Virus record (IMG/VR): IMGVR_UViG_3300032235_000623
Location: 1-64,000 of that record
DNA from: a virus
Length of the DNA stretch: 64,000 bases
Reading direction: 5' to 3' (one strand)
Position numbers and translations under genes: made by a program. Positions within the stretch are counted from its first letter, which is position 1; each line of letters begins with the position of its first letter. Below the pieces are notes generated by a model. It saw nothing but the letters and a program-made list of their open reading frames with translations, was not told where the DNA came from and ran no database searches. This document shows, piece after piece, positions 1 through 64,000 of this stretch.

Positions 1-405
1 AAGGGTAAGTCAGTTCCAAAAGCAGCGATGGGCGGTATGGTATCTGGCCCAGGAACTGGAACATCTGATTCAATTCCAGCATATTTATCTAATGGAGAAT
101 TCGTTATAAATGCTGCATCTGCAGCAAAGATAGGATATCCAACACTAGACAGAATAAATAAGTATGCTGGAGGCGGAGTAGTATCATATGATATTCCAAA
201 AATGGCAGGCGGAGGAGTTGTAAGCGGATCACCATTTGGTCAGGTATTTAATGTTGTAAATAGCCCAGAAATAAAGGTCTATGCAGCTGAGGGACAAAAT
301 GCAGAAGAAATAGCTAGAAGCGTTTACAATATGGTAAGTAAAACACAAAGAGATGCTATGATTAAGGTTGGAGAATCAATTAATTACGGAGGAAGAGTTA
401 GATAA
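1..405 (+). CDS. Tape measure protein, C-terminal end (partial, 5' end outside window)
   Basis: Frame open from base 1; GGxVxGPGTGTSDSIPAxLSNGEFVINAA motif typical of tape-measure C-termini; followed by tail genes. Confidence 0.75.
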   Translation, partial: KGKSVPKAAMGGMVSGPGTGTSDSIPAYLSNGEFVINAASAAKIGYPTLDRINKYAGGGVVSYDIPKMAGGGVVSGSPFGQVFNVVNSPEIKVYAAEGQNAEEIARSVYNMVSKTQRDAMIKVGESINYGGRVR

Positions 406-1001
406 TGAGTTTTCAAATTTTGCCAAAAGGATCTATACTATACATAGAGTCAACCGACCCTTTAGCCATAGACACTGGAACTACTAATAACTCATTTTCT
501 TTTGGAGGAGCAACTCTTTCAGCTCCAGGTCAAAAATACAGTTCAACGGTAGCAACCAGGAATAAGTTGTCATATTCAGATATAAATAACACTAGATTTA
601 GAAGAGTCTCTGAGCATAATCGTTCAGAGTTTAATATTTCTCCAGTACGTATTGAGCAGCAAAACAGAATGGCAAATGGAACAATGCGTAAGTATTTTGT
701 AGCGGATAAAAAACAATTTACATTATCGTGGGATATGCTTCCTTCATATAGAAATGAAACAGTAGACGGAGCCTGGGCTGCCGAAGATCTAAAATACTTT
801 TATGAGACAAAAGGCAAAGGCTCATTTAGAATTAGAATTAATCCAACAGTTTTTGCTCCAGCAACATATATGGAAGATTCTTCAAGTGCACTTTTAGACG
901 AATATACATACACTGTAATGTTTACTTCTTGCAATTTTACAGTATCTAAGAGAGGTATTCAGCCCTACTGGAATGTAAGCATGACTTTGGAAGAGGTGTA
1001 G
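405..1001 (+). CDS. Minor tail protein (distal-tail/hub-like)
   Basis: Directly after tape measure; RMANGTMRKY...FTLSW motif. Confidence 0.6.
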   Translation: MSFQILPKGSILYIESTDPLAIDTGTTNNSFSFGGATLSAPGQKYSSTVATRNKLSYSDINNTRFRRVSEHNRSEFNISPVRIEQQNRMANGTMRKYFVADKKQFTLSWDMLPSYRNETVDGAWAAEDLKYFYETKGKGSFRIRINPTVFAPATYMEDSSSALLDEYTYTVMFTSCNFTVSKRGIQPYWNVSMTLEEV

Positions 1002-1005
1002 TATA

Positions 1006-3219
1006 TTGAATATATCTTCTGAGTTAAAAACAAAATTAAACACATCATATTCTTTGGAAATAAATGCAGGTTGCTATATTGAGTATAATATGAACAATAT
1101 GCTTGATAGCATTTCTGTGTCTTATCCAGAGTCTCTTGAGTCTTTTTATAAAACACATACTAACTCAGATGGTACAGTCGTAGACTCCTTTAATAAATAC
1201 AGAAAGTTATTCCCAGTTGATTCTGTTACAAGACCAGTAAGGCCACTAAATTCTGGCATTAAGTATTTTATATGGACTGAAGATAAAACAGAAGTTTCAG
1301 ATGGTAGCTTTGATTCGCCAAGAGTTTTATCTTATCCAGTAGATAAAGCAAGAATTTACTATCCAGGAGTTGAAAATCAATATAAGTATTGGGTTACACC
1401 AATTAATAAAGATGCAGACTTAACTGTAAACTATTCAGTCTCTAATGCAAAAGTTACACAAGCATATTTTAATGGGAACTCAATTGTTTATAAAACTTTA
1501 TTTCCTCATGCATTTCCTTTAGGAGCCACAGTTAGCATATCAGGAATGTCTATTTCTGTATACAACTTATCAAATGTAGCTATTACAAAAATTGTAGATC
1601 AGTATACGTTTGAAGTTGAGTCACAAGCTACAGGAGCATGGGCTGAGAATCAAAATGGAACTGCTACGTTATCTTCAGCAACAATGCCAGCTGTAGCAAA
1701 TAAGATAGTTATTAGATTTGAAAAGTTTCATGATAAACCAGCATCTGCAGGCATAAAGGTTAATGGCGGAAGCTTAATTACCCTATCAATACCTTCAAGC
1801 AACTGGGATGGAGTTCATACACTATATTATAATGGATCAACATGGTCATCTACACAACCAGCTTCTCCAGCAAGCCCTATAAATGTTTCATCTATACAGG
1901 TGCAAGCAACAAACAGCAATACTGGCAAGGTTATAGGAATTATAGAGATGTCAGCAAGATGGTATAAGGACATATCTTCAGATATAGTATCAATGAAAAT
2001 ATCTAAGGAATCTTCTTCTGATGATACAAGAATTTTACCTGTAGGTTACGTAACAGCAAATGATTTATCACTAAACATAAATAAATATAACCAAGACTCT
2101 TTACAAGTTGTAGAATATAATAGAAATGATCAGATAGATAGCTCAAAAATTTATTTGTATAAAAATGCTGAGCTAACTCCATACATTGAAGTAGAAGGCG
2201 TTAAGGTAAATCAGGGCTATTTCTATATTAGAAATTTTGATGTAGACACCTACGGATCTGCAGATGTAATGGCTTTGGATGCGGCTAAGTTTTTAATGGA
2301 AACTATTGCTCCAGAGATACTATGTGAGTCATATCCAGCAACAGCAGTTTTAAGAAGGCTTCTTGATAGCATAGGTTTTTCAAATTACAGTTTTAATGTT
2401 GAAGAAAATGATGACTCAATACCAGTAATCAATTATTGGTACTCTACAAATACAGAGACTGTCTGGCAATTAATACAGGATTTATGCAGAGATATACAAA
2501 TGAATGCATTCTTTGACGAGTCCAATGTTTTACAATTCTACAGCAGAAACAAGATATATAATAATTTAGACGTCGACTGGCAATTCTTTTACGATACTGA
2601 AATGTCAGGAGCATCAGTAGCAGGACTTCCAAACATTCAGTCTTTAAGCAAGCAAGAAATTGCTTCAGCTAATGAGGTACAGATTTTATGGAGCTCCCCA
2701 GTAACATCTAATTACTTAGGTAATTCTACATTTATATGGAATGCACCAACAAATTTCTTAGGCGCAGGCGGACTGAGAACAAGGATCGATAGCACTACTC
2801 CTCCAGCTGATACAGTTTTGGATATTGATTTAAATACGTATGCCGACGCATATAGCAACGCACAATCGTTATATAGTTTTAGCGGATATGTTTTAATTAA
2901 TTCAGAAGTTATTGAATATGATGCAATTCAATATCAATATGTAGAAAAAGATGCAGCAGATGATTCAGCACCACAAAAGGTTTGGATAACTTCCCCGCTG
3001 GATTTAAATAAATATAGATGGCTTTCAAAGGTTGGGTATAAAGATCCAAAAAAGCCAGAAACTGCTTTTTTCAAACCAACTGGAAAGTATAGAGTTAAAA
3101 CAAGAGGAGCATTAGGCACCTCTCGTGGAGACCACCCAGCCTCAGCAATTGATTTCGTAAATCAAAATTCTGCGGAGGATTTAACAAAGTGGAATCAGAA
3201 AGTGATAGAGTTTAAATGA
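1006..3219 (+). CDS. Minor tail protein
   Basis: 737 aa, beta-rich, in tail operon. Confidence 0.6.
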   Translation: MNISSELKTKLNTSYSLEINAGCYIEYNMNNMLDSISVSYPESLESFYKTHTNSDGTVVDSFNKYRKLFPVDSVTRPVRPLNSGIKYFIWTEDKTEVSDGSFDSPRVLSYPVDKARIYYPGVENQYKYWVTPINKDADLTVNYSVSNAKVTQAYFNGNSIVYKTLFPHAFPLGATVSISGMSISVYNLSNVAITKIVDQYTFEVESQATGAWAENQNGTATLSSATMPAVANKIVIRFEKFHDKPASAGIKVNGGSLITLSIPSSNWDGVHTLYYNGSTWSSTQPASPASPINVSSIQVQATNSNTGKVIGIIEMSARWYKDISSDIVSMKISKESSSDDTRILPVGYVTANDLSLNINKYNQDSLQVVEYNRNDQIDSSKIYLYKNAELTPYIEVEGVKVNQGYFYIRNFDVDTYGSADVMALDAAKFLMETIAPEILCESYPATAVLRRLLDSIGFSNYSFNVEENDDSIPVINYWYSTNTETVWQLIQDLCRDIQMNAFFDESNVLQFYSRNKIYNNLDVDWQFFYDTEMSGASVAGLPNIQSLSKQEIASANEVQILWSSPVTSNYLGNSTFIWNAPTNFLGAGGLRTRIDSTTPPADTVLDIDLNTYADAYSNAQSLYSFSGYVLINSEVIEYDAIQYQYVEKDAADDSAPQKVWITSPLDLNKYRWLSKVGYKDPKKPETAFFKPTGKYRVKTRGALGTSRGDHPASAIDFVNQNSAEDLTKWNQKVIEFK

Positions 3220-4898
3220 CATACGCAGACAGAAATGAGTATGTTGGAGTTTCAGCAGACTTCAATTTAAAAATAGCTCCAACGGTTACTGATAATTTAG
3301 ATGGATCAGTACGTATATCTATAGATACGTCTTTTATGAATCAGGTTCCAGAGCTATATAGAATAGTTTATGTTTTAAAAGATGGTGCACCGAGTTCTTC
3401 AACTACAGTTACATCTACTTCAAGCTCTACAACTATATCTAATTTACAAAGAGGTAAAACTTATGTTTTTAAGATAAGGGCAGAAGACGGATCTTTGTAT
3501 GGTAACTACTATATTGTAGAAAAGTATATATCAAAAGACTCTAGTGTTGCAGGAGAGGCTACAAAGCAGCTAAGCGGATCTAGTCAAAGCAAGTCTTTAC
3601 TAGAGCTTACAAATAGCAAAGATAATTTTAAAAATAAAAAATGGTCTGTTGTTTATAAAAGTTTTGATAGTCTATCTGATGAGCCAGAAGGCAACACTGA
3701 AACATATTACTCTTATGGATCAGCGCTGTACATGGATTCCAATTTTGATAATCCAAATCAAAGCGCAGCAATTGGATTTTTTGTTTCAGACGGAGGACAA
3801 AAGGGTTACTACCTTTCTTTAGAAACCACCAGCCTAGCTGCATCTGCTAATAAAAAAGAATTAAGAATCATGAAAGCCACTGGTGGCGGTAATTTGGTTG
3901 CCATAAAGGATAGTCAGGTATCTATTGCAGAGAGTTTAAATGGTGTGTATGGCGGAAGAGAATATCTTGTAAATATTAAGGTTAGATTTAAAAGATCTAA
4001 TGGTGTTAAAACTGTATATATATATGGTTCTGTTAATGGATATAAGTTTTCTGCAACAGATACAGATTTTGAAGACGCAGAAGAAAAAATTAAAAATGTT
4101 GCGCTGACTCCAACTAAGCAGATAGCATTAGTATGTAAATCTGGAAAGGTTGCATTTGATTATGTTTATGCAACTGACATAAAGGATAAAAAAGAGTTTG
4201 ATAGGTTACAGTTAGTAGGCTCAATCCAGAATGGGATATTCAATAATGATTTCCTAGAGGCGGGATTTGGTAATTTAATATATAATCAAAATGTAGAAGA
4301 TGACTCTAAAATTATTCCTCCAAAAGCTATCGATGAGTTCGGTACAACTGTTAGAGAGATATATACAGCTAAATTAAAATTTGATTCAAGACCAGTATTC
4401 CCAATAAATATATCTACTGGCCTGAATTCTGGTGCCACATTAATAGGATCTAAGATGGGTAGCTTTGACGCAGAATTTTATTTATTAAATAACAGCTCAA
4501 CAACAATACCAGTAGATGGATCAAGCCTTTATATATATGGCAACACGCTTTCTGAGTCTGGACAGCTTGAGTATAAAACAAATGAGACTTCTGAGTATGT
4601 ATCAAAAGAGCCAGTAATATTTGAGACTAAGTGGATACAGAATTTAGAAGACGTTGAAAATTTAGCGAACTGGATTAAAGGTAAGGTTATAAATAAAGGT
4701 AAGCTAGTAGATATGGAAATTTTTGGTAACCCAGCTATTTCAGTCGGTGAAATTATTACCATTAAATATCCTTATGCTGCGTTAAGCGGAGATTCAGAAA
4801 AAGAAAGATTTATAGTAACTTCTGTAAAGCATGAGTATAGGGATGGAGGGTTGGTCACCAATATATCTGGTAGGAAGATTCACTTCTCTAACGTATAA
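3216..4898 (+). CDS. Minor tail protein with FN3-like domain
   Basis: TISNLQRGKTYVFKIRA FN3 signature; C-terminal GNPAISVGEIITI tail-hub motif; ATGA overlap with upstream gene. Confidence 0.6.
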   Translation: MTYADRNEYVGVSADFNLKIAPTVTDNLDGSVRISIDTSFMNQVPELYRIVYVLKDGAPSSSTTVTSTSSSTTISNLQRGKTYVFKIRAEDGSLYGNYYIVEKYISKDSSVAGEATKQLSGSSQSKSLLELTNSKDNFKNKKWSVVYKSFDSLSDEPEGNTETYYSYGSALYMDSNFDNPNQSAAIGFFVSDGGQKGYYLSLETTSLAASANKKELRIMKATGGGNLVAIKDSQVSIAESLNGVYGGREYLVNIKVRFKRSNGVKTVYIYGSVNGYKFSATDTDFEDAEEKIKNVALTPTKQIALVCKSGKVAFDYVYATDIKDKKEFDRLQLVGSIQNGIFNNDFLEAGFGNLIYNQNVEDDSKIIPPKAIDEFGTTVREIYTAKLKFDSRPVFPINISTGLNSGATLIGSKMGSFDAEFYLLNNSSTTIPVDGSSLYIYGNTLSESGQLEYKTNETSEYVSKEPVIFETKWIQNLEDVENLANWIKGKVINKGKLVDMEIFGNPAISVGEIITIKYPYAALSGDSEKERFIVTSVKHEYRDGGLVTNISGRKIHFSNV

Positions 4899-4915
4899 TG
4901 GTATAATGATTTATC

Positions 4916-5374
4916 ATGGTAAAAGCTACAGATAATAGAATTAACTCTCAGGATATAACAAGAGGCGAACCAGTCGTACTTGTACCTGGCCACCCAGATA
5001 CATTATTTTTAAGACCTGGAGAGTACATAGAAAAAAATGTGCTTTCTTTAACTATAAAGGGAACCGCTTCTGGAATAGGTGGATTTTCTGCTGGCTCTGG
5101 CAGTGGAAACAATGTTGATACAAATAATCCAGAAGAAAGAAAACCATTATTTCCAAGAGAGGTAGTTCATAAATGGGGTCCAAAAAGTCTAGCGTATCCA
5201 ATTGTTTTACCAGACACACCAGATCTTAGCGATATAGAGAGTGTAACATTTACAAAATATTATGACGTTACAAATAAATTGAGGGTAAAGGCAGAAATTA
5301 AAATTAAAAATTCAAGTGTCAGAAAAGACAGTGTTATCGGCGTAGATGCTAGAATATTTAATATTGGAGGATAA
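4916..5374 (+). CDS. Hypothetical virion protein
   Basis: ORF preceded by TGGTATAAT; tail region. Confidence 0.45.
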   Translation: MVKATDNRINSQDITRGEPVVLVPGHPDTLFLRPGEYIEKNVLSLTIKGTASGIGGFSAGSGSGNNVDTNNPEERKPLFPREVVHKWGPKSLAYPIVLPDTPDLSDIESVTFTKYYDVTNKLRVKAEIKIKNSSVRKDSVIGVDARIFNIGG

Positions 5375-6306
5375 TGATTAAGGGAACATATATATTTTAT
5401 GAAGATGGCAAAGAGTTATATAGGTCATCTAACATTATAACAAAGTTTGGCAAAAGATTCCTAACAAACTTCATTGCTGGCAGAACATCTTTTAATGAAA
5501 AGTCTATAGCAATAGGTATTGATGACGCTACTGCAACCGAAAATGATACTAGGCTTGGTTTAGAATTTTATAGAACACCAGTCGAGTTTGGCAGTACTGA
5601 TATAAATACAGTAGATGGGGTATCTTCATACTCAGTAATTTATAAAACAACATTACCTCAGTCGTTGGCTGGAATAGTTCATGAAGTTGGACTGTATCCT
5701 CAAAACACAATATCTTTAAATAACTTTGATAGCAAATTCTTGGCTGGATTTGACAGCCAGCTAGACTGGTACAGCTCGTCACAAATAAATCCAGAATATG
5801 TTGCAGAAAACTCAAGAGTAGGTGAAAATATACTAGAGTTACTATCGGGAAATAATGAGCCAAAAGAATATTTCTCTAATATCAATTCTTTAGATCTTTC
5901 TGGATATAGCGTTAATGATACTGTTAGATTTGCATATTATCAAAACGACTTAAACTTATTGGACATAAAGGTTAAACTTTATAGCTCTAATACTGACTAT
6001 TATTCAGCTACCATAACTGCTGATGATTCTTTAGGATACAAGATATCAGATGATATCTCAATGAGCCAGTTTTTAAATAATCCAACTGGTACACCAGATG
6101 TTTCAGACATAACAAAGATAGGTATAGAGGTAACCCCAGTAGACGGAGAGCAGACATCAATTGGTGCAGACGCTTTGCGTATTAACGATGAAGATACATT
6201 TAATCCAGTTTATGGATTAGTTAGCAGATCAGTACTTTCTACACCTCTTGTAAAGCTTGCAGGGCGACAGGTAGATATAGAGTACAGATTGGATTTAACT
6301 TTCTAA
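5374..6306 (+). CDS. Tail/baseplate-associated protein
   Basis: NIITKFG...IAIG...DTRLGLEFYR...EVGLY pattern of tail-collar/baseplate proteins. Confidence 0.5.
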   Translation: MIKGTYIFYEDGKELYRSSNIITKFGKRFLTNFIAGRTSFNEKSIAIGIDDATATENDTRLGLEFYRTPVEFGSTDINTVDGVSSYSVIYKTTLPQSLAGIVHEVGLYPQNTISLNNFDSKFLAGFDSQLDWYSSSQINPEYVAENSRVGENILELLSGNNEPKEYFSNINSLDLSGYSVNDTVRFAYYQNDLNLLDIKVKLYSSNTDYYSATITADDSLGYKISDDISMSQFLNNPTGTPDVSDITKIGIEVTPVDGEQTSIGADALRINDEDTFNPVYGLVSRSVLSTPLVKLAGRQVDIEYRLDLTF

Positions 6307-6307
6307 A

Positions 6308-8491
6308 ATGGTATATCAAGATTTACTTAAGGATTCAACAACTCAAAGCTCAGATCCTGGGTACTTTCTTGTCACAATTACAGACTTAGATCCACTTACA
6401 TTATATCCAATACAACTCAGGTGGAAATATAATGATAATACTTTTGGCCCTTGGTCTGCAGTAAAATCAATAACAACTCCGACCGAGACAGTTCCTTCTA
6501 CACCAGACTTGGGGGCTAATGACGTAGTAGGTGGAAACGGTTATATAAAAATAACTTGGAACGGCAAAGACTCTAATGGAAATAATATACAAAATATTGA
6601 TAGAGTTAATATACATATTTCAGGTGGAACATTTGGAGTAGGCACTCAAGTAGTAGATTCCTTTAAGTCAGCTGGAACTAAAACAATAGTAGCAGCACCA
6701 GGAACTTATATTGTTCAGCTAAAATCAATAACTGTTGCAAATACTACGTCTTTCTTCAGCTTATCAAGAACGGTAGAGGTAACTGGAACTGAAGATATAA
6801 TTTCAGATCCAGAAGATCCGTCAGTACCTACACTTACAGCAGGAAAAGCTGCAGTTATTTTAAGTTGGGATGGTAAAAATTCAAGTAATAGTTCATTTAC
6901 TGCAGGAAGTTTCTTTGGTGCTAAGGTATACATAGGAAAGACAGTAAATTTTACACCAAGCGAAAACAACTGGGTTCATACATTAAATTTTGCAAATGGA
7001 TTTAATCAAGTATCAATAGGTGTGGGCACAATAATAAATAAATCTACATCAGAAAAATTAGACTTTGATACAAACTATTATATTAAAATTGGAACACTGA
7101 ATGCAAATGGTGAAACAACTGGAAACTTTATATCAGCAAGTGGAAATCCAATTAAAGTTGAAAAAACTGATTTTAGTGAGATAGAAGCTGGAATTATATC
7201 AGCTGACTCCTATATACAGGCTGGAGCATCTTCTGGACAAAGAGTTGTAATATCTGGAAGCCTTGAGCCTTTTGTTATATATGGATCAGATGGCGTAACA
7301 AAGATTTTAGAGTTTGATGCTTCGATGGGCGGAACTGGAGCGTTAAAGATAATAGGATCTGGCTCATTCTCTGGAAATATATCAGCTGCAACAGGAACAC
7401 TTAGCAATGCTTTAAATATAGGAGTTCCAGTATCTGGACTTTATCCATTCAGCGTAAGCTCAACTGGTGTAATGAGAGCAGTATCTGGAACCATTGGAGG
7501 AATGACTTTAGCTGCTGACGGTATACAGAACAGCACTGGATCTTTTAAATTAGACACTGATGGTAAGGCAAAGTTTGGCTCTATTGACATATCTCCAACA
7601 ATTGGTATATATCATAATAGTGGTTCTTTTAGTCTAGGGGCTAATGGTAGTTTATCGCTAACTGGAAGTGTTACAGCAACAGAAGGAAGCATAGCGAATT
7701 GGCTCATATCTGGCTCAACTTTAACATCAAATAATATAACTTTAGATGCTGCAAGTGGTACCATATTCTCTGGCAATTCAGCGGGATCTCATATTCAGTT
7801 AAGTAATTCATACGGATTAAGACATATGAATAATGCATCTTCTGAAGGAAACTTTGTACTTACACCATTAGGAGATTTAACAATAAGAGGAACAGTAACA
7901 GCAGTTTCTGGATATATTGGAACTCCAGAAAGTGGATGGTATATTGATAGCGTAGGTATTAGAAATTCTGCATATGGCGTAACACCAAATACTTTTCTAT
8001 ATAACCCAAACAGCTTTAGCGATAATAATGTTATTTTTCAAATTAATGATGCTTCAAAATTTAGCGTAACAAAAGCTGGTAATCTAACAGCAACAAATGC
8101 AGATATAAATGGAACAATTAGAGGTTCAGAAGTTATAGGTTCAACTTTCTGGATTGGAGCAAATGCTAACTCAACAGACTATATTAACTGGAATGGAGAT
8201 TTTAGTTTAGGTCATGGAATAATGGTTTACAATGCAGCAACAGATGTTTTTGAGATTAATCCAGAAAATTTACCATATTCTCAATTTAAAATTAAAATGA
8301 ATATTGTTAGCAATGAAGATGGCACTTTTGGAGATTCAACTGTTGTACAAGATGCCAACGGATATCTGACTACTGGAAGAGCTTTCTATTATGGAGGAAA
8401 TAATTATCCAGAAGGTGCTACCTATAGATCAACTTCTCAGGGAGGCAGAGCCTTCGTTACTGGCGACATATGGTTAAGTAGGAAGGCCTAG
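6308..8491 (+). CDS. Tail fibre / minor tail protein with FN3 domains and Gly-rich beta-spiral repeats
   Basis: FN3-like N-terminus; repeated (S/T)GTIGG(W/M)xI motifs. Confidence 0.65.
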   Translation: MVYQDLLKDSTTQSSDPGYFLVTITDLDPLTLYPIQLRWKYNDNTFGPWSAVKSITTPTETVPSTPDLGANDVVGGNGYIKITWNGKDSNGNNIQNIDRVNIHISGGTFGVGTQVVDSFKSAGTKTIVAAPGTYIVQLKSITVANTTSFFSLSRTVEVTGTEDIISDPEDPSVPTLTAGKAAVILSWDGKNSSNSSFTAGSFFGAKVYIGKTVNFTPSENNWVHTLNFANGFNQVSIGVGTIINKSTSEKLDFDTNYYIKIGTLNANGETTGNFISASGNPIKVEKTDFSEIEAGIISADSYIQAGASSGQRVVISGSLEPFVIYGSDGVTKILEFDASMGGTGALKIIGSGSFSGNISAATGTLSNALNIGVPVSGLYPFSVSSTGVMRAVSGTIGGMTLAADGIQNSTGSFKLDTDGKAKFGSIDISPTIGIYHNSGSFSLGANGSLSLTGSVTATEGSIANWLISGSTLTSNNITLDAASGTIFSGNSAGSHIQLSNSYGLRHMNNASSEGNFVLTPLGDLTIRGTVTAVSGYIGTPESGWYIDSVGIRNSAYGVTPNTFLYNPNSFSDNNVIFQINDASKFSVTKAGNLTATNADINGTIRGSEVIGSTFWIGANANSTDYINWNGDFSLGHGIMVYNAATDVFEINPENLPYSQFKIKMNIVSNEDGTFGDSTVVQDANGYLTTGRAFYYGGNNYPEGATYRSTSQGGRAFVTGDIWLSRKA

Positions 8492-8492
8492 A

Positions 8493-11400
8493 ATGACCTG
8501 GTGGAGAAAAACAAGTTCAAGCGATACTGGTAATCATAATATAAATGGCTGGGTAAAGCTACAAAGCATATGGAGAAAAGCATCTCCACAAGATGAATAC
8601 AACTCAAGTCTTTCTGCAAATCCATGGGTGGTTGACGGATGGCTTAAGATAAAAACCGCATGGCGATTAGACTCAGTTATCGGAGGCATAGGCATATGGT
8701 ATAAAATCTTCTCTGGATTAAATTTGCCTATTTTTCAAATACCTTTTCCAACATTATTTTTTAAATGGCCTGATGGATTTGAAACTTCAGACTCTCCAAT
8801 TAATGGGTCAAAAATGTTTGTCACCAGGGGGTCTTGGACAGAAGAGCCAAATGAGTTTAGATTAAGAATACAAGAGAAAAGCCCTATTGGTTCATGGACT
8901 ACGGTGTATGATACGACAAAAGTATATACCGAATACTTAGAGTCAGACTCAGAAGATAGGTTTCCAAGCAATGCAAATGATTCTACTAGGCCAACAATAT
9001 CAAAATCAAAAACAATTAATGGCTATTCTTTCAGAGCTGTAGTAGATGCAACAAATGACGCTGGATTAACAAATCAGTATATATCAGATCCAGTAGTTCC
9101 AAGGTTAGATTTTAAAATTAGTTCTTTTTCTGTTTACGACGAGCAATCAGATGGGGCTACCTTTACATGGTCCTACTCACCGTACGTAAACTCTGGCTCG
9201 ATAAATTCAGAAACAGATATATATAGTCAAACAATTATCATCTATGATGAGCTTAATGCTGAAGTCTATAGAGAAGATATTCCAGTTGATTCAACTACTG
9301 TAATAATATCAGATCCATCAATACTTCCAGAGACCACATACGTAGCACGTATAGAAGCAGTAGCAGCAGACGGATATTTCCTGGATAGTCTTCCAACATA
9401 TGAGTTTTTTGATATTGATTTTATAACAGTTGGCGCATTTCCAGAAATTGAAGTTAATCCAACACTCACATTAATTTCTGGGGAGGCATCATGTGTAGGC
9501 TCTGTGTATAGGCTTTCAAGCGGAACTTGGTCTAACAACCCCACTGGATATAGGTACTACTTTGATAGACAAAATTTTGCAGGCAGTAATATATTAACAT
9601 ATCCAGGAACTACAACATATACATCAAATACATATTATGATTATACTCTTTCAAGCGAAAATGCTCAGGGAATAGATGCATATACTATTGCAGCAAACTC
9701 CAAGGGCGAAGCAGATCTTTATGCGTATGCAACATCATCAATTCAGGGCCCAATTAAGCTGCCAAAGCCAACAGATGTATCTGCCACCATTTCTGGCTCT
9801 GGAATAAGTATAAGCTGGACACCACATTCATCAGCAACTAAATATAGAATATACTGGGCTTCAAGTTCTGCCTATCAGCCTGGAGCAGCTTCTTCAACTT
9901 TTGATGAGGAAAAAACCACAAGCTCTTGGACATGGAATAGTTCAGATCCAGATAAAAATGGGATATCCCCATCTGAAGGCTCTTCCTATGTATTTTTTGT
10001 TTCACAGTCAGTTGGAGGAACAATATGGAGCAGCTGGTCATCTCCATCAGTGTCAGTCACAATGCCTGCTACGCCAGAGAACACTTCAAGACCTACATTC
10101 AGCCTACAGTCTGGTACAGCAAATAAAGTAGGGTCTACATATAGACTTTCAAGTGGTTCTTGGACAAATAACCCAACACAGTTTAGATACATCTTTGAGC
10201 TAAATAATGCTGCTGGTTCTCAATTTGTTTTTTACCCCTCATCAACTGGATACACAACTGATACTTATTATGATCATACATTTACTTTAGGTACATCAAG
10301 TTCGGTTGCTGGTGTCGTATATGCATATAATGGCTTACAAAGCCTGGGTGCATACAGCACAACTAGCATCGGTCCAATTACGTATCCTACATATAAAATA
10401 ACATATAACGGTAATGGTGGAACTTCAGCATTAGCATCAGAAGATGTTGTATCAGGAAATTCAACATCATTGCCAAACGCAACAAGAACTTATTATACAT
10501 TTGATGGGTGGTATACTGCTGCGGTAGGCGGATCTTATGTTGGCACATCTACTTCAAGCTATACCCCAACACAAGATATTACTTTGTATGCAAGATGGAG
10601 TGCAATTCAGTGGACAGTAAAATGGAATGGAAATGGTGGAACTGTTAATAATAACGGTAGTTCTACATACTCAGTAACATTTAATGCAGGAACTAGCGTA
10701 ACAGCACCTTATGCAACAAGGTCTGGCTATGTTCATACTGGATGGAGATATCCAGCATCTGGCGATATATGGTACCTGGCAAGCCCAGGTGGTACATTTA
10801 CTCCAGATTCAAATAATATAACAATGTATGCTACTTGGCAGATTGCGCCACCAAGTACACCAAGTTTTACAGCAATAACCACAAACAGAACTGATGGCAT
10901 TAATATGACCTGGGGTGAGGTAGCTGGAGCTACATCTTATGAAATTTGGTATGGTAATAGCGCACCATCAGATAGCTTATCGACACCAGATTTCTACCCA
11001 GGAAATGTTACAACATTTACAGACACGTCTGTCCCAGCTGGTTCTTATAGAACATACTACATACGTGCAAGAAATTCAGGAGGAGCCTCCTCGTGGTCTT
11101 CTGGAGCAACTGGCTATAGAGATTATGTAAGATATACAGTTACATGGAGTGCAAATGGTGGCAATGGAGGAGGATCAACAACAGAGATTGCTGGAAGCTC
11201 ACATACAGCCCCATCTCCAGGAACTAGAGCTGGGTATGTATTTTACGGTTACTATGATAGACCAAGCGGAGACTATACGTATGGCCCAGTATCTTCTGGT
11301 GGAGCATTTACCGCTCCATCATCAATTACAATGTATGCTAGATGGCAGGTTGCAGCTCCGTCAACACCAAGCTTTACATCAGCTACTACGACTAGAACTG

Positions 11401-12230
11401 ATGGAATTAGGTTAGAGTGGGGTGCAGTTGATGGAGCAACATCATATGAAATTTGGTGGGGAAATAGTGCACCATCAGACAGTTTATCAACACCAGACTT
11501 CTACCCAGGAAACACCACGTTTTACCTAGATACCACAGTCTCCGCTGGATCATCAAGAACATACTACATACGTGCAAGAAATTCAACAGGTGCTTCTTCA
11601 TGGTCATTAGGTAAAACTGGAACTAGGGCTTATGAGCAATACACTGTGACTTGGAGTGCTAATGGAGGAACTGGCGGAGGATCAACGACAGCTAATGCTG
11701 GAACTGCTCACACTGCTCCTTCCCCAGGTTCTAGATCTGGATATTCTTTTATCGCTTATTATGATAGGCCAAGTTTAGACTACACGTACGGACCTGTAGC
11801 TTCTGGTGGATCATTTACTCCGCCTTCTTCTATAACTATGTATGCAAGATGGAGCACTAACACCACAACAACTACTACAACTACTACAACTACAACAACG
11901 TCAAATTGCAATACATGTAGTAGTTACGCTCCAACCGACGGAAGCTATGGATATTCAGCAACAGATCCGTATGGTACATGTGCTTCAGGTTCTAGATATT
12001 ATAGAATTTGTGTAACTCCAGGCTCTTGTCCAAATATAACTCAATGGGGTTCTTGCGTTCCAACTACCACAACAACTACTACCACAACAACTTCTGGTAG
12101 ACCAACGGTATACTGGAAGTGTAATTCAACAGATGTTGCAAATGCAAGCAATCCATGTACTTCAGTAGGTCAATGCCGACAGGCTGGAAATACATATTTC
12201 CCTGCAGGATGTGTTTCATGTTGCGATTAG
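8493..12230 (+). CDS. Large adhesin / tail-fibre-like protein: Ig/FN3 domains, InlB-B-repeat (Flg_new)-like domains, poly-Thr tracts, Cys-rich C-terminal modules
   Basis: YxITYxGNGG...TRxxYxFxGWY...ITLYARW repeats; FN3 repeats; TTTT tracts; 12 Cys in the last ~110 aa. Confidence 0.7.
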   Translation: MTWWRKTSSSDTGNHNINGWVKLQSIWRKASPQDEYNSSLSANPWVVDGWLKIKTAWRLDSVIGGIGIWYKIFSGLNLPIFQIPFPTLFFKWPDGFETSDSPINGSKMFVTRGSWTEEPNEFRLRIQEKSPIGSWTTVYDTTKVYTEYLESDSEDRFPSNANDSTRPTISKSKTINGYSFRAVVDATNDAGLTNQYISDPVVPRLDFKISSFSVYDEQSDGATFTWSYSPYVNSGSINSETDIYSQTIIIYDELNAEVYREDIPVDSTTVIISDPSILPETTYVARIEAVAADGYFLDSLPTYEFFDIDFITVGAFPEIEVNPTLTLISGEASCVGSVYRLSSGTWSNNPTGYRYYFDRQNFAGSNILTYPGTTTYTSNTYYDYTLSSENAQGIDAYTIAANSKGEADLYAYATSSIQGPIKLPKPTDVSATISGSGISISWTPHSSATKYRIYWASSSAYQPGAASSTFDEEKTTSSWTWNSSDPDKNGISPSEGSSYVFFVSQSVGGTIWSSWSSPSVSVTMPATPENTSRPTFSLQSGTANKVGSTYRLSSGSWTNNPTQFRYIFELNNAAGSQFVFYPSSTGYTTDTYYDHTFTLGTSSSVAGVVYAYNGLQSLGAYSTTSIGPITYPTYKITYNGNGGTSALASEDVVSGNSTSLPNATRTYYTFDGWYTAAVGGSYVGTSTSSYTPTQDITLYARWSAIQWTVKWNGNGGTVNNNGSSTYSVTFNAGTSVTAPYATRSGYVHTGWRYPASGDIWYLASPGGTFTPDSNNITMYATWQIAPPSTPSFTAITTNRTDGINMTWGEVAGATSYEIWYGNSAPSDSLSTPDFYPGNVTTFTDTSVPAGSYRTYYIRARNSGGASSWSSGATGYRDYVRYTVTWSANGGNGGGSTTEIAGSSHTAPSPGTRAGYVFYGYYDRPSGDYTYGPVSSGGAFTAPSSITMYARWQVAAPSTPSFTSATTTRTDGIRLEWGAVDGATSYEIWWGNSAPSDSLSTPDFYPGNTTFYLDTTVSAGSSRTYYIRARNSTGASSWSLGKTGTRAYEQYTVTWSANGGTGGGSTTANAGTAHTAPSPGSRSGYSFIAYYDRPSLDYTYGPVASGGSFTPPSSITMYARWSTNTTTTTTTTTTTTTSNCNTCSSYAPTDGSYGYSATDPYGTCASGSRYYRICVTPGSCPNITQWGSCVPTTTTTTTTTTSGRPTVYWKCNSTDVANASNPCTSVGQCRQAGNTYFPAGCVSCCD
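10839..11852 (+). repeat. Tandem intragenic duplication, 2 x 507 nt (FN3 + B-repeat unit)
   Basis: QIAPPSTPSF...YARW at 10839 is repeated as QVAAPSTPSF...YARW at 11346. Confidence 0.9.
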
Positions 12231-12232
12231 TG

Positions 12233-12261
12233 TTGACAGAATTTTCATTAATTGGTAGAAT
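12233..12261 (+). promoter_or_regulatory. Sigma70-type promoter, leaderless start at 12268
   Basis: TTGACA-N17-TAGAAT, ATG 6 nt downstream. Confidence 0.75.
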
Positions 12262-12267
12262 TAACAA

Positions 12268-12627
12268 ATGCTATTAAGTAAAGATAAGATACATATAATG
12301 TTAGAGGGTCAGGAGCACAACTATAATCCAGAGATTCACATTTTAGCATGTTTTGTAATAGAAGACATTGTTGTTGAAAATGGAATATATTCATACGAAT
12401 TCTTTAATTTATTTAATAACTCCATTGTAGAGGAAAAAGAAGAGTATGAAGATGGAGATATTCTTTTATCACTTTATGATCAGGCAGATGGATCTAAGCA
12501 ATATATGAGATTACCAGAGAGATTGGGCTCAATAATGTTAAGCAGTCCAAAATTAATTGAGGTTCCAGAAGGTTCTCAGTGGGTTACAATTGGTTCTAAG
12601 TATATAGATGGAGTATTTTATCCATGA
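12268..12627 (+). CDS. Hypothetical protein
   Basis: ORF track; C-terminal V.IG..Y..G.F motif often seen next to tail-fibre genes. Confidence 0.55.
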   Translation: MLLSKDKIHIMLEGQEHNYNPEIHILACFVIEDIVVENGIYSYEFFNLFNNSIVEEKEEYEDGDILLSLYDQADGSKQYMRLPERLGSIMLSSPKLIEVPEGSQWVTIGSKYIDGVFYP

Positions 12628-12878
12628 CAGAAAAAACAAGGTGGGAAAAGTATTTAGAAAAGCAAAAGCAAAAAAATGGAAGCAGTGATGTAAAGCCATG
12701 GGATCTGATAAATCCACATACTGAATATACAGATAGAGAAACTTCTGACGCAAGGTATGAGATTTGTAAAATTTGCCCTGAGCTTTTTGATCTAACAAAG
12801 CAATGTAAAAAATGTGGATGTTTTATGGCCCTTAAAACTAAAATGAAAGAGGCTTCCTGCCCTATTGGTAAATGGTAA
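12624..12878 (+). CDS. Small Cys-rich metal-binding protein (DUF6171-like)
   Basis: RYEICKICP...CKKCGCFM.LK.....CP.GKW. Confidence 0.6.
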   Translation: MTEKTRWEKYLEKQKQKNGSSDVKPWDLINPHTEYTDRETSDARYEICKICPELFDLTKQCKKCGCFMALKTKMKEASCPIGKW

Positions 12879-13780
12879 TGGCTAGTATATTTGTTCAAAT
12901 TCCAGCGTACCACGACTTAGAGTTGTCCAGAACAATTAGAGATTGTTTAGAAAAAAGTTCAGGTCTTCATACCATAAACTTTGGGGTTCATTTAACTTAT
13001 TTTGAAAATAGCGATATTGAAATTCCTAAATTAGATAATGTAAGATTTAGTACGAGCCCTGCCCCAGAGAATATCGGCGTTGGTATGGCAAGGTACCTAG
13101 CAAACGAGTTCTACGACGGGGAAGACTATTACTTGCAGATAGATTCACATATGAAGTTTAGAGAGTCTTGGGATGAAATTTTAGTTAATAATTACATACA
13201 GTATAAATCTATGGGAGCTAACCCAGTTATATCTTGCTACCCTGGCGCATATGAGTATGAAGATTTAGTTCCAAAGATTCTAAATACAGATGCCCATATT
13301 CCTTATACTGACTTTATTCAAGAGTTGAGCTTTATGGGCAACTATGTTCCACACCAAAGAGCAGTCGGAAATTTTTCAAACAATGTTTTTTCTAGATCAG
13401 TTTCTGCTGCTTCAGTATTTGGAAGTGGAGAAATTGCCCTCATAAAACCAAACAAAAAAATGTTTTTTTGGGGTGAGGAGATTCTTATGGCATTGAGGTT
13501 TTATACACACGGCTTTGATATCATGCTGCCAAAAACTCAATGCCTGTATCATCTATACTACGATCCTGCAAAAGGCTATCAAAATTTGAGAAGGCAGGTA
13601 GCAGAAGATTTTCCAGAACAGTCATCAAAGCTTGAAATTGCTTCTCAGAAGGAGCTTGAAAGAATTATAATAAATAAAGCAATTGGCAACCAGGAGCTGG
13701 GTTCAAAAAGAACGCTAGAAGAATTCCAGTCTTTTGCAGGCATTAATTTTATTGACAAAAAGATTATGCCAGTGCTATAA
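12878..13780 (+). CDS. GT60-like glycosyltransferase (Skp1-hydroxyproline GlcNAc-transferase family)
   Basis: SIFVQIPAYHD, G...AR..A, YYLQIDSHMKF...WD, GEE...ALR.YT.G.D, HLY motifs. Confidence 0.8.
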   Translation: MASIFVQIPAYHDLELSRTIRDCLEKSSGLHTINFGVHLTYFENSDIEIPKLDNVRFSTSPAPENIGVGMARYLANEFYDGEDYYLQIDSHMKFRESWDEILVNNYIQYKSMGANPVISCYPGAYEYEDLVPKILNTDAHIPYTDFIQELSFMGNYVPHQRAVGNFSNNVFSRSVSAASVFGSGEIALIKPNKKMFFWGEEILMALRFYTHGFDIMLPKTQCLYHLYYDPAKGYQNLRRQVAEDFPEQSSKLEIASQKELERIIINKAIGNQELGSKRTLEEFQSFAGINFIDKKIMPVL

Positions 13781-13781
13781 T
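13752..13781 (+). promoter_or_regulatory. Sigma70-type promoter
   Basis: TTGACA-N18-TATAAT with extended TG; GGAGG RBS downstream. Confidence 0.65.
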
Positions 13782-13799
13782 ACATAGGGAGGTAATAAA

Positions 13800-14009
13800 A
13801 TGTTATCAAATAGCGACAAACTAGTAATTGTTGAGCAGAAGATCAAGAATCTTGCATACCAAAAGTACGGTATTGAATTAGATCTACAGCTTGAGAATGC
13901 AGCAGCAACACCAGACGAAGAGAACCTTGCGTCTATTAATTCACGACTTGCAGATACAAATGCTAAGTTAGATGTTTTGAATACAGAAAAAGCATCACTA
14001 GAAGAATAG
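13800..14009 (+). CDS. Small coiled-coil protein
   Basis: ORF with GGAGG RBS. Confidence 0.65.
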   Translation: MLSNSDKLVIVEQKIKNLAYQKYGIELDLQLENAAATPDEENLASINSRLADTNAKLDVLNTEKASLEE

Positions 14010-14016
14010 GAAAATT

Positions 14017-14190
14017 ATGTCTGACAAAGCAGAACTGATTGTTCTTGCGCTGCAGCAGCGTATAGGGGAAATTGTTTCAAGCTACGAAACTCAAATTGCA
14101 GTTTTGAGAGCAGAGCTAACTGAATTAATTAGGGAAAAGGAAGAGCGTGAGAAAGCTGTTCAAGAATACTCAAGTTCCCTCCCAGGTTAA
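14017..14190 (+). CDS. Small coiled-coil protein (57 aa, not in ORF track)
   Basis: MSDKAELIVLALQQRIGEIV..., AGGA RBS, fills the gap. Confidence 0.6.
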   Translation: MSDKAELIVLALQQRIGEIVSSYETQIAVLRAELTELIREKEEREKAVQEYSSSLPG

Positions 14191-14557
14191 TCAGCCTACC
14201 AACTTCCCCTCTGGCCTAGCAGTTAAAACAGAAAAGGCCACATATTGGATTAAAGATGGCAAAAGGTATAAGATTATTTCTGATAGGGCGGAAAAGTCTT
14301 GGGGTTTTGTTACAGCAAATGCAACTGAAAATGCAATTGCACATCTTAAAGTTGTAGGAAAACTTGGATTCAGAGATGGGTCATTGATAAAAAATATATC
14401 GGACGGAAAGATATATTTGATCTCACAAAATAAAAAAAGGCATATCGTTAGCCCAGATGTTTTTATACGATATGGTTTAAGTAGAGATGCTATAATAGAG
14501 GTATCTGATGCAGAATCAAAAATGCATGAATTAGGAGAAGATTTAAATGCCATATGA
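14147..14557 (+). CDS. Hypothetical protein with internal duplicated motif
   Basis: G.L.K....Y.I..G/NKR..I.S occurs twice. Confidence 0.6.
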   Translation: MRKLFKNTQVPSQVNQPTNFPSGLAVKTEKATYWIKDGKRYKIISDRAEKSWGFVTANATENAIAHLKVVGKLGFRDGSLIKNISDGKIYLISQNKKRHIVSPDVFIRYGLSRDAIIEVSDAESKMHELGEDLNAI

Positions 14558-14978
14558 GTTTAAGAGATTTGACGATGGTGAACCACTTGATGTCAATAAG
14601 TTAAATTTAATTGTAGATAATATTACACAATTAATCACAGACACAGCCCCACTAAGAGACTCTACAGACTCTGGCCAAGGGTACTCATTAGTAGAGTCTG
14701 GACTAGTTCAGTTCGAAGATGTAACTGGAAATGGCACACCTGTTCAGCAAGCAATTACATTTAAAAAGATTAGCGCAGAAGCAGCTCAAGCTGGAAAGGT
14801 CCATGTTGTTGCATCATTAAACAACGGGCTACGTGCAGACGAGGACGTATTTGTTTCTGTTGGAGCAATTACAAGTGGAACACCACAGATCATGTTAAAG
14901 GTTAATATAACTGGTAAGTCAATAAAGCCAAGAGCTACTTACAATGTTCGCTGGATAGCGGTAGAAAACAAAGCATAG
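14547..14978 (+). CDS. Hypothetical (possible tail-tip / lectin-like protein)
   Basis: F.DGEPL....LN N-terminus, V.WIA C-terminus. Confidence 0.5.
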   Translation: MPYEFKRFDDGEPLDVNKLNLIVDNITQLITDTAPLRDSTDSGQGYSLVESGLVQFEDVTGNGTPVQQAITFKKISAEAAQAGKVHVVASLNNGLRADEDVFVSVGAITSGTPQIMLKVNITGKSIKPRATYNVRWIAVENKA

Positions 14979-14980
14979 TA

Positions 14981-15047
14981 TTGACAACTATGTATTTAAT
15001 GCTACACTACGGTTGTAGCATCAAAGTCACGTACCCGTGACTTTTTT
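14981..15047 (+). promoter_or_regulatory. Promoter with inverted repeat over the -10, followed by a terminator-like hairpin
   Basis: TTGACA-N16-TACACT; ATGCTACA-N7-TGTAGCAT; AAAGTCACG-TACC-CGTGACTTTTTT. Confidence 0.6.
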
Positions 15048-15062
15048 AATATAAGGAATTTA

Positions 15063-15863
15063 ATGAGTAACGATTTAAAGTGGATGTTGTCATCTGATCA
15101 ACAATTCCCTTACCAAGATGATAAAATGATTGAGCTTTGGTTTAAGGTTATGAAGTGGTTCAAACCAGACGTTGTAGACTACCTTGGAGACACTGATGAC
15201 CAGGCTTGCTATAGCAAGTATACTGAAGGAAGATCTGCTGAATTTTTGAACCTTCATAAAACAGATAGTAAAGATTTAATTGTTCCAATGATGAGGCATG
15301 AAGCAAAGGGAGCAAGAGATTTTTATACAAAGACAAGAGAAATGCTTCCAGATGCACAGTTGTTCTCCGCTTTAGGAAATCACGATGTTCGTATTTTTAA
15401 TTATGTTGATGCTAAAATTCCAGACTACATTAACGAGGTGACTCCAGAAGCCCTCTGGTCTCTAGACTCTTTGGGCTATGAGTATATATATTATGATGAG
15501 CTGCCTAAGCGTAGATTCGGAGACATACACGTGCACCATGGACTTTCTATTGCAGCAACTGGATCGGCAAGAAAAGATATGGAAGACATGCAAATATCTT
15601 TAATTAGAGGTCACTCGCATAGAATTGCATCGCATATGGTTACTTATGAATTGAGAAATAATGGCGAGGGAGAAACCCTACGTGGTTATGAAATTGGACA
15701 CATGTGTGATGAAAAGGGTCCAGGTATGAAATATACCCAGCACCACGATTGGCAAAAGGGATTTGCAATTGCTCATATTGTTAATGATTATCCACATATT
15801 CAAATGATACATGTTGCACCAGATTACTCTTGTGTTGTGGATGGAAAGTTATTTAAACTATGA
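15063..15863 (+). CDS. Calcineurin-like metallophosphoesterase
   Basis: SDxQ, GDxDD, GNHD, HHG, GHSH motifs. Confidence 0.85.
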   Translation: MSNDLKWMLSSDQQFPYQDDKMIELWFKVMKWFKPDVVDYLGDTDDQACYSKYTEGRSAEFLNLHKTDSKDLIVPMMRHEAKGARDFYTKTREMLPDAQLFSALGNHDVRIFNYVDAKIPDYINEVTPEALWSLDSLGYEYIYYDELPKRRFGDIHVHHGLSIAATGSARKDMEDMQISLIRGHSHRIASHMVTYELRNNGEGETLRGYEIGHMCDEKGPGMKYTQHHDWQKGFAIAHIVNDYPHIQMIHVAPDYSCVVDGKLFKL

Positions 15864-16048
15864 TGAAGTGTAGTAAGTGTAATGGCAGAGTTTTTGTAGA
15901 TCGAGTATTTTCTCAAAAACTGCACGTTGAACTTTTCTGCATAATGTGTGGGAAAAGATGGATGTTGAATAAGGATACGAGTGCACTAGGAAGATGGCTA
16001 GAACAAACAGAAATAAATCAGCAAAAAAACCTAGCTATTTTTTCTTAA
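15860..16048 (+). CDS. Small zinc-ribbon protein
   Basis: CSKC...CIMCG. Confidence 0.65.
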   Translation: MMKCSKCNGRVFVDRVFSQKLHVELFCIMCGKRWMLNKDTSALGRWLEQTEINQQKNLAIFS

Positions 16049-16479
16049 ATAATAAAATACATAAAGTATTAAGATTATCTAGGGCTAAAGATGAGCTGGT
16101 TGCCTGGTGCTACCCAGATAAAAAAAGAGTTCTTTATTCATATTCTCAGGCAAAAAAAAGTATGGATAACGCATATAGTACAAAGCAAGTAGCGGAAATG
16201 CTTCAAAGGCATAAAGTTACTATAGAAGACTATATTCTTGAGGGTAAGATCAAAAGACCTCAAGTGGTATATCCAATAGGTAACCCAGAGAGTAGTTGGT
16301 ATAAATTTATGTTTTCTACAAAAGATATACTAGACCTTCATGAGTTTATATTAGATTCAGGTTATTCTAATAATATGCCATCTAAAAACGAACTACTTGC
16401 CAGAATTAGGCATAATATGATATTGTATACCAAAACAACAGATGGAGATTTTGTGCCAGTTTGGAAAGCAGAAGAATGA
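15994..16479 (+). CDS. HTH (MerR/excisionase-like) DNA-binding protein
   Basis: YSTKQVAEMLQRHKVTIEDYILEGKI. Confidence 0.65.
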   Translation: MARTNRNKSAKKPSYFFLNNKIHKVLRLSRAKDELVAWCYPDKKRVLYSYSQAKKSMDNAYSTKQVAEMLQRHKVTIEDYILEGKIKRPQVVYPIGNPESSWYKFMFSTKDILDLHEFILDSGYSNNMPSKNELLARIRHNMILYTKTTDGDFVPVWKAEE

Positions 16480-16586
16480 GCGGTAGATTTGTGATATGTA
16501 ATGTTTGTAAAAAAGAAATTGAAGTTCGTTCGGGAATATTTGCACACGAAACACTTCGTCGTCATATTATTAAGGAGCATAAGTAA
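16476..16586 (+). CDS. C2H2-like zinc-finger micro-protein (36 aa)
   Basis: MSGRFVICNVCKK...LRRHIIKEHK; overlaps both neighbours' start/stop codons. Confidence 0.55.
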   Translation: MSGRFVICNVCKKEIEVRSGIFAHETLRRHIIKEHK

Positions 16587-16795
16587 TGTCTGAAACAAAA
16601 GTAAAGGTCGATCTTTCTTTTACTAGAAATTTAGGTAACTATGAAAGTATTAAGATCGGCATTGGGGTAGAAGATAATGTTCGTGACGGAGAAAATGTAG
16701 ATACTGCTACAGAAAGAGTATATAAGTTTGTTGAAAGTAAGCTTATTGAGAAAACAAATGAAGTGGAAGAGGAATTAAAGGGTGGCGGAAAATAA
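16586..16795 (+). CDS. Hypothetical protein
   Basis: T.NLGNYES.KI..G motif, GGAG RBS. Confidence 0.65.
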   Translation: MSETKVKVDLSFTRNLGNYESIKIGIGVEDNVRDGENVDTATERVYKFVESKLIEKTNEVEEELKGGGK

Positions 16796-17093
16796 ACAAC
16801 CATATATTCTTTTAAGCTTATATCAGGCATTATATAAAGATAAATATAATAAGCAGCCTAAGCTTAATAAGTATCGGGATAAATGGGCTATGCAAGATGT
16901 AATAGATACTGTAGGATATGACAGGGCTAAAGAACTTGTTGAGTACTATTTTAAAACTGGTAAGATTGGTCATCCTTTACAGTTCTTCTTTTATAATTTC
17001 GATTCTATGGATAGAATAAAAGAAGAGTCAGATAAAGATAAGCTTAATAGAATTAAGTTAAGAGAACAAACTAAGAGAATGGTTGAGGAGTAA
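16782..17093 (+). CDS. Hypothetical protein upstream of helicase
   Basis: ORF track, translationally coupled. Confidence 0.6.
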   Translation: MAENKQPYILLSLYQALYKDKYNKQPKLNKYRDKWAMQDVIDTVGYDRAKELVEYYFKTGKIGHPLQFFFYNFDSMDRIKEESDKDKLNRIKLREQTKRMVEE

Positions 17094-18343
17094 TGAATAC
17101 AGAGGCGGAACTAATTTCTGCAGTATGCAAGAATAAAGATATCAGTGTGCTTTTAGCAGATAACGTAGATGAAATATTTACCTCTCATAAAGATATTTGG
17201 GAAGGCCTAAAGAGCTATTACTATAAATTCCGTGCAGTACCAGAAGCTGGAATCCTACAAGAAAAATTTAACGATTTTGAGCCAGTATCTACGAAGGCTG
17301 AGACTGGGTATTATTTAGAAAAATTAAAGAATGAGTATCTAACCTCCAGACTCAAATCAATTATTTTGCATGCAGGTAATTCATTAAAGGAAGATGCAGC
17401 AGCAAGAGTATTAGCTGACGTTCAAGGTAAGCTGTCTAATTTAAGTAGATACACTAATAACGTACGTGATATTGATGTTACTGATGTAGAAGCAGCAGAA
17501 AAACATTTTCTTTCTGTAAAGGAAAGATCTGCTGTTATGGGAGGAAGCCCAGGAATCCTTACTGGCTTTGATGCCATTGATAAAGCTTACCCTACAGGAA
17601 TGGCTCCAGGACACCTTATCGTGGCCATTGGATGGCCAGGTAGGGGTAAGACATGGTTTACATCCTACTTGGCTTGTAAGGCCTGGGAGCAGGGTTTTAG
17701 GCCCATGATTATTTCTCTTGAAATGTCTCCAGAAAATATGCGAGACAGAATCTATACCTTGCTTGGCTCTGGCTTATTTAAGGCAAGCGATTTATCAAAG
17801 GGTGATATCAATATTGATGACTTTAGATCATGGAGTAAAAAGAAGTTTGAGAATAAGGGAAGTTTTGTTCTTGTATCAAATGAAGGTTTTGGTGAGGTTA
17901 CACCAGCAACAGTACAAGGTAAAATCGATCAACATAAACCAGACTTAGTTATTCTTGATTACCATCAGTTATTTAATGATAATAAGAGAAGTAATTCAGA
18001 AGTAGAAAGAAATAGAAATATTTCTCGTGAGTTTAAGCTTCTTGCTGTAACAAATAATATACCAATTATTGATATTACTGCTGCAACCGCAGATGATGTT
18101 TCTGATCAAGATGACCCACCTATGATGAGCCAAGTAGCTTGGTCGAAGGCTATTGAGTACGATGCTGATATGGCTATGGCTATTCATAAAACTCCAGGAA
18201 CCAATATGATTGAGGTTGTAAGTAGAAAGAATAGACACGGAAATGAGTTTGACTTCTTTCTTGATTGGGATATTAATAGAGGAATTATTACTCCTATTTA
18301 TGAGAATTTGCCAGATATGAAAAATGCTTCACAGGCAAATTAA
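17093..18343 (+). CDS. dnaB: DnaB-like replicative helicase
   Basis: Walker A GWPGRGKT, SLEMS, ILDY, IEYDAD, KNRHG. Confidence 0.92.
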   Translation: MNTEAELISAVCKNKDISVLLADNVDEIFTSHKDIWEGLKSYYYKFRAVPEAGILQEKFNDFEPVSTKAETGYYLEKLKNEYLTSRLKSIILHAGNSLKEDAAARVLADVQGKLSNLSRYTNNVRDIDVTDVEAAEKHFLSVKERSAVMGGSPGILTGFDAIDKAYPTGMAPGHLIVAIGWPGRGKTWFTSYLACKAWEQGFRPMIISLEMSPENMRDRIYTLLGSGLFKASDLSKGDINIDDFRSWSKKKFENKGSFVLVSNEGFGEVTPATVQGKIDQHKPDLVILDYHQLFNDNKRSNSEVERNRNISREFKLLAVTNNIPIIDITAATADDVSDQDDPPMMSQVAWSKAIEYDADMAMAIHKTPGTNMIEVVSRKNRHGNEFDFFLDWDINRGIITPIYENLPDMKNASQAN

Positions 18344-18620
18344 AAGATTTCAGGTAAACGTAGAATTTAGGGATGACTCTGATATTATACGAATCAGAAA
18401 TCAATACGAAAACATTTTAGTTTCTGATATGAGACAAAAGGGGTATGTAAGATTACTTGACATAGATCCCGTGTTTTCGGTAGAATTTACGGGTGAGACA
18501 TGGAAGTTCTTAATGACTGTCTATGGTATATATGTTGGAAAGAAGAAGGCATGGGATTCAGAGGGAGTAGCACAGTGGAAAATCATTCCACGTACACGCC
18601 ATCGCATATCAAGTCTGTAG
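18324..18620 (+). CDS. Hypothetical protein
   Basis: ORF between helicase and primase. Confidence 0.6.
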   Translation: MLHRQIKRFQVNVEFRDDSDIIRIRNQYENILVSDMRQKGYVRLLDIDPVFSVEFTGETWKFLMTVYGIYVGKKKAWDSEGVAQWKIIPRTRHRISSL

Positions 18621-19546
18621 TTAGAAATCTTGGGTTAAATGTACTCTCCGAGTCTAATGATAACCTAAGTCTATATTGCCCATTTCATAACAACACAAAC
18701 ACATATAGCTTCAGCATAAGTGCAAGGAATGGGGCGTGGCTTTGTTTTAATCCTTCTTGCGGGGAATCTGGTTCCCTAACCGACCTGGTAAAGAAAATTC
18801 TTAATAAGAATGACTTTCAAGCTTTAAGATTTATTATGTCTCATGCAAATACTGACGACGACACCTTTGGTGAAGAGTTGCAATCTATACTTGAAGACAA
18901 GCCAGAGTTTGAAGAGTTTTCTCAAGAAACATTAGACAGGCTTCATGCAGACCTGTCAGGAAGCTACCAGGCTAAGGATTATTTTAAATCAAGAGGAATT
19001 AATGACGAGTCAATGGAACACTTTTGGCTAGGTTACTCTAATTCTATGGGTATGGTTATTACCCCAATACATAGCCCAGATGGTACTCCAGTTGGTCTAG
19101 TTGGAAGATCTATCTCTGATAAGAGATTTAAAAATAGTGTAAACTTACCAAAAAATAAAACTATGTTTAATATTCATAGGGCAAAAAAAATTGGAAGTCA
19201 TGTTATTGTAGTTGAATCAGCATTCGATGCAATTAGAGTTCACCAAGCTGGGTTTCCAAATGTTGTTGCTACTTTGGGTGGACATATATCAAAAGAAAAT
19301 ATATCCTCTCTAAATAGATATTTTAATAAAATAACAGTCATGACTGATGCAGATGAAGCAGGTAGAAAGCTTGGATCTAATATATCAGAAAGACTAAAGA
19401 ATAAAGAGGTCTTGTGGGCTTCTTATGAATATGGTAAGATATACCCACATGGTGCAAAAGATGCTGGCGATATGACAGACAATGAAATAAAGCAATGTAT
19501 CAATAATGCAGTTTCCGATATCGAATATCGATCTTGGAACCCATAG
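18551..19546 (+). CDS. dnaG: DNA primase (CHC2 zinc finger + TOPRIM); start probably 18551
   Basis: CPFH...CFNPSC, VESAFD, MTDADEAG, KDAGD; promoter TTGACA-N18-TAGAAT at 18457-18486. Confidence 0.9.
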   Translation: MGFRGSSTVENHSTYTPSHIKSVVRNLGLNVLSESNDNLSLYCPFHNNTNTYSFSISARNGAWLCFNPSCGESGSLTDLVKKILNKNDFQALRFIMSHANTDDDTFGEELQSILEDKPEFEEFSQETLDRLHADLSGSYQAKDYFKSRGINDESMEHFWLGYSNSMGMVITPIHSPDGTPVGLVGRSISDKRFKNSVNLPKNKTMFNIHRAKKIGSHVIVVESAFDAIRVHQAGFPNVVATLGGHISKENISSLNRYFNKITVMTDADEAGRKLGSNISERLKNKEVLWASYEYGKIYPHGAKDAGDMTDNEIKQCINNAVSDIEYRSWNP

Positions 19547-19592
19547 TATAAAGTAATAGATGGATATATACCATCAAGTATAAGGAGAAAAA

Positions 19593-20270
19593 ATGGGTAT
19601 CGTAAAAGGTCTAAAAGATCTAAACAAAGCACTCGATAAGCCGCAGTCTAGCGGTGGCGAAGGTTCAAAGGCACGTTGGCTAAAGTTGGAGGATGGCGAA
19701 AGCATCAAAATTCGTTTTCTTCAGGAGCTCGATCCAGATTCACCAGAGTATAGTGATGCACTAGGTCTAGGTTTTATTGCCGTAGAGCACACAAATCCAA
19801 AGGACTATCGACGCAAAGCATTATGCTCAATGGATGACCAAGGCAAATGCTGGGGATGCGAACAGCATCGCAGGGACTACAAGGCTGGATGGAAGGGTCG
19901 TTCTAGGCTGTATATCAATGTATTAGTTGATGACGGTAAGGAAGATCCATACGTCGCAGTACTATCACAGGGTAGCAGTGGCAAGACAATCACTCCTACA
20001 GTAATTGAGTATGCTGGAGAAATGGGCTCAATTACAAATCTTATGTGGCGCATTAAGCGTTCAGGAACCAAAACAGATACAAGCTATACAATCATCCCTC
20101 TTGCAAAAGATGAAACAAAGTTTGATTATTCTGCACTAGAGCTTTATAAGCTTGAAGAGGTTGCTATTCGTGATTTGCCATATACAGAGCAAGAGGCTTT
20201 CTTTAACGGAGAAGGCGGACAAGACGGAAATGATGAATCAGATTCTACATCTAGTACTGTAGACTGGTAA
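19593..20270 (+). CDS. Single-stranded DNA-binding protein (gp32-like)
   Basis: L.DGES.KIRFL, Zn ligands H...C...CxxC, acidic tail ending in W, position between primase and polymerase. Confidence 0.75.
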   Translation: MGIVKGLKDLNKALDKPQSSGGEGSKARWLKLEDGESIKIRFLQELDPDSPEYSDALGLGFIAVEHTNPKDYRRKALCSMDDQGKCWGCEQHRRDYKAGWKGRSRLYINVLVDDGKEDPYVAVLSQGSSGKTITPTVIEYAGEMGSITNLMWRIKRSGTKTDTSYTIIPLAKDETKFDYSALELYKLEEVAIRDLPYTEQEAFFNGEGGQDGNDESDSTSSTVDW

Positions 20271-20290
20271 TATAAGGGAGGCGGAGAGTT

Positions 20291-23200
20291 ATGTCATTTG
20301 TACACCTGCATGTGCATTCTTATTATTCTTTAATGGATGGGCTTAACTCTCCTGCCGAACTTGCTCAGGCAGCAAAAGATGCAGGACAAAAAGCTTTAGC
20401 TATAACAGATCATGGCACATTATCTTCACACAGAGATTTTCAAAAAGCTTGTGCCGATATTGGAATCAAGCCTATCCTTGGAGTTGAAGCATACATATCA
20501 CCAACAGATAGATTTGACCGCTCTTCTAAAACGGACAAGTCTATTCAGGCTTATAACCACATCATCCTACTGGCTAAGAATCAAGTAGGTTTAAATAATA
20601 TTCATGCATTGCAGGAGATAGCATGGAATGAAGGTTTTTATCACAAGCCACGTATTGATAGAGAGGTGTTGAAAGAATATGCAGAAGGTATTATCGTACT
20701 TAGCGGATGTCTCAATGGGCTTATTAGTAAAGCTATTGAACGCCAGGAGTTCTCGGAAGCAAAACTTATACTCAAAGATTTTAAGCAAACTTTTGGTGAA
20801 GATTTTTACATTGAGGTACAATCCCATAACCCGAAAGAAATAAACTCAAAGCTTTTAGAGTTAGCAGACGAATTAAATATTAAAGCCGTAGCAACTGGAG
20901 ATGCTCACTTTGCTAAGGGTGAGGATAAGGTTATTGAAGAAGCTATGCTAATCTTATCAACAAACCCTAAGATGGATAAAGATGCTACATTCGAGATGTC
21001 AAAGCAAATGAATGATATCTTAGATAGATTTAATTATATGTACCCAGATAGAAGAATCTCTTTTCAAGACTACAATTTGTTTATTCAAACAAGAGAAGAG
21101 ATAGAAAATGATTTTAATTTAAACTCAGTATCTAGAACTGATATCTATGATAATACCCTAGAGATTGCAGATAAGGTTGGCGAATATGAGTTCTATCAAA
21201 ACCTAGACTTGCTTCCTGTACCAAAAACTAATGCAGACAAAAAGCTACAAGAAATGGCAGAGTCTGGACTATCTAAGCTTGGTTTGTCTGGTATGCAAGA
21301 GTATGATGATAGACTAAAAGAAGAGCTGTCTATTATTAAAGATAAAAAGTTTGCTTCTTATTTTCTTGTAGTTGCCGATATGATTAACTGGGCTAAGTCA
21401 GAAAAAATACTTGTTGGACCAGGACGTGGTTCTGCAGCAGGCTCGCTAGTCTGTTATGCATTAGGAATAACAGACGTAGATCCAATTAAGTATGGACTGC
21501 TATTTTTTAGATTTATTAATCCAGAACGTAACGATTTCCCAGATATTGATACAGATTTTGAAGATAGACGTAGAAAAGAAGTTAAGGATTATTTAAAGAA
21601 AAAGTTTAAGCACGTAGCCTCGATTTCTACATTTACATATTTTAAAGATAAAGGTGTAGTTCGTGATGCTGCACGAGTTTTCATGGTACCTCTGGGCGAT
21701 GTAAATAAAGCTTTAAAGTCAGTAGATACTTTTGAAGACTATTTGGATTCTCCAAATACAAAAGAATTCAGATCTAAGTACCCAGAGGTAACTTGGCTTG
21801 CAGAAAGACTTCGTGGAAAGATTAGATCTGTAGGTGTGCATGCTGCAGGAGTTGTTGTTGCTAAGGACGATATCAGAAAGTATGCTCCAATAGAGTCTCG
21901 TGAAGACTCACAGGATAAGGTGTCAGGAAGAATACCAGTTGTAGCGTATGATATGGACACAGTTGCTGATATTGGTCTTATTAAGCTAGATGCATTAGGA
22001 CTTAAAACATTATCAGTTATTTCTGATACATTAAAGTCAATTAAAGAAAGAGCGAATAAAGATATTGTTTTGTCTTCTATTCCATTAAATGATGAAACAG
22101 TTTATAAGACTTTAAATGAAGGGTATACGAAGGGTGTATTTCAGGCAGAAGCAACTCCATATACAAACCTATTAATAAAGATGGGAGTTAGTTCATTTGA
22201 AGATTTAGCTGCATCAAATGCATTGGTAAGGCCAGGAGCCATGAACACTGTAGGTGCTTCATATATTGCAAGAAAAAATGGCCAAGAAGCTGTTTCGTAT
22301 GTACATCCCATCATGAAGCCTTTTACAGAAAATACATATGGTGTTATTATATATCAAGAGCAGGTTATGCAGGCTTGTGTACACCTAGGAGGGATGAGTT
22401 GGTCTGAAGCTGATAAGGTTCGTAAGATCATCGGTAAGAAAAAAGATGCAAGAGAGTTCGACCAATTCAAAGATAAATTTATTGATGGCGCTTCAAAGCA
22501 CATTTCTAAGAAGGAGGCGGAGTCGCTTTGGCATACATTTGAGGCTCATGCTGGCTATTCCTTTAACCGTTCTCATGCTGTTGCTTATTCTATGCTCAGC
22601 TATTATACTGCTTGGCTTAAGTCCTATTATCCTCTTGAGTTCATGTTTTCAGTACTTAAAAATGAAAACGATAAGAATGCAAAAACAGAATATCTGATTG
22701 AAGCAAAAAGATTAGGCATCAAGGTAATGCTTCCTCATATCAATGAGTCTGATATTTATTTTTCATTAAAGAAAGATGGAATTATATTTGGACTTGCAGA
22801 AGTAAAATTTATTTCAGATAATATTGCTAACAAAATTATTGAAAAAAGACCTTTTGCTAACTATAATGATTTTATATCGCAAGCTTCTAAAAAGGGTAGC
22901 GGTATTAATTCAAGAGCTGTCTCTGCATTAAATTCAATTGGCGGTGCTGCATTCGAGGACAACCCTAGAAGTGGCAAAGAGTCTGATAATTATTATGAGT
23001 ATCTAGGCATACCATCATTCAACCTAGACTCCATACCACCTAGAATTAAAGCACAGGCTAGACCTATTGAAGAATTTGATGAGCTAGGATCTTTTGTAAT
23101 GTTTGGTATGGTTAAAAATATTAAAAGAGGAAATGGCTGGGCTAGAGTTGAGCTAGTAGATGAGAGCGGATCCATAGGACTATTCCATCATGAGCAAACA

Positions 23201-23560
23201 CAGATAGAAACTAATCAGATGTACTTCATCCTTGTCGGTGATAATAGAATATCTAGATACGTAAAGGTTTCAGATATTAAGCCAGATTCAGAAGATCTTT
23301 TTGTGCAGTACCTATACAGAAAGCAGTACGATTTAGAGGAAGACCAGATGTACGTGGTTAACTTTAATCCATATAAAACTAAACAAGGAAAAACTATGTC
23401 ACACATTGTTATGTGTGATAAAAATAAAAAATTGACCAGAGCTATTGCATTTCCATCAATGTATAAAACAACTTTGGCAAAGATGAGAGAAGGAATGACT
23501 TGTACACCAGTACTGTCAAAATTAGATGATGGAACACTTATGATAAAGGAGATAAAATGA
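20291..23560 (+). CDS. dnaE: DNA polymerase III alpha subunit
   Basis: PHP HLHVHSYYSLMDG, TDHG; GRGSAAGSLV; PDIDTDF; YSFNRSHAVAY; no intein seen. Confidence 0.95.
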   Translation: MSFVHLHVHSYYSLMDGLNSPAELAQAAKDAGQKALAITDHGTLSSHRDFQKACADIGIKPILGVEAYISPTDRFDRSSKTDKSIQAYNHIILLAKNQVGLNNIHALQEIAWNEGFYHKPRIDREVLKEYAEGIIVLSGCLNGLISKAIERQEFSEAKLILKDFKQTFGEDFYIEVQSHNPKEINSKLLELADELNIKAVATGDAHFAKGEDKVIEEAMLILSTNPKMDKDATFEMSKQMNDILDRFNYMYPDRRISFQDYNLFIQTREEIENDFNLNSVSRTDIYDNTLEIADKVGEYEFYQNLDLLPVPKTNADKKLQEMAESGLSKLGLSGMQEYDDRLKEELSIIKDKKFASYFLVVADMINWAKSEKILVGPGRGSAAGSLVCYALGITDVDPIKYGLLFFRFINPERNDFPDIDTDFEDRRRKEVKDYLKKKFKHVASISTFTYFKDKGVVRDAARVFMVPLGDVNKALKSVDTFEDYLDSPNTKEFRSKYPEVTWLAERLRGKIRSVGVHAAGVVVAKDDIRKYAPIESREDSQDKVSGRIPVVAYDMDTVADIGLIKLDALGLKTLSVISDTLKSIKERANKDIVLSSIPLNDETVYKTLNEGYTKGVFQAEATPYTNLLIKMGVSSFEDLAASNALVRPGAMNTVGASYIARKNGQEAVSYVHPIMKPFTENTYGVIIYQEQVMQACVHLGGMSWSEADKVRKIIGKKKDAREFDQFKDKFIDGASKHISKKEAESLWHTFEAHAGYSFNRSHAVAYSMLSYYTAWLKSYYPLEFMFSVLKNENDKNAKTEYLIEAKRLGIKVMLPHINESDIYFSLKKDGIIFGLAEVKFISDNIANKIIEKRPFANYNDFISQASKKGSGINSRAVSALNSIGGAAFEDNPRSGKESDNYYEYLGIPSFNLDSIPPRIKAQARPIEEFDELGSFVMFGMVKNIKRGNGWARVELVDESGSIGLFHHEQTQIETNQMYFILVGDNRISRYVKVSDIKPDSEDLFVQYLYRKQYDLEEDQMYVVNFNPYKTKQGKTMSHIVMCDKNKKLTRAIAFPSMYKTTLAKMREGMTCTPVLSKLDDGTLMIKEIK

Positions 23561-23760
23561 GTGAGGATAAGTTAAACGAAGTTATGCAATTGATGAGCGC
23601 ATCACGTATCTTGGTTTCTATTTTAGAACAGATTGGACCTATATCTGTTCCGACAGAAAAGTTTATGTCTGCAAATAAAAATGACAGAGACCTAGCTGTT
23701 AATTATAATGAAGAAACTTTGTCTTTTGAATTTAGCTTAACGGAGAAGACAGATGGATAA
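23557..23760 (+). CDS. Hypothetical protein
   Basis: ORF track, GGAG RBS. Confidence 0.6.
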   Translation: MSEDKLNEVMQLMSASRILVSILEQIGPISVPTEKFMSANKNDRDLAVNYNEETLSFEFSLTEKTDG

Positions 23761-24094
23761 TGTTTTAAATGAATACGGACTAGACGCATTAGCTGCAGTG
23801 CTTCATGAAATTGCAAAAGAAAAAGGATTTTGGGATGGTGAGGTAACTCATGATAAGGTCGGGAATAAGCTTGCTCTAGTGCATTCAGAAGTTACTGAGG
23901 TTTTAGAGGCTATTCGTAAAAATAAAGGCTCTCAGGAAATTGTAGAAGAGATGGCAGATATTATTATTAGATTACTTGATCTTTATGCTGCGATGAGAAA
24001 TGAAGATATGATCTTGCATAGCTTAGAAGAAATGCTAGAAAAGAAAATTGAAAAAAATAAAGAGAGGCCAAAGCTTCACGGCAATTTGTTTTAA
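23753..24094 (+). CDS. MazG-like NTP pyrophosphohydrolase
   Basis: LALVHSEVTEVLEA...EEMADIIIRLLD...KN..RP..HG. Confidence 0.8.
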   Translation: MDNVLNEYGLDALAAVLHEIAKEKGFWDGEVTHDKVGNKLALVHSEVTEVLEAIRKNKGSQEIVEEMADIIIRLLDLYAAMRNEDMILHSLEEMLEKKIEKNKERPKLHGNLF

Positions 24095-24123
24095 TGGTAT
24101 ACTTTAGGTAAAGAGAGAAGAAT

Positions 24124-25128
24124 ATGACAATTGTATTAGATGAAATTCTAGCTAAGCTAGATCCAAAAACAAGAAATAGAGTGCAATCTGCACAAAGCGT
24201 AAAGGTTGAAAAACAAGTTACACCCAGCATCGGATTAAACATGGCCTTAAAGGGTGGGCTTGGTTATGGCAGGCAGGTACTAGTTTGGGGAAACAAGTCT
24301 GCAGGAAAGTCTTCGTTTTGTTTGCAGATGATAGCTATTGCACAAAAAGAAGGAAAGACATGTGCATGGATTGATGCTGAGGCTTCTTATGACCAAGCAT
24401 GGGCAGAGGCTTTGGGAGTAGATTCTTCTGCTCTAATATATTCACCAGCAAAAACAGTAAATGACATGGTAGATGTTGCAACCAAGTTAATGGATGCTGG
24501 TGTTGATATGATAGTAGTAGATTCAATATCTGCACTACTGCCAGCAATTTATTTTGAAAAAGATGGAAATGAAATGAAGGATTTGCAAGATACAAAGCAA
24601 ATCGGCGCTGAAGCAAAGGATATGACCCACGCAGTCAAAATGTTAAATTATGCAAACAAAAACACATTACTTGTTCTCATCTCTCAACAACGAAATCAAT
24701 TTGGATCTATGCATGCTAGTCACATCCCAACAGGTGGCATGGCAGTCAAGTTCTTTTCTTCAACCGTCATTAAGCTCTGGTCTTCTGAGGCTGAGGCTAA
24801 TGCTATTAAGGCTGGCGTTAAAGTTGGCGACAAAATTATCGAACAAAGAGTTGGACGGCCAGTTAACTGGATTATTGATTACAACAAACTCGGCCCCCCA
24901 AATTTATCAGGACAGTATGACTTTTACTACCAAGGGGAAACTCTTGGTGTAGATAGAGTTGGAGAAACTCTTGATGTCGCAGAGATGTGTGGAATTGTAG
25001 AAAAGGGTGGAGCATGGTATACAGTCAATGGAGAACGTTTTCAAGGACGTGCAAAGGCTGTCGCATATTTAAGAGAAAATCCAGATGTTGTAGACAGCTT
25101 AATTGGAGAGATAAATGCCAAATCTTAA
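24124..25128 (+). CDS. recA: RecA/UvsX recombinase
   Basis: GNKSAGKS, WIDAE, VVDSI, ISQQR, TGGMA.KF, GAWY. Confidence 0.92.
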   Translation: MTIVLDEILAKLDPKTRNRVQSAQSVKVEKQVTPSIGLNMALKGGLGYGRQVLVWGNKSAGKSSFCLQMIAIAQKEGKTCAWIDAEASYDQAWAEALGVDSSALIYSPAKTVNDMVDVATKLMDAGVDMIVVDSISALLPAIYFEKDGNEMKDLQDTKQIGAEAKDMTHAVKMLNYANKNTLLVLISQQRNQFGSMHASHIPTGGMAVKFFSSTVIKLWSSEAEANAIKAGVKVGDKIIEQRVGRPVNWIIDYNKLGPPNLSGQYDFYYQGETLGVDRVGETLDVAEMCGIVEKGGAWYTVNGERFQGRAKAVAYLRENPDVVDSLIGEINAKS

Positions 25129-25303
25129 TGAATTTTTTCATAAGCCAGAAATTCTTCATAAAGAAAATTTGGAAAAGATAACTGGAATTAAGCCGTGTGG
25201 CAAGTGTAAGCTTGATGCCGAAGAAGCTTTCTGGGATCCAGCTACGCTAACTATGACCTGGAAGTGTCCAGAGGGTCATGATAATCAATACAAGGTCAGT
25301 TAA
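25115..25303 (+). CDS. Small Zn-binding protein
   Basis: CGKC...CPEGH. Confidence 0.55.
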   Translation: MPNLNEFFHKPEILHKENLEKITGIKPCGKCKLDAEEAFWDPATLTMTWKCPEGHDNQYKVS

Positions 25304-25608
25304 TGTCAGAAAGATCTGAAGTTAAACGTGATGGAGCTAAGGCTCAAAAAAATAGTGGACGAGGTGATTATCAAAAAGGCGATGCAAAATGGAAAAGTTT
25401 TGTAGTTGATTATAAAGAGGCTTCTAAGTCATTTACATTAAACAAACCAGTATGGTCAAAGATATGCACAGACACATTTAAGGTCAGTAGAGACATGCAC
25501 CCAGCATTAAAAATTATTATAGGAGAAGATTCCAAGGTTAGACTTGGAATTATTGAGTGGAGTGTATTAGAAGAGCTAATGCAATTTTGGGAGGATAACC
25601 ATGATTAA
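25303..25608 (+). CDS. PD-(D/E)xK nuclease / Holliday-junction-resolvase-like
   Basis: NSGRG...KGD...VDYK. Confidence 0.6.
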   Translation: MSERSEVKRDGAKAQKNSGRGDYQKGDAKWKSFVVDYKEASKSFTLNKPVWSKICTDTFKVSRDMHPALKIIIGEDSKVRLGIIEWSVLEELMQFWEDNHD

Positions 25609-25759
25609 AGAGATTTTATTAACAACATTAACTGGAGCAGGAGTTGGAGCAGTGTTTGCTTTATTTAAGTTACCAGTACCAGCTCCACCAGTATTTGCTG
25701 GCGTCATGGGTATTGTAGGCTTGTGGCTTGGGTATGGATTAATTGCGAGATCATTGTAA
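25601..25759 (+). CDS. XapX/DUF1427-like small membrane protein (52 aa)
   Basis: G..VG.VF...KLPVPAPPVFAGVMGIVG...GY; GGAGG RBS. Confidence 0.75.
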   Translation: MIKEILLTTLTGAGVGAVFALFKLPVPAPPVFAGVMGIVGLWLGYGLIARSL

Positions 25760-25863
25760 TGACTACTTTTTTATTAGGATTAATGATTGGATTTATAATT
25801 GGATATCCAATTGGATTGTTTATAGATAAGTTAGACAAGAGGATTAAAAATGGCAGAAGATAA
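25759..25863 (+). CDS. Single-TM micro-protein
   Basis: MTTFLLGLMIGFIIGYPIGLFIDK...; coupled start. Confidence 0.45.
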   Translation: MTTFLLGLMIGFIIGYPIGLFIDKLDKRIKNGRR

Positions 25864-26188
25864 AAATACTTTAGAGCTAATTAGCACAATTACTGAATTC
25901 AATGATCTACATGACTTTATGAAAGACGAGCACCTGGATAAAGCCATGGCTATAGTTGTTAAGCTACTTATGAACCCAGATGTTCCATCTGCAAAGGCAC
26001 CACATCTTATTATGGAATTGCAGGCAATGTCAACTAAGTTTGCTGTTCTTGCCTCAGTATATTCAACTATCGCAAAAGACAAAGCTGGTACAGAAAACAA
26101 TAATAAAAAGAACATTTATTATTCAGTAAAGGAGTCTATAGACAAACTTGTAGATGCACTTAAGTATGTCGTTAGGTATAATTCATGA
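25850..26188 (+). CDS. Hypothetical helical protein
   Basis: ORF track, GAGG RBS. Confidence 0.65.
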   Translation: MAEDKNTLELISTITEFNDLHDFMKDEHLDKAMAIVVKLLMNPDVPSAKAPHLIMELQAMSTKFAVLASVYSTIAKDKAGTENNNKKNIYYSVKESIDKLVDALKYVVRYNS

Positions 26189-26262
26189 ATTGGATACAGG
26201 CAGCAATTATATTTGGTCCCATTATTGTTTTATTGGTGGCTTTTTGGGAGGACATTAAATAA
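26185..26262 (+). CDS. Single-TM micro-protein (25 aa)
   Basis: MNWIQAAIIFGPIIVLLVAFWEDIK; overlaps both neighbours. Confidence 0.4.
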   Translation: MNWIQAAIIFGPIIVLLVAFWEDIK

Positions 26263-27029
26263 TGGGTAGAGATATAGTAAATAATTTAAAGTTTAAAAAG
26301 ATAAGCGGAAACTTTGATACATCATTATTTTCTAAAATGTTAGATGATGCGTATAGATCTACAAAAAAAATAGATGAGGTTAGAACAAAAAATAGTTTTA
26401 GTCCAAGTAGTTTTGGTTATGGTTACGGAAATTGTCCTAGGTATTGGTACTTAGCATTCTCTGGCGCAATGTTTATAGATAATAATGACGCAATAGCAAT
26501 TGCAAATATGTCTCAAGGTACGCAAGCACACGAAAGACTTCAGTCTATAATTGAAAAAACTGGAACTTTAAAGTATGAAGAATTAGAAATTAAAAATGAA
26601 TACCCGCCAATTAGAGGATTTATTGATCTAATCCTAGACTGGAATGGGGAAGAGGTTGTCGGAGAAATTAAAACTGCAAAACAAGAAGTTTGGGATACTA
26701 AGCAGGCTGAGATGGAGCCATCTGCAAACCATTTACTTCAGCTATTGACTTATATGAAGCTTAGGAATGCCAAAGAAGGCTTTTTGATGTATGAAAATAA
26801 AAATACACAAGAACTTCTTCTTATTCCAGTTCATATGAATGAGAAAAATATTGCTAAGATTGATGGTTTATTTATTTGGCTGCAAGAAGTTTATGATAAC
26901 TTTAAGGATGGCGGTCTCCCAATGAGACCATTTAAGAAGACTTCTTCTGCATGTAAGTATTGTCCTATAAGGAAGCATTGCTGGGATTCTGAAGTTGGAG
27001 AGGTTCAGATAGAGCCTTATGAGGTATAA
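26262..27029 (+). CDS. Cas4-like (RecB-family) exonuclease
   Basis: CPR.WY, GT..HE, G.ID, EIKT, Q...Y, C.YCP....C Fe-S Cys. Confidence 0.85.
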   Translation: MGRDIVNNLKFKKISGNFDTSLFSKMLDDAYRSTKKIDEVRTKNSFSPSSFGYGYGNCPRYWYLAFSGAMFIDNNDAIAIANMSQGTQAHERLQSIIEKTGTLKYEELEIKNEYPPIRGFIDLILDWNGEEVVGEIKTAKQEVWDTKQAEMEPSANHLLQLLTYMKLRNAKEGFLMYENKNTQELLLIPVHMNEKNIAKIDGLFIWLQEVYDNFKDGGLPMRPFKKTSSACKYCPIRKHCWDSEVGEVQIEPYEV

Positions 27030-27031
27030 AA

Positions 27032-27316
27032 TTGATATGCTCTAATAAGGAATGCTCAAAAGATTTTGATGCTAAGACCCATAATCAAAAATATTGTTCC
27101 GATGACTGTTGCAGGGTTGCAACAAATAAAAAGATTATGGAAAAATATTATGAAAAAAAAGCAATACGGAATGGTGCAAAAAGATTATGTCGTTCGTGTA
27201 AAGCAAGCCTAAGCAGATATAATTCAGAAAATATATGCTCTCTGTGCCTTAAATCAATAAAATCAAAACATAATAACAATATATTGGAGGCATTAAATGA
27301 GTCTGGCATCTCTTAA
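27032..27316 (+). CDS. Cys-rich Zn-binding protein
   Basis: CSNKEC...QKYCSDDC...CRSC...CSLC. Confidence 0.6.
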   Translation: MICSNKECSKDFDAKTHNQKYCSDDCCRVATNKKIMEKYYEKKAIRNGAKRLCRSCKASLSRYNSENICSLCLKSIKSKHNNNILEALNESGIS

Positions 27317-27863
27317 AAAAGTTAACGCTTCAAGAGTTTTGGGTATAGACGCATCCACAAATTCTTTTGGGTTTTCTTTAATTGAAAATAATATTCCAGT
27401 CAAATGGGGTAAGGTGGAGTTTACTGGGGCAGATATATATGAAAAAATATATGATGCCAAAATTAAAACAAGAGCCATGCTTAAAGAATTAGAGTGTGAT
27501 TATATTGCAATGGAAGGTGCCGTACTTGTCAGATCTCCAGATGCTGTGATAAAATTGTCATATGTCTACGGTGTTGTTATCGCTGAACTTATGTCTACTG
27601 GCGCTTCCGTTATTACTATATCCCCTAGTGCTTGGCAGGCACATATCGGTAATAAAAACCCAACAAAAGCAGAAAAGGAAGCTATCCGTTTAAAGAGTCC
27701 AGGGTATGCCGATTCCTGGTATAAGAATCAGATAAGAAATATGAGAAAGCAAAGAACTGCAGATTATTTTAACAAAAAATATGGACTTAGCATAACAGAC
27801 TTTGATGTTGCAGATTCTATGGGAATTGCTTACTATGCAAATGAGGTTTTGACTAAAAGATGA
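27297..27863 (+). CDS. ruvC: RuvC-like Holliday junction resolvase
   Basis: VLGIDAS...G; IAME; D.AD..GIA. Confidence 0.8.
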   Translation: MSLASLKKVNASRVLGIDASTNSFGFSLIENNIPVKWGKVEFTGADIYEKIYDAKIKTRAMLKELECDYIAMEGAVLVRSPDAVIKLSYVYGVVIAELMSTGASVITISPSAWQAHIGNKNPTKAEKEAIRLKSPGYADSWYKNQIRNMRKQRTADYFNKKYGLSITDFDVADSMGIAYYANEVLTKR

Positions 27864-28003
27864 AACTGTATCAAAGTAAAGATTGGCTACGCAGAAGATA
27901 TACATTACAGCGAAAAACTGTTACAGAAATAGCAGCAGAGTGTGGGGTTTCTGCAATGACAATACAAAGATATTTAGAAAAATTTGGATTAATTAGAAAA
28001 TGA
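27860..28003 (+). CDS. Small HTH protein (47 aa)
   Basis: MKLYQSKDWL.RRY....KTVTEIAAECGVSAMTIQRYLEKFGL; ATGA overlaps at both ends. Confidence 0.65.
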   Translation: MKLYQSKDWLRRRYTLQRKTVTEIAAECGVSAMTIQRYLEKFGLIRK

Positions 28004-28602
28004 TAAAAAATATTTTTATTATTGGTGAATCGCAGATAGCATATATGTCTGGAGGCCCCATACACTCTGGACCACCAAAGGCACTTGAGTTTGGATCTTA
28101 TGTTAGAGAAAAAAATGGATACAGGCTTATTTTCTTGTGGCAACACAGTAGGACTGCATTTAAAGTAGATTTTAATTACTTAGAAACTCTATTTAAAGAT
28201 TATTTAGATGAATTAAATAGTGAATCTATAATAGTTTCTGAGTTTGGCGGTATGGATGCAGCACTTGGGCAATACCAGAAGCATAATAATATGTCTCAGA
28301 TAATGACAAAGTATACAAATGAGTGTATCAGTTTTGCTAATAAATATAAAACTAATTTAGTTTTTATGGCACCGTGGTGGCAGGTAGATGATGATAATGT
28401 ATATCAGCTATGGCATGAAATAACAGATTTATTAAAAGATATATCAACAAAAAATAACTTGCCAAGCCCAATAGAAATAATGTATACTGTTGTAGGAAGA
28501 CAATACCCAGTCTTAGACGAATGGAAACACCATACTCCAGAAGATTCTGAGAGGATAGTAGAATATACTATATCACAAATAGAAAAGATGAATAATGCTT
28601 GA
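28000..28602 (+). CDS. SGNH/GDSL-fold-like protein
   Basis: IIGESQ block I-like, FGGMD block III-like, DEWKH block V-like. Confidence 0.45.
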   Translation: MIKNIFIIGESQIAYMSGGPIHSGPPKALEFGSYVREKNGYRLIFLWQHSRTAFKVDFNYLETLFKDYLDELNSESIIVSEFGGMDAALGQYQKHNNMSQIMTKYTNECISFANKYKTNLVFMAPWWQVDDDNVYQLWHEITDLLKDISTKNNLPSPIEIMYTVVGRQYPVLDEWKHHTPEDSERIVEYTISQIEKMNNA

Positions 28603-28924
28603 GCCAGTATTTGATGATTCAAAAGATTTTAAATGCCAAGATTTAACTCTACTTACAGTTGGTACAGCAGCGGGTAAAGAGATATTGGATACATGTCATG
28701 AAATTGCTCATATGCTTGTAAAAAAGAATATCGCATATGGCAACTCCGCCCTAGATCCAATTCGTATATTTTCAAAGGCGGGCTCAAGAGAGCAGCTACA
28801 CGTTAGAATTGACGATAAATTAAATAGACTTATGAAGGGTACTGATTATCCAGGGGATAACGATATTGATGATTTAATTGGATATTTAGTGCTTTTAAAA
28901 ATAGCCAAGTCTAAATCTATTTGA
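28595..28924 (+). CDS. Nucleotide-modification-associated domain protein (DUF1599-like)
   Basis: L.KKN.AYG.S...RIDDKL.RL...DL.GY. Confidence 0.7.
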   Translation: MLEPVFDDSKDFKCQDLTLLTVGTAAGKEILDTCHEIAHMLVKKNIAYGNSALDPIRIFSKAGSREQLHVRIDDKLNRLMKGTDYPGDNDIDDLIGYLVLLKIAKSKSI

Positions 28925-28957
28925 TTTTTTAGTCAACTAGGAATATACTATAACTAT

Positions 28958-29497
28958 ATGGAAATTGAATTAGCTGATCATTATGATCGTATGAATAGGG
29001 TTGTTGGTGAACTGCTCAAGGGCAACACACCAACCCAGATTGCCTCTATAACAGGTTTTAAGAGGGCAGAGGTTGTCGGATATATAGACGAGTGGAAAGA
29101 AGTCGTTAGAAGCGATTCTGGGACTCGTGAGAGGGCAAAAGAAGCCGTATCTGGAGCAGACCAACATTACGCTATGCTCATTAAAGAGGCTTGGAAGACT
29201 GTAGAAGATGCTGATACGCAAGGGCAGTTAAATGTAAAAGCTACGGCATTAAAATTAATTGCAGATATTGAAGGCAAAAGAATAGGGATGCTTCAGGAGG
29301 TTGGTCTCCTTGATAACGCAGAGCTTGCAACACAAATTGCTGAAACAGAGCATAAGCAGGATATCCTTGTTAAAATATTAAAAGAGGTTACAGCAACCTG
29401 TCCTAAGTGTAAGCTAGAGGTAGCAAAAAGGCTTTCACAGATTACTGGAGTGGTTGAGCCAGTCGTACTAGAATCAGAGCAGATTAGTGGATCTTGA
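28958..29497 (+). CDS. Putative terminase small subunit
   Basis: N-terminal HTH, helical body, directly upstream of TerL. Confidence 0.55.
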   Translation: MEIELADHYDRMNRVVGELLKGNTPTQIASITGFKRAEVVGYIDEWKEVVRSDSGTRERAKEAVSGADQHYAMLIKEAWKTVEDADTQGQLNVKATALKLIADIEGKRIGMLQEVGLLDNAELATQIAETEHKQDILVKILKEVTATCPKCKLEVAKRLSQITGVVEPVVLESEQISGS

Positions 29498-31271
29498 TTT
29501 TAATGACCTCATAGATATACTAGACGGAGAAGAGTTTGAAGAACGTCCAGTAGATTTACGTACATTTGTTACCAGTCCAGAATACCTTGGACTCCCACCA
29601 CTTTCTGATTATCAATATACTTTAATTGAAAAGTCTTCTCAGATATACAAAGAGTCTACTCTTATTAAACTTTTTGGGGAAGAAGAAGGTCGAAGAATAT
29701 TTAAGCAAACATGCAATGAGATAATTGCACAGCTAGGCAAAGGTTCTGGAAAAGATTACTGCTCAACAATATCTGTTGCTTATCAAGTATATTTACTTTT
29801 ATGTCTAAAGGATCCAGCTTCGTACTACGGTAAGCCTCCAGGAGATACGATAGATATTCTTAATATTGCCATCAACGCACAGCAGGCAAATAATGTTTTC
29901 TTTAAGGGATTTAAAACAAGAATAGAAAGATGCCCGTGGTTTGCTGGCAAGTATGATCCAAAAGCATCTGAAATTAAATTTGATAAGAATGTAAGCGTGT
30001 ACTCTGGGCACTCAGAAAGAGAAGCCTGGGAAGGATATAACGTACTCACAGTAATCCTAGACGAAATATCTGGTTTCGCAACAGAAAATACCACTGGACA
30101 CGATCAGGCAAAAACCGCAGATGCAATATATGATATGTATAGAGGATCTGTTATTTCACGTTTTCCAGAGTATGGAAAAATTATTTTACTTTCATTTCCA
30201 AGATTTAAAAATGATCCGATACAAAAGTTTTATGAGTCTGTTATTGCAGAAAAAGAAGTTGTTGTAAGAACAAAAACATTAAAAATGGATGATGAATTGC
30301 CAGATGGAACTCAGGGTAATGAGATTACTGTTGAGTGGGAAGAAGATCACATCATATCTTACAAAATACCAAGAACCTATGCAATTAAGAGACCGTCATG
30401 GGAAGTGAATCCAACTAAAAGTATTGAGAATTATAAGGTAGAGTTTTATAAAAATATGCCAGATGCTCTTGGAAGATTTGCATGTATGCCATCAGAAGCC
30501 GTAGACGCTTTCTTTAAATCAAGAGATAAAATAGAAAAAGCTTTTAATAATACTGCACTCGCAGTTGATAGATTCGGTAGATTAGAAAGCTGGTTTGCTC
30601 CAGATCCAGACAAAGAATATTTTATACACGTAGACTTAGCTCAAAAACATGACCATTGCGCTGTTGCGATGTCACATGTTCAGAAGTGGGTAAATGTTAA
30701 GGTTACAGATTCTTACTCTCAGCCAGCCCCAATAGTTGAGGTTGATGCAGTCATGTACTGGACACCTACAACAGACAAATCTGTTGATTTTACTGAAGTC
30801 AAGGACTATATTCTTTCCCTAAGAACAGCTGGATTTAATATTAGGCTTTGTACATTTGACAGATGGAATTCTCATGATATGATGCAACAACTTAAGGCTT
30901 ATGGAATTAATACTGAAACTTTATCTGTTGCTAAAAAACATTATGATGACATGGCAATGATTGTGCTTGAAGAAAGACTTAGTGGCCCCAATATATCTCT
31001 TTTGATTGATGAATTGCTTCAGTTAAGAATTATGAGAGATAAGGTAGATCACCCAAGAAAAGGATCAAAAGACTTGTCTGACGCAGTGTGTGGCTCAATA
31101 TATAACGCTATTAGCATGACAAGGTTAAATTTAAATCAAGAAATTGATGTGCATACTTATGACTCTATTAAATATGATAACGTAGAGGATGAAGTAAGAT
31201 TAAATATGATTAGGGCTCCAAGGATGCCAAAAAATTTATCAGCAGTATTAGACGGGATGGAAATATTATGA
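29487..31271 (+). CDS. terL: Terminase large subunit
   Basis: GKGSGKD Walker A, VILDE Walker B, HVDLA nuclease, FDRWNS, DHP...SKD..DA. Confidence 0.9.
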   Translation: MDLDFNDLIDILDGEEFEERPVDLRTFVTSPEYLGLPPLSDYQYTLIEKSSQIYKESTLIKLFGEEEGRRIFKQTCNEIIAQLGKGSGKDYCSTISVAYQVYLLLCLKDPASYYGKPPGDTIDILNIAINAQQANNVFFKGFKTRIERCPWFAGKYDPKASEIKFDKNVSVYSGHSEREAWEGYNVLTVILDEISGFATENTTGHDQAKTADAIYDMYRGSVISRFPEYGKIILLSFPRFKNDPIQKFYESVIAEKEVVVRTKTLKMDDELPDGTQGNEITVEWEEDHIISYKIPRTYAIKRPSWEVNPTKSIENYKVEFYKNMPDALGRFACMPSEAVDAFFKSRDKIEKAFNNTALAVDRFGRLESWFAPDPDKEYFIHVDLAQKHDHCAVAMSHVQKWVNVKVTDSYSQPAPIVEVDAVMYWTPTTDKSVDFTEVKDYILSLRTAGFNIRLCTFDRWNSHDMMQQLKAYGINTETLSVAKKHYDDMAMIVLEERLSGPNISLLIDELLQLRIMRDKVDHPRKGSKDLSDAVCGSIYNAISMTRLNLNQEIDVHTYDSIKYDNVEDEVRLNMIRAPRMPKNLSAVLDGMEIL

Positions 31272-31519
31272 GTATATATCAAGATAAAGCAAAAGAGTGC
31301 AAATGCTGTGGAAAGCATGTGCCTCTTCCAACAGTTTTAAAAAGTTTTAATGGGATTACAGTTTGTCCAACAACCTTTGAAAATATTGTTGAGTATAAAA
31401 AGATATGGGATTCAATAGGTTCAAGACCGCCAGGTAGCATAAGAAAACATTTTTCTGAATATGTACAGCAAATTGTTGAGTCGATTGATACAGGAGGGGT
31501 AGAAGATGGCAGAATATGA
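31268..31519 (+). CDS. Hypothetical Cys-containing protein
   Basis: CKCCGKH...CP. Confidence 0.55.
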   Translation: MSIYQDKAKECKCCGKHVPLPTVLKSFNGITVCPTTFENIVEYKKIWDSIGSRPPGSIRKHFSEYVQQIVESIDTGGVEDGRI

Positions 31520-32543
31520 AATTAATGAAGAAGAAGTAAAAGAAGTAAGTGATCAATTTGATGAAACATTATTCCAGGCCATACTAGATAAATCCAGTAA
31601 CTCTAATTATGACTACAATGATGAAACTTTAAGATATATATATACAAACACTCTTGAAGAATCAGGTAAGAATACAAATACTCCATATGGCTTAGTTTAT
31701 GATTTTAATGAGAACGGATACAGATCAAATAGCTTTAAGGCTGGAACGGACATGCTCGTTACTGGTTGCTCATTTACCTTTGGATCTGGAATACCAACAG
31801 AATTACGTTGGGGTGACATACTATCAAAAAACTTAAATTTATCCTATTCCAATATGGCGATGCCTGGCAGTAGTGTAACTAGACAAGTTAGAGATATTTT
31901 TGCTTACTTTAAAGAATTTGGGCACCCAAAATATATATTTGCAATGTTTCCAGTTTTTAACAGAATGGAAATAATTTCAAACCCAAAGTATTTGATACCT
32001 GGTGCCTGGGAAAGATCTATAAAGAGAAAGAAAAAGTATAAAGCTTTAAGTACCGTGGATTTATATAGGCAAACATGTAATGTCAACATGGCACCTAGAG
32101 AACAAAAATTTTTAACTCAACCGTTAATCTTTGAGGATATCATGCCTTCAGAAATACCACAGTTCTATTCAAGCCTGCATGTATCAATGTTGCAACAGTA
32201 CTGCGACCTTGCTGGGATAAAGTTAATTTGGTCTACGTGGCATGATCCACAGAATAAAGTACTCAATTTAGTAAATCAAGAATATCCAGACACCTACAGG
32301 GGCATGGTAGACACTAATCCAGGTGGGTGGTCATTTAATAAAAAAACCAATGAGTCTGAATATAGAGAAAATAACGTTTTAATAAATTGTCATGAAGATT
32401 ACAAAATAATATCTGAAGACATGTTTCATACGGCAAGAGATATAGAATTTGGTATTGAGTGGGCACATTGGGGCACACATAGACATCTACATGTTGCTGA
32501 AGCATTCGAAAAATATTTTAAGGAAAACATACAAAATGATTAA
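31506..32543 (+). CDS. SGNH-like protein (paralog 1)
   Basis: Y.FNENGYRS, GCSFTFG, N.AMPGSS, C-terminal RD...HWG...H. Confidence 0.6.
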   Translation: MAEYEINEEEVKEVSDQFDETLFQAILDKSSNSNYDYNDETLRYIYTNTLEESGKNTNTPYGLVYDFNENGYRSNSFKAGTDMLVTGCSFTFGSGIPTELRWGDILSKNLNLSYSNMAMPGSSVTRQVRDIFAYFKEFGHPKYIFAMFPVFNRMEIISNPKYLIPGAWERSIKRKKKYKALSTVDLYRQTCNVNMAPREQKFLTQPLIFEDIMPSEIPQFYSSLHVSMLQQYCDLAGIKLIWSTWHDPQNKVLNLVNQEYPDTYRGMVDTNPGGWSFNKKTNESEYRENNVLINCHEDYKIISEDMFHTARDIEFGIEWAHWGTHRHLHVAEAFEKYFKENIQND

Positions 32544-32628
32544 AGATATACATAAATACATATATGTTTTTTATCAAAAGCTATTAAAGAAAAAAAGGGA
32601 TAAAAAGAAAACAGATTACACCTACTAG
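32536..32628 (+). CDS. Basic micro-peptide ending in DYTY (30 aa)
   Basis: MIKDIHKYIYVFYQKLLKKKRDKKKTDYTY; AAGGA RBS; paralog at 35241. Confidence 0.55.
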   Translation: MIKDIHKYIYVFYQKLLKKKRDKKKTDYTY

Positions 32629-32633
32629 TGCTA

Positions 32634-32662
32634 TTGACTATATTGTATGTTAATTATATACT
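32634..32662 (+). promoter_or_regulatory. Promoter for tRNA(CAT)
   Basis: TTGACT-N17-TATACT. Confidence 0.65.
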
Positions 32663-32673
32663 ATTGACTACTA

Positions 32674-32747
32674 GCACCAGTAGCTTAGTTGGTCAGAGCC
32701 CCGAACTCATAATTCGGTAGTCGTAGGTTCAAGTCCTACCTGGTGTA
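32674..32747 (+). tRNA. tRNA with CAT anticodon (elongator Met or Ile2)
   Basis: Cloverleaf GCACCAG/CTGGTGT, CCGAA-CTCATAA-TTCGG, GGTTCAAGTCC; lacks initiator GGG/CCC stem. Confidence 0.9.
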
Positions 32748-32760
32748 CAAGGGAGAATAT

Positions 32761-33078
32761 ATGGAAGAAGAAGAGTATATGGAAAAACTGAGGCACTATA
32801 TAGAAATAGGTGCTATCAGAGAAGCTGGCATTGATCAAAATGGAGAGATAATATTTGAGATTGATGAAGAGCATACTAAAGAGTTAGCCCCAGAATTATG
32901 GGAAGCTCATATGGAGTACGTAGATGAAGCCTTTCTTGATATGTATAAAGATGGTTTAGTGGATATAGAATATGATGAAGAGCTAAATGCTACTGTTCAC
33001 TTTACTAAAGAGGGTTACGAGTTAGCTGCAGAAAAGGGCTTGATTCCAATAAATATGGATGACATACCAAATAACTAA
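32761..33078 (+). CDS. Acidic hypothetical protein
   Basis: GGGAG RBS then ATG at 32761. Confidence 0.65.
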   Translation: MEEEEYMEKLRHYIEIGAIREAGIDQNGEIIFEIDEEHTKELAPELWEAHMEYVDEAFLDMYKDGLVDIEYDEELNATVHFTKEGYELAAEKGLIPINMDDIPNN

Positions 33079-33079
33079 A

Positions 33080-33478
33080 ATGAATTTTGATGATGAAGTT
33101 TTCCAAGAGCGTAGATTTTTATTTCAAAATATAGCCTCTGTTTTACCAGATAATCCTTGGGTTATTAAAGCTACTGAAAAAATGAAAACTTATTCAAAAG
33201 ATGAATATTCTATTATGCTAAAAGAAGCATATGAATTTCAAGATGTATTTGATAGAGCAGTTCAATTAAATATCTCTGCAAAAACAGAAGAAGCACATGA
33301 GCTTTTTGTTTTATTCATTAAGCATATAAGATGGTTTTTTGAAATAGATAAAGAGTCTTATGACGAGCTACTAGAGCTTTGTAGTCCAAATATGAATCAA
33401 TTTCTTATTGTAAATAAATCATACTCTGATTTATTATTTGATATACTTAATGAGTATAGACTGGAAGTAGGAGTTTAA
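33080..33478 (+). CDS. TipAS-like helical protein
   Basis: YSKDEY.....E.......A.......EEAHEL......I..FF pattern resembles the TipAS antibiotic-recognition domain. Confidence 0.4.
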   Translation: MNFDDEVFQERRFLFQNIASVLPDNPWVIKATEKMKTYSKDEYSIMLKEAYEFQDVFDRAVQLNISAKTEEAHELFVLFIKHIRWFFEIDKESYDELLELCSPNMNQFLIVNKSYSDLLFDILNEYRLEVGV

Positions 33479-34443
33479 TGAAGGCAATCGTAGTAAAATC
33501 ATTTGGCGGTCCAGAGGTTATGGAGTATGTCGATTATCGAGATCCAACACCTGTAAAAAATCAAGTTTTGGTAGATACAAGAATGATAGGCGTCAACTAT
33601 GCAGATACCTATCAAACAGAGAATAGCTATTTGGTACAGTCTTTGCCACCAGTCATCCCTGGCATAGAGGCATCATTTATGATAGATGGTGATTTATTTG
33701 TTGGGCACACTTCAAGCGGTGCATATGCAGAAAAAATTCTTGTTAATAGAGATAGAATGTTTAAGGTGCCAGATGGTGTCAGTGAGCAGGAAGCACTCTC
33801 TGTAGTATGTCAGGGAACTACTGCATATGGAATAGTAAATGATATATGCAATATTAAAGATGGAGATTTGGTTTTAGTAAATGGAGCTTCAAGTGCAGTT
33901 GGCATGATACTAATTCAGCTATGCAAACTTTATGGCGCTACAGTCATAGGTGTTACTGGAAGTGAAAAGAAGATAGATTTTGTAAAAGACTTAGGTGCTG
34001 ACTTCGTATGCATTGATAGCATGTCTGAAATAAAAAAAATTACTGATTCAATTGGGAAAAAGCCAAAATTTATTTTAGAGTCTTACGGCGGTAAGCATTT
34101 CATGCAATACTATAGCATGCTAGATACTGCTGGTCATATATGTTCGTACGGTGCATCCTCTAGAGAAGGCTTGCCACCAATGCATATACGTGATCTTTTA
34201 AAGGATACCAAGATAGTTTCTGGATTCTGGGGAACTAAAATTTTTGCAGACTCAGAAAAATTATCTACTGCGGTTAACGATTTGTTTGATTTGATTAAAA
34301 ATAAAAAAATAAAAATTGTTATTGGAGATACAATGTATCTAAGCAATGCAAAGGAAATGCATGAAAAAATTAGAAACAGAGATACAGTTGGAAAGCTTAT
34401 TTTAATAAACGATATGAATGAAGCTTTAAAAAATGAAGTTTAG
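33478..34443 (+). CDS. NADPH:quinone oxidoreductase (MDR / zeta-crystallin family)
   Basis: FGGPEV, GVNYAD, PGIE, GAYAE, GASSAVG, GK..L. Confidence 0.9.
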   Translation: MKAIVVKSFGGPEVMEYVDYRDPTPVKNQVLVDTRMIGVNYADTYQTENSYLVQSLPPVIPGIEASFMIDGDLFVGHTSSGAYAEKILVNRDRMFKVPDGVSEQEALSVVCQGTTAYGIVNDICNIKDGDLVLVNGASSAVGMILIQLCKLYGATVIGVTGSEKKIDFVKDLGADFVCIDSMSEIKKITDSIGKKPKFILESYGGKHFMQYYSMLDTAGHICSYGASSREGLPPMHIRDLLKDTKIVSGFWGTKIFADSEKLSTAVNDLFDLIKNKKIKIVIGDTMYLSNAKEMHEKIRNRDTVGKLILINDMNEALKNEV

Positions 34444-35272
34444 CATTAGTAGTAATTTTACTGAAAATAAATATTTTGGTATTTTAAATCCAAATACTGA
34501 AGATTTTCTGATGCCATACGAAAAAGATCTTGGAATTGATCCAGACCACAGCCTAGTTTATAGCTATAATAATTTTGGTTTCAGGTGTGAAGATTTTGTA
34601 AAAAATCATAATGGGTTACATATACTTTTTGCGGGATGCTCTGAGACAGAGGGCGCTGCAAATAAACTAGAGGATACTTGGTCGCATATTTTATATAGCA
34701 AGATAAAAAAATCTGAAGACATGTCTGGCTACTATAACGTAGGTAAAGCTGGACTTACTATATCTGCAATTGTAATGAATATATTTCAATACATAGATGA
34801 TTTTGGATTGCCCGATTGTATTTTTGTGCAGTTTCCAGATCAAACAAGATACGTAACCTGGTCCCAAGAGGATGGGTTTTATCCAAAGTATCAGGTTTTA
34901 GGAGATAATGTAAGTAATATAGAGTGGGATATATTTTTTACCAAACATGACGATCCAAAAGCACTAAATATAAATATACTTTATAATTACCTATTGTTAA
35001 AAAATTTAATTCAGTTTTGTAAAATAAATAATATAAGATTAATCTGGTCTAGCTGGCACCATCCAAGTATTGAAAAATTTAGTTCTGATACCAGTTTGCT
35101 TGATGGCTATATAAACACAAGTACGCTTAATAAAGAGCATTGGGATATTAAAATAAAGGACTTAAAAGCAAGAGATGGATATCATTTTGGGAGAGGCTTT
35201 CATAAAATATGGGCTGACCAGTTCTATAAGGAGTTTTTAAATGATAAAGATCATAAAAAGAATAATAGTTAA
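34433..35272 (+). CDS. SGNH-like protein (paralog 2)
   Basis: YSYNNFGFR, GCSETEG, NVGKAG, RDGYHFG...H. Confidence 0.65.
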   Translation: MKFSISSNFTENKYFGILNPNTEDFLMPYEKDLGIDPDHSLVYSYNNFGFRCEDFVKNHNGLHILFAGCSETEGAANKLEDTWSHILYSKIKKSEDMSGYYNVGKAGLTISAIVMNIFQYIDDFGLPDCIFVQFPDQTRYVTWSQEDGFYPKYQVLGDNVSNIEWDIFFTKHDDPKALNINILYNYLLLKNLIQFCKINNIRLIWSSWHHPSIEKFSSDTSLLDGYINTSTLNKEHWDIKIKDLKARDGYHFGRGFHKIWADQFYKEFLNDKDHKKNNS

Positions 35273-35318
35273 AAGAAAAATAAAACAAATGTTAAAGAAG
35301 AATAGGTATACCTACTAA
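35241..35318 (+). CDS. Basic micro-peptide ending in RYTY (25 aa)
   Basis: MIKIIKRIIVKRKIKQMLKKNRYTY; AAGGAG RBS; TAATG coupling to carbamoyltransferase. Confidence 0.6.
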   Translation: MIKIIKRIIVKRKIKQMLKKNRYTY

Positions 35319-36757
35319 TGATTATTTTAGGCATTAATGAAACATCACACGATGCATCAATATCCTTGATAAAGGATGGTGAGATACTATTTGCTGGACA
35401 TGCTGAAAGATACAGTAAAAAAAAGAATGACTGGTATAACAATAATGAAATTTATCTTGATATGCTTAATTATGGAACACCAACCCATATAGCATACTAT
35501 GAGCATCCAAGATTAAAACAATCAAGAATTATGTTGAGAGGCGGTGCTTCAGACTGGAAGCCAAGCATACCATTTGATCTACCAGTTAAATACTTTAGTC
35601 ACCACTATTCTCATGCATGTGCTGGATATTATACAAGTAAATTTAAAGATGCAGTAATTGTTGTTCTTGATGCAATAGGTGAATGGAATACATCAACAAT
35701 ATGGGTAGGCGAAGGCGAAGAAGTTAAATCGGTAAAGAAATTTAATTATCCAACAAGTTTTGGTTTATTCTATTCTGCATTTACTAAGCTACTTGGCTTA
35801 AAGCCAAATGAAGAAGAATATATAATGATGGGGATGGCTGGGTACGGTGATCCAGACAGATACTTTGATAAAGTTAATTCTTATTTTCCATCAATTAGAA
35901 AACAAAAATATAATTTTCATAAAGGAATAAATGACTGGGATATTGAGATAACAGATCAAAATAAATTTGATATTGCAGCAGCAGTACAAAAAGTATATGA
36001 GCATAGACTTTTAGAATTTATGGAGTATGCAAAGATACTTACGGGGAAAACAAATCTTGTATTTATGGGTGGATGTGCATTAAATTGTTCTGCTAACACC
36101 AAACTATGGGATTTGTTTAATAATATTTGGATTATGCCAAATCCAGGAGATGCGGGTAGCTCATTGGGTGCAGCAGCAGCCTTATACGGCTCTCATTTAA
36201 ATTGGGAAGGCCCATATCTAGGCACTAATTTGCAAAGTAATTGGCCTAGACACGAAATACTAAAAGAGCTAAAAGAAAATAAAATTGTAGCGGTTGCGTC
36301 TGGAAGGGCAGAGTACGGTCCAAGAGCACTTGGTAATAGAAGTATATTGGCAGATCCAAGAGATCCTAATATTAAAGATAAGGTAAATCAAATTAAACAA
36401 AGAGAAAAGTTTAGGCCATTTGCCCCAGTTGTTTTAGAGCATTTTGCAAATGAATGGTTTGACATGCCAACAAGATCAACACCATATATGCAATATGCAG
36501 TTAGGTGCAAATATCCAGAAAAAATACCTTCTGTCGTACATGTCGACGGAACTTCAAGAGTCCAGACTGTAAATGAATATGACCACCCAGAACTACACAT
36601 GCTTCTCAGGCAGTGGTATTGGGAAACAGGCGTACCTATTTTATTAAATACTAGCTTAAATATTAAGGGTCAGCCACTCCTTAATGATCAAAATGATATA
36701 ATTGAGTGGCAAAATAGATATAACACTAAAATATACGGAGGAAATAATGTTTTATGA
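35318..36757 (+). CDS. O-carbamoyltransferase (NodU/CmcH/TobZ family)
   Basis: HDAS, ERY, HHYSHA, DAIGE, MGMAGYG, GGCALNC, GDAG, EYGPRALGNRSILADP, RE.FRPFAP, HVDGTSR.Q, LNTSLN. Confidence 0.95.
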   Translation: MIILGINETSHDASISLIKDGEILFAGHAERYSKKKNDWYNNNEIYLDMLNYGTPTHIAYYEHPRLKQSRIMLRGGASDWKPSIPFDLPVKYFSHHYSHACAGYYTSKFKDAVIVVLDAIGEWNTSTIWVGEGEEVKSVKKFNYPTSFGLFYSAFTKLLGLKPNEEEYIMMGMAGYGDPDRYFDKVNSYFPSIRKQKYNFHKGINDWDIEITDQNKFDIAAAVQKVYEHRLLEFMEYAKILTGKTNLVFMGGCALNCSANTKLWDLFNNIWIMPNPGDAGSSLGAAAALYGSHLNWEGPYLGTNLQSNWPRHEILKELKENKIVAVASGRAEYGPRALGNRSILADPRDPNIKDKVNQIKQREKFRPFAPVVLEHFANEWFDMPTRSTPYMQYAVRCKYPEKIPSVVHVDGTSRVQTVNEYDHPELHMLLRQWYWETGVPILLNTSLNIKGQPLLNDQNDIIEWQNRYNTKIYGGNNVL

Positions 36758-37529
36758 CAACCCAAATGTAGAAAAAGTTGGACACAAAGTTTATGTATAC
36801 AGGAATTTTGTTTCTCCAGAAAAAATGGCAGAGATAAATAAAATTTTAAAAGACATAAATGTTGATGATTTAAGAGTAGATACTTCAGATCACACGATAG
36901 ACTGGTATTACGATAAGTTTACTCAGCCTATTCCAGCTTTGTATGACGTATGGAAGGATTTAAATGATCTACTTCTTCCAGAATACTGTATTCACCCATG
37001 CCTTACCCTACTTAGTACTAAAGAGGGAGAAGAAATGTACGCTCACTCAGATAGTCCAGGAGAAGATATGGAAGACGAGCTTATTGCTTCAGATGTATGG
37101 AACACTTGTTGTGTTATCCACTACGGCGCTATAGTTTATTTTGGAGAATTTGAAGGCGGAGAGGTATACTATCCAAACTTAGATGCAGATGGTAACTTTG
37201 TAGGAAATGAAGAACCATTAAAGGCTGGCAATGAATTTAGAGTAAAGCCTAATGCTGGAGACTTGATAATTCATGGAGCTCATAGCGATACATATCATGG
37301 AGTTAAGAAGATAACATCTGGCGTAAGATATGCTTTCTCAAACTTTGTTTTACCAGTTGAAAAGAATCCAGGAACATTCCCAGTATGTGGTACTCCAGAA
37401 AATGAAGAAAGATGGAATAAGGGTCATGCAGAATGGCTAACACCAATTAATTTTAAATGGCAGCCTTCTGAAAAACTACAAAATGAAATAGACGCTGGAG
37501 TTACTGGCGTAAGATATAGAGATATGTAG
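36747..37529 (+). CDS. 2OG-Fe(II) oxygenase, prolyl-4-hydroxylase-like
   Basis: HSD, FEGGE, P.AGD, HGV..ITSG.RY; GGAGG RBS before 36747. Confidence 0.85.
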   Translation: MFYDNPNVEKVGHKVYVYRNFVSPEKMAEINKILKDINVDDLRVDTSDHTIDWYYDKFTQPIPALYDVWKDLNDLLLPEYCIHPCLTLLSTKEGEEMYAHSDSPGEDMEDELIASDVWNTCCVIHYGAIVYFGEFEGGEVYYPNLDADGNFVGNEEPLKAGNEFRVKPNAGDLIIHGAHSDTYHGVKKITSGVRYAFSNFVLPVEKNPGTFPVCGTPENEERWNKGHAEWLTPINFKWQPSEKLQNEIDAGVTGVRYRDM

Positions 37530-37579
37530 TCTATACCTATAGACAAAATCAGCGACTAATAGTATTATTAGGTTACTAA

Positions 37580-37655
37580 GCCTTTGTAGCTCAGCGGACA
37601 GAGCAGTAGCCTTCTAAGCTATTGGTCGCTGGTTCGATTCCAGCCAAAGGCGCCA
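37580..37655 (+). tRNA. tRNA-Arg(TCT)
   Basis: Cloverleaf, loop CTTCTAA, encoded CCA. Confidence 0.95.
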
Positions 37656-37656
37656 T

Positions 37657-37729
37657 TGGGGATTAGCTCAGCAGGCAGAGCGGGAAGCTGTTAACTTCTA
37701 GGTCGCTGGTTCGAATCCAGCATCCCCAG
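37657..37729 (+). tRNA. tRNA-Asn(GTT)
   Basis: TGGGGAT/ATCCCCA acceptor, loop CTGTTAA. Confidence 0.95.
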
Positions 37730-37741
37730 CAAAACATATTT

Positions 37742-37814
37742 GCCCCTATAGCTCAGTTGGTAGAGCAACAGACTTTTAATCTGTGGGTCGTAGGATCGAT
37801 GCCTACTGGGGGTA
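37742..37814 (+). tRNA. tRNA-Lys(TTT)
   Basis: Loop CTTTTAA; atypical T-loop ATCGATG. Confidence 0.9.
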
Positions 37815-37815
37815 C

Positions 37816-37939
37816 GATACTAAGGTTGCGTTGCAGGTATAGAGACTGACTCCCGACGGGGACAACTGGAGGTCAACGAGCTTATGTAAAGCCTCATGTA
37901 TCAGATTAATAAGTTAGTTTGCTCGTAGACTTATTAATC
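37816..37939 (+). ncRNA. Candidate structured ncRNA A (non-tRNA) in tRNA cluster
   Basis: GATAC/GTATC, CGTTG/CAACG, internal hairpins, 11-bp hairpin whose loop (GCTCGT) complements ACGAGC. Confidence 0.5.
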
Positions 37940-37943
37940 GCTT

Positions 37944-38014
37944 AGGGTCTAAGTGTTACGGAAGCACTACCGTCTCCAAAGCGGTAAGCCTAGGTTCGAC
38001 TCCTAGAGACTCTG
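37944..38014 (+). tRNA. tRNA-Trp(CCA)
   Basis: AGGGTCT/AGACTCT, loop CTCCAAA. Confidence 0.9.
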
Positions 38015-38021
38015 CAGCAGA

Positions 38022-38153
38022 CCACACCTCTACACCTGCCGTCGGTTGCAGAAGTACGTGTGTGCAGTTCGGGCCTAGCTAGACGACTGCATTGTGTTGA
38101 GAACGCACAAGTACGAGCCTTACGGTGTGGCACTCTATAAACCGAGTTCTCAA
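38022..38153 (+). ncRNA. Candidate pseudoknotted ncRNA B in tRNA cluster
   Basis: CCACACC/GGTGTGG, GTAC/GTAC, TGCAGT/ACTGCA, TTGTG/CACAA, loop TTGAGAAC complementary to 3' GTTCTCAA. Confidence 0.6.
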
Positions 38154-38245
38154 GGAAGATTGGCTGAGTGGTCTAAAGCAATCGGTTGCTAACTGATCGT
38201 GGGAGTTAAATTTCACCATAGGTTCGAATCCTATATCTTCCGCCA
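38154..38245 (+). tRNA. tRNA-Ser(GCT)
   Basis: Long variable arm, loop TTGCTAA, encoded CCA. Confidence 0.95.
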
Positions 38246-38246
38246 A

Positions 38247-38319
38247 GCCCTTATAGCCCAGCGGTAGAGGCAGTGGACTTAAAATCCATACAGCGTTGGT
38301 TCGAATCCAACTAAGGGCA
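38247..38319 (+). tRNA. tRNA-Leu(TAA), short variable loop
   Basis: GCCCTTA/TAAGGGC, loop CTTAAAA. Confidence 0.9.
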
Positions 38320-38390
38320 CAAATGGTATAATTATTTAGGGTCGCCATAAGGGGCCTTAATTTAATTTATTCGCTTAAAGGAGGAATAAA

Positions 38391-38801
38391 ATGGTAACAC
38401 AGTTCGGTATGGATATTTTTAATGATCCATTTTTTATAGGGTTTGACAGATTAACAAATAGAATATCTGCAGCTCATTCAAGTTCAAATGGTTTTCCGCC
38501 ATATAATGTAAGAAAAGTAGATGAAGATACATTTATTGTAGAGTTAGCTGTTGCTGGCTATAATCGTGAATCCTTATCCGTAGTAGAAAATGACGGAACA
38601 TTAGAGATTAAGGGTGAAAAGCCAGAGGATGCAGAAACATATCTTCACAAAGGAATTGCTGGAAGAAAATTTACACGTACTTTTGCATTAAGTGAGTACA
38701 TGTATGTAGATTCAGCTGACCTAAATGATGGAATGCTTTATGTTGTTGTAAAGAGAGAAATTCCAGAAGAAAAAAAGCCAAAGACAATCACAATTAAATA
38801 G
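38391..38801 (+). CDS. Small heat-shock protein (Hsp20/IbpA family)
   Basis: FPPYNV, ELAVAG, YLHKGIAGRKF.R.F.L, A.L.DG.L, IPEEKKP..I.I. Confidence 0.92.
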   Translation: MVTQFGMDIFNDPFFIGFDRLTNRISAAHSSSNGFPPYNVRKVDEDTFIVELAVAGYNRESLSVVENDGTLEIKGEKPEDAETYLHKGIAGRKFTRTFALSEYMYVDSADLNDGMLYVVVKREIPEEKKPKTITIK

Positions 38802-38820
38802 ATCGCAAGAAGGTAACCAC

Positions 38821-38933
38821 TCCAAGCACTAGTGGCTTTAGGGACCGCCCTAAACAAAAGCATGATAGTGTTGGACGCTCCCACTTATGTTAATGTGGAC
38901 ATGCAGACCTGAGTAAGTCTTTAAACTGCTCAC
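38821..38933 (+). ncRNA. Structured intergenic RNA ending in a compact H-type pseudoknot
   Basis: TCCAAGCACTA/TAGTGTTGGA, TTTAGGG/CCCTAAA, CCAC/GTGG; AGAC-CTGAGTAA-GTCT-TTAAAC-TGCTCA. Confidence 0.55.
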
Positions 38934-38951
38934 TAAGATTAAGGAAAAGAT

Positions 38952-39128
38952 ATGCCAACGTATGAATACAATTGTGTTAATTGTAAAATTAATAAGGAAA
39001 TTCCAAAGTCATTTAACGATGCAGATAGTCCTGAGCTGTGCGAAAAGTGCGGTGAAGCAATGAATAAAGTTTATAGCACATTTGGTATACAGTTTAAGGG
39101 TGGAGGATTCTACTCCACTGGAGGGTAA
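38952..39128 (+). CDS. FmdB-family zinc-ribbon protein (58 aa)
   Basis: MPTYEY.CVNC...CEKCG...K.YS....FKGGGFYST. Confidence 0.85.
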   Translation: MPTYEYNCVNCKINKEIPKSFNDADSPELCEKCGEAMNKVYSTFGIQFKGGGFYSTGG

Positions 39129-39185
39129 CTAACTTTTTCAATGATATAATTAACTTGTTATAGATGTTATAACAAGGAGTTATAG

Positions 39186-41321
39186 TTGACTAGGACTAAG
39201 TTATGGAGATTATCATTAGCAGCCATTTTGGGGTTTGGCTGGCTATTTATGACACCTGCATACAGTGACGATCCTTTAACATTAGCCGCTAAAGAAATTG
39301 AATTATTAAATAGTGCAGTAGATAAATTAGACTATAAAGAAGGTCTAATTAATATGATTGATATCGCAGAAAATAAGTTCACATATGCCAAAAATCTACA
39401 GGATGTTAGAAATACAGCAATTGCAGACTATGAAGATGCAGTTGATGCAGAAGCCTCAGCATTAGAAGAATTAGAAATTGCTCAGTCAAATGTAGATGGA
39501 CAAACAGCAACAGTAGCCCTTGCACTTGATAATAGGGACAATGCTTTTCAAAATAAAAATAACGCACAAGATGCTCTCAATATAGCTAATATTAATCTAC
39601 AAACAGCACAATCTAATATGCAATCTGCAGGTGGATCAGGACTGCAATACACTGTATATAATCTTGCAAGAGTTTGGCCAAGCATAGCTGTGCCAGATTC
39701 CGTTATATGCTCTGGAACATGGAATTCAAACTCTATGCAACTTCCTGTTTGTGGCAATAGATATGAGAATATAGTAGTTAAGTTTACAGGACAAATAACA
39801 GTTCCAGATCATTGGACATCAACATATTTTGCAGGCTATACAGATGATGGGTTTAGAATGTACATTGATGGACAACTTGCAGTAAACAACTGGGTAGAGC
39901 AAGGTGTAAGGTGGAGCAACTATTCACCAGTTTATGATGTTACAACAGACAAGACATTTGATGTAGAAATTTGGTGGTACAACGGTGGAGGACCAGGATC
40001 TTATCACCTTGGTTGGGCTATTCCTGGAGGATGGACTGGAGCAGGATGCGACTATACTGGTGGTTGGGGAGTAGGATTTAGTTGTAATCTTGGAACATTC
40101 TCTTCTGGATCAGGACCAACACAGGCACAAATAGATGCTTATAACCAAGCACTTGAAACAAGAAATGCAGCACAACAAGATTATAATAATGCACTATCAG
40201 AATATAATGACAAACTAAATGTATACAACCAAGAGGTTGCAACACTAAACTCATTAAATCAAACATTAACTAATAAAGAATCTGAGTATGATAATGCAGT
40301 AAATGACACAGAGGATGCTTTGTCTGAAAAGAATAATGCTATAAATGATTTTAATAACGCTATAAATGATCTAAATAGCGCAATTGATGACGCATGGCGT
40401 TACTATGATGAGCAGTCAAAAAGAGAAATTCAGAGAGCAATCGCTCAAGCAGCTGCCAACGCTGCTGCAAACCAGCCAAAGCCAGAGCCATCCCCAAAAC
40501 CAACAATTGAACCAGAAAAGCCAAAGCCTTCTCCGCCACCAACAGATAAACCTGAGCCTAAGCCAAGCAATGCTACTGGAACAGAAGAACCAGGTCCAAA
40601 GCCAACACAGCCAGGACCTAAGCCAGAGCCAACACAGCCAGAAAAGCCTAAACCTGAACCAACAAAGACAAAAGAGCCTAAACCAACACCTGCTCCAAGT
40701 CCTGAACCAAAACCAGAACCTACTATTGAGCCAGAGCCTAAACCACTGCCAAGACCAGAATTTAAGCCAGCAGAAAATATTGATCCAGTTATCAAAGATG
40801 CAGAGCTAGCAGCACTTATTCCAGAAAAAGGAAGCGGAAGCACAGAGGATCTTTCTGGAGTTATTGCTAATCTAACTAGCAAAGATAATAAATTAGTTAA
40901 GCTTTCTCCAGAGCAAACAGCAGCAGTAAGTCAGACCCTCAAGGCTTTGACTCAAGAAGCAAAGAAAGAAATTGCTTCAGATCTTGGAATTTCATCATCA
41001 GAAGTTACAAAGGTTGCGGATGCAATGAAGTCGGATCCCAATATAGCATCAGCATTTGTTGAGTTCTCGGAAAGAGCAGAGCAGGCTGGAGACACATCTA
41101 TGCCATTTACCTTGGCAGATGCAACAACTGAAGTTGCAACAGAAGCATTTTTATCTGATCCAATAGGAGCAATTTCGGACATTAATTTTGAAAAATTACT
41201 TAGCCCATCAGAATGGGGTAAAGATATGACTGACGATCAGAGAGAAAAGGCACAAGAGGTAGTTGTGCCTGTAATTATTGCTGGAAATATTGTGGCAGCA
41301 GCCATGACAAGGAGGATATGA
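39186..41321 (+). CDS. Secreted/surface protein: signal peptide, coiled coils, PA14 domain, Pro-rich linker
   Basis: TTG start with AGGAG; F.G.I...TDDGFRMYIDG...W.EQG...WWYNGGG PA14 motif; PEPKP repeats. Confidence 0.75.
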   Translation: MTRTKLWRLSLAAILGFGWLFMTPAYSDDPLTLAAKEIELLNSAVDKLDYKEGLINMIDIAENKFTYAKNLQDVRNTAIADYEDAVDAEASALEELEIAQSNVDGQTATVALALDNRDNAFQNKNNAQDALNIANINLQTAQSNMQSAGGSGLQYTVYNLARVWPSIAVPDSVICSGTWNSNSMQLPVCGNRYENIVVKFTGQITVPDHWTSTYFAGYTDDGFRMYIDGQLAVNNWVEQGVRWSNYSPVYDVTTDKTFDVEIWWYNGGGPGSYHLGWAIPGGWTGAGCDYTGGWGVGFSCNLGTFSSGSGPTQAQIDAYNQALETRNAAQQDYNNALSEYNDKLNVYNQEVATLNSLNQTLTNKESEYDNAVNDTEDALSEKNNAINDFNNAINDLNSAIDDAWRYYDEQSKREIQRAIAQAAANAAANQPKPEPSPKPTIEPEKPKPSPPPTDKPEPKPSNATGTEEPGPKPTQPGPKPEPTQPEKPKPEPTKTKEPKPTPAPSPEPKPEPTIEPEPKPLPRPEFKPAENIDPVIKDAELAALIPEKGSGSTEDLSGVIANLTSKDNKLVKLSPEQTAAVSQTLKALTQEAKKEIASDLGISSSEVTKVADAMKSDPNIASAFVEFSERAEQAGDTSMPFTLADATTEVATEAFLSDPIGAISDINFEKLLSPSEWGKDMTDDQREKAQEVVVPVIIAGNIVAAAMTRRI

Positions 41322-41515
41322 TGAAAATAATTAAAGGTTTATTTAATTGGATATTAGAAGCAGTTAAAGAAAGTATTGCCCAGGTATGGACCCTTCTTGG
41401 CTTCTTTATTGCTTGGCTAACACTGACTGGAACAGCCCAAGATGTTGTTGCGGTAGCTACTATTGCTGCCACTATTATATGGCTGGTAACTATCCCTCTT
41501 CGTAAAGACGAGTAA
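41318..41515 (+). CDS. Small 2-TM membrane protein
   Basis: Hydrophobic helices, GGAGG RBS. Confidence 0.65.
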   Translation: MMKIIKGLFNWILEAVKESIAQVWTLLGFFIAWLTLTGTAQDVVAVATIAATIIWLVTIPLRKDE

Positions 41516-41531
41516 ATGCTATAATAGTGGT

Positions 41532-41735
41532 ATGAGGAAGCTAATTGCTATTGCCCTGTCTGGGCTATTAATGGTATCATTGAGTAGTTGTGGGGTACCA
41601 CAGGATAGATATCGTTATCCATGCCAAGATCCAGCTAATTGGAAAAAGGCAGAGTGTAATCCTCCAATATGTGAATCTTCTGGCACATGCACAAAAGATT
41701 TAGTTAAAGACTATGAGGTAGTTCAGAATGGCTAA
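41532..41735 (+). CDS. Small Cys-rich lipoprotein
   Basis: Signal peptide with LSSC lipobox; four further Cys. Confidence 0.7.
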   Translation: MRKLIAIALSGLLMVSLSSCGVPQDRYRYPCQDPANWKKAECNPPICESSGTCTKDLVKDYEVVQNG

Positions 41736-42174
41736 AGTACGTAGAAATCCTGCAGAGCTGGATGCGTTACTAAAATTTATCCTAGGTATCACTTTAGGAA
41801 GCATTTTATTTTTTACAGCAGTAGGAATTTTGTATGGATTGCTATTTGTACAGCAACCACTAAACGGTCAATCCGAAAACGATAAAATGTTTTTTAATGT
41901 TCTTGGATCAGTTGCAACATTTATTACAGGAACACTAGCTGGACTATTAATAGGTCAGAGTGGTGCTAAGGATATCATGAAGGCACAACTTGATAATAAA
42001 GAAATGGATGCAAGAAATACTCAGGCTGACAAAAAGTTAGAATCAGAATTAGAGATTGCAGAAAAAAAAGTTGATGTTGAACTAGATGCAGTAAGAGCTC
42101 GTTTAGCTGCTAAGCCAGATGGAGCAATGCCAGCAGAACAAGCAGTCGACACAGATTGGGATAAGGAAGACTAA
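41728..42174 (+). CDS. Putative holin (2 TM)
   Basis: Two TM helices plus charged tail, directly upstream of endolysin. Confidence 0.5.
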   Translation: MAKVRRNPAELDALLKFILGITLGSILFFTAVGILYGLLFVQQPLNGQSENDKMFFNVLGSVATFITGTLAGLLIGQSGAKDIMKAQLDNKEMDARNTQADKKLESELEIAEKKVDVELDAVRARLAAKPDGAMPAEQAVDTDWDKED

Positions 42175-42176
42175 TA

Positions 42177-42776
42177 ATGGCACAAGATGATTTTCCAGTA
42201 CCAGCAGAAACTGCTAAGGCTCCAAAAGGTAGCGTTGCTCGTCTTATTCAAATCGCTAAGTCTCAAGTTGGATACATTGAAGGTCCAAAAGACAATGAAA
42301 CAAAGTATGGTGCTTACACAAAGGCTAACTTCCAGCCATGGTGTGGCTCATTTGTAAACTGGTGTGCAAACGAAGCTGGCGTAAAGATTCCTAATACAGT
42401 TTATACTCCAGGTGGTGCAGCAGCATTTAAGAAGGCTGGTGCATGGATTGATGGAGACATTGCAGATCCAGAGCCAGGTGATATTGCCTATTTTGATTTC
42501 CCATCAGATGGTGTCGATAGAATTTCTCACGTAGGTATTGTTGTTGAAGACAACGAAGACGGAACAGTCTGGTGTATTGAAGGAAATACTTCTTCTAATA
42601 AAAAGGGAAGTCAAAGAAATGGCGGAGAAGCTTGTAAGCAGCTTCGTGCATATAAGAAAAATAAAGCAGGAGTAATGGTTTCAATTGTAGGGTTTGGACG
42701 TCCAAAATTTAAATCTACATCAACCAAGTCATCATCTCCATCAGATGGAAAAGTCTGCCCAACTTGTGGCAAATAA
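42177..42776 (+). CDS. CHAP-domain endolysin
   Basis: PWCGSFVNWC, P.PGD, SHVGIV, IEGNT. Confidence 0.88.
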   Translation: MAQDDFPVPAETAKAPKGSVARLIQIAKSQVGYIEGPKDNETKYGAYTKANFQPWCGSFVNWCANEAGVKIPNTVYTPGGAAAFKKAGAWIDGDIADPEPGDIAYFDFPSDGVDRISHVGIVVEDNEDGTVWCIEGNTSSNKKGSQRNGGEACKQLRAYKKNKAGVMVSIVGFGRPKFKSTSTKSSSPSDGKVCPTCGK

Positions 42777-42791
42777 AATTGAAGGATAAAA

Positions 42792-43571
42792 ATGTCTAAA
42801 GAAGGATATAAGCCAACATCAGGAATGCAGTCTGCAGCAAGACGTGCCATTAAGCTAAAAGAACAGGGAAAAGCAAAAGGTGCTGGAACTGCAGTTGGTT
42901 GGACAAGAGCTGGACAATTAGCAAGAGGAGAAACTTTAAGTCTTTCTACAGTTAAACGTATGTACTCTTATTTTTCTCGACATGAAGTAGATAAAAAAGG
43001 AAAAGACTGGGATAATGCAGAAAGCCCATCAAATGGTAAGATCATGTGGCTTGCCTGGGGCGGAGATGCAGGATATTCATGGTCAAGAAAAATTGTTGAA
43101 AGAGAGAAGAATATGAAAAAATCATTAGAATTAAATGAGATAGTGGAAGAGATTAAAGATATCCTTGATGACGTAGTTAACCCAATTACCAAGGCAATTG
43201 AAGTTGAGATTGAAGAAGACGACGAAGAGGATGACATGGAAGACACTGAGGGTTGTGACTGTGAAGGTTGCAAGGAGTGCAAAGCAAATGGTGGATGCAC
43301 AGAAAAGATGTGTTCAGGACATAAGAAGATGAAGAAGTCTGATGATCTATCAGATGAAGATATCTCAAAGTCTTATGAGTCAGATAACGAAGAAGAAGAC
43401 AAGTGGGATAACATGGAGAAGGCTTGCTGGAGTGGTTATGTGCAGCAAGGCATGAAAGAAAAAAATGGTAGAAAAGTTCCTAACTGTGTACCAATTAAAA
43501 AGGCTACAGATGTAGAGGAAAAAGAAGAGCCTGTAAAAAAGTCTATATGGAGTGGAACTTTTTTAAAATAA
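42792..43571 (+). CDS. Hypothetical, possibly head-associated protein
   Basis: Conserved-looking N-domain (VG..RA.QL...RM.S.F.RH...W..WGGDAG..W), acidic linker, CW.GY...G.K......PNCVP module. Confidence 0.6.
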   Translation: MSKEGYKPTSGMQSAARRAIKLKEQGKAKGAGTAVGWTRAGQLARGETLSLSTVKRMYSYFSRHEVDKKGKDWDNAESPSNGKIMWLAWGGDAGYSWSRKIVEREKNMKKSLELNEIVEEIKDILDDVVNPITKAIEVEIEEDDEEDDMEDTEGCDCEGCKECKANGGCTEKMCSGHKKMKKSDDLSDEDISKSYESDNEEEDKWDNMEKACWSGYVQQGMKEKNGRKVPNCVPIKKATDVEEKEEPVKKSIWSGTFLK

Positions 43572-43635
43572 ACTATTGACATAGATAGCATACCTCTGTA
43601 TACTATTACAGTAGGTTCAACCAAAAAATGGACTT

Positions 43636-43869
43636 ATGTTACATTTATATGAAAATGGAGTAGAGATACTCAGAAAAAAGATATCTAGTAAAAATGTAGA
43701 TACCTATTGGGATAACTATAATTTTATTATATGGGAAAAAAATCAAGGCGGATATTCAGATACAAAAGGTGTATTTAGAAACAATTCTTGGGGAATAGCT
43801 AATACTATTCATATAAACCAAAACGGAACTTGGATATTACCGCTAAAGTATGTCAAATATTTTAAATGA
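43636..43869 (+). CDS. Hypothetical protein
   Basis: ORF after promoter TTGACA-N17-TATACT (43576-43604). Confidence 0.6.
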   Translation: MLHLYENGVEILRKKISSKNVDTYWDNYNFIIWEKNQGGYSDTKGVFRNNSWGIANTIHINQNGTWILPLKYVKYFK

Positions 43870-44164
43870 ATTAGGAACAGACGAAGACAAGTTCGCTTGG
43901 TGGGACATTGCAGTCTGTTCTGGCATGGAAACAAATCTTTTTTATGATACATACGAGTCTGATCATAATATTGCAAAAAATATTGATCAAGCTTGTTTAT
44001 CTTGTCCAGTTATTGCAATATGCTATAAGAATGGAACTGAGAATAATGAGTATGGAGTTTGGGGCGGAGTTTATTTAAATTTCGGCCAGCACGATAAGCA
44101 AAGAAATACGCATAAGAGTAAAGAGATTTGGAAGGAATTGAAACGTAAACATGCCCAAATCTAA
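43850..44164 (+). CDS. whiB: WhiB-family Fe-S transcription factor
   Basis: W...A.C...LF...C..CPV...C...YGVWGG. Confidence 0.88.
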   Translation: MSNILNELGTDEDKFAWWDIAVCSGMETNLFYDTYESDHNIAKNIDQACLSCPVIAICYKNGTENNEYGVWGGVYLNFGQHDKQRNTHKSKEIWKELKRKHAQI

Positions 44165-44480
44165 TATGCACGACAATAAACATTTTAAGCATGGAATCAA
44201 TATGTGGACTGGTGAGCCAAATAAACCAGTTTTTTATAATGATGAAATGAGAAAAAGATTAAGAGAAATAAAAAGACCACATATGCTAATGATGGATGTA
44301 GCTATGTACCCAGAATTTTTAGCTTTAAGATTATATGAAGATAATTTTATTCAATTTAGTGGAACTAAAAAAGAAGAGGTTATCGATTATGTTACAAAGG
44401 TTAAAAAAATGATCGAGTCTTACGGAGTAAGATGCGAATTAGAAGGGGTCCCAAGTGATAAGTCCATCGGAAAAATTTAA
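44151..44480 (+). CDS. Hypothetical protein
   Basis: ORF track. Confidence 0.6.
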   Translation: MPKSNMHDNKHFKHGINMWTGEPNKPVFYNDEMRKRLREIKRPHMLMMDVAMYPEFLALRLYEDNFIQFSGTKKEEVIDYVTKVKKMIESYGVRCELEGVPSDKSIGKI

Positions 44481-44628
44481 TGTATATATACCTTCTGAAG
44501 AAGAGTACGGATATATAGAATCATTAGGAGCTTTTGTTTCAGAAGTTTCTTATACAAAAAATGGAGTTGTTTACAAAGAAATGATTGAGAACGAAGATTT
44601 TGTGATTATTGATGAGGAGTCTAATTAA
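44455..44628 (+). CDS. Small hypothetical protein (57 aa, GTG start)
   Basis: Open frame filling gap, TAATG coupling downstream. Confidence 0.45.
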   Translation: MISPSEKFNVYIPSEEEYGYIESLGAFVSEVSYTKNGVVYKEMIENEDFVIIDEESN

Positions 44629-44864
44629 TGGAAAAGATATTGTGTTATTCATGCAACAAAAGTAAAGCAAACCTTACACTTGTCAAATCTTCACTGCTTG
44701 GCATAAACTTATTCATGTGCGAATCTTGCAAATCAGAAAAGATGGAGCCAAGATGGGTTGTAATTATCGCTGGAAGACAAAATGGATCTGAGTCTGTAAA
44801 AGATTTTATAGCAAAAAAGCGATATCTTGGAAATGAAATTTCGGCTTCTGAATTATTAATTTAA
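44628..44864 (+). CDS. Small Zn-finger protein
   Basis: CYSC...CESC; GAGGAG RBS. Confidence 0.6.
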   Translation: MEKILCYSCNKSKANLTLVKSSLLGINLFMCESCKSEKMEPRWVVIIAGRQNGSESVKDFIAKKRYLGNEISASELLI

Positions 44865-44897
44865 TTAAATATATTTATCAGGTATAATATATCTATA

Positions 44898-45218
44898 ATG
44901 AAAATAGATATAGCTACCCTTATTTTGTCATTACTTGCAGCAATTTTGAGCGGAATGGGAACCGCCATAATTGCTGGAATTAAAGACTCAAAAAAGGAAA
45001 AGGTTAGACGCCAAGAGCGTGACCAAGACCATCTTAAAATGGAAATAAAAGATTTAAAAATTCAATTATATGAGCTAGAAAAGCAGTTGACTGAATGGAA
45101 AGATAAATATTATCATGCAATTCAGCAATTAATTGAAGTTAAGTCTGAATTAGAACAAACATTAATTCAATTAGACCATATTAATATACATGTGGAAGAG
45201 CAGTCTAGCAATCAATAA
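44898..45218 (+). CDS. Membrane-anchored coiled-coil protein
   Basis: N-terminal TM plus heptads. Confidence 0.65.
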   Translation: MKIDIATLILSLLAAILSGMGTAIIAGIKDSKKEKVRRQERDQDHLKMEIKDLKIQLYELEKQLTEWKDKYYHAIQQLIEVKSELEQTLIQLDHINIHVEEQSSNQ

Positions 45219-45240
45219 ATAAAAATAGTACAATAGAAGC

Positions 45241-45807
45241 ATGACTTGTATTGTAGCCGTTATCCATGAAAACAAAGTTTATCTTGGCGGAGATTCCGCT
45301 GCATCAGACGACAAAACTGGGCTCATAGTTCAAAGAACTGATCCAAAAGTTTTTAAGGTTGGACAATTCGGTATTGGGTTCACAGATTCTTTTAGAATGG
45401 GACAGATACTTCAGTATAATTGGACGCCACCTAAGTATGTTCCAACAGTTGGCAATAAAAATTTAGATAAATTTATGCGAACTAAATTCGTTGATTCAAT
45501 CAAGGAAGTATTCAAAGAACATGGATACGGAAACTTTGGATCCAACACTGAAGATGGAGATGAGGGTGGCATATTCCTTGTGGCGGTAGCTGGAACTGGA
45601 AGAATATTCACTATAGATTTAGACTATCACATCGGAGAGGCTGACGTAATGTACATGGCTGAAGGAAGTGGTCAGCAAGTCGCATTGGGATCATTATTCT
45701 CAACAGCACAAGTAAAAACACCACGTAAGCGTGTCAGAATGGCCCTAGAAGCCTCAGCAAAATTTATTATGAGCGTACGTGGCCCCTTTACAATAATAGA
45801 AGTATAA
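45241..45807 (+). CDS. Ntn-hydrolase, HslV/proteasome-beta-like protease
   Basis: N-terminal Thr (MTCIVA), GGDS, K33-equivalent PKVF, GSG...A.G.L. Confidence 0.75.
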   Translation: MTCIVAVIHENKVYLGGDSAASDDKTGLIVQRTDPKVFKVGQFGIGFTDSFRMGQILQYNWTPPKYVPTVGNKNLDKFMRTKFVDSIKEVFKEHGYGNFGSNTEDGDEGGIFLVAVAGTGRIFTIDLDYHIGEADVMYMAEGSGQQVALGSLFSTAQVKTPRKRVRMALEASAKFIMSVRGPFTIIEV

Positions 45808-45821
45808 AGTATAATTAAACT

Positions 45822-46037
45822 ATGAAGGATCCCAAGGATATCAATCACTTAAAGCCCAATTATGATAAAGCTATGGATATTCGTGGTGTCCCAACACATG
45901 TGTGTCCCTGCGGATGTGAAGTGTTTAACTTAAAAGTAATTTTTCATAACTATGAGATAGCAAGTTACTTTATAGATATGGAATGTGCGAGCTGTGGAAC
46001 AATCGCAACAGCGCCAACCCCCTTAGATATGGAATAG
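45822..46037 (+). CDS. Small zinc-ribbon protein
   Basis: CPCG...CASCG. Confidence 0.65.
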   Translation: MKDPKDINHLKPNYDKAMDIRGVPTHVCPCGCEVFNLKVIFHNYEIASYFIDMECASCGTIATAPTPLDME

Positions 46038-46042
46038 TATAA

Positions 46043-46213
46043 ATGAGAAAATCTGAAAGAATGCTCAATCTAGAATTAGAAATTTATAAGTTAAGAATAG
46101 AATTAGATTTAGTTTATGAAATATTAAACAATATTGTTGCAGCAAACGAAGCTGCAAGCATAGAAGCTGGCAAGTGGTATGTAAGAAGACCACGATTCGA
46201 TTCAGAAAATTAG
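46043..46213 (+). CDS. Small coiled-coil protein (56 aa)
   Basis: Open frame filling gap. Confidence 0.45.
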   Translation: MRKSERMLNLELEIYKLRIELDLVYEILNNIVAANEAASIEAGKWYVRRPRFDSEN

Positions 46214-46250
46214 TATTGACAGAACTCAATAATTATTGTATTATTCATTT

Positions 46251-47186
46251 ATGAAAAAAACACTAACTGCTATTGCTGTGATTGCGATTTCGGCGGTATC
46301 GCTTCCAGCTAATGCAGCACTAAAAAACTCTACCGCCCAGTTACCAACACTTGCTATCATCGATACTGCTCTAGATACTTCAATTCCATCTATTAAAGAA
46401 AAACTGATCGGAGAAGTTTGTATCCTGGATTGGAATTCATGCCCTAATGGACAACCTTTTATGGAGGGTACAGGGGCATCAGTGCTTCCAATGAATATTT
46501 TATCAACTAATAACTTTAACCATGGTACACAGATGGCTTCTGTAGCAGTAAAAAATAATCCAAACATGAATATTCTATTTATTAGAATTATTGGTCATAC
46601 TGCTGACGGTCGTAGACAAGTAACAAGAGCCAACCTTGTCCCTAGAGTTTTAGAGTGGATTAATGCAAATAAAGATAGATATAATGTTCAATCTATTGCA
46701 ATGTCACAAGGTCATCACAATCTAGTAAAAACTGGTGATTATTGCCCTAAAAATGTCGAGCTAGATGTTGCATTAGAAAAGCTAAATTCTGCTAACATTC
46801 CAGTGATGTTCGCTGTTGGAAATGATAGAGACTACTCAAGAATTGACTGGCCAGCATGCCACATGTCTCCAAACGTTTTTGCTATAGCTGGGTCAGAAAA
46901 CCACAACGCCCCAGCAACCTATAATAATCACGATTCAACTAGAACAGACTTTTTTGATTATGGAAATCAGCAAGTTGTTAGACCTGGAAATATTCAGGCG
47001 TACGCTGCTGGATCATCTGTAGCAAATGTTTCGTTTGCTGCAAAATGGTTGGGTATCAAAACTTCTAAATCATATGTTTCTATATCTGATATTTCTAATG
47101 TTATTAAAAATACATCTTTGTCAATCAAGAACTCACGTGGGGTATCTGGACTTCTAATTGATTATGGAAAGGCTACAAATGGCTAA
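46251..47186 (+). CDS. Secreted subtilisin-like (S8) serine protease
   Basis: Signal peptide; AIIDT, HGT.MAS, AVGND, GSSVA; promoter TTGACA-N17-TATTAT (46216-46244). Confidence 0.8.
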   Translation: MKKTLTAIAVIAISAVSLPANAALKNSTAQLPTLAIIDTALDTSIPSIKEKLIGEVCILDWNSCPNGQPFMEGTGASVLPMNILSTNNFNHGTQMASVAVKNNPNMNILFIRIIGHTADGRRQVTRANLVPRVLEWINANKDRYNVQSIAMSQGHHNLVKTGDYCPKNVELDVALEKLNSANIPVMFAVGNDRDYSRIDWPACHMSPNVFAIAGSENHNAPATYNNHDSTRTDFFDYGNQQVVRPGNIQAYAAGSSVANVSFAAKWLGIKTSKSYVSISDISNVIKNTSLSIKNSRGVSGLLIDYGKATNG

Positions 47187-47388
47187 AGATTTAACGGTGC
47201 TTGAAGAAATCATAGGTGAGGTTGCAGAAGATGTCTATAATAAATGGGCACTTGCTTTGCCAGAAGAACAGAAGACAGATGATGCTCTATCTGCATTAAG
47301 CAAGAATGCTTATGAAGTCACTGTAATGATTATTCAGAACTTTATGAAGCGTTTTAACGAAGCAGCAGAAGAGCTAAAAGATAAGTAA
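47179..47388 (+). CDS. Hypothetical protein
   Basis: ORF track. Confidence 0.6.
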   Translation: MAKDLTVLEEIIGEVAEDVYNKWALALPEEQKTDDALSALSKNAYEVTVMIIQNFMKRFNEAAEELKDK

Positions 47389-47394
47389 AATTAT

Positions 47395-47434
47395 GGGGGA
47401 GGGTATTGACTCTCCCCCAATTATTTAGTAGGAT
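47395..47434 (+). terminator. GC hairpin overlapping next promoter
   Basis: TGGGGGAG...CTCCCCCA hairpin containing TTGACT; TAGGAT 17 nt after. Confidence 0.55.
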
Positions 47435-47440
47435 ATGGGT

Positions 47441-47914
47441 ATGCAAACATTTCTTCCACACAAAGACTTTTCCGAGACAGCAAAACATTTAGACCGTAAG
47501 CGTTTAATCAAGCAGAGTGTAGAAAACCTTCAGGTACTTAAGTCTCTCTCTGGACACTACGATAAAACTGGTGCTTGGGTAAACCACCCAGCAGTAAAGA
47601 TGTGGCGTGGTCACGAAGACTGGCTATTCTTATATAACGAGGCAATTGTAAGAGAGATTATTCTTAGAGGGTATAAGAATAGCACAAGAGAAACATTTGA
47701 CTCAATCTATCAAGAGAATTTTATTGCTCTTGAGTCTGATTCACCTTGGTGGCTTGGTAATGAGAGCCTCCACTACTCTCATAAGGGTAGATTATACGAA
47801 AAAGATCAAGAATCATATTATTTCTATGCGGAATTTGCTGATTATAAGGAATTAGGATATACTTGCTGCGTGTCCTGCAACTATTACTGGCCTACTCATG
47901 TGGAGAATCTATGA
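47441..47914 (+). CDS. Pyrimidine-dimer DNA glycosylase (DenV / MSMEG_6728 family)
   Basis: MQTFLP...LD.KRL.KQ.VE..Q...HPAVKMWRG...PWWLG....H.SH...L..KD...YYWP. Confidence 0.8.
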   Translation: MQTFLPHKDFSETAKHLDRKRLIKQSVENLQVLKSLSGHYDKTGAWVNHPAVKMWRGHEDWLFLYNEAIVREIILRGYKNSTRETFDSIYQENFIALESDSPWWLGNESLHYSHKGRLYEKDQESYYFYAEFADYKELGYTCCVSCNYYWPTHVENL

Positions 47915-48216
47915 TAGTAAACGACGAAAATTTCGATAATACTATCAGTTCACACAGGCTTGTAATGATAGATTTTTGGGCTGAATGGTGCAGACCTTGC
48001 AAAATTTTTAGTCCAATTATTGAAGAAGTCTCAAACGAGACTGGAATATGGCTTGGAAAGATTAACATTGACGATAATCAAATTAAGCCAGCAGAGTACG
48101 AAGTATCTTCTATACCAACAACTATTTTATTTCAAGATGGTGTTCCAGTAAAAAGAATTATAGGCGCAAAGCCAAAGCATGTAATGTTACAGGAGCTTTC
48201 AGAATGGGTGAACTAG
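47911..48216 (+). CDS. trxA: Thioredoxin
   Basis: DFWAEWCRPC, SIPT, F.DG. Confidence 0.9.
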   Translation: MIVNDENFDNTISSHRLVMIDFWAEWCRPCKIFSPIIEEVSNETGIWLGKINIDDNQIKPAEYEVSSIPTTILFQDGVPVKRIIGAKPKHVMLQELSEWVN

Positions 48217-48377
48217 ATTTTAATAGCTGGATAAAATATGGCTATGAAAAGGGGTGGACTTCTGATGTATTTTGTAATACTCATGATGGCCCACCTATGA
48301 ATGATATAGAGATGCAAGAATGGGAAGATGGAGGAGATCCGTGTTCCTTCCACATTCGTTTGTGGGAATTAGACTAA
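48204..48377 (+). CDS. Small hypothetical protein (57 aa)
   Basis: F..W...G...GW.....C.THDG.P....E...W..G.DPC..H.R; AGGAG RBS. Confidence 0.55.
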   Translation: MGELDFNSWIKYGYEKGWTSDVFCNTHDGPPMNDIEMQEWEDGGDPCSFHIRLWELD

Positions 48378-48427
48378 AATTCTGTGCCTAACAATGGGGG
48401 CAGATAAATTAAGGAGAAAGAAATTAA

Positions 48428-49534
48428 ATGAAGTCATTTAATAAAATCGCACTAGCCATGGTTGCAGCCATGGCTATGGGCACAATCGTAGCAACACCTG
48501 CAAGTGCTGCTGTAATGACAGTCGCTGTAACTCTTGATGGAACGGCTAATACAACCGCTTCCTCAGTTTCTACACCTGCTGCATTGCCAGTTCCTGCAGA
48601 CAACTCAGTTGATGCTGCTGACGCACTTAAGTTTGTAGCAACAGTTGACACAGGAACATCAGTTTCTGTAACAGCAACAAATGCAACAATCGTGTCTGCA
48701 CTACACACATCTGCTGCACCAGTCGGAGCATCATCAGGATCATCATCTTTGACAATTGCTACTGGTACAGGAACAACTGCAACATTTTATGTCTACACAA
48801 AGACAACAGCAATTGGTACAGTTGTAGTTACAAACCAGGGAACACAACTTACATACTACGTACAGGGTACTGCTGGCAAGATTAATAACCTTGCTGTTTC
48901 AGCACCAGCAAACGGTGCTGCTGGAACAAAGCAGGATATTACAGTTACTGCAACAGACGTATTCGGAAACAAGGTTTCTGGTAAGTCAATTACAGCAACA
49001 GTATTTGCTTCAACAGCAACACTTGATACAGCAACAGCAACAACTGGTGCTACTCTTTCAGACTTTGGAGTTGCAAAGTTTTCTGCAACACTTCCAACAA
49101 CTGGAACACGATCACTTATTACATTTGCACCAACAAACTCAGGAGATGCAACATCTGCTGATGTAACTGGTTTAACTGCTCGTACTCTTGCACCTTTTGC
49201 AGAGATTGCAGTTCGTGATCTAGTATCAGAACTTGCTGCACAGACAGCTGCTAAGACAGCTGCTGAAAGAGCTCTTGCAGATGCAGTAGCAAAGGCTGCA
49301 TCTGATTCAGCAGCAGCAAAGGCTGCAGCAGAAGCAGCAGCTCTAACAGCTGCAGCAGAAATTGCTAAGCTAAAGGCAGAAGCTGTAACAGCAAAGCTTG
49401 CACACGATGCAGAAATTGCTAAGCTAAAGGCGGATAATGCGGTAGCGATTAAGGCAATCAAGGATGCTTTCAATAAGTTGGCTCGCCAATGGAATGCAAA
49501 GAATCCAAAGTCAAAAGTTACTCTAGTAAAGTAA
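48428..49534 (+). CDS. Secreted Ala/Thr-rich Ig-fold surface (S-layer-like) protein
   Basis: Signal peptide ...TPASA, V.ATDVFGN.V Big-domain motif, Ala-rich helical C-terminus, strong RBS, biased codons. Confidence 0.7.
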   Translation: MKSFNKIALAMVAAMAMGTIVATPASAAVMTVAVTLDGTANTTASSVSTPAALPVPADNSVDAADALKFVATVDTGTSVSVTATNATIVSALHTSAAPVGASSGSSSLTIATGTGTTATFYVYTKTTAIGTVVVTNQGTQLTYYVQGTAGKINNLAVSAPANGAAGTKQDITVTATDVFGNKVSGKSITATVFASTATLDTATATTGATLSDFGVAKFSATLPTTGTRSLITFAPTNSGDATSADVTGLTARTLAPFAEIAVRDLVSELAAQTAAKTAAERALADAVAKAASDSAAAKAAAEAAALTAAAEIAKLKAEAVTAKLAHDAEIAKLKADNAVAIKAIKDAFNKLARQWNAKNPKSKVTLVK

Positions 49535-49539
49535 TTTAA

Positions 49540-49574
49540 TAATAAAGGGGCAGGGGAGACCTTGCCCCTTTATT
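49540..49574 (+). terminator. Intrinsic terminator
   Basis: AATAAAGGGGCAGG-GGAGA-CTTGCCCCTTTATT. Confidence 0.8.
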
Positions 49575-49596
49575 GTATTAATGATAGAATATGGAT

Positions 49597-49752
49597 ATGG
49601 ATTTAGATAGTTTATATGTTTTTATAAAAAAACAGTCTATAAATGATATTATTAAAGACTTAGAAGACTTAGAATTTCCACCAGAGTGGAGACCAAGAGA
49701 CGTTCTTGGGTTTGTGATCAGAAAATTGCAAGAAAAGGAAATGCAATGTTAA
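49597..49752 (+). CDS. Small hypothetical protein
   Basis: Leaderless after TAGAAT; MDLDSLYVFIKKQ... Confidence 0.45.
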   Translation: MDLDSLYVFIKKQSINDIIKDLEDLEFPPEWRPRDVLGFVIRKLQEKEMQC

Positions 49753-49985
49753 AAAATATTAGTAAAAAAATAAATAAATGGCTTTCACCTACAACTTATG
49801 TTGATTTGGATGTAATCCTTGAAGATATCAATGCTGAAAAGGTTGTTAAGAAGACAGCTAAGAAGGCACCAGTAAAGAAAACTGCTTCTAAGAAGGCTCC
49901 TGCAAAGAAGGTTGCTAAGAAGGCTCCTGCGAAGAAGAAGCCAGCAGCTAAGAAGGTAGCAAAGAAAGCGCCTGCTAAGAAGTAA
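49746..49985 (+). CDS. Histone H1/HupB-tail-like basic protein
   Basis: AKKAPAKK repeats; AAGGA RBS before 49746. Confidence 0.75.
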   Translation: MLKNISKKINKWLSPTTYVDLDVILEDINAEKVVKKTAKKAPVKKTASKKAPAKKVAKKAPAKKKPAAKKVAKKAPAKK

Positions 49986-50186
49986 ATGGAATCTAAAAAG
50001 CGAAGTATTATCAAAGCCATTACATGGCAATTTGTTCACCTAGGATTCGTGGCTGGCTTAATATACATATATACACGTGAGTGGGAGTATGCATCACTTG
50101 GGGCTATAGGCTACCTAGCCTGGGAATCAACAGCCTATTATTTTCATGAGCGGGCATGGATAAGATTTGGAAATAATATCAAGTAA
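49986..50186 (+). CDS. DUF2061-like membrane protein
   Basis: ES.KRSI.KA.TW...YY.HER.W. Confidence 0.8.
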   Translation: MESKKRSIIKAITWQFVHLGFVAGLIYIYTREWEYASLGAIGYLAWESTAYYFHERAWIRFGNNIK

Positions 50187-50308
50187 TGGATTTATTAGAT
50201 ATTTGCGAAATAAAGGATTGTAATAGTCAGGCTGAGCGCATAACAAGCACTGAAACAAAGATAATCCAAGTATGCATAGAATGCTACAATAAAAAATATA
50301 AAAAATGA
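50186..50308 (+). CDS. Cys micro-protein (40 aa)
   Basis: MDLLDICEIKDC...VCIECY; TAATG coupling. Confidence 0.45.
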   Translation: MDLLDICEIKDCNSQAERITSTETKIIQVCIECYNKKYKK

Positions 50309-50370
50309 TATAATGTATAATATGGAAGGATTTCTAGACCCTTCTAAATAAACCCTATAGGAGATAAGAA

Positions 50371-50532
50371 ATGTCAGATGGAAAGAATTTAACAGGTTTT
50401 GGCGAGACAAAGCCAGCAGGCGTAACACCATGGAACAACAACGAGCAGTATGCTCAGGATCCAAAGGCTGCATTCCCTGCAACAGATAAGTCATCACAAG
50501 ACGGCGCTGGACTTAACAACGGCGGTAAGTAA
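50371..50532 (+). CDS. Small hydrophilic protein (53 aa)
   Basis: AGGAG RBS; MSDGKNLTGFGETKPAG... Confidence 0.55.
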   Translation: MSDGKNLTGFGETKPAGVTPWNNNEQYAQDPKAAFPATDKSSQDGAGLNNGGK

Positions 50533-50534
50533 TA

Positions 50535-50690
50535 ATGTGCGTAGAATGTGGCTGCCAAATGGTTGGCAGCGAAACTGGTATTGTTGGAATTAACGGTGGC
50601 ATGTTAGACGTATCTACAGACGGAGATTCTGGACTAACACTAAACATGACAGCAAACCGTGAACAAAGAGAAAGATTCATTAACGAATAA
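50535..50690 (+). CDS. Micro-protein with N-terminal MCxxCGC (51 aa)
   Basis: MCVECGCQ...; coupled to neighbours. Confidence 0.5.
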   Translation: MCVECGCQMVGSETGIVGINGGMLDVSTDGDSGLTLNMTANREQRERFINE

Positions 50691-50902
50691 TGTCTGAAAA
50701 CGGATCAGAGACCGTTACCGCTTCAAATGCAGAGCCATCTGGAGCGGTAACTTCTACCGAAGCTACTAGAAAAAACCCTAGTCAGGGTAAATTTAAGTCT
50801 GGAATTAATAAAAAAGTTCCGATGAAGGTAGATGTAAATAAGCACGGAATTAGAAGAGAGACTAGCATCCAGCCTAAAAAGGTTGGAAGAAAAAAGGTTT
50901 AA
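50690..50902 (+). CDS. Small basic protein
   Basis: ORF track. Confidence 0.55.
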   Translation: MSENGSETVTASNAEPSGAVTSTEATRKNPSQGKFKSGINKKVPMKVDVNKHGIRRETSIQPKKVGRKKV

Positions 50903-50934
50903 TCTAACCTTTGTAACTAGAAAAGAGAGTATCT

Positions 50935-51639
50935 TTGTACATAGTAACTGGATCAGGATCTGGCATAGGTAAATCAGTATATAAAACTTTAAAAGAAACT
51001 GATCCAGTTATTGGTATTGATATTTTGCAATCAGACATTGTTTGTGATCTATCTTACGAAAAAAATATAAAAGAATTAGTATCCGAAATAACAAATTCCA
51101 ATAAAGAAATAAGTGGTGTCATCACATGTGCTGGAGTTGTTGGTGGAGATAGTGTAATATCAACTAATTATTTTGGATCTATCAGACTTGTAGAATACTT
51201 ATATGCCCATTATGGCAAAATAAATGCAATACTAATTGGGTCTATTATATTTACACACACAAAAGTTAATAATGAGTTAATAGATTTATTGCTAGATGGT
51301 AGTGAATCAGATGCAATATATTTTGCAAGGAAGAATAATCTTACAGATACAGAGATATATGCATCCTGCAAGCTAGCCCTTAATTTTTGGGCAAGACGTT
51401 TTATTAAGAATAACCCAAACTCTAGAATAAACGTCATACATCCATCATTAACTAAAACTGGAATGACAGAAAAGTATTTAAAGAGTGAAGTTATAAAAAT
51501 TATTTTTGCTGAAGATATACATAAGGCATATTTGGGCGAGCCAGAAGAAGTATCTGGCTTAGTATGCTATCTAATAAAAAATTCAAAGTTTGTAAATGGA
51601 CAATCTATATTTATAGATGACGGTGTGTACAGTGTGTAA
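50935..51639 (+). CDS. Short-chain dehydrogenase/reductase
   Basis: VTGSGSGIG, CAG, YASCK, IN.I.P..T.T, F.NGQ.I..D.G. Confidence 0.88.
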   Translation: MYIVTGSGSGIGKSVYKTLKETDPVIGIDILQSDIVCDLSYEKNIKELVSEITNSNKEISGVITCAGVVGGDSVISTNYFGSIRLVEYLYAHYGKINAILIGSIIFTHTKVNNELIDLLLDGSESDAIYFARKNNLTDTEIYASCKLALNFWARRFIKNNPNSRINVIHPSLTKTGMTEKYLKSEVIKIIFAEDIHKAYLGEPEEVSGLVCYLIKNSKFVNGQSIFIDDGVYSV

Positions 51640-51721
51640 GACATGCGGAAACTGCTCTCAAGAGCACAATAAAACAATTGATGATGCAGTAGATAATATC
51701 TTAGATTCGAGTATAATATAA
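51632..51721 (+). CDS. Cys micro-protein (29 aa, GTG start)
   Basis: MCKTCGNCSQEH... Confidence 0.4.
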   Translation: MCKTCGNCSQEHNKTIDDAVDNILDSSII

Positions 51722-51723
51722 GA

Positions 51724-51957
51724 ATGAAAAGAAAGCTATTAGATGGGTCTGCGGTAGACTCTTTAGAAAGCCCTGTACAGTTAGTTATTCATACTAAGGC
51801 TCCACAAAAATGGAAGATAATAGATATGGAAACTGGCGAAGAGTACATTGGTTCAGAAATATCGCATCCAGTTTTTAGCAAAACATTAAAAAGTAAGGTT
51901 TTAGCTGGTCATATCGGATCGTGGAAAAAAATAAAATTTAGGAATAAAAATGAGTAA
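51724..51957 (+). CDS. Hypothetical protein
   Basis: RKLLDG...I.TK.P.KW...D.ETG..Y.G. Confidence 0.65.
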   Translation: MKRKLLDGSAVDSLESPVQLVIHTKAPQKWKIIDMETGEEYIGSEISHPVFSKTLKSKVLAGHIGSWKKIKFRNKNE

Positions 51958-52081
51958 ATATTCTATTAAAAAAGAACAAAAGTGCTACTACTGCACTGAG
52001 GAAGGTCTTTATTTTGACTATGCTGATTATAGATGTATAAGTGTTTGTAAAAATCATTTAAATATGGAAGCCTCAAGCTAA
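51950..52081 (+). CDS. Cys/Tyr-rich micro-protein (43 aa)
   Basis: CYYC...VCKNH; TAATG coupled to P450. Confidence 0.5.
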   Translation: MSKYSIKKEQKCYYCTEEGLYFDYADYRCISVCKNHLNMEASS

Positions 52082-53328
52082 TGTCAATTCAAAATAATTT
52101 AAAAAAAGCTGGTCCAGAATTTCTTTTAAATTTAAAAAAACAAAATGGTGAAGTATTTTGGATACAGGATTATTTATTTGCATTCAATGAAAACTACGTA
52201 AATGAAATTTATGTTAAGCAGTACAACAACTTTACAAAAGCTGGCGGATGGCATAAGATTAAAGAGGGAATAGGATCAGGGTTGCTCACTAGTGAAGAGC
52301 CAAAGCACCTAGTCAATAGAAGAATACTAAACCCTGCATTTCATGTGAATAAGATTAATAAGCATATTGATGAAATGCGTTCAATAATTTCAAAAGAATT
52401 AAGTAATTTACAAAGTCAGAGTGAATTTAATATATCAGATTATTTTTTAAACTTGAGCTATATAGTATTAACTAATACCTTATTTAATGATAAAAACCTA
52501 TCTGAATCAAAAGAATTTAAAGATATATTTTATTCAATTATGAAGAAAACTGTTGATGACGAAGATCCGCACCATGAATCTTTGGAAGAGTATAGGAGCA
52601 GTTTATATAATTTAATATCAAAAGTAGTTTTGGATAGAGTCTCTAACGAAGAACATAATGATGACTTCCTAGACCTATTAATTGAATCATTCAATGATGG
52701 CGAGATGTCATTGCATGAAATAGTGGATGAGATACTCAGTATGCTACTTGCTGGACATGAAACAACGGCTAACGTCGTATCATGGGCAATATGTCATGTG
52801 TCATTAAATCAGGAAATAAAGAATAATATAAAAATAGAATCAGACTTATTTATAAATAAAATAAATACCAATGGAGTTCTTGATTCTTTAAAGGATTTAA
52901 CAAATTCAGAATATGCTATAAAGGAAACATTAAGACTCTATCCTCCAGTCTGGTCTAGCCCAAGGGAGGCAATTAGTGATTGCTATATAGAGGACACCTT
53001 CATTCCAAAGGGAACAAAAATTATATTAAGCTCATATGTTTCCCATAGAGATGAAAAGTATTTTGATGATCCAGAATTATTTATGCCAGATAGATGGGAT
53101 AATAATTTTGAGGACACCCTACCTCAAGGCTCATACTTTCCATTCCATCTTGGTCCAAGAAAGTGTATCGGATATCGTTTTGGAGAAATACAGGCAAAAA
53201 TTACATTACTAGAATTTTTTAAAAACTTTGAGATTGATTTATTGAACGGAATGCCTAAAGGTGTGCCATATGCAACATATAGAATATCTGAAAATTTCTG
53301 TGTTGAATTAAGAAAGAGTGATCAGTGA
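52081..53328 (+). CDS. Cytochrome P450
   Basis: RR...PAF, LAGHETTA I-helix, ETLRLYPP, F.PDRW, PFHLGPRKCIG heme Cys. Confidence 0.95.
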   Translation: MSIQNNLKKAGPEFLLNLKKQNGEVFWIQDYLFAFNENYVNEIYVKQYNNFTKAGGWHKIKEGIGSGLLTSEEPKHLVNRRILNPAFHVNKINKHIDEMRSIISKELSNLQSQSEFNISDYFLNLSYIVLTNTLFNDKNLSESKEFKDIFYSIMKKTVDDEDPHHESLEEYRSSLYNLISKVVLDRVSNEEHNDDFLDLLIESFNDGEMSLHEIVDEILSMLLAGHETTANVVSWAICHVSLNQEIKNNIKIESDLFINKINTNGVLDSLKDLTNSEYAIKETLRLYPPVWSSPREAISDCYIEDTFIPKGTKIILSSYVSHRDEKYFDDPELFMPDRWDNNFEDTLPQGSYFPFHLGPRKCIGYRFGEIQAKITLLEFFKNFEIDLLNGMPKGVPYATYRISENFCVELRKSDQ

Positions 53329-54113
53329 AGATTCATTACATGACAGACTCAGGAAACGATCTATCTGAGCTATCAAATATCCTAGATGATGCAGGCTACT
53401 ACTCTCTCCTTCTGGTATATCATTCAACAAAACCAGATGCCTGGATTAAATGTGCTAATGCTTTAAATAAAAAACATAAGTTTAAGTACATGATAGCCAT
53501 GAGGCCGTATGCAATTAGCCCAGAGTACTTTTCTATGATGTGCAACGCATTTAATGAGCTGTCTCCAAACAGGATAATGTTTAACATAGTAGCTGGAGAC
53601 TTACATAAAGAAGAGAAAAGCGTAGAGCATGCTTTATTTATCGGCGACCTTATAGAAACATCAGAAAAGAGAGTAAAGTATACTGCTGAATGGATAAAGA
53701 AATTAAAAGAAATTAATAAGATAAGGCCATTCCCAGAGATAGTAATGTCTGGGTTTTCTGATAAAACATTAGAAACTGCTGCAGAGTTTGCGGACTATAA
53801 TTTATGTATGATTGATACATACAAAGAGCATACAGATAGATTTAATAAAAATAAAAATAGAATGGTTTCTGCTCAGATTATAATAAGGGATACGTATGAG
53901 GAAGCAAAAGAGTTTGCTGATAAATATGTGCCAGAAGAGCACAAAAGAAGGTGGACAATTTTTGGAACAGAGTCTGACATTATTAATGAGTTTGAATATC
54001 TTGAGTCTATTGGGGTCACAGACATAATGCTTAGATCGCATAATTCAGATTTAAAGGTTAATTTAACTCACAATTTTGTAAAAAAATATAACTCAAGAGA
54101 AATGGTACAATAA
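53325..54113 (+). CDS. Luciferase-like (LLM) flavin monooxygenase
   Basis: D..GY.S.L, K..IA.RP...SP, R...NIVAG, G.S, GT...I. Confidence 0.8.
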   Translation: MKIHYMTDSGNDLSELSNILDDAGYYSLLLVYHSTKPDAWIKCANALNKKHKFKYMIAMRPYAISPEYFSMMCNAFNELSPNRIMFNIVAGDLHKEEKSVEHALFIGDLIETSEKRVKYTAEWIKKLKEINKIRPFPEIVMSGFSDKTLETAAEFADYNLCMIDTYKEHTDRFNKNKNRMVSAQIIIRDTYEEAKEFADKYVPEEHKRRWTIFGTESDIINEFEYLESIGVTDIMLRSHNSDLKVNLTHNFVKKYNSREMVQ

Positions 54114-54116
54114 GAT

Positions 54117-54797
54117 ATGACTAAAATTTATGCAATAGGTGACTGCCACCTATCAAGAGTGCAGGAACATTATAATCCAAGCGAAAGCGATGTGGATTTT
54201 GTTATATGGGGCAAGGCTGCGAAGAAGATATGGGACATTAATTTTGCAGAGATGCTGACGCTGGACGAGGTATCCTCTGGTAAAGAGCAGCAAAGATTTG
54301 ATGGAGACGGTGTAACGCTATTTAGCCAAATTAAAGATGAAGATATATTGTTCGCATGGTTTGGATATGTTGATATTAGAACATTTTTATCTAAATATAA
54401 CAATGCTGATGAGGTTGCTAAAAGGTATGTAGATCAGCTTAAATCTTATTTTAAAAATTCTTTAATTGTTATTATAGAGCCTCTACCTCAGTTTACTGAA
54501 ATGTTATTAAAGTACGAAGGTATTAGTCCATCATATACATATGAAGAAAGATTGAACCAAAATAAACTCTTTATAGAGTCTTTGCACAAATATGCATCAG
54601 ATGCAGGAATTACACATTTTATAACTCAAGACGATATAAAAAAGGCCATAGGAAGCGATGAGTTAACGCCTGCTATGACTCACACAAAAGCCCCTCACCC
54701 AGTTGATGGCTTGAAGGACGAATATAACCAAAATATATTTTTCTTGTTTGAAAGATATGCCAAAAAAATTATAGAGGAGAACTTTAATGACAACTAA
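54117..54797 (+). CDS. SGNH-fold-like protein (GDCH variant)
   Basis: AIGDCH, WFGYVDIR. Confidence 0.45.
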   Translation: MTKIYAIGDCHLSRVQEHYNPSESDVDFVIWGKAAKKIWDINFAEMLTLDEVSSGKEQQRFDGDGVTLFSQIKDEDILFAWFGYVDIRTFLSKYNNADEVAKRYVDQLKSYFKNSLIVIIEPLPQFTEMLLKYEGISPSYTYEERLNQNKLFIESLHKYASDAGITHFITQDDIKKAIGSDELTPAMTHTKAPHPVDGLKDEYNQNIFFLFERYAKKIIEENFNDN

Positions 54798-55338
54798 CCA
54801 CGAAATGGTAACAGATAAAATTGTACAGTTTAATGATGTATTTGAGGACTTGGATGCTGTAGTTTCCAAGGTAGAGTCTGGATCCTGGGAGCACTGGGGT
54901 AGAGCAAATAATGAACGTGTTGGAACATTAAGATGGATCTATAAGATAGAAGGCTATCTTTATAATGAAATTAATTCAGCTGTTACAAAAGCAGCAGACG
55001 AATATTTTGAGAACCAATCTATTAAAAAGAATGAGTATATGTTTTCGAACAGCTCATATCATATTAGAAAATGGGATGCACCAATGAGAGGCATGGAGCC
55101 TCATTCAGACTTTTCAGCAAATGAGGATGGAAGCAGAAGCAACCCCTCATACACCATATGTGGTTATATCACAGAGGATTACGAGGGCGGGCACCTAGAA
55201 TTTCCTAAGCACAACATATCTATTAAGCCAAAAGCTGGATCTATTATAATATTTCCATCTGATGAATGGCACGGAGTTTCTGATGTAATAAGCGGAAATA
55301 GAATGATGTTTAGCTTATTTATACATAAAACCCATTGA
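54787..55338 (+). CDS. 2OG-Fe(II) oxygenase, prolyl-4-hydroxylase-like
   Basis: HSD, DYEGG.L.F, KPKAG...FP, HGV..V.SG.R. Confidence 0.85.
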   Translation: MTTNHEMVTDKIVQFNDVFEDLDAVVSKVESGSWEHWGRANNERVGTLRWIYKIEGYLYNEINSAVTKAADEYFENQSIKKNEYMFSNSSYHIRKWDAPMRGMEPHSDFSANEDGSRSNPSYTICGYITEDYEGGHLEFPKHNISIKPKAGSIIIFPSDEWHGVSDVISGNRMMFSLFIHKTH

Positions 55339-55369
55339 CAAAACTTCAGTTATTTTATATGATTATCTC

Positions 55370-55456
55370 ATGTCCATAAAAGAATATAACTCATCCTACT
55401 CTGAATGCGAGTGTGGAAAGATAATGTGCCCTAAGTGCTCAGAGGTAGGTAGATAA
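55370..55456 (+). CDS. Cys micro-protein (28 aa)
   Basis: Leaderless after TTGACA-N17-TATGAT; CECGKIMCPKC. Confidence 0.45.
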   Translation: MSIKEYNSSYSECECGKIMCPKCSEVGR

Positions 55457-55734
55457 TGATAAGCTTAGTTGACTGGTTTATTAACAGATTATTTAGTAAT
55501 AGATACCTTAGAGAGGCTATCTTTGCTGAGGTACATTTCTATGATCATATAGAGGCAGCTCTAAAAGAGCCTACAACAAACCTATCCTGGGAAGAAGGCG
55601 GACTTTGGTATGGGTATACCTTTAATGAAATGCATAAGTTATATCTATTTGATGATACTGGATATGAGACAATGACAGAACTCTGGGACAACCTATGGAC
55701 CAGAGACATGGAGCACGGATTGAGTTATAGATGA
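55456..55734 (+). CDS. Hypothetical protein
   Basis: ORF track. Confidence 0.55.
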   Translation: MISLVDWFINRLFSNRYLREAIFAEVHFYDHIEAALKEPTTNLSWEEGGLWYGYTFNEMHKLYLFDDTGYETMTELWDNLWTRDMEHGLSYR

Positions 55735-56027
55735 CAGAGTACTGGTCGTATCTCTTAGCAGCAATTGGCGTTACAGGCATATTCTTTGTTGGTCGAAAGA
55801 CCATTTGGGGATGGCTGATCTTATTATTAAATGAATGTATATGGATAGCATACGCATTAGCCACGGATCAATATGGGTTCATTATCATGGCTACAGCCTA
55901 TTCTGCTGTATATATTAAATCTTTTATATCTTGGAAGAAAGAAGAAAAAGAAGAACATATCTCACAATATGAGATTAATACTCATGGTCAAATAGATCAT
56001 AGATATATACATATTGATCGCAATTAG
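55731..56027 (+). CDS. PnuC-like small membrane protein
   Basis: Three TM; G.K..WGW...L..E..W..YA..T.QYGF. Confidence 0.6.
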   Translation: MTEYWSYLLAAIGVTGIFFVGRKTIWGWLILLLNECIWIAYALATDQYGFIIMATAYSAVYIKSFISWKKEEKEEHISQYEINTHGQIDHRYIHIDRN

Positions 56028-56497
56028 TGAAGCGCAAAAGTAGAGAGCAGAATTTCGAATATATGACAAAAAAAGAGATCATATTCGCCTTATATAATCA
56101 AGGCATGTCGTACCGACAAATCAAAGAGCAAACTGGCTTTTCAAAAGGCACCATTTCCTATCATTTGGGCGAAGGGGTCAAAGAGAGGGCAATGGATCGG
56201 CGGAAGCAGGATAGACATAAAATTACCACCTATATCAGAGAAGAAAAGGTGGGCAAGGTATGTATGGACTGCAGAGAAGATTATCCCCATTGGATTCTAG
56301 AATTTGACCATAGACCAGGGGAGGAAAAGAAATTTACCATTGGTACCCATAATATCGCTAGAGACAAATCACTAGATGAAGTTAAAGATGAAATAGCTAA
56401 ATGTGATATCGTATGTGCTAATTGCCATAAGAATAGGACATACTGGAGAAAGCTCAAGAATGGAGTCTATCCAGCAACCAAGGAACTATACGACTAG
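56027..56497 (+). CDS. HTH + HNH endonuclease
   Basis: GMSYRQI....G.SK.TISYH; CMDC...LEFDH...C..VCANCH..RT. Confidence 0.8.
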   Translation: MKRKSREQNFEYMTKKEIIFALYNQGMSYRQIKEQTGFSKGTISYHLGEGVKERAMDRRKQDRHKITTYIREEKVGKVCMDCREDYPHWILEFDHRPGEEKKFTIGTHNIARDKSLDEVKDEIAKCDIVCANCHKNRTYWRKLKNGVYPATKELYD

Positions 56498-56498
56498 G

Positions 56499-57026
56499 AT
56501 GAACTCTTGGCAATATGGGCTTACAGCCCAAGAAGAAGCCTTGTGTGTAGAGGTAGGATATCAGCGTCAAAAGCCATACTTTGGCGATCCTAGCAAAAAC
56601 ATTAATTATGCTGAAGGTGACCTATGGGAGATGTGGCAGCATGTCATATGTGCAGGGTCTGAGCTAGCATTTGCCAGAATGATGGGTAATAAGGAATTTG
56701 TACCTCATGTGAACAAATGGAAGACTGAATTAGATATCCCAGGTGTTGGTGAGATAAGATACTCGTTTAATCCAGATGGTGGACTTAGATTCACAAATAG
56801 GGATAATCCTGATCTCAAATATGTATTATTAATTGACGGGATGGCTATCAAAAATAGGACGGGGAAGAACGAAGAAAGACGAAGTACTCCCTATAAAGCT
56901 ATAGGATGGCTATATGGACATGAATGTATGAAGGATGAATATCTATCTAAATACAATAATAGAACATGGGTTGTACCTCAGAGCAAATTAAAACCTATGC
57001 CTAACCATATTAAACCAGTTGACTAG
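56499..57026 (+). CDS. Hypothetical protein
   Basis: ORF track, start trimmed to 56499. Confidence 0.6.
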   Translation: MNSWQYGLTAQEEALCVEVGYQRQKPYFGDPSKNINYAEGDLWEMWQHVICAGSELAFARMMGNKEFVPHVNKWKTELDIPGVGEIRYSFNPDGGLRFTNRDNPDLKYVLLIDGMAIKNRTGKNEERRSTPYKAIGWLYGHECMKDEYLSKYNNRTWVVPQSKLKPMPNHIKPVD

Positions 57027-57049
57027 AATATATATAGTATAATATAGAT

Positions 57050-57202
57050 ATGAGCATACTCGACAATTTAGAAGCATATCTAGAATTAGAAGAATTAGAT
57101 CCACTTGGTAAATCTTGGAAAGATGCACCAGATTGGTGTGACGATTGTGTAGCAAATCCTGGAGAGAAATGTCCAGATTGTGGCTATACACATAATTGCT
57201 GA
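57050..57202 (+). CDS. Zn-finger micro-protein (50 aa)
   Basis: Leaderless; CDDC...CPDCGYTHNC. Confidence 0.5.
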   Translation: MSILDNLEAYLELEELDPLGKSWKDAPDWCDDCVANPGEKCPDCGYTHNC

Positions 57203-57754
57203 AGCTCCACAAAATAGGACATATTAGCTCCTAGCTCCTATATCCCCCTCCTAATTATCTCCTCTCTATGAGCCTCCTAGAGGCTTTTAAAGTGGAGTAA
57301 AGTGGAGTATTGTGGAGAATATTACTATCAATTCATGTCTAATTACTATTATTATATATAGATAAAGATATATGAGTAATTGAACACCATCTCACAATAT
57401 GGACGTAATCCCAATTTGAGCAATTTGCAGCATATTCTGCCATTTCTGTCAATAGTGGCATATTCAGGCAATTTTGTCAAGCCTTCGTAAAGGAAAAATT
57501 GTGCCCATTTCGCCAAAAATTTGATCCAAATTCTGACAGATATTATATCTATTTTATTATATTGTTATAACATTTTGTTATATTCTATATTCATTTTGTC
57601 TTATTCTGATCAAAATTTCAGGGACATTTTATAAGCTGTCGTAAACGAATTATTTGGCCCATAATTTTTTCATAGAAAAAGGACCTATACATCCAAAATG
57701 TACATCATGTACAAATCGGACATATAGGTCCAGTGGAAATATGTTTATTTAGTT
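57203..57754. other. 550-bp non-coding convergence region with short repeats and AT-rich tracts (candidate origin or terminus region)
   Basis: 6x CTCC then 3x GTGGAG at 10-bp period, AT-rich stretches, duplicated motifs; strand switch. Confidence 0.55.
57676..57731 (-). terminator. Intrinsic terminator of minus-strand operon
   Basis: GGACCTATA...TATAGGTCC long hairpin followed by T5 on minus strand. Confidence 0.65.
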
Positions 57755-58162
57755 TTATGGACCAACTGTTGCAACTGCCTGGAAATGAGCTGTTTCTCCA
57801 TGGTAGTCTCCATGTAGCCATTTCTTATCAGATTCTTGATATAGGTTCTCAATTGATTTAGTTTTATGTTGTTTTACATTAGGGATTTTGATATTATTAA
57901 ATTCCCGCTTTTCTTTAACTAAGTTAATTGCTTTATGTAGGTTATTGGCTAGGATTAAGCCTTCGCTTGTATTGCCTTCCGCCAACTCAACATCATATCG
58001 TTGCTTCATTGAGAATACGATATTTACAACGAGTTCCATTACCTTATCAACTGTATAAATTGGCTGATTAGATAAATGCCGTGCCACCGCTGCCGTGTTG
58101 AAGAAATGGTCTTCGACACATGAAGCAACTGTGTCTGCTAGTTTTGTTTCTCTTGGTTGCAT
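57755..58162 (-). CDS. Hypothetical protein
   Basis: ORF track. Confidence 0.65.
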   Translation of the reverse strand: MQPRETKLADTVASCVEDHFFNTAAVARHLSNQPIYTVDKVMELVVNIVFSMKQRYDVELAEGNTSEGLILANNLHKAINLVKEKREFNNIKIPNVKQHKTKSIENLYQESDKKWLHGDYHGETAHFQAVATVGP

Positions 58163-58240
58163 TTGTTTCCGCCTTTTCTATAGAACCGTTGATTATATCA
58201 GAAAGGGCTGACTTGCGCCAGCCCTTCCCACATTATGAGA

Positions 58241-58387
58241 TTACTTCTTTGAGCTTGGGGTTTCTGCTGTAAACTTGATACCCTGCTTCTCTGCCTCTGC
58301 AAGTACGTTCTTTGCAGCTGATGAGAAACGACCACGGCGGCCTACAGAGATTCCCTTTGATACTAGATATTCACGCTTTGTTGTCAT
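58241..58387 (-). CDS. Lsr2 C-terminal DNA-binding-domain-like micro-protein (48 aa)
   Basis: MTTKREYLVSKGISVGRRGRFSSAAK; GAAAGGA RBS; own promoter TTTACA-N17-TATAAT (58423-58451). Confidence 0.65.
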   Translation of the reverse strand: MTTKREYLVSKGISVGRRGRFSSAAKNVLAEAEKQGIKFTAETPSSKK

Positions 58388-58513
58388 TTGATTTGATCCT
58401 TTCATGATCGGTTGTTATATATATTATATAAGATATTCACGAATTTGTAAATACCCTCGTAACTATTTTTTTTATCCCTTATATGTTTATTTAGTTATAT
58501 TAAATTAGTTATA

Positions 58514-58684
58514 TTAATTAACTAATTCGTAGTCATATGGGTCAATAGAGTTATCTATCTCTAATTGGATCCATTCTGTTCTATCTGCAGCATCAGCCTT
58601 TTCATAGGCCTCCTGCAAGCTTTCCGCCTCCACCTCCAGATAATACTTGTCTACAAGGTCTCCGAATATTTTGAATTTAGTCAT
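58514..58684 (-). CDS. Small acidic protein
   Basis: EVEAES..EA...A motif. Confidence 0.6.
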   Translation of the reverse strand: MTKFKIFGDLVDKYYLEVEAESLQEAYEKADAADRTEWIQLEIDNSIDPYDYELVN

Positions 58685-58988
58685 CCTCTTCCTCCTCATC
58701 TTCTTCAAACATTAAGTCTGTCATAATATCATTATCTGTCATCCAGTCACGTACATCTTCGTAGTGCTGTTCTGCCCCGTATTCTAGAGAGAACCCGTGT
58801 CCGTTTTTAACAGACTCACACAGCCTGTCCCATACCTCATCCTCTGACATCTCAAAGCGGTACTCCTCATCGGCCATAAAACCCTTGATTGTGCTCCAGG
58901 TCCATAGCCAAACCAGGGATAGCCCCAGGTCCGTTGTATCTAGGATATCGAGACATTGGTTTAGTTTATCTTTATCTTGTGGCTTCAC
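58677..58988 (-). CDS. Acidic hypothetical protein
   Basis: ORF track; GTG start after GAAAGGA. Confidence 0.6.
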   Translation of the reverse strand: MKPQDKDKLNQCLDILDTTDLGLSLVWLWTWSTIKGFMADEEYRFEMSEDEVWDRLCESVKNGHGFSLEYGAEQHYEDVRDWMTDNDIMTDLMFEEDEEEEDD

Positions 58989-59262
58989 GTTGCTTGGTCC
59001 TTTCATTAATTGAGAATGCTAATTGATAAGTTAATCCATATACAGCAGTCAAGGCGTCCATATAGCCTTCGTTGTACAGCCGCTCCACAGTGTCATCGTA
59101 GTCTTCATCTGAGCCCAATTCATTTGAGTTCTGTAGAAGAGGAACGAGGACCTGCTCGCATTCATACATCATGTTCTTCAATTCACCATGCAGAATGTCT
59201 GTCCCTGACTCACCAAGGTCGACGAGTTTCTGCAGGCGTGGTTCTAGTTCTGTAGTGTTCAT
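58972..59262 (-). CDS. Hypothetical protein
   Basis: Leaderless after TATAAT. Confidence 0.6.
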   Translation of the reverse strand: MNTTELEPRLQKLVDLGESGTDILHGELKNMMYECEQVLVPLLQNSNELGSDEDYDDTVERLYNEGYMDALTAVYGLTYQLAFSINERTKQREATR

Positions 59263-59465
59263 TGGGCCATTATATCCTCTGCCACTGACAAAAAGTGGCG
59301 GGTAGCAATAATCTGTCCATTGATAGAGATATCCTCAATCTCTAAAGACTGATACTCATTTGATTCCATTTCTTCAAATAAATCCATTTCAGCCTGTAGA
59401 GCCTCAGAATCTTGCTCTAAACTAATTAGATGTAACTTCATATATTCGATTAATTGATTAGACAT
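59259..59465 (-). CDS. Hypothetical protein
   Basis: ORF track. Confidence 0.6.
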   Translation of the reverse strand: MSNQLIEYMKLHLISLEQDSEALQAEMDLFEEMESNEYQSLEIEDISINGQIIATRHFLSVAEDIMAQ

Positions 59466-59571
59466 TTACTACCTCATATCTTTGAGTTAATCTATCATAA
59501 TATCTAGCAGCCTGACATGTGCAACTAAATATACCTGGTACATCTGAACATTCCCATTTATGTTCATGCAT
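59458..59571 (-). CDS. His/Cys micro-protein (37 aa)
   Basis: MHEHKWECSDVPGIFSCTCQ... Confidence 0.4.
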   Translation of the reverse strand: MHEHKWECSDVPGIFSCTCQAARYYDRLTQRYEVVNV

Positions 59572-59728
59572 GATCGAAATACCCTTCTGCCCATAGGCCT
59601 TGTAAGAAATCATGAGCCATAACTAAATAATTATGAATTGCAGGATTATCATCAGCATTGACCAATAGGTCAGCTTGATAAACACCATACGTCATATCTG
59701 CTAAATCTTTTTGTGTGTAGCCCAACAT
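59564..59728 (-). CDS. Hypothetical protein
   Basis: MLGYTQKDL...FLQGLWAEGYF. Confidence 0.55.
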   Translation of the reverse strand: MLGYTQKDLADMTYGVYQADLLVNADDNPAIHNYLVMAHDFLQGLWAEGYFDHA

Positions 59729-59895
59729 TATTTTACTTCCCAATACTCTAGTATTAGATTTAATGCAGAATGGATATTGCAATCACAATCCCCACCCATG
59801 TTATCCATAAATTCTAGATGACTATAATTGTCATCATAGATTTCATCTACTAATTGACCTACTGTCATTGCTCTTAGTTTGCTAATAGTTCTCAT
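59728..59895 (-). CDS. Small hypothetical protein (55 aa)
   Basis: H...CDCNIH motif; coupled at both ends. Confidence 0.5.
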   Translation of the reverse strand: MRTISKLRAMTVGQLVDEIYDDNYSHLEFMDNMGGDCDCNIHSALNLILEYWEVK

Positions 59896-60665
59896 GCTTC
59901 CACCTTTTCTGTAGATTCCAATAATACACTATGGGTCTGACATTCTTTCATAGCCTCTTCATCCTGCCAAGAGCCTTGGTTGCATTCTGAGCAGAATTCA
60001 CCACAGTCATCTTCACAATAATCTAATGTATTAAATGATTGGCAAGCATAGCAGCGATTCTCATATTCTAGAATCTCTTTTACTTCACCACGGACAATCT
60101 CATATTCCCCACCCCAACCTGTTTCTTCCTCATACTCCAATGTGAGCAGGCAGTTTGGAACAAGATTAGATAGTTTAGTTAGAATAGTTACAGCAGGTGA
60201 CCATGCAGTCTCATATTTATAGACAACCCAGTTGTCATCACCATCTGACTTATATTCAATTATTTCTGTGTTTGGATACTTGTCATCATCAGATACAGCC
60301 ACATCCCATTTGGTGCCCCAATTAGAATTATTCCATGAGTACCAATCCTTTTGAGTCTTAGCAAACTCAACAGATTTAGCAAACCAATTAGGGTCCTTCA
60401 TATCTACACCATCACGTGCAGGCTGGCAGGCATACTCCTCATCAGTAATACCTTCATCTTTATATGAGTGGATATTAAAGAAAGCAAAGACAGGATTAGA
60501 ATAAGTTACTTCTTTAAATTTGGTGGGGAAACCCATAGATGAAATATCACCCATACCATGTGTCTCAATAGCCAATGTAAAAGGCTTATTCAATCTATCT
60601 TTAATCATATCTACCTCAGACTTAGGTCCTTGGATAGTCAATGTGTTATATACCCAATTTGGCAT
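59892..60665 (-). CDS. DUF1281/YubB-like protein with C-terminal Cys-rich domain
   Basis: MPNW..N.L.I.G, WY.W...NWGTKW, TAWSP, YEEE. Confidence 0.75.
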   Translation of the reverse strand: MPNWVYNTLTIQGPKSEVDMIKDRLNKPFTLAIETHGMGDISSMGFPTKFKEVTYSNPVFAFFNIHSYKDEGITDEEYACQPARDGVDMKDPNWFAKSVEFAKTQKDWYSWNNSNWGTKWDVAVSDDDKYPNTEIIEYKSDGDDNWVVYKYETAWSPAVTILTKLSNLVPNCLLTLEYEEETGWGGEYEIVRGEVKEILEYENRCYACQSFNTLDYCEDDCGEFCSECNQGSWQDEEAMKECQTHSVLLESTEKVEA

Positions 60666-60826
60666 TATCGGCACACTCGCTTTGTTACATATTTGTAATA
60701 TGTATATGCTTTAGAAGATTTATCCTTAACTTGATATCTCTTATATGTACATACCTCAGCATTTGCTGGGGCGGAAACAATAGGAAGTAATCCTAGTATA
60801 ATACCTGCGATAATAGTTTTACGCAT
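60665..60826 (-). CDS. Small secreted basic peptide (53 aa)
   Basis: Signal peptide ...APANA; mature part bracketed by two Cys; AACGAAAGGA RBS. Confidence 0.55.
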   Translation of the reverse strand: MRKTIIAGIILGLLPIVSAPANAEVCTYKRYQVKDKSSKAYTYYKYVTKRVCR

Positions 60827-60853
60827 TTTATATCCTTTCGTTGATATAAGAGA

Positions 60854-60875
60854 ATTATACATTGGACCACCGACA
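60854..60875 (-). promoter_or_regulatory. TGTCRG-N10-TAYAAT promoter (also 58192-58213, 59269-59290, 62695-62716, 62863-62884)
   Basis: Five copies with identical 22-nt geometry upstream of minus-strand genes. Confidence 0.7.
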
Positions 60876-60893
60876 AATGGAATAGATATGCTG

Positions 60894-60998
60894 TGTGAAT
60901 TGGACCACATTGTTAGGTTTTGATCAAAGCTTGTTAGGTTTAATTAGATCTATTGTTAGATTTTATCAATCATTGTTAGGTTTGTGGTCAATATCACA
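60894..60998. repeat. Four TTGTTAGRTTT direct repeats flanked by two CRP-like boxes
   Basis: Repeats at 60910, 60931, 60953, 60973; TGTGA-N6-CCACA and TGTGG-N6-TCACA. Confidence 0.75.
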
Positions 60999-61063
60999 GA
61001 ATTTCAGGAGATTTTGACTTGACCTCGTAAAAGAAATAATGTACTCTCTTGTCTTTGTGGGCA

Positions 61064-61222
61064 TAAAAAGATCCCCCGCCGATACCGCAGTATCAAGCGG
61101 GGGAATTATAGTAGGGCTGCCTGGCCAAACGAAAGGAATTAAGTAAATGCCTGCGTACTTAGCGACTTGGCGAATGCCTTAGTAGCCGCACCCCACATCC
61201 AAAGACAAACTAGTTGCCTAGG
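61064..61222 (-). ncRNA. Candidate small RNA with own -10 and terminator
   Basis: TGATATAAT at ~61227-61235, rod-like fold, terminator TCCCCCGC...GCGGGGGA-TCTTTTT. Confidence 0.55.
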
Positions 61223-61231
61223 ATTATTATA

Positions 61232-61636
61232 TCATACTGGAAGAAGTTCGTCCGAATACTTTTCACAGAATGCGGACAGGTCCATGGTAAATAAAGCCTC
61301 ATTCTTCATTCCACGTACCTTGTTTGACTGATTCCTAAAGTCATCTTGCTCATGAAGACTAAAGGTTTGGTCCTTCCAATTAATTACAGGAATCTTGTGC
61401 TCATTGTCTGATAGAGAGTTGACCTGTAGACCCCAGCCAGTCTCCATATTCCATTGGTCACCAATTAGACGTGATGTAGCAATGCGTGTTGCATATGAAT
61501 CATCGTTCCAACGTGCTCGTGCATGGACTACAGCATCCGCTAAATTCTTTAGCATGTCATAGCCAGCCCAGTGTCCGTATAGTACAATTGTCTCTCCGCT
61601 ATCCTGTACGAATACGAAGTTTGCTCTGTTACCCAT
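61232..61636 (-). CDS. Hypothetical protein
   Basis: MG.RA...LY.HW.G...ARW.D.SY..R motif. Confidence 0.7.
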   Translation of the reverse strand: MGNRANFVFVQDSGETIVLYGHWAGYDMLKNLADAVVHARARWNDDSYATRIATSRLIGDQWNMETGWGLQVNSLSDNEHKIPVINWKDQTFSLHEQDDFRNQSNKVRGMKNEALFTMDLSAFCEKYSDELLPV

Positions 61637-61637
61637 T

Positions 61638-61844
61638 TTATTCCGCCGTTTCTAGTTGAGGTGTTTCTTCTGTCTTATTCAATTCTATAATTTCATATGA
61701 CACCTTGTCAAGTGCCTCTTTATTTTTATTGTAGTGGTGCCCGCAGAAAGCTAGCTCGCCTTCTACTAATTTAATTAAATACATAGCTTGGGCGGACCCA
61801 CATTGGTCGCAGCCAATCCATCTATTTAAATCGTCTGTGCTCAT
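61638..61844 (-). CDS. Small Zn-binding protein
   Basis: CDQCG.AQA...L.FCGHH. Confidence 0.65.
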   Translation of the reverse strand: MSTDDLNRWIGCDQCGSAQAMYLIKLVEGELAFCGHHYNKNKEALDKVSYEIIELNKTEETPQLETAE

Positions 61845-61987
61845 ATATTATTCTCTTCGATCATATCAGCAAGACGGTCAAGCAACCAGGTATCGATATC
61901 GTTAATATCAATCTCTCGTAACTTTTCTATGATTTCTTCACGAGCAAATTTATACCCGTCATCAAATCCATCTTTATAATCTGACAT
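61841..61987 (-). CDS. Small hypothetical protein (48 aa)
   Basis: AGGAG RBS; MSDYKDGFDDGYKFAREE... Confidence 0.55.
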   Translation of the reverse strand: MSDYKDGFDDGYKFAREEIIEKLREIDINDIDTWLLDRLADMIEENNI

Positions 61988-61995
61988 ATTATCTC

Positions 61996-62199
61996 CTAAT
62001 AACCTGTTGTTTCATATTCGCTAAAATAAGTTTCAGTTAAGTTAAACTTATCTCTAATGCGACTTACTTTCTCAATACTACCAGTTCCAATGTTGAAAGT
62101 CAACGGTCCAATTAGTTGAGGGTCAAGTCCAGTTATCTCGGCATCCCAGAAGGCCCTTTGCAGGGCCAACTGAGATGGAGCGGTGAGTTCAAAATACAT
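61996..62199 (-). CDS. Hypothetical protein
   Basis: ORF track. Confidence 0.6.
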   Translation of the reverse strand: MYFELTAPSQLALQRAFWDAEITGLDPQLIGPLTFNIGTGSIEKVSRIRDKFNLTETYFSEYETTGY

Positions 62200-62855
62200 T
62201 AGTAAGCCTCACGAACATGGCAGACTTCTTGCTCATCAATAACGATGTTGCCATCCTGTGCATCGACATATAGCGCATCTGTAATTTCTGATTCAAGGTC
62301 ATAATCTTCTAATAGATTTAGTGTAATTGTTCCGCTAACTTCAACAGTTGCGGTAAATTCCACATCCTTGGTTAATTCAATGCCAAGCGCTTCAGCAATT
62401 GACTGCAAAGTATCTTGGTCGTCTGAATCAGCATATGACTCAAGAATAATATCTTTAACTGTATTAATCTTAGACTGAAGCAGGCTAACAGTTTTCTGTG
62501 ACTGTCGTCCATTGTGCAGGTCCCACTCAAGAGATGCAACCTTTGATGTTGTATATTCAGGGTCAGAATATCCGTGAATAACTTTATATGTAACTAGTAA
62601 ATCAGGATTGTAAGCAACTGCAGGTGAATGAAATGCATCTGAGCCAATTGTTGTTGTTTCCATCGTTTCCTCTTTCGTTGTAGTTATAGGTGGTATTGTA
62701 GCATCTTCCACTGACAATAATGTGCAATTAGAGTTGCAACGACATGTGAGGTCCATCACACCCGCTGGCCATCCATATCCATCTTTAATTGTATATTCGA
62801 TTAAAGCATCACAGTCTCCCGTGCATACCCAGGTGTATTTCTGATATGTTGTCAT
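62199..62855 (-). CDS. Hypothetical protein with N-terminal Cys domain; second in-frame start at 62663
   Basis: Leaderless ATG at 62855; internal promoter and GAGG RBS before ATG at 62663. Confidence 0.6.
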   Translation of the reverse strand: MTTYQKYTWVCTGDCDALIEYTIKDGYGWPAGVMDLTCRCNSNCTLLSVEDATIPPITTTKEETMETTTIGSDAFHSPAVAYNPDLLVTYKVIHGYSDPEYTTSKVASLEWDLHNGRQSQKTVSLLQSKINTVKDIILESYADSDDQDTLQSIAEALGIELTKDVEFTATVEVSGTITLNLLEDYDLESEITDALYVDAQDGNIVIDEQEVCHVREAY

Positions 62856-62980
62856 GGCGAGTATTGTACAGGACCCCACTGACATTTACAAGGATTTTCG
62901 GGAAAAAGCTTTGTGATACGTAACACATTTTTTTGGCCTTCAGATCTGGGGGCATCTCATTATCTGAGATTCAAATCTTG

Positions 62981-63054
62981 CGATCTGTATGGGACTTGAA
63001 CCCACGACCTCTACCGTGACAGGGTAGCGCTCTAACCAACTGAGCTAACAGACC
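62981..63054 (-). tRNA. tRNA-Asp(GTC)
   Basis: GGTCTGT/ACAGATC acceptor, CTACC-CTGTCAC-GGTAG, GGTTCAAGTCC. Confidence 0.95.
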
Positions 63055-63059
63055 AAATG

Positions 63060-63089
63060 GTGAGCAGTTTTAAATCTTGCTCAGGATTT
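63060..63089 (-). ncRNA. Second copy of compact pseudoknot motif
   Basis: AAATC-CTGAGCAA-GATTT-AAAAC-TGCTCAC. Confidence 0.6.
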
Positions 63090-63095
63090 TATTAT

Positions 63096-64000
63096 TTAGA
63101 AGGCTTTAACCAACTTCATAATTTTATTTTTTTCTGCAGTTAAGATTGGGTCAAAACCGCTTGCACCCGCCATTAGGGATTCAGAATTTCCACGTGATGT
63201 GCGGAAATAATCTAGACGTTCAGTTAGCGCATTGAATGCACCCCACTTTGTGCCCTTGATATTAGCGTTAGTTGGTGAGTTATGATACAAGTCATCAAGA
63301 AGAACAACTTTGTTTTCCCACTTTGTGAGAGCAATTTTAGATGCATCTTCTTTTGGCTTTGGATAAATTGTCTGAATCAACTTTGAAAATTCGGCGTTAG
63401 TAATCTCTTGCTTGAAGAGTTCCTGCGCTTCTTTTTCAAATTCATCAAAGTAACCAAGTGCAAGACCAAGAGTCTCACGAGCAACTTGAATGCGACCTTC
63501 TACAGATTGCGTGTGGCGAATCTTGAAAGATTGCTTTGCATTACGCATTGCAAGATTCAAAGTGTTTTGGCATACAACACGAACAGGGGTAATTGCTGCT
63601 TGAACAGCAACAGAACCGTCGTGTGATGTCCATACAATTAAATAAAGTTTAGTTGCATCGTTAGCGCCTTGTGGGTCAAGCACCATTGTGCGAGGAATAT
63701 CCACAGTGCCGAAAACAACTTTGCCCTTTTTCAATGAGCCAGCAGATTCCCAACGGCAGTCAGCGTTGGCATCATGAATTGCATCAGCGAATGCAAACAA
63801 TTCTTCATTCTGCACAGGCTTGTAGCGCTTTCCAACAGTTGCAAGAACATCAGTCCCGCCATTGAATGGATTAGTGCGAACAACTAAAGATGAATTTGAA
63901 ACATCGTTCCAAGATTCGTCAATGTGATTTGTGATTGGAGATAAACGAACATCCCAATTTGCTAACTTTGCTTCTTCAAGCATTGTTGCAGTTGTAACTT
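63096..64000 (-). CDS. DUF932/DUF945 phage-plasmid protein (partial, 5' end outside window)
   Basis: V...Y.PVQN.E.F, ESAG.L..G..V, SHDGS, TPVRVVC.NTL, RHT, GT.WGA.NA.TE..D. Confidence 0.85.
   Translation of the reverse strand, partial: VTTATMLEEAKLANWDVRLSPITNHIDESWNDVSNSSLVVRTNPFNGGTDVLATVGKRYKPVQNEELFAFADAIHDANADCRWESAGSLKKGKVVFGTVDIPRTMVLDPQGANDATKLYLIVWTSHDGSVAVQAAITPVRVVCQNTLNLAMRNAKQSFKIRHTQSVEGRIQVARETLGLALGYFDEFEKEAQELFKQEITNAEFSKLIQTIYPKPKEDASKIALTKWENKVVLLDDLYHNSPTNANIKGTKWGAFNALTERLDYFRTSRGNSESLMAGASGFDPILTAEKNKIMKLVKAF

Follow-up and report, generated by a model that had tools for sequence, protein, structure and literature searches.

Tyrosine-tailed micropeptides encoded beside SGNH-fold enzymes in a virus: a possible crocagin-like peptide-modification module

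The window analysed here is a 64,000-nt stretch of viral DNA, positions 1 to 64,000 of IMG/VR record IMGVR_UViG_3300032235_000623. It contains two SGNH-like genes, termed SGNH1 and SGNH2, each followed by a micro-ORF for a Lys-rich peptide, u1 and u2 (Table 1). An earlier sequence-only reading had described this pair, an SGNH-like gene with a YTY-tailed micro-ORF, as occurring twice, and both micro-ORFs are present, each with a ribosome-binding site. The u1 frame (MIKDIHKY...KKKTDYTY) is +1 relative to SGNH1, overlaps that gene by 8 nt and has AAGGA 12-16 nt 5' of its start; the u2 frame (MIKIIKRIIVKRKIKQMLKKNRYTY) is +1 relative to SGNH2, overlaps it by 32 nt and has GGAG 8-11 nt 5' of its start. 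The coupling of u2 to a carbamoyltransferase gene by a TAATG junction, also described earlier, is likewise found, with the u2 stop overlapping the carbamoyltransferase start. Across the whole 108.8-kb genome, u1 and u2 are the only two ORFs of their type, and a looser rule adds one weak 18-aa candidate.

Table 1. Genes and micro-ORFs of the module in the window
Feature	Coordinates	Strand	Basis
SGNH1, GCS-motif SGNH-fold protein, 345 aa	31506..32543	+	ORF
u1, 30-aa Lys-rich micropeptide, tail D-Y-T-Y-stop	32536..32628	+	ORF in sequence
Qor-type NADPH:quinone oxidoreductase (MDR)	33478..34443	+	Pfam ADH_zinc_N 6e-20
SGNH2, GCS-motif SGNH-fold protein, 279 aa	34433..35272	+	ORF
u2, 25-aa Lys/Arg-rich micropeptide, tail R-Y-T-Y-stop	35241..35318	+	ORF in sequence
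NodU/TobZ-family O-carbamoyltransferase (CT), 479 aa	35318..36757	+	Pfam Carbam_trans_N + Carbam_trans_C
P4H-like 2OG-Fe(II) oxygenase (OXY), overlaps carbamoyltransferase end	36702..37529	+	PHROG 61, Pfam 2OG-FeII_Oxy_3

The predicted family assignments of the carbamoyltransferase and the oxygenase hold. The carbamoyltransferase, previously called a complete NodU/TobZ enzyme, matches both Pfam halves (E 1e-54 and 7e-41), PHROG 1601 (1e-107) and, in the PDB, NovN (5e-60), GdmN (2e-54) and TobZ (1e-43). The oxygenase, with a probable ATG start at 36747, matches PHROG 61 at 2e-5 and Pfam 2OG-FeII_Oxy_3 at 0.004, the PF13640 match covering 37128-37346, and has a paralog at 71252-71845 (E 2e-17). 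These genes form an operon, SGNH2-u2-CT-OXY, in which genes overlap and order is conserved: the same order recurs in eight related loci (L008-L011, L016, L084, L088, L091). The MDR gene lies directly 5' of SGNH2 and overlaps it, and its product matches quinone oxidoreductases in the PDB at 1e-29. A syntenic arrangement of MDR, SGNH, micro-ORF and carbamoyltransferase is found in 27 loci, and this position suggests that the MDR protein may have a role in the module. All module products are predicted to be soluble and cytoplasmic. In several relatives, the module adjoins lysis genes (endolysin or holin-like).

SGNH1 and SGNH2 are paralogous (27% identity, E 8e-16) and have recognizable active-site motifs: GCSFTFG and D312...H321 in SGNH1, and GCSETEG and D248-G-Y-H251 in SGNH2. 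Invariant positions are G87-C88-S89, D312 and H321 of SGNH1 (alignment A2) and G68, S70, G107, D248 and H251 of SGNH2 (alignment A1, in which one homologue has Asp at position 69); C69 of SGNH2 is invariant in 137/137 aligned family members. The fold proposed earlier for these GCS proteins is borne out by AF2 models of both (SGNH1, pLDDT 76; SGNH2, pLDDT 85.6 and pTM 0.88), and the top Foldseek matches of the SGNH2 model are all SGNH/GDSL proteins. For each modelled paralog, the nearest structure is CgnD, the hydrolase of the crocagin pathway. SGNH1 matches CgnD (8a2n) at Z 15.8, with GDSL esterases next at 13.7 or less; the best VIA match of SGNH2 is again CgnD, at Z 15.5 over 215 residues, with the next at 12.8. 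The CgnD match thus exceeds those to the next SGNH proteins by about 2-2.7 in Z and by 30-60 aligned residues, the N-terminal extension included. The likeness is at the level of fold only; the SGNH family profile has no match among PDB sequences.

The micropeptides extend well beyond this genome. Across roughly 160 related loci, 141 unique SGNH-like genes were counted, and 76 of them have at their 3' end a Lys/Arg-rich ORF of 22-35 aa with an [F/Y]-x-Tyr tail. Unique small ORFs fitting this pattern number 71/3480 on the plus strand versus 3/3977 on the minus strand, far beyond chance. The commonest tail is FIY (31), followed by YIY (20), YTY (8), YVY (4), YNY (3), WIY (1) and YLY (1). Codons vary synonymously at every tail position (last Tyr, TAC 33 and TAT 35; Ile, ATA 27, ATT 19 and ATC 6), with each of the three stop codons represented. 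The peptide frame has a synonymous fraction of 44.5%, versus 11.6% and 14.3% in the other frames. These codon and substitution patterns indicate that selection acts on the peptide, not the DNA. The conservation expected of the micro-ORFs beside SGNH-like genes is therefore found, and u1 and u2 are members of a large, virus-restricted family. Two ways in which the sequence-only reading could have failed are thereby removed, since the micro-ORFs prove to be conserved and coding and an SGNH fold is predicted for the GCS proteins.

Within the family, the terminal Tyr is the sole invariant column (49 aligned peptides); it either ends the peptide or has K or EE after it. Many members end P-x-x-[FY]-I-Y or P-[FY]-I-Y. 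The median net charge is +11, no amphipathic signal rises above shuffled controls, and the peptides have no membrane helix, apolar runs being at most 7 residues. An SD-like motif precedes 37/60 micro-ORFs, as compared to 18% in controls, and 48/60 overlap the SGNH 3' end. In the related loci, a micropeptide gene is never seen alone or as a fusion, an obligate linkage to SGNH-like genes. On the SGNH tree, the presence of a peptide follows clades (19 changes versus 46.8 when shuffled), and each paralog has its own peptide type: u1-type peptides (...DIHKY[IV]YV...D-Y-[TV]-Y) lie 3' of SGNH1 orthologs in L084, L088 and L091, and u2 orthologs are 64-88% identical where the corresponding SGNH2 orthologs are 43-80% identical. 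Both micro-ORFs are best explained as translated microproteins, each probably working with the SGNH-fold enzyme encoded upstream.

A purely regulatory function, in which the micro-ORFs are arrest or leader peptides, coupling devices for the downstream gene or frameshift extensions of SGNH, is most unlikely. The gene 3' of the micro-ORF varies among carbamoyltransferase, a trypsin-like gene, tRNA, a methylase and another SGNH, and is sometimes on the opposite strand. The micro-ORFs have their own SD, and the distance of their start from the SGNH stop takes 18 different values, covering all frames and in some cases placing the start after the stop. The motif is conserved at the stop codon, as is typical of arrest peptides, but can be followed by K or EE. 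The Lys-rich, A-rich tracts and the TAATG junction would be consistent with regulation.

The role of the carbamoyltransferase can be considered from its neighbours. An SGNH-like gene adjoins 32/35 carbamoyltransferase genes, with reading frames often overlapping. This arrangement argues against the enzyme acting on phage DNA, converting 5-hydroxymethylcytosine to 5-carbamoyloxymethylcytosine, with the SGNH/peptide pairs as unrelated neighbours. A phage TobZ-like enzyme, the MetaGPA carbamoyltransferase, does carbamoylate 5hmC in DNA and dCTP, and it co-occurs with a thymidylate-synthase-like hydroxymethylase (PMC8670742). Here, the enzyme is likewise TobZ-like and phage-encoded, but its neighbours are SGNH-like genes and micropeptides, and a search covering thymidylate-synthase-like but not ThyX-type enzymes found no such hydroxymethylase in the 91%-complete genome. 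Because this partner is absent, the DNA alternative raised in the sequence-only reading is weak, and we regard it as very improbable.

That reading had favoured a relay in which a carbamoyl group passes from the carbamoyltransferase to the peptide Tyr, then to the SGNH Ser and finally to a glycan. Known Tyr shuttles carry acyl groups from an MBOAT over a membrane. Here, no membrane would have to be crossed: the peptides lack a TM helix, no TM-like or signal-like segment is found in 137/140 SGNH-like proteins, and the 91%-complete genome contains no MBOAT or AT3 gene. NodU/TobZ-family enzymes such as NovN, GdmN and TobZ carbamoylate their final acceptors directly, and carbamoyl-Ser enzymes are as a rule dead-end adducts. 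The carbamoyltransferase adjoins 13/32 well-flanked peptide genes (~40%) and is not adjacent in 19/32, and some carbamoyltransferase-SGNH pairs in related loci lack a peptide. Adjacency of the micro-ORFs, raised earlier as a check for both genes, holds for the SGNH-like genes and only in part for the carbamoyltransferase; the sequence-only reading is thus partly supported, but the relay itself is not upheld. The nearest structure is also a peptide hydrolase, not an O-acyltransferase; PatB ranks 14th and 26th for the two paralogs, and PatB and OatA fall well below CgnD and generic esterases.

Read as a soluble shuttle, in which the carbamoyltransferase or another donor enzyme loads the terminal Tyr and the SGNH Ser or adjacent invariant Cys passes the group to an acceptor, the earlier model is subject to the same objections and appears improbable. 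It would draw on the intact Ser/Asp/His of the SGNH partner, on the SGNH gene with its micro-ORF that lies directly 5' of 20/35 carbamoyltransferase genes, with stop and start overlapping, and on the presence of a carbamoyltransferase in every checked relative genome with the peptide. The F/Y-x-Y tail also matches the first half of FxYxxF, the acyl-shuttle motif of DltX/PatA (PMC12148441). In those systems, too, a microprotein (DltX) or tail with an aromatic-x-Tyr motif acts with an SGNH-fold partner (DltD/PatB), and FIY, the commonest phage tail, begins the FIYANF of PatA. The known systems, however, are extracytoplasmic and depend on an MBOAT donor and on a transmembrane setting, and the phage peptides lack the xxF half of the motif.

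Taken together, the data are best accounted for by a crocagin-like pathway, to which we assign a probability of roughly 0.4. In crocagin biosynthesis, the Lys-rich precursor CgnA has 21 aa, the last three of which form a core with conserved aromatics behind a positively charged leader. This leader is split intracellularly from the aromatic tripeptide by CgnD, an SGNH/GDSL hydrolase (triad Ser79/Asp325/His328). The cluster also encodes a 2OG dioxygenase (CgnC) and a carbamoyltransferase (CgnI), the latter replaced by a glycosyltransferase in related clusters (PMC10070186, PMC10885120). By analogy, the pathway would use the micropeptide as its substrate, a ribosomal precursor or scaffold with the Lys/Arg-rich stretch as "leader" and the [F/Y]-x-Tyr tripeptide as working end. 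Co-encoded enzymes would tailor this tripeptide, within which the modified residue would lie. In the window, the candidates are the oxygenase, by hydroxylation, and the carbamoyltransferase, by O-carbamoylation of a hydroxyl; relatives also have glycosyl-, sulfo- and methyltransferase-like genes or a P450, which may contribute. The GCS-SGNH enzyme, through its Ser-Asp-His triad, would then act as a peptidase and cut the tailored tripeptide from the leader, as CgnD does, possibly releasing a small molecule.

The correspondence with the Chondromyces crocatus cluster includes a very short precursor (21 aa versus 25-35 aa in the phages), its positive leader and three-residue aromatic core, the shared hydrolase fold and triad, a 2OG oxygenase and TobZ/NodU-type carbamoyltransferase in one cluster, and components that are all soluble and intracellular. 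The differences are also substantial. The phage core is [F/Y]-x-Y, not x-Y-W, making a pyrroloindoline product impossible. The phage hydrolases share no detectable sequence similarity with CgnD, carry a G-C-S active-site block with an invariant Cys, and are encoded 5' of the peptide, whereas the crocagin precursor gene is first in its operon; the phage system is also confined to viruses. No homologues of CgnB or CgnE, the class-defining peptide-binding proteins, came up in sequence searches with p111 and p139. P4H-like paralogs are scattered through these phage genomes, 3-8 in each, so the adjacency of the oxygenase is weak evidence. Each phage locus has 2-4 SGNH-like paralogs; the catalytic residues are intact in all of them and many lack a peptide of their own, a pattern unusual for a leader peptidase.

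The peptide gene lies 3' of the enzyme gene and is translationally coupled to it, which points to expression at a near-stoichiometric ratio, an arrangement that would fit a subunit or cofactor no less than a substrate. One possibility, which we consider rather unlikely, is that the peptide assists a single SGNH esterase or transferase, in stoichiometric amounts, in decorating a glycan or glycoprotein; it would dock to the enzyme by its Tyr tail and could act as activator, as active-site plug or as a polycationic tether holding the enzyme to nucleic acid or to an acidic surface. Consistent with such a partner, each of the two paralogs has a distinct peptide type, the peptides are strongly charged, and acylated sugars are the substrates of most SGNH enzymes. 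In related loci, the carbamoyltransferase shares its islands with recurrent GT60, sulfotransferase-like and APS-kinase genes; with the SGNH paralogs and oxygenases, these would resemble a Nod-factor-like toolkit directed at the virion or host envelope, and the adjoining lysis genes would be in keeping with this. The acceptor glycan is so far only putative, and a partner role leaves unexplained both the C-terminal Tyr, sole invariant residue within aromatic-x-Tyr, and the peptide hydrolase as nearest structure; the lack of an amphipathic signal also counts against it.

Returning to the crocagin-like pathway, because two conserved Tyr-x-Tyr peptide genes follow enzymes structurally nearest CgnD, the cluster may be a virus-encoded peptide-modification system, possibly an undescribed one; no published description of such a module was found in the literature. 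Cittilin and biarylitide RiPPs also have short precursors with a C-terminal Tyr-rich core, which is cross-linked by a P450. CitA (27 aa, ...P|YIYY core) resembles the many phage peptides with Pro before the terminal aromatics, and as a further precedent for such a short core it counts for the crocagin-like reading. A P450 is present in 6/7 genomes with Y-x-Y peptides (ten genomes checked), a co-occurrence confounded by common ancestry; unlike in cittilin, the window P450 lies 17 kb from the peptide genes, and F-I-Y peptides also occur in genomes without one. The two most distant loci that retain a P-[FY]-I-Y micro-ORF contain a radical-SAM gene.

The virus record holding the window spans 108,849 bp and is estimated to be ~91% complete. 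The window codes for a large terminase, a DNA polymerase, a DnaB-like helicase, a UvsX-like recombinase, tail proteins, Hsp20 and eight tRNAs, and the SGNH/peptide block lies directly beyond the terminase gene (see table). The features that the sequence-only reading had described in this block are all found in the window sequence: two pairs of an SGNH-like gene (SGNH1, SGNH2) and a micropeptide (u1, u2), their ribosome-binding sites, the TAATG overlap between the u2 stop and the carbamoyltransferase start, and a complete carbamoyltransferase (CT). CT matches both Pfam halves, Carbam_trans_N and Carbam_trans_C, and resembles NovN, GdmN and TobZ at the family level (E 5e-60 to 1e-43). Its 3' end is overlapped by the gene for a P4H-like 2OG oxygenase (OXY), and a Qor-type quinone oxidoreductase gene overlaps the start of SGNH2. 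With 27% identity (E 8e-16), SGNH1 and SGNH2 are paralogs. Elsewhere in the genome, no further ORF has the peptide pattern, save a weak candidate of 18 aa that appears when the rule is relaxed. Beyond u1, a tRNA-Met gene overlaps the listed start of an acidic 111-aa ORF, the family of which is present in 58 related loci.

Features of the SGNH/peptide block and of related loci; positions are those of the window unless a locus or record is named
Feature	Position	Strand	Remarks
SGNH1	31506-32543	+	u1 comes next
u1	32536-32628	+	30 aa, MIKDIHKY...KKKTDYTY; 8 nt shared with SGNH1; AAGGA upstream
tRNA-Met	32674-32748		46 nt beyond u1
Acidic 111-aa ORF	32743-33078		listed start GTG; likelier start ATG 32761, preceded by GGAGA
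SGNH2	34433-35272	+	u2 comes next
u2	35241-35318	+	25 aa, MIKIIKRIIVKRKIKQMLKKNRYTY; 32 nt shared with SGNH2; GGAG upstream
CT	35318-36757	+	NodU/TobZ-family carbamoyltransferase
OXY	36702-37529	+	P4H-like 2OG-Fe(II) oxygenase
P450	52081-53328		within 50935-55338
Eight P4H-like 2OG-Fe(II) oxygenase paralogs	37128, 55093, 70952, 86564, 88690, 89294, 90073, 90869 (whole virus genome)		
Non-ATG micropeptide frame, L014	about 4791-4868		
Non-ATG micropeptide frame, L023/L027/L028	about 2010-2103		
Non-ATG micropeptide frame, L088	about 4796-4874		
RsoM2USA micro-ORF, L001	4038-4148 (record about 125,891-126,001)		36 aa, ...RKQDPFIYK; unannotated

The micropeptides are genuine and conserved, with a functional tie to the GCS-type SGNH-fold enzymes. 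Homologs of SGNH2 are plentiful in viral and metagenome contigs (35 protein clusters; IMG/VR by itself contributes over 490 confirmed stretches), and the survey covered about 160 related loci, themselves phylogenetically related. Conservation of the micro-ORFs beside SGNH genes, which the sequence-only reading had proposed as a check, holds across this set. With the peptide defined as starting at ATG, 18-34 aa long after trimming to the likely start, Lys/Arg-rich and ending in [FYW]-x-Y-stop, a micropeptide ORF is found after 68 of 144 unique SGNH-like genes; admitting other start codons, such as GTG and TTG, raises this to 76 of 141. The ATG-only counts are too low for the peptide family because some orthologous frames are open and keep the tail, with ATT, TTG or GTG in place of ATG. 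Of 3480 unique small ORFs on the plus strand, 71 have the pattern; the minus-strand figure is 3 of 3977. Across the 12 distinct u2 orthologs, 44.5% of single-base codon differences are synonymous in the u2 frame, versus 11.6% and 14.3% in the other two frames, and u2 orthologs are 64-88% identical where the SGNH2 orthologs are 43-80% identical. Orthologs of u1 likewise follow orthologs of SGNH1. A Shine-Dalgarno-like motif precedes 37 of 60 peptides (18% of control positions).

The conserved element of these peptides is the C-terminus. Among 49 aligned peptides the terminal Tyr is the sole invariant column, and the 57 unique peptides of 18-34 aa combine a median net charge of +11 with an aromatic-x-Tyr tail. 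The most common tail is FIY (31), followed by YIY (20), YTY (8), YVY (4) and YNY (3), with WIY and YLY found once each. The codons of the tail vary synonymously (last Tyr, TAC 33 and TAT 35; Ile, ATA 27, ATT 19 and ATC 6) and each of the three stop codons is in use; it is therefore the peptide that is conserved, and a DNA motif at the YTY end is ruled out. Searches of Pfam, PHROG and NCBIfam gave nothing useful for the micropeptides or the SGNH-like proteins.

Other origins for the small frames were also considered. The 3' end of the SGNH gene is overlapped by most of them (48 of 60), with 18 distinct offsets. That they are frameshifted C-terminal extensions of SGNH proteins is ruled out by these varied offsets and frames, by the separate Shine-Dalgarno motifs and by starts that lie beyond the SGNH stop. 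Where it overlaps u2, the SGNH2 tail is modelled as disordered (pLDDT under 50), and it is shortened in some orthologs in which u2 is intact. A leader peptide for the next gene is ruled out by the variety of that gene, which is at times on the opposite strand. An amphipathic helix was sought in the micropeptides, and the signal was no stronger than in shuffled peptides.

Gene-order maps place the peptide gene always immediately 3' of an SGNH-like gene and never alone; no natural SGNH-peptide fusion was found. Presence of the peptide is clade-structured on the SGNH tree (19 changes versus 46.8 when shuffled). Downstream of the peptide lies a carbamoyltransferase, a trypsin-like peptidase, a tRNA, a methylase, another SGNH gene or an opposite-strand gene. 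The sequence-only reading had asked whether the micro-ORFs are conserved beside both the SGNH and the carbamoyltransferase genes. The first association is universal; for the second, 32 unique peptide genes have 3 kb or more of sequence on either side, and of these only 13 have a carbamoyltransferase next to them and 18 have one within 3 kb. For a P4H-like oxygenase, the count within that distance is 22 of the 32. Viewed from the 35 unique carbamoyltransferase genes, an SGNH gene plus peptide lies upstream of 20 and an SGNH gene alone upstream of 6; 12 have an SGNH gene downstream, 6 of these with one upstream as well, and 3 have no adjacent SGNH gene. Where phage records with FIY-type peptides have no carbamoyltransferase alongside, the gene lies 11-17 kb away. 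Phages of the window's type have many oxygenase paralogs, a caveat on OXY as a member of the module: of the eight in the whole genome, five lie inside 86.5-91.1 kb, and related phages carry 3-8.

Neither SGNH1 nor SGNH2 has a Pfam match. The AlphaFold2 models are confident (pLDDT 85.6 for SGNH2, 76.2 for SGNH1), and their top Foldseek and VIA matches are all SGNH/GDSL proteins. This bears out, at the level of predicted structure, the proposal that the GCS proteins adopt an SGNH fold. Among 137 aligned family members from the fetched loci, the block I G-C-S retains Ser in 136 and Cys in 137, with Cys replacing the block I Asp of the SGNH/GDSL superfamily. The block V Asp and His (in SGNH2 a D-x-x-H with D248 and H251) hardly vary, nor does an Arg, whether the peptide is present or absent, and the block II Gly, G107, is mostly retained. 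The Cys beside the nucleophilic Ser is Cys69 in SGNH2 and Cys88 in SGNH1; one protein-database homologue has G-D-S. This Cys may act as a second nucleophile or support Cys-based chemistry. The proteins are soluble, with no transmembrane-like segment in 137 of 140 and no hydrophobic N-terminus in 139 of 140. The family is virus-restricted: its Atlas neighbours are viral, and the only cellular homologue among 185,579 species genomes is on one short MAG contig. No near-identical DNA was found in the phage collection, nor did tblastn find SGNH2 in 50,697 phage records.

The sequence-only reading had proposed a relay in which the carbamoyltransferase loads the peptide Tyr and the SGNH Ser passes the group to a glycan. 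In known systems, the FxYxxF motif moves acyl groups from an MBOAT protein across the membrane to an extracytoplasmic SGNH transferase. This motif is the C-terminal hexapeptide of the MBOAT-SGNH acyl shuttles DltX/DltB/DltD and PatA/PatB (PMC12148441). A soluble, membrane-independent version, in which the GCS enzyme relays carbamoyl or another acyl group from the C-terminal Tyr to a glycan or protein, would draw on the resemblance of the FIY tail to the first half of FxYxxF and on carbamoyltransferase adjacency, beyond which it has no positive support. However, only the F/Y-x-Y half of the motif is present, with Tyr last or followed by K or EE. The ~91%-complete genome has no match to MBOAT (PF03062) or AT3 (PF01757), leaving a host enzyme as a possible source; the peptides have no transmembrane helix (longest apolar run at most 7 residues), and the SGNH-like enzymes have no signal peptide. 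NovN, GdmN and TobZ, homologues of CT, carbamoylate their final acceptors directly. To our knowledge a soluble Tyr group-transfer relay has no precedent, in viruses or elsewhere. Taken together, these data make the relay improbable. The alternative that CT carbamoylates hydroxymethylcytosine in DNA fares no better, as the phage 5hmC carbamoyltransferase system needs a co-encoded thymidylate-synthase-like dCMP hydroxymethylase (PMC8670742) and the genome has no match to PF00303.

Related loci also carry GT60, sulfotransferase-like, APS-kinase and methylase genes. The micropeptide as a partner peptide within a glycan-decoration toolkit is a somewhat unlikely reading, less doubtful than the relay. 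Within islands such as L043, L061, L155, L014 and L046, APS-kinase/cytidylyltransferase-like, weak sulfotransferase-like, GT60 'GlcNAc' transferase, JmjC/cupin and WhiB genes recur, and some SGNH/peptide/carbamoyltransferase islands adjoin CHAP or trypsin-like lysis genes.

The best-supported mechanism, to which we assign a probability of roughly 0.4, is a peptide-tailoring pathway analogous to that of crocagin. In a structural search against representatives, the crocagin enzyme CgnD (8a2n) ranked first for both models independently, with Z 15.5 over 215 residues (SGNH2) and 15.8 over 223 (SGNH1); the runners-up scored 12.8 and 13.7, and PatB ranked 14th and 26th. The match covers an N-terminal extension that ordinary esterases lack. 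Searched against PDB sequences, the family profile linked to neither CgnD nor any other chain, and the modelled relationship is one of fold only. CgnD is an SGNH/GDSL-type hydrolase (Ser79/Asp325/His328) that splits the core from the leader intracellularly; its substrate derives from CgnA, a 21-aa precursor whose leader is positively charged and whose C-terminal core is the tripeptide Ile-Tyr-Trp, with conserved aromatics. The core is hydroxylated by CgnC, a 2OG dioxygenase, and the product carbamoylated by CgnI; related clusters have a glycosyltransferase in place of the carbamoyltransferase (PMC10070186; PMC10885120).

The SGNH2-u2-CT-OXY block would supply counterparts for CgnD, the precursor, CgnI and CgnC. 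The phage micropeptides share with CgnA the short length, the basic leader and the C-terminal aromatic tripeptide, and CT belongs to the same TobZ/NodU family as CgnI, a likeness at the family level. In the proposed scheme, the C-terminal tripeptide would be modified and next released by the SGNH enzyme. The phage core is, however, of the [F/Y]-x-Y type rather than x-Y-W, and the operon has no counterpart of the N-methyltransferase. For the class-defining peptide-binding proteins CgnB/CgnE, sequence searches with p111 and p139 against PDB chains gave nothing relevant, and for the CgnC-type oxygenase no PDB relative was found.

A second precedent is cittilin, with a 27-aa precursor, a Pro-YIYY end and P450 cross-linking. 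In cittilin and the biarylitides, Tyr-x-Tyr/His cores are cross-linked by P450s. A cytochrome P450, as encoded in the window, is present in 6 of 7 genomes with Y-x-Y peptides and 0 of 3 with F-I-Y, a small sample of ten genomes confounded by shared ancestry.

If the crocagin-like reading is correct, a ribosomal-peptide modification pathway of their own is carried by many phages of fresh and marine waters and by a cultured Ralstonia jumbo phage, which would use it to make a small tyrosine-derived product during infection. The literature searched describes no virus-encoded pathway of this type and no phage crocagin-like system; a viral RiPP-like pathway yielding a tailored Tyr tripeptide would be new for viruses, if a smaller departure from what is known than the soluble Tyr relay. 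The survey adds several hundred microprotein genes, hitherto unannotated, gives the virus-only 'hypothetical' GCS-SGNH family a candidate function, and offers a possible rationale for the recurrence of carbamoyltransferases and 2OG oxygenases in aquatic phages. Under any mechanism, a micropeptide with an invariant terminal Tyr paired with an SGNH enzyme carries the Tyr/SGNH theme past cell-envelope acylation.

Comparable arrangements occur at two further loci, treated as remote or analogous because the profile relation of their GCS proteins to the window family is weak (hhalign probability 66% for Ralstonia jumbo phage RsoM2USA, 21% for a marine virus). In the marine virus, a pair of GCS paralogs is accompanied by genes for a carbamoyltransferase and a radical-SAM protein and by a micro-ORF whose product ends ...DPYIYEE. 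Of the three GCS paralogs in RsoM2USA, two, annotated as 'hypothetical', flank its micro-ORF; the block also contains a radical-SAM gene, as well as a carbamoyltransferase that shares 45% identity with CT. As this phage is cultured, its micro-ORF locus is a lab-tractable example.

Follow-up and report, generated by a model that had tools for sequence, protein, structure and literature searches.

Comparative sequence evidence for a new pseudoknotted small-RNA family seated between tRNA genes of freshwater phages

Covariation among relatives indicates that the gap between two tRNA genes of an uncultured freshwater phage is filled by a member of a genuine family of pseudoknotted small RNAs, designated sp2, which is new with respect to Rfam, GenBank phages and T4, a comparison that does not extend to the 8,495 nameless RNA candidates that PMC10690425 predicted from IMG/VR. 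As judged from its sequence contexts, sp2 travels among phage tRNA arrays as a discrete, tRNA-bounded module, much like a tRNA gene.

The window, i.e. the whole stretch of DNA analysed, corresponds to the first 64 kb of a 108,849-bp IMG/VR virus record with a completeness estimate of 91%. The source phage is tailed, has a GC content of about 36% and encodes its own DNA polymerase, helicase, primase and recombinase; comparison of GenBank phages with the 16 kb around the tRNA array yielded no detectable DNA similarity beyond tRNA fragments. The array lies entirely on the + strand, in the order tRNA-Arg, tRNA-Asn, tRNA-Lys, a 128-nt gap, tRNA-Trp, a 138-nt gap, tRNA-Ser and tRNA-Leu, and is followed by an Hsp20 gene. 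Just 5' of it, two regions of the same strand (35318-36757 and 36702-37529) correspond to a carbamoyltransferase (NodU/CmcH type) and a faint 2OG-Fe(II) oxygenase match, and a PA14-domain protein and a zinc-ribbon protein are encoded 3' of Hsp20; together these genes represent auxiliary cargo uncommon in phages. The features discussed below are the following (all on the + strand):

37540-37568 (+), promoter-like site just 5' of the first tRNA of the array (consensus scan, 10/12 matches)
37816-37943 (+), sp1, the neighbouring 128-nt spacer, in the Lys-Trp gap
37944-38015 (+), tRNA-Trp(CCA), 5' neighbour of the module, without an encoded CCA end (ARAGORN and Rfam)
38016-38153 (+), sp2, the whole RNA module, 138 nt, filling the tRNA-Trp/tRNA-Ser gap (tRNA calls, homologues and model)
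38023-38062 (+), hairpin domain P1 (RNAalifold and pair counts; 98-100% paired)
38023-38027/38058-38062 (+), P1 helix, 5/5 pairs changed on both sides
38031-38033/38054-38056 (+), P1b, 2/3 pairs changed on both sides
38036-38039/38048-38051 (+), P1c, 4/4 pairs changed on both sides
38040-38047 (+), loop L1, with a conserved GGUU
38063-38091 (+), hairpin P2, stem 38063-38069/38085-38091, 15-nt loop, 4/7 pairs double-changed
38092-38110 (+), hairpin P3, stem 38092-38097/38105-38110, 3/6 pairs double-changed
38098-38104 (+), loop L3, 7 nt
38118-38130 (+), CCUUACRG.GUGG, the most conserved unpaired motif, invariant in all subfamilies, not the 3' strand of a closing stem
38137-38145 (+), AUAAACYGA tail motif, invariant
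38146-38151 (+), 3' strand of the pseudoknot, partner of L3 positions 38099-38104, ending 2 nt before tRNA-Ser
38154-38245 (+), tRNA-Ser(GCU), 3' neighbour of the module (ARAGORN and Rfam)

An earlier note on this DNA had drawn attention to a GC-rich spacer between tRNA-Trp and tRNA-Ser with no plausible sense gene, and both observations were borne out. The spacer, 38016-38153, has a GC content of 0.51-0.56 against about 0.3-0.4 in the flanking genes. No open reading frame was conserved among 35 relatives in the frames of either strand, any given frame being stop-free in at most six of them, and a protein-coding micro-gene was rejected on this ground.

Homologues were collected from IMG/VR and JGI metagenomes with exact words and gapped patterns as queries, the more divergent members being retrieved through a word from the other spacer, sp1. 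The resulting family comprised 35 distinct members, each 134-164 nt long and located on a contig of an uncultured freshwater phage. A covariance model (R1) describing three hairpins and no pseudoknot was used to align 27 distinct sequences, and scored 163 bits on positions 38016-38153. The homologue collection and covariation analysis, which the earlier note had proposed as a check, revealed a structure conserved in relatives and not one lost among them.

The + strand was shown by these comparisons to adopt, as a predicted fold, three consecutive hairpins, P1, P2 and P3. Overall, 24 of the 39 tested pairs were double-changed, and 95% of the alignment cells were paired versus 78% in column shuffles and 30-47% with slid partners; since the alignment was fitted to P1-P3 these values flatter the hairpins, and separate domain-by-domain folding of each sequence recovered the same three. 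The top three pairs of P3 did not vary in any of the 27 sequences, and in a long subfamily the distal part of P1 was replaced and L1 was absent. Assignment of the fold to the tRNA strand (+) follows from its G-U pairs, both invariant (one in P3) and variable.

The previously drawn hairpins TGCAGT/ACTGCA (38063-38069/38085-38091) and TTGTGT/GCACAA (38092-38097/38105-38110) are thus real and covarying, and correspond to P2 and P3. The topology in which they had been placed did not survive, as three of its five proposed stems were not conserved, among them the closing stem that defined it. This stem, CCACACC/GGTGTGG, was 76.7% paired versus 76.1% in shuffles. An RNAalifold run on 18 sequences instead paired the 5' CACAC (38023-38027) with a GUGUG about 35 nt downstream (38058-38062), against the drawn closing stem, and double changes were found in all five of these pairs. 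The GTAC/GTAC and ACTC/GAGT stems were 78% and 66% paired, respectively, each with zero double changes. Support for the fold is comparative and not thermodynamic: the minimum free energy of the module, calculated with pseudoknots left out, was at shuffle level (-35.6 kcal/mol, z = +1.13, 178 of 200 shuffles folding equally well or better), and relatives were therefore needed to settle the stems. A folding-energy z-score alone would have wrongly discarded a genuine RNA.

The general claim of a non-tRNA, multi-stem, pseudoknotted RNA was supported by covariation across relatives. An 8-nt complementarity between a loop and the tail (38097-38104/38146-38153) had been pointed out and is indeed present on the + strand; covariation backs its central 6 bp, 38099-38104/38146-38151. 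This helix occurred in three versions, GAGAAC/GUUCUC, GUCAGA/UCUGAC and GUCGGG/CCCGAC, and was paired at 6/6 positions in 35/35 members when the motifs were extracted independently of the alignment. On the alignment it was 100% paired versus 70% in shuffles and 33-50% when slid, with five of six pairs double-changed; as the alignment model carried no pseudoknot, the helix was not built into this result. The main subfamily taken alone is uninformative here, both sides being invariant, partly because they served as search bait. The divergent subfamilies, having been retrieved by way of sp1, are unbiased for this pairing. The arrangement is, on this comparative evidence, an H-type pseudoknot with P3 as stem 1 and the L3/tail helix as stem 2. 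Its 3' strand ended 2-6 nt before the next tRNA in 35/35 members.

CCUUACRG.GUGG and AUAAACYGA, both on the connecting strand of 35-40 nt, are the two best-conserved motifs in these RNAs. The R of the former covaried perfectly with the Y of the latter (G,C in 16 members and A,U in 19), which suggests a putative 3-bp helix 38142-38144/38123-38125. Alternatively, positions 38140-38145 may pair with L1 (38042-38047) over 6 bp, UCGGUU/AACCGA. The L1/tail pairing was kept at 95%, its changes were one-sided only, and the long subfamily lacks L1; in a shuffle test restricted to the 138-nt module of this phage, 0.08% of trials yielded two loop complements of this kind. The 3-bp and 6-bp partners of the tail motif are mutually exclusive. 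The first 5-8 nt of sp2 were variable and largely unpaired, with no compensating partner.

The loop of P2 contains the palindrome CUAGCUAG at 38075-38082. Two divergent members carried CCUGCAGG at the L2 position, and a UAGCUA palindrome, located in a hairpin loop in the examples inspected, was present in 26/35 members, which brings the total to 28/35. In the long subfamily, UAGCUA-type palindromes were located in the loop of a different, inserted hairpin. The palindrome is thus kept while its sequence, and even its host hairpin, changes. As an 8-nt palindrome is unable to fold on itself, selection for self-complementarity hints that two molecules touch through their loops, or that the binding partner is dimeric. 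Another candidate contact, between the sp1 loop GCUCGUA and UACGAGC at 38112-38118, was rejected: the site lies in a variable linker and the pairing was lost in other phages carrying both RNAs.

All 35 sp2 members filled a gap between two tRNA genes of the same strand, in at least ten combinations of flanks. The 5' neighbour was tRNA-Trp in 23 of them, Asn in ten, Arg in one and Val in one, and the 3' neighbours included Ser, Gly(UCC), Gly(GCC), Gln(UUG), Gln(CUG), Glu, Thr, Leu, Met and Arg. For several relatives (7-12 kb), the module and tRNA fragments were the sole similarity to 20 kb of the window, with up to 99% identity. Tightly tRNA-bounded relatives in dissimilar backgrounds, together with the lack of a kept reading frame, point to a discrete, non-coding, mobile and selected unit. 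Conversely, none of the 80 loci reached through the Hsp20 neighbour held a copy of sp2, and the closest Hsp20 relatives were accompanied by different or smaller arrays.

Searches beyond these contigs were negative. No sp2 homologue was found among GenBank phages (INPHARED) by distant blastn, and one exact pattern run on 185,579 prokaryote species genomes hit seven sites, all by chance and none homologous, a single exact pattern being liable to miss distant copies. Rfam 15 (4227 models, including tRNA, tmRNA, Y RNA-like, manA, Drum, ROOL, GOLLD, pistol, hatchet and twister) matched nothing in 37816-37943 or 38016-38153, even at E values up to 10, in agreement with the earlier view of an undescribed RNA that does not fit HDV/theta, twister or tmRNA; HDV-type features were likewise absent. 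In seven related loci the Rfam models recognised tRNAs only, and just tRNAs and tRNA look-alikes were obtained from Rfam at gathering thresholds and at E values up to 10. Signature words of sp2 had no match among the papers searched. Identity as tRNA, tmRNA, Y-like RNA, manA, ROOL or GOLLD was rejected since neither ARAGORN nor Rfam gave a match; for a tRNA or tRNA-like gene, ARAGORN and the tRNA model were blank in the spacer and the 7-bp closing stem was at shuffle level.

What such an RNA might do can be approached from its position. Gaps between adjacent tRNAs were bimodal, either of 0-10 nt (111 cases) or of about 120-170 nt (about 100). The module being bounded exactly by tRNA genes, tRNA processing should free it, as the earlier note had anticipated. 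No module starts with CCA, and maturation of the upstream tRNAs thus requires endonucleolytic cleavage on their 3' side. Bacterial RNase Z makes such cuts at tRNA 3' ends, and the CCA-less tRNAs of T4 depend on host RNase BN. Taken together, the CCA-less upstream tRNA and the pseudoknot end near the RNase P site have as their simplest reading a small RNA punched out of a precursor. We consider it reasonably probable that sp2 is a processed, knot-protected, trans-acting small RNA of the tRNA operon. It would be co-transcribed with the tRNAs of the array, its 5' end being made by RNase Z-type cleavage during trimming of the CCA-less upstream tRNA and its 3' end by RNase P, which would cut where the downstream tRNA begins, 2-6 nt past the pseudoknot. 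The pseudoknot would bury this terminator-less 3' end and let the RNA persist, the invariant AUAAAC probably bracing the knot along the invariant top of P3 (a minor-groove fit). Action in trans would proceed through the unpaired CCUUACRG.GUGG and the palindromic loop, the likeliest mode being binding of a protein or of a second copy and not antisense pairing. As a counterpoint, the variable and mostly unpaired 5' nucleotides would normally expose the RNA to decay dependent on the 5' end.

Signals for a common transcript were sought around the array. The promoter-like site at 37540-37568 is a weak candidate for the start of a common tRNA/module transcript, as the number of such sites in the region was no higher than in shuffles. 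An internal promoter in the module (TTGAGA ... TATAAA) was discarded because of its 33-nt spacing and the replacement of its first T by G in several relatives. The terminator scan found no terminator-like site within the tRNA array. Between tRNA-Leu and the Hsp20 start, positions 38321-38390 (+) contain a short inverted repeat rich in GC, with an A/T-rich run behind it; this element was not called by the terminator scan and may be the end of the tRNA transcript. Six freshwater or riverine metatranscriptome runs shared 11-24% of the sampled words of the 841-nt array. Among the neighbours examined, no RNA-related protein gene co-occurred with the module; those found were a small HNH-like ORF, a lysozyme-like protein, a glycosyltransferase and a ribonucleotide reductase.

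The main competing explanation is a role in cis, in which the fold would organise the maturation of the adjoining tRNAs, chiefly tRNA-Trp, perhaps by presenting or timing the RNase P and RNase Z sites, and would have no role after cleavage. We regard it as unlikely. The recurrent order module-Leu(UAG)-sp1-Trp(CCA)-sp2 and the frequency of tRNA-Trp as 5' neighbour speak for it, as do the other module family placed 5' of the same tRNA-Trp, the short distance from the pseudoknot end to the RNase P site of the next tRNA, and the fact that all other tRNAs of these arrays abut directly. Against it, most tRNAs of the same arrays mature without such a spacer. Moreover, ten distinct members sit between Asn and Gly or Ser with no adjoining tRNA-Trp, others follow Arg or Val, and the strongest conservation resides in internal motifs, far from both cleavage sites. 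A new class of self-cleaving ribozyme trimming the end of the neighbouring tRNA appears distinctly improbable. Theta ribozymes, minimal HDV-like elements found beside gut-phage tRNAs and proposed to process tRNA 3' trailers, offer a precedent (PMC10879173): like them, sp2 would be a structured, pseudoknotted RNA adjoining phage tRNA genes. The module of the window follows a CCA-less tRNA without a gap, and a pseudoknotted core with invariant unpaired nucleotides is typical of catalytic or ligand-binding RNAs. Against this, sp2 matched no Rfam ribozyme family at E values up to 10, is about twice the size of theta and comes from freshwater instead of gut phages. The uncompensated variation of its first nucleotides leaves no HDV-type P1 at the tRNA junction, and its three hairpins with an H-type knot differ from the nested double pseudoknot of HDV-like ribozymes; HDV-like or theta identity was rejected as neither a P1 at the first nucleotide nor a nested double pseudoknot with a catalytic C in J4/2 was found. 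Host RNase P and RNase Z also suffice for many directly abutting tRNAs.

Near-identical copies in otherwise dissimilar phages could also be expected of a selfish element acting at the DNA level, such as a homing-endonuclease target or a recombination module spreading among arrays without RNA function. In 13/17 loci the array has near it a small ORF whose HNH match is weak (E 0.0026, short of the Pfam cut-off), and the homing endonuclease SegB is encoded in the T4 tRNA region. However, compensatory changes in sp2 keep G-U pairs of one strand, implying that selection acted on RNA or, at the least, on one strand, and not on duplex DNA, and no HNH-like ORF is present beside the array of the window; this reading is accordingly given very little weight. 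The HNH-like ORF itself (e.g. L086:1884-2165, +, about 93 aa) is found 150-1200 nt from the module, on the same strand, with homologues in 13 of the 17 module loci, and could be a homing endonuclease that shuffles tRNA/RNA modules, comparable to SegB. Finally, the main-subfamily tail, AUAAACCG followed by AGUUC, resembles the 5' handle and start of a type I-E repeat, enterobacterial repeats of this type (PMC9201451) ending in GGGGATAAACCG and beginning with G(T)GTTC, so that an RNA anti-CRISPR mimicking the crRNA handle could be envisaged. The exact 8-nt match is found in 16/35 members, whereas 19/35 have AUAAACUG, a change that covaries with the structural partner. The next 6 nt are the covarying pseudoknot strand, wholly different in other subfamilies, the hairpin of I-E repeats is absent, and the likeness was spotted post hoc. 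The resemblance, lost in the covarying subfamilies, was set aside as a structural coincidence, and such mimicry is scarcely credible.

The preferred reading, a processed and knot-protected small RNA, can be compared with several known systems. In MALAT1/mascRNA, RNase P cutting at a tRNA-like structure makes the 3' end, which is protected by a knotted or triple-stranded structure in place of a terminator or tail. MALAT1 is a eukaryotic, nuclear and much longer RNA with a U-rich/A-rich triple helix. The likeness to sp2 would lie in a 3' end made by RNase P and a buried 3' structure, protection being presumed for sp2, which differs by its origin in a bacterial phage, a real downstream tRNA and a 6-bp H-type pseudoknot. 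In E. coli, 3'ETS-leuZ is a sponge derived from a transcribed spacer of a tRNA precursor and freed by tRNA processing; sponges from tRNA-operon spacers in this bacterium are short and little structured, and pair with known sRNAs. The candidate sp2 RNA would share with 3'ETS-leuZ an origin in the spacer of a polycistronic tRNA precursor. In contrast, it is highly structured and mobile, and a search of the window for a pairing partner was blank, the tail complement being limited to its own site and one chance match with two mismatches.

The closest parallel in phages is that of T4, in which rnaC (139 nt) and rnaD (119 nt) lie directly against tRNA-Arg and against one another, and their products RNAC and RNAD (species 1 and species 2) accumulate as stable RNAs with an unexplained role (PMC3014915, PMC9697503). 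As with sp2, these are non-tRNA RNAs of 119-139 nt in a phage tRNA cluster, on the tRNA strand and abutting a tRNA gene. No sequence or structure homology between them and sp2 was detectable, and model R1 run with filters off over the T4 tRNA region gave at best 4.1 bits (E 1.3). The T4 pair is located at the end of one sub-cluster, whereas in the sp2 phages modules of at least five families alternate with tRNAs; accumulation has been demonstrated for the T4 RNAs and is a prediction for sp2. By analogy, sp2 may be seen as sharing the genomic logic of RNAC and RNAD without being their homologue. ROOL and GOLLD are uncharacterised structured RNAs of phages and prophages, often near tRNA islands, that form RNA-only complexes through kissing loops (bioRxiv 10.1101/2024.12.08.627333). 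The palindromic hairpin loop of sp2 could likewise kiss a second copy; ROOL and GOLLD, at 500-800+ nt and with dozens of helices, are far larger than sp2 (134-164 nt).

The array-bearing phages form a freshwater group with genomes of roughly 105-112 kb, and their long spacers (about 125-180 nt) belong to at least five sequence families, sp1 to sp5, without a match in Rfam; structure was analysed for sp1 and sp2. The typical order is Gly, sp3, Leu(UAG), sp1, Trp(CCA), sp2 and Ser/Gln (loci L156-L184, L101, L097 and others). For sp1 (37816-37943 in the window), 33 distinct homologues of 124-132 nt were found, always flanked by tRNAs, and 11 of 36 predicted pairs showed compensatory changes; no Rfam match was obtained. 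In its predicted fold, GAUAY/RUAUC closes a multi-branched 5' domain, which is followed by a 3' hairpin of 12 bp whose loop GCUCGU can pair with an internal ACGRGC, the A/G change keeping a wobble pair. By the same comparative approach, sp1 is another family of structured RNAs that, like sp2, occupies tRNA gaps. Another spacer, 'sp8', located between Arg and Leu (L161:4774-4907, -, and L182), is 134 nt long and AT-rich, with an open frame from ATG CCT AAA GAA, and may be a micro-ORF rather than an RNA module.

Beyond the preferred reading, two bolder ones may be formulated, although their joint probability is low: either the palindromic loop (CUAGCUAG, CCUGCAGG or UAGCUA) mediates an RNA-only dimer or higher assembly, or the knotted core, which is invariant, is a catalytic or ligand-binding RNA of a new kind that controls phage tRNA maturation. 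If the assembly reading were true, sp2 would be a miniature counterpart of the ROOL/GOLLD cages near phage tRNA islands.

Phage tRNA clusters are commonly taken as cargo for codon supply or anti-defence, and the two small RNAs of the T4 tRNA cluster have been a puzzle for fifty years. Two covarying families, one of them with a pseudoknot, suggest that 'tRNA-punctuated' small RNAs may be a general and diverse phage strategy and not an oddity of T4. Both sp2 and sp1 provide compact, alignment-backed targets for structure determination, for processing studies of 3' ends presumably made by RNase P and protected by a knot, and for the question of how the phage benefits.

Follow-up and report, generated by a model that had tools for sequence, protein, structure and literature searches.

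The window analyzed here (the whole 64,000-nt stretch, positions 1 to 64,000 of IMG/VR virus record IMGVR_UViG_3300032235_000623) contains an Hsp20 gene followed by a gene for an FmdB-type zinc-ribbon protein on one strand and, on the other, a DUF932 gene followed by a tRNA-Asp gene. Each of these two intergenic spaces holds a copy of the same element, 29 to 30 nt long. Copy 1 lies 103 nt past the Hsp20 stop codon and about 18 to 19 nt ahead of the FmdB-type ATG, and copy 2 lies 6 nt past the DUF932 stop codon and 5 to 6 nt ahead of the 5' end of the tRNA, which is the RNase P site. The preliminary description had placed two copies on opposite strands, both in sense with the adjacent genes; this was borne out, and the letters match its quotation exactly. 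A degenerate 25-mer found only these two copies in the window and had no matches in 100 shuffles of it. A covariance model located a third copy in the same genome, just beyond the window. It sits ~60 nt past a stop codon in a leader-like position, after a hairpin and a -10-like TGTTAGAAT. The features are listed in Table 1.

Table 1. Pseudoknot copies and adjacent genes (window positions, unless the genome is named)
Feature	Position	Strand	Evidence or detail
Hsp20 gene, upstream of copy 1	38391..38801	+	PF00011; phrog_432
Pseudoknot copy 1	38905..38933	+	sequence read; R1 49.8 bits, E 2e-13
Copy 1, stem 1	38905-38908 / 38917-38920	+	AGAC/GTCT
Copy 1, loop	38909-38916	+	CTGAGTAA
Copy 1, linker	38921-38926	+	TTAAAC
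Copy 1, tail	38927-38932	+	TGCTCA, then C
FmdB-type zinc-ribbon gene, immediately after copy 1	38952..39128	+	PF09723 Zn_ribbon_8, 36.8 bits, cut-off 34.4
tRNA-Asp (GTC), downstream of copy 2	62980..63054	-	ARAGORN; RF00005 at 69 bits
Pseudoknot copy 2	63060..63089	-	sequence read; R1 53.6 bits, E 1e-14
Copy 2, stem 1	63089-63085 / 63076-63072	-	AAATC/GATTT
Copy 2, loop	63084-63077	-	CTGAGCAA
Copy 2, linker	63071-63067	-	AAAAC
Copy 2, tail	63066-63061	-	TGCTCA, then C
DUF932 gene, upstream cistron of copy 2	63096..64000, on to genome 64307 outside the window	-	PF06067, E 1.5e-55
Third copy, just beyond the window	genome 64592-64635	-	covariance model

The predicted fold consists of a 4- to 5-bp hairpin with a closing C-G pair, an 8-nt loop of the form C-UGAGYA-N (C-TGAGTA-A in copy 1 and C-TGAGCA-A in copy 2), a linker ending in AAAC, and a 3' tail, UGCUC(A), that pairs with the loop. 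Compensatory changes among relatives of the window copies support both helices, as expected for the H-type pseudoknot that had been proposed. In stem 1, all four of the pairs GC, AU, CG, and UA are used at the same positions, and 96.7% of cells are paired, versus 83% in shuffles. For the pseudoknot helix, counted over 150 rows picked irrespective of pairing, 97.1% of cells are paired, with two-sided changes in four of the six pairs, and shifting the partner by one to three columns reduces pairing to 23 to 35%. Variant tails pair with their own loops in every case (26/26), and variant loops pair with their tails in 17 of 20 (5.5 on average and at most 9 in shuffles). The differences noted earlier between copies 1 and 2, a change in stem 1 sequence that keeps the pairing and a C-G versus U-G pair between loop and tail, are backed by hundreds of relatives. 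U-G occurs at one pair of helix 2 in 28% of copies and, because it would be a C-A mismatch on the opposite strand, the fold is assigned to the sense RNA. Some unpaired or junction positions are also fixed: when copies were picked by the two helix 2 strands alone, all 47 real copies had the first C of the loop, the closing C-G, and AAAC, and the closing C-G is found in 120 of 126 alignment rows. The single junction base is freely variable and tolerates inserted hairpins. No conservation is seen 3' of the tail in the family alignment, where the flank has C at +1 in 50%, C at +2 in 42%, and A at +3 in 41% of copies. On this comparative evidence, the prediction of a free-standing RNA of ~28 nt with an H-type pseudoknot fold is solid.

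The family, a stop-anchored phage pseudoknot, is defined by two alignments (A1 and A2) and covariance model R1. Further homologs, which the preliminary description had suggested looking for, proved to form a large family in phages and prophages: a 17-base pattern matched more than 118 IMG/VR contigs, and a 20-base pattern matched more than 118 bacterial genomes from more than 10 phyla. The carriers are phages of very different types, including those of Proteobacteria, Cyanobacteria, Bacteroidota, Firmicutes, and Saccharibacteria, and two of them, Paracoccus phage ParMal1 and cyanophage S-RIM4, are cultured, which makes experiments feasible. Both window copies have the 4- to 5-bp stem 1, the closing C-G, the 8-nt loop beginning with C, and the UGAGYA/UGCUCA pairing past an AAAC linker. 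In placement, copy 2 is stop anchored, and copies 1 and 3 are among the approximately one-quarter of copies that are not. The pseudoknot is uncatalogued, yet common: it is absent from Rfam 15, where covariance-model searches returned no match, in agreement with the earlier failure to assign it to a named family, and we found no paper matching the element. To our knowledge, near-complete base conservation across so many phyla is very rare among structured RNAs of this small size, and the known cases are riboswitches or ribozymes.

Across the family, the element lies behind many genes that are unrelated to each other. In 177 of 197 intergenic copies, element and upstream gene share a strand, and the upstream gap is smaller than the downstream gap in 113 copies, versus 31 with the opposite arrangement (p 4e-12). 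The stem usually starts 4 to 9 nt past the stop codon, never less than 3 nt from it in the phage set, and no more than 12 nt past it in 100 of the 177 copies. Start codons downstream lie at widely varying distances (medians of 42 to 64 nt). The TGAGCA/TGCTCA inverted repeat and the proximity of some copies to -10-like boxes could instead point to an element acting as DNA, for example, a palindrome bound by a protein, a site of recombination, or a single-stranded-DNA hairpin promoter. However, this is hardly credible for two interleaved helices that covary, with G-U tolerated on one strand only and a strong strand bias relative to transcription.

What follows the element also recurs. A tRNA, nearly always tRNA-Asp, begins 3 to 13 nt downstream in 29 cases, and the order of pseudoknot and then tRNA-Asp is found at 26 loci besides copy 2; no tRNA ends within 40 nt upstream of the element. 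Hammerhead cores begin right past the tail in 8 to 11 copies and lie upstream in none of 293. DUF2800 RNA abuts the element at six loci. The next gene is convergent in 28 copies, and at three loci (L143, L152, and L184) the knot stands alone between two convergent genes and therefore cannot serve a downstream gene there. The location of copy 2 between the DUF932 stop codon and tRNA-Asp, as first described, is thus the typical one for the family. That of copy 1 ahead of the FmdB-type gene was also described correctly, but such a 5'-untranslated-region-like place is atypical. Orthologous Hsp20 loci carry the pseudoknot too, with a TATAAT and a leader of 55 to 76 nt between the Hsp20 gene and the knot; in these relatives, the pseudoknot is in a 5' leader or ends a short RNA.

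We tentatively prefer, without regarding it as probable, a role of the knot in capping the 3' end of the upstream cistron and insulating it. This function is inferred, with no RNA-end data or experiment to support it. The knot would be a punctuation module of polycistronic phage and prophage transcripts, placed at the 3' boundary of a cistron and directly ahead of a point where the RNA is cut or ends. Such a point may be a tRNA 5' end processed by RNase P, the cleavage site of a type III hammerhead, a U tract, or a convergent gene. Once the RNA is cut, the upstream message would finish in a compact fold that base triples probably brace and that would stall 3'-to-5' exonucleases, preserving the stop codon and the coding part. 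The knot may also keep upstream sequence from forming wrong pairs with the structured RNA that follows. Copy 2 would then cap the DUF932 message after RNase P frees tRNA-Asp, and in the leader-like copy 1 and third copy the same fold may be an insulator or a 5' stabilizer. The preliminary description put forward four functions, nuclease blocking, processing, a protein-binding site, and an aptamer, and the context (stop anchored and directly ahead of tRNA 5' ends and hammerhead sites) favors end protection or insulation, although only as an inference. The knots that stand alone between convergent genes and the excess of T4 runs past the tail count in favor of the cap as well. The breadth over phyla fits a target common to all bacteria, e.g., PNPase or RNase R. 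The leader-like copies (copy 1, the third copy, and those of the Hsp20 relatives) fall outside the stop-anchored pattern and speak against a cap. An ordinary terminator hairpin follows the knot at L157, L210, and L223, where it would already protect the 3' end; this also counts against the cap. Furthermore, it is not obvious that a plain stabilizer would need such strict conservation across phyla.

The fixed place of the knot past stop codons and ahead of tRNA 5' ends and hammerhead sites gives a testable handle on two old questions: the abundance of self-cleaving ribozymes and lone tRNAs in phage operons and the fate of the transcript pieces after cleavage. Hammerheads have been proposed as punctuation that cuts long prophage and phage transcripts to single-gene messages (Perreault et al. 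2011, PMC3088659), and the knot occupies the same type of region, between small phage genes; it stands directly ahead of a type III hammerhead at seven loci (L003, L004, L091, L127, L160, L192, and L215). The knot itself, however, contains no hammerhead core, and most copies, including both in the window, are not accompanied by any ribozyme. The pseudoknots described in that work (PMC3088659) are contacts between loops I and II within the ribozyme and not the present module.

The early genes of phage T7 are separated by RNase III sites (R0.3, R0.5, R1.1, and others) that are long irregular hairpins cut inside the structure. They resemble the element as intercistronic structured RNA, and the T7 cut leaves a folded 3' end that stabilizes the upstream message. 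The element differs in being a 28-nt pseudoknot for which the cut, if one can be identified, is 3 to 13 nt downstream and due to RNase P or a ribozyme. The xrRNAs of flaviviruses and plant viruses are ring-like folds of 45 to 70 nt that block the 5'-to-3' exonuclease Xrn1. They too are compact, sequence-constrained, pseudoknotted viral RNAs, and a mechanical exonuclease block is proposed for both; the present element is smaller and bacterial or phage borne, and its proposed opponent is a 3'-to-5' enzyme, to which resistance is inferred. It is possible, if somewhat doubtful, that these ~28 nt make up an RNA device that needs no factor and works across phyla, either a bacterial and phage counterpart of viral xrRNA that mechanically stops exonucleases or an RNA with an activity of its own (a minimal ribozyme or RNase P decoy). 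An activity of its own would explain why the unpaired C and the AAAC are constant across more than 10 phyla. If it is an xrRNA counterpart, the knot would define message ends in phage operons, and if exonuclease blocking holds, it would be a compact part for stabilizing synthetic bacterial messages.

Rather than protecting what lies upstream, the knot could be a roadblock or insulator against 5'-to-3' traffic (posttermination or read-through ribosomes, Rho, or scanning RNase J/E), allowing a downstream tRNA, ribozyme, structured RNA, or ribosome-binding site to fold and survive. Luteovirus-type frameshift knots (BWYV and others) have a stem 1 of 4 to 5 bp, a 1-nt L1 that is C, a stem 2 of 5 to 6 bp, and an A-rich 6-nt L3 ending beside a C-G pair, and the element has the same layout, with the 1-nt L1, the A-rich L3, and the junction C-G conserved. 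In frameshift knots, the A-rich linker in the minor groove of stem 1 resists 5'-to-3' unwinding, a property that, by analogy, would suit a 3' cap less well than a roadblock to traffic from upstream. The distance of 4 to 9 nt past the stop codon corresponds to the mRNA entrance of a terminating ribosome, the knot lies directly ahead of tRNA-Asp, hammerheads, and DUF2800 RNA, and leader-like copies such as copy 1 are compatible. However, the broad start codon distances, the 28 copies with a convergent next gene, and the three loci with nothing downstream to protect leave a roadblock unlikely. A -1 frameshift signal proper was rejected: the copies are intergenic, past stop codons, often with stops in several frames, and differ from such signals in lacking a slippery heptamer or an overlapping frame and in having a tRNA, ribozyme, or convergent gene next.

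The knot might itself be a cut site, as a mimic of the substrate of a universal endonuclease (a coaxial helix resembling a tRNA acceptor in the case of RNase P, or else a site for RNase III or RNase E) or as a very small self-cleaving ribozyme. In a published rule of thumb, a “sophisticated” RNA is one that spans several phyla, contains a pseudoknot, and keeps several unpaired bases invariant (PMC5737381), and the element satisfies it; the surroundings are ribozyme-rich phage regions, and the flank past the tail leans toward A-C-C-A. Nevertheless, CCA occurs in only 10% of copies, approximately as predicted from single-position frequencies, no known ribozyme model matches, and the lone junction base is variable and accepts inserted hairpins. 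The element is also enriched 3 to 13 nt ahead of tRNA 5' ends and hammerheads, where a cutter would be redundant. Such a processing signal is distinctly unlikely. The pistol ribozyme (RF02679), whose consensus (PMC4604425) has stems P2 and P3 with a G-U cleavage site downstream of the P1 hairpin and the pseudoknot strand between P2 and P3, was rejected, with no Rfam match, no P2/P3 or G-U cleavage site, and nothing conserved past the tail. For type III hammerheads (RF00008), the three-stemmed CUGANGA...GAAA core is not in or beside the window copies; at other loci, it is a separate unit that begins past the tail.

A signal to RNA polymerase, either a hairpin-free intrinsic terminator or attenuator (helix 2 before a U tract) or a put-like cis antiterminator, would account for some observations. 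A T4 run lies within 14 nt past the tail in 20% of copies, versus 2% in a control region; at L264-type loci, TGCTCA-TTTTTTATTT follows a short promoter-proximal RNA; the knot is the only element between convergent genes at three loci; and copies cluster in early-type regions of 4 to 6 kb in phages of ~100 kb. We give this reading little credence, however: the U tract is absent in 80% of copies, the tRNA-Asp and hammerheads 3 to 13 nt downstream need cotranscription and thus no efficient termination there, and an antiterminator would be pointless where two genes converge. The two window copies do not score as terminators and have no terminator-like site, and an ordinary intrinsic (Rho-independent) terminator, a G+C-rich hairpin with a U tract directly after it, was rejected.

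A ligand or protein site, whether an aptamer of the riboswitch type or an operator bound by a translational repressor or chaperone, is highly improbable. The layout is like those of the preQ1-I and SAM-II riboswitches (a short hairpin, an A-rich linker, and 3' tail-loop pairing), the sequence is strictly conserved, and copy 1 stands close ahead of a start codon. However, none of the Rfam aptamers matches, even at E 10, the copies are mostly behind genes rather than in 5' untranslated regions and have unrelated neighbors, and the carriers are too diverse for a single phage-encoded partner. The junction base, the expected site of a binding pocket, is freely variable; with the unrelated upstream genes, this makes the aptamer the least likely of the four functions first suggested. 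The preQ1-I riboswitch (RF00522), which like the pistol ribozyme has a small hairpin loop pairing with a downstream strand past an A-rich or AAA linker, gave no Rfam match at the gathering score or at E 10, and the neighbors (DUF932, tRNA-Asp, Hsp20, and the FmdB-type gene) provide no queuosine gene context. STAXI RNA (RF01728) and drum RNA (Rfam, Weinberg 2017) gave no match at E values up to 10 in either of the two search windows around copy 1, nor did either match when the whole window was compared with Rfam at the gathering score. DUF2800 RNA (RF02960) is a separate element; the knot is outside its Rfam model and elsewhere, including in the window, occurs without it, but at the six loci, which are Clostridia type, the end of the knot is the exact start of the DUF2800 model.

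The small pseudoknot is a real and widespread RNA element with good structural support. Rereading of the sequence returned both window copies exactly as in the preliminary description, which had taken them for one covarying pseudoknot on opposite strands, and a degenerate 25-mer spanning loop, linker, and tail matched only these two copies in the 64 kb (0 matches in 100 shuffles). The covariance-model search that this description had proposed, together with pattern searches of phage metagenomes, recovered many relatives. Alignment A1 holds 126 distinct copies, collected by a pattern that fixed helix 2, the pairing of loop with tail. Within it, 96.7% of the stem 1 cells are paired, compared with 83% in shuffles, and all slid registers of the stem are paired at less than 40%. 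The closing pair is C-G in 120 of the 126 copies. The covariation claimed for stem 1 extends to all four Watson-Crick types in the relatives, with GC in 49, AU in 34, CG in 21, and UA in 16 copies at the pair next but one to the loop and with UA in 59 and AU in 58 at the pair that follows.

Because the search pattern had fixed helix 2, this helix could not be judged on A1, and copies were therefore sought without demanding loop-tail pairing, both with a covariance model (R1) holding stem 1 only and with a scan that required AAAC and a hairpin closed by C-G and then read off the next six bases. All 26 variant tails found in such searches pair with their own loops, as do 17 of the 20 variant loops with their own tails (5.5 on average and 9 at most when the tails were dealt at random). 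Examples of covarying loops and tails are CTAAGCA/TGCTT, CTAGGYA/TGCCT, CTGGGYA/TGCCC, CTGGACA/TGTCC, CTGGCCA/TGGCC, and CTGAGTA/TACTC. In A2, a gapless 150-row alignment whose rows were chosen by consensus similarity for each side on its own, 97.1% of helix 2 is paired, with changes on both sides at four of the six pairs, so that the loop-tail pairing inferred from the two window copies holds as well. At one helix 2 position, 28% of the pairs are U-G, and since these would be C-A on the opposite strand, the fold belongs to the sense RNA; an element acting at the DNA level is given almost no weight. A hairpin promoter for a phage RNA polymerase (T7- or N4-like) was rejected because no RNA polymerase is found among the large ORFs, conservation does not extend past TGCTCA, and covariation between loop and tail requires RNA.

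The outermost U-A pair of helix 2 is weak: about 15% of copies have U, C, or G in place of the A. The one base that forms the junction past helix 2 is free to vary, and inserted hairpins are tolerated (collected loci L009 and L025). G is nearly missing directly after the tail (2%), where it would pair with the first C of the loop and remove L1. That first C, the closing C-G, and the AAAC ending the linker are each present in 47 of 47 real copies found by helix 2 anchoring alone. We take the geometry, a 1-nt L1 over a 5- to 6-bp helix and a 6-nt A-rich L3 over a 4- to 5-bp helix, to match that of classical compact H-type knots. Nested folding cannot display the knot: helix 2 alone accounts for about −6 kcal/mol, and z-scores are unremarkable in two of three copies.

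The element appears to be uncatalogued. The preliminary description had assigned it to no named family, and Rfam 15 likewise gave no match: the whole window, searched at the gathering score, and two segments around copy 1, searched at E values up to 10, returned only tRNAs and noise (snoR28, H19_3, and mgtC_leader, E of 2 to 5). A full-text literature search (RAGATH, hammerhead/phage pseudoknots, and DUF2800 RNA) found no description; an earlier mention in the RAGATH candidate list of Weinberg et al. 2015 is not excluded. Hammerheads flanking prophage genes were reported by Perreault et al. 2011 (PMC3088659), and the knot is not described there. It does not meet the defining tests for preQ1-I, pistol, hammerhead, frameshift signals, or intrinsic terminators. 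Its closest look-alikes are the frameshift knots of luteoviruses; a read-through or frameshift signal was rejected from the context.

At least 118 IMG/VR contigs match the pattern CTGAGNAA-N(4-8)-AAACTGCTCA. Among the 136 matches listed, the spacing is 6 nt in 110, and the free loop base is C or T in all but one, which is likely a chance match. A stricter 20-base pattern matches at least 118 species-representative bacterial genomes, and the carriers among the matches listed include many Saccharibacteria and other Patescibacteria, Bacteroidota, Lactobacillaceae, Clostridia, alpha-, beta-, gamma-, and delta-proteobacteria, Cyanobacteria, Omnitrophota, Aminicenantes, Chloroflexota, Actinomycetes, and others. 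Cultured carriers are Paracoccus phage ParMal1 (Autographiviridae) and the T4-like cyanophage S-RIM4, in which the knot lies 7 nt and about 10 nt, respectively, past an annotated stop. It occupies positions 25295-25334 in ParMal1 and 45609-45648 in S-RIM4.

Gene context was analyzed for 197 intergenic copies, taken from both phage and bacterial loci. Knot and upstream gene share a strand in 177 of these, and knot and downstream gene in 147; the downstream gene is convergent in 28. In most copies of the phage set, stem 1 starts 4 to 9 nt past the stop codon and never less than 3 nt past it. The upstream gap is the shorter one in 113 cases versus 31 for the reverse (P = 4e-12), and the next start codon follows at widely varying distances. 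Two convergent genes have nothing but the knot between them in three Saccharibacteria loci. Fold, orientation, and position can be regarded as shown; the function is only inferred. Tentatively, we favor a boundary module that gives the upstream RNA a tightly folded 3′ end, a reading that fits most of the contexts. Nearly all bacteria contain 3′-to-5′ exonucleases. Once an end had been made a few bases past the knot, whether by RNase P, by a hammerhead, by termination, or by some unknown cut, the knot would protect the stop codon and the coding region from such enzymes, and it would also keep neighboring structured RNAs from mispairing. A roadblock against traffic from upstream (ribosomes, Rho, or 5′ exonucleases) could also be placed just past a stop codon; it is possible but unlikely.

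At the knots of L136, L138, L147, L154, L157, L173, L176, L194, and L198, which belong to Deltaproteobacteria and Aminicenantes metagenome-assembled genomes, we also observed a short ORF ending in ...HC(S/x)xGC... or ...CSTCGS.... Its stop is apparently the UGA inside the conserved loop (CC-UGA-G), and in these genomes the last codons of a small zinc-ribbon-like ORF thus seem to lie within the knot.

The sequence past the knot differs among copies. A tRNA starts 3 to 13 nt downstream in 29 copies and is tRNA-Asp in 26 of them; no tRNA was found ending within 40 nt upstream of a knot. Only 22 of 212 copies have CCA after the tail, about as independent positions predict and mostly at tRNA-Asp loci, and a tRNA-acceptor mimic with ACCA was rejected. 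A hammerhead core lies directly past the tail in 8 to 11 of 293 copies and upstream in none of the 293, with the cleavage site 5 to 12 nt past the tail and with stem III not overlapping it. These type III hammerhead-like ribozymes include L003:13773-, L004, L091 (which also has a variant core, CUGAAGA), L160, L192:3150-, and L215; in L127, the only hammerhead to reach the Rfam gathering score is another one, located some 200 nt upstream from the knot. A switch in which the tail doubles as a stem III strand was rejected, as stem III begins past the tail in L127 and L192. That the knot is itself a processing signal or small ribozyme is doubtful.

In six Clostridia-type loci, the Rfam DUF2800 RNA (RF02960; 124 to 160 bits) begins at the base right after the tail; a small gene ending in ...FSELYAIEADL lies upstream of the knot in these loci. 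A run of four T residues follows in 20% of copies versus 2% in a control region. The knot as a polymerase-directed terminator or antiterminator, a reading on which this run and the failed test for intrinsic terminators both bear, is improbable. About half of all copies lack a recognizable partner, and since an Rfam scan of twelve multi-copy loci returned tRNAs only and no other known RNA, most copies are considered to have no known partner RNA.

By its inferred function, the element would be structured intercistronic punctuation and an end stabilizer, a known kind in a new, tiny, cross-phylum pseudoknot form. The systems that it would most resemble in function are the viral xrRNAs and the structured 3′ ends that RNase III processing leaves in T7. 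A simple protective cap does not fully explain why the unpaired C and AAAC are so strictly conserved from phylum to phylum, a point that keeps more exotic readings alive; a ligand- or protein-binding site is among the alternatives and is considered very unlikely.

The virus record is 108,849 nt long and 91% complete and encodes tail, portal, protease, and DNA polymerase genes. BLASTN of both loci against INPHARED found no close phage relative, with matches confined to the DUF932 and tRNA parts. The neighbors named in the preliminary description are correct: an FmdB-type gene follows copy 1, and copy 2 lies between the DUF932 stop and tRNA-Asp, starting 6 nt past the former and ending 5 to 6 nt before the latter. 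Under the boundary reading, the DUF932 message and tRNA-Asp would be cotranscribed, RNase P would cut at the 5′ end of the tRNA, and the message would be left ending in the knot plus CCAUUU.

Copy 1 is not anchored to a stop codon. The Hsp20 stop lies 103 nt upstream, and the ATG of a 58-amino-acid Zn_ribbon_8 (FmdB-type) protein is 19 nt past its end. In 24 loci encoding Hsp20 relatives, the knot is likewise downstream of the Hsp20 gene at a distance, and in most the Hsp20 stop runs directly into a perfect −10 box, GGTATAAT or GCTATAAT, followed by a conserved 55- to 76-nt hairpin-rich leader and then the knot. A U tract comes next in some, as at loci of the L264 type, and the ribosome-binding site of an FmdB-type gene in others. 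This stretch may be a small promoter-proximal RNA ending in the knot. The −10 box of these relatives is absent from the window Hsp20 locus, where shuffles fold just as well as the 103-nt spacer (z = −0.54). The covariance model found a third copy (37 bits) just outside the window; upstream of it are a strong hairpin (GGGGGCTAG...CTAGCCCCC) and a −10-like box, TGTTAGAAT, and the next ATG is 33 nt downstream. Judging from copy 1, the Hsp20 relatives, and the third copy, leaders or the ends of short RNAs are further places where the module is used.

Positions of the pseudoknot copies and associated features
Feature	Position	Strand	Sequence or remark
Pseudoknot copy 1	38905-38933	+	AGAC-CTGAGTAA-GTCT-TTAAAC-TGCTCA-C
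Pseudoknot copy 2	63089-63060	-	AAATC-CTGAGCAA-GATTT-AAAAC-TGCTCA-C
Third pseudoknot copy	genome 64592-64635 (L121:592-635)	-	TGAC-CTGAGTAA-GTCA-AGTGCTAAAC-TGCTCA
Hsp20-locus relatives	L250-L253, L264-L280		about 1870-2000 in each
DUF2800 RNA (RF02960)	L013:285-445, L139:5432-5592, L148:5051-5208		directly past knot tail
DUF2800 RNA (RF02960)	L163:1598-1754, L181:3467-3621, L196:1691-1849		directly past knot tail
Six-tRNA cluster	window 37580-38320	+	Arg-TCT, Asn, Lys, Trp, Ser-GCT, Leu-TAA
tRNA-Met	window 32674-32748	+	separate from the cluster
11-mer, first copy	window 38800-38812	+	AGATCGCAAGA
11-mer, second copy	window 62990-62978	-	AGATCGCAAGA

No pseudoknot precedes tRNA-Met or any of the six clustered tRNAs, in contrast to the lone tRNA-Asp on the other strand. 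One copy of the repeated 11-mer spans the 3′ end and trailer of tRNA-Asp, and the other lies directly after the Hsp20 stop, 100 nt upstream of copy 1; the repeat may be a recombination scar or may be due to chance.

Related phages of about 100 kb carry 4 to 7 knot copies each, grouped within 4 to 6 kb. The gaps between their small early genes repeatedly contain perfect TGTGA-N6-TCACA palindromes (the CRP/FNR-type half-site pattern), which are located 20 to 80 nt past the knots in L030, L073, L080, L111, L015, L065, and others. The boxes GGCGTGTCG and ATGTCCGATTT recur in the same manner, and together with the palindromes they look like a promoter/operator array ahead of each gene.
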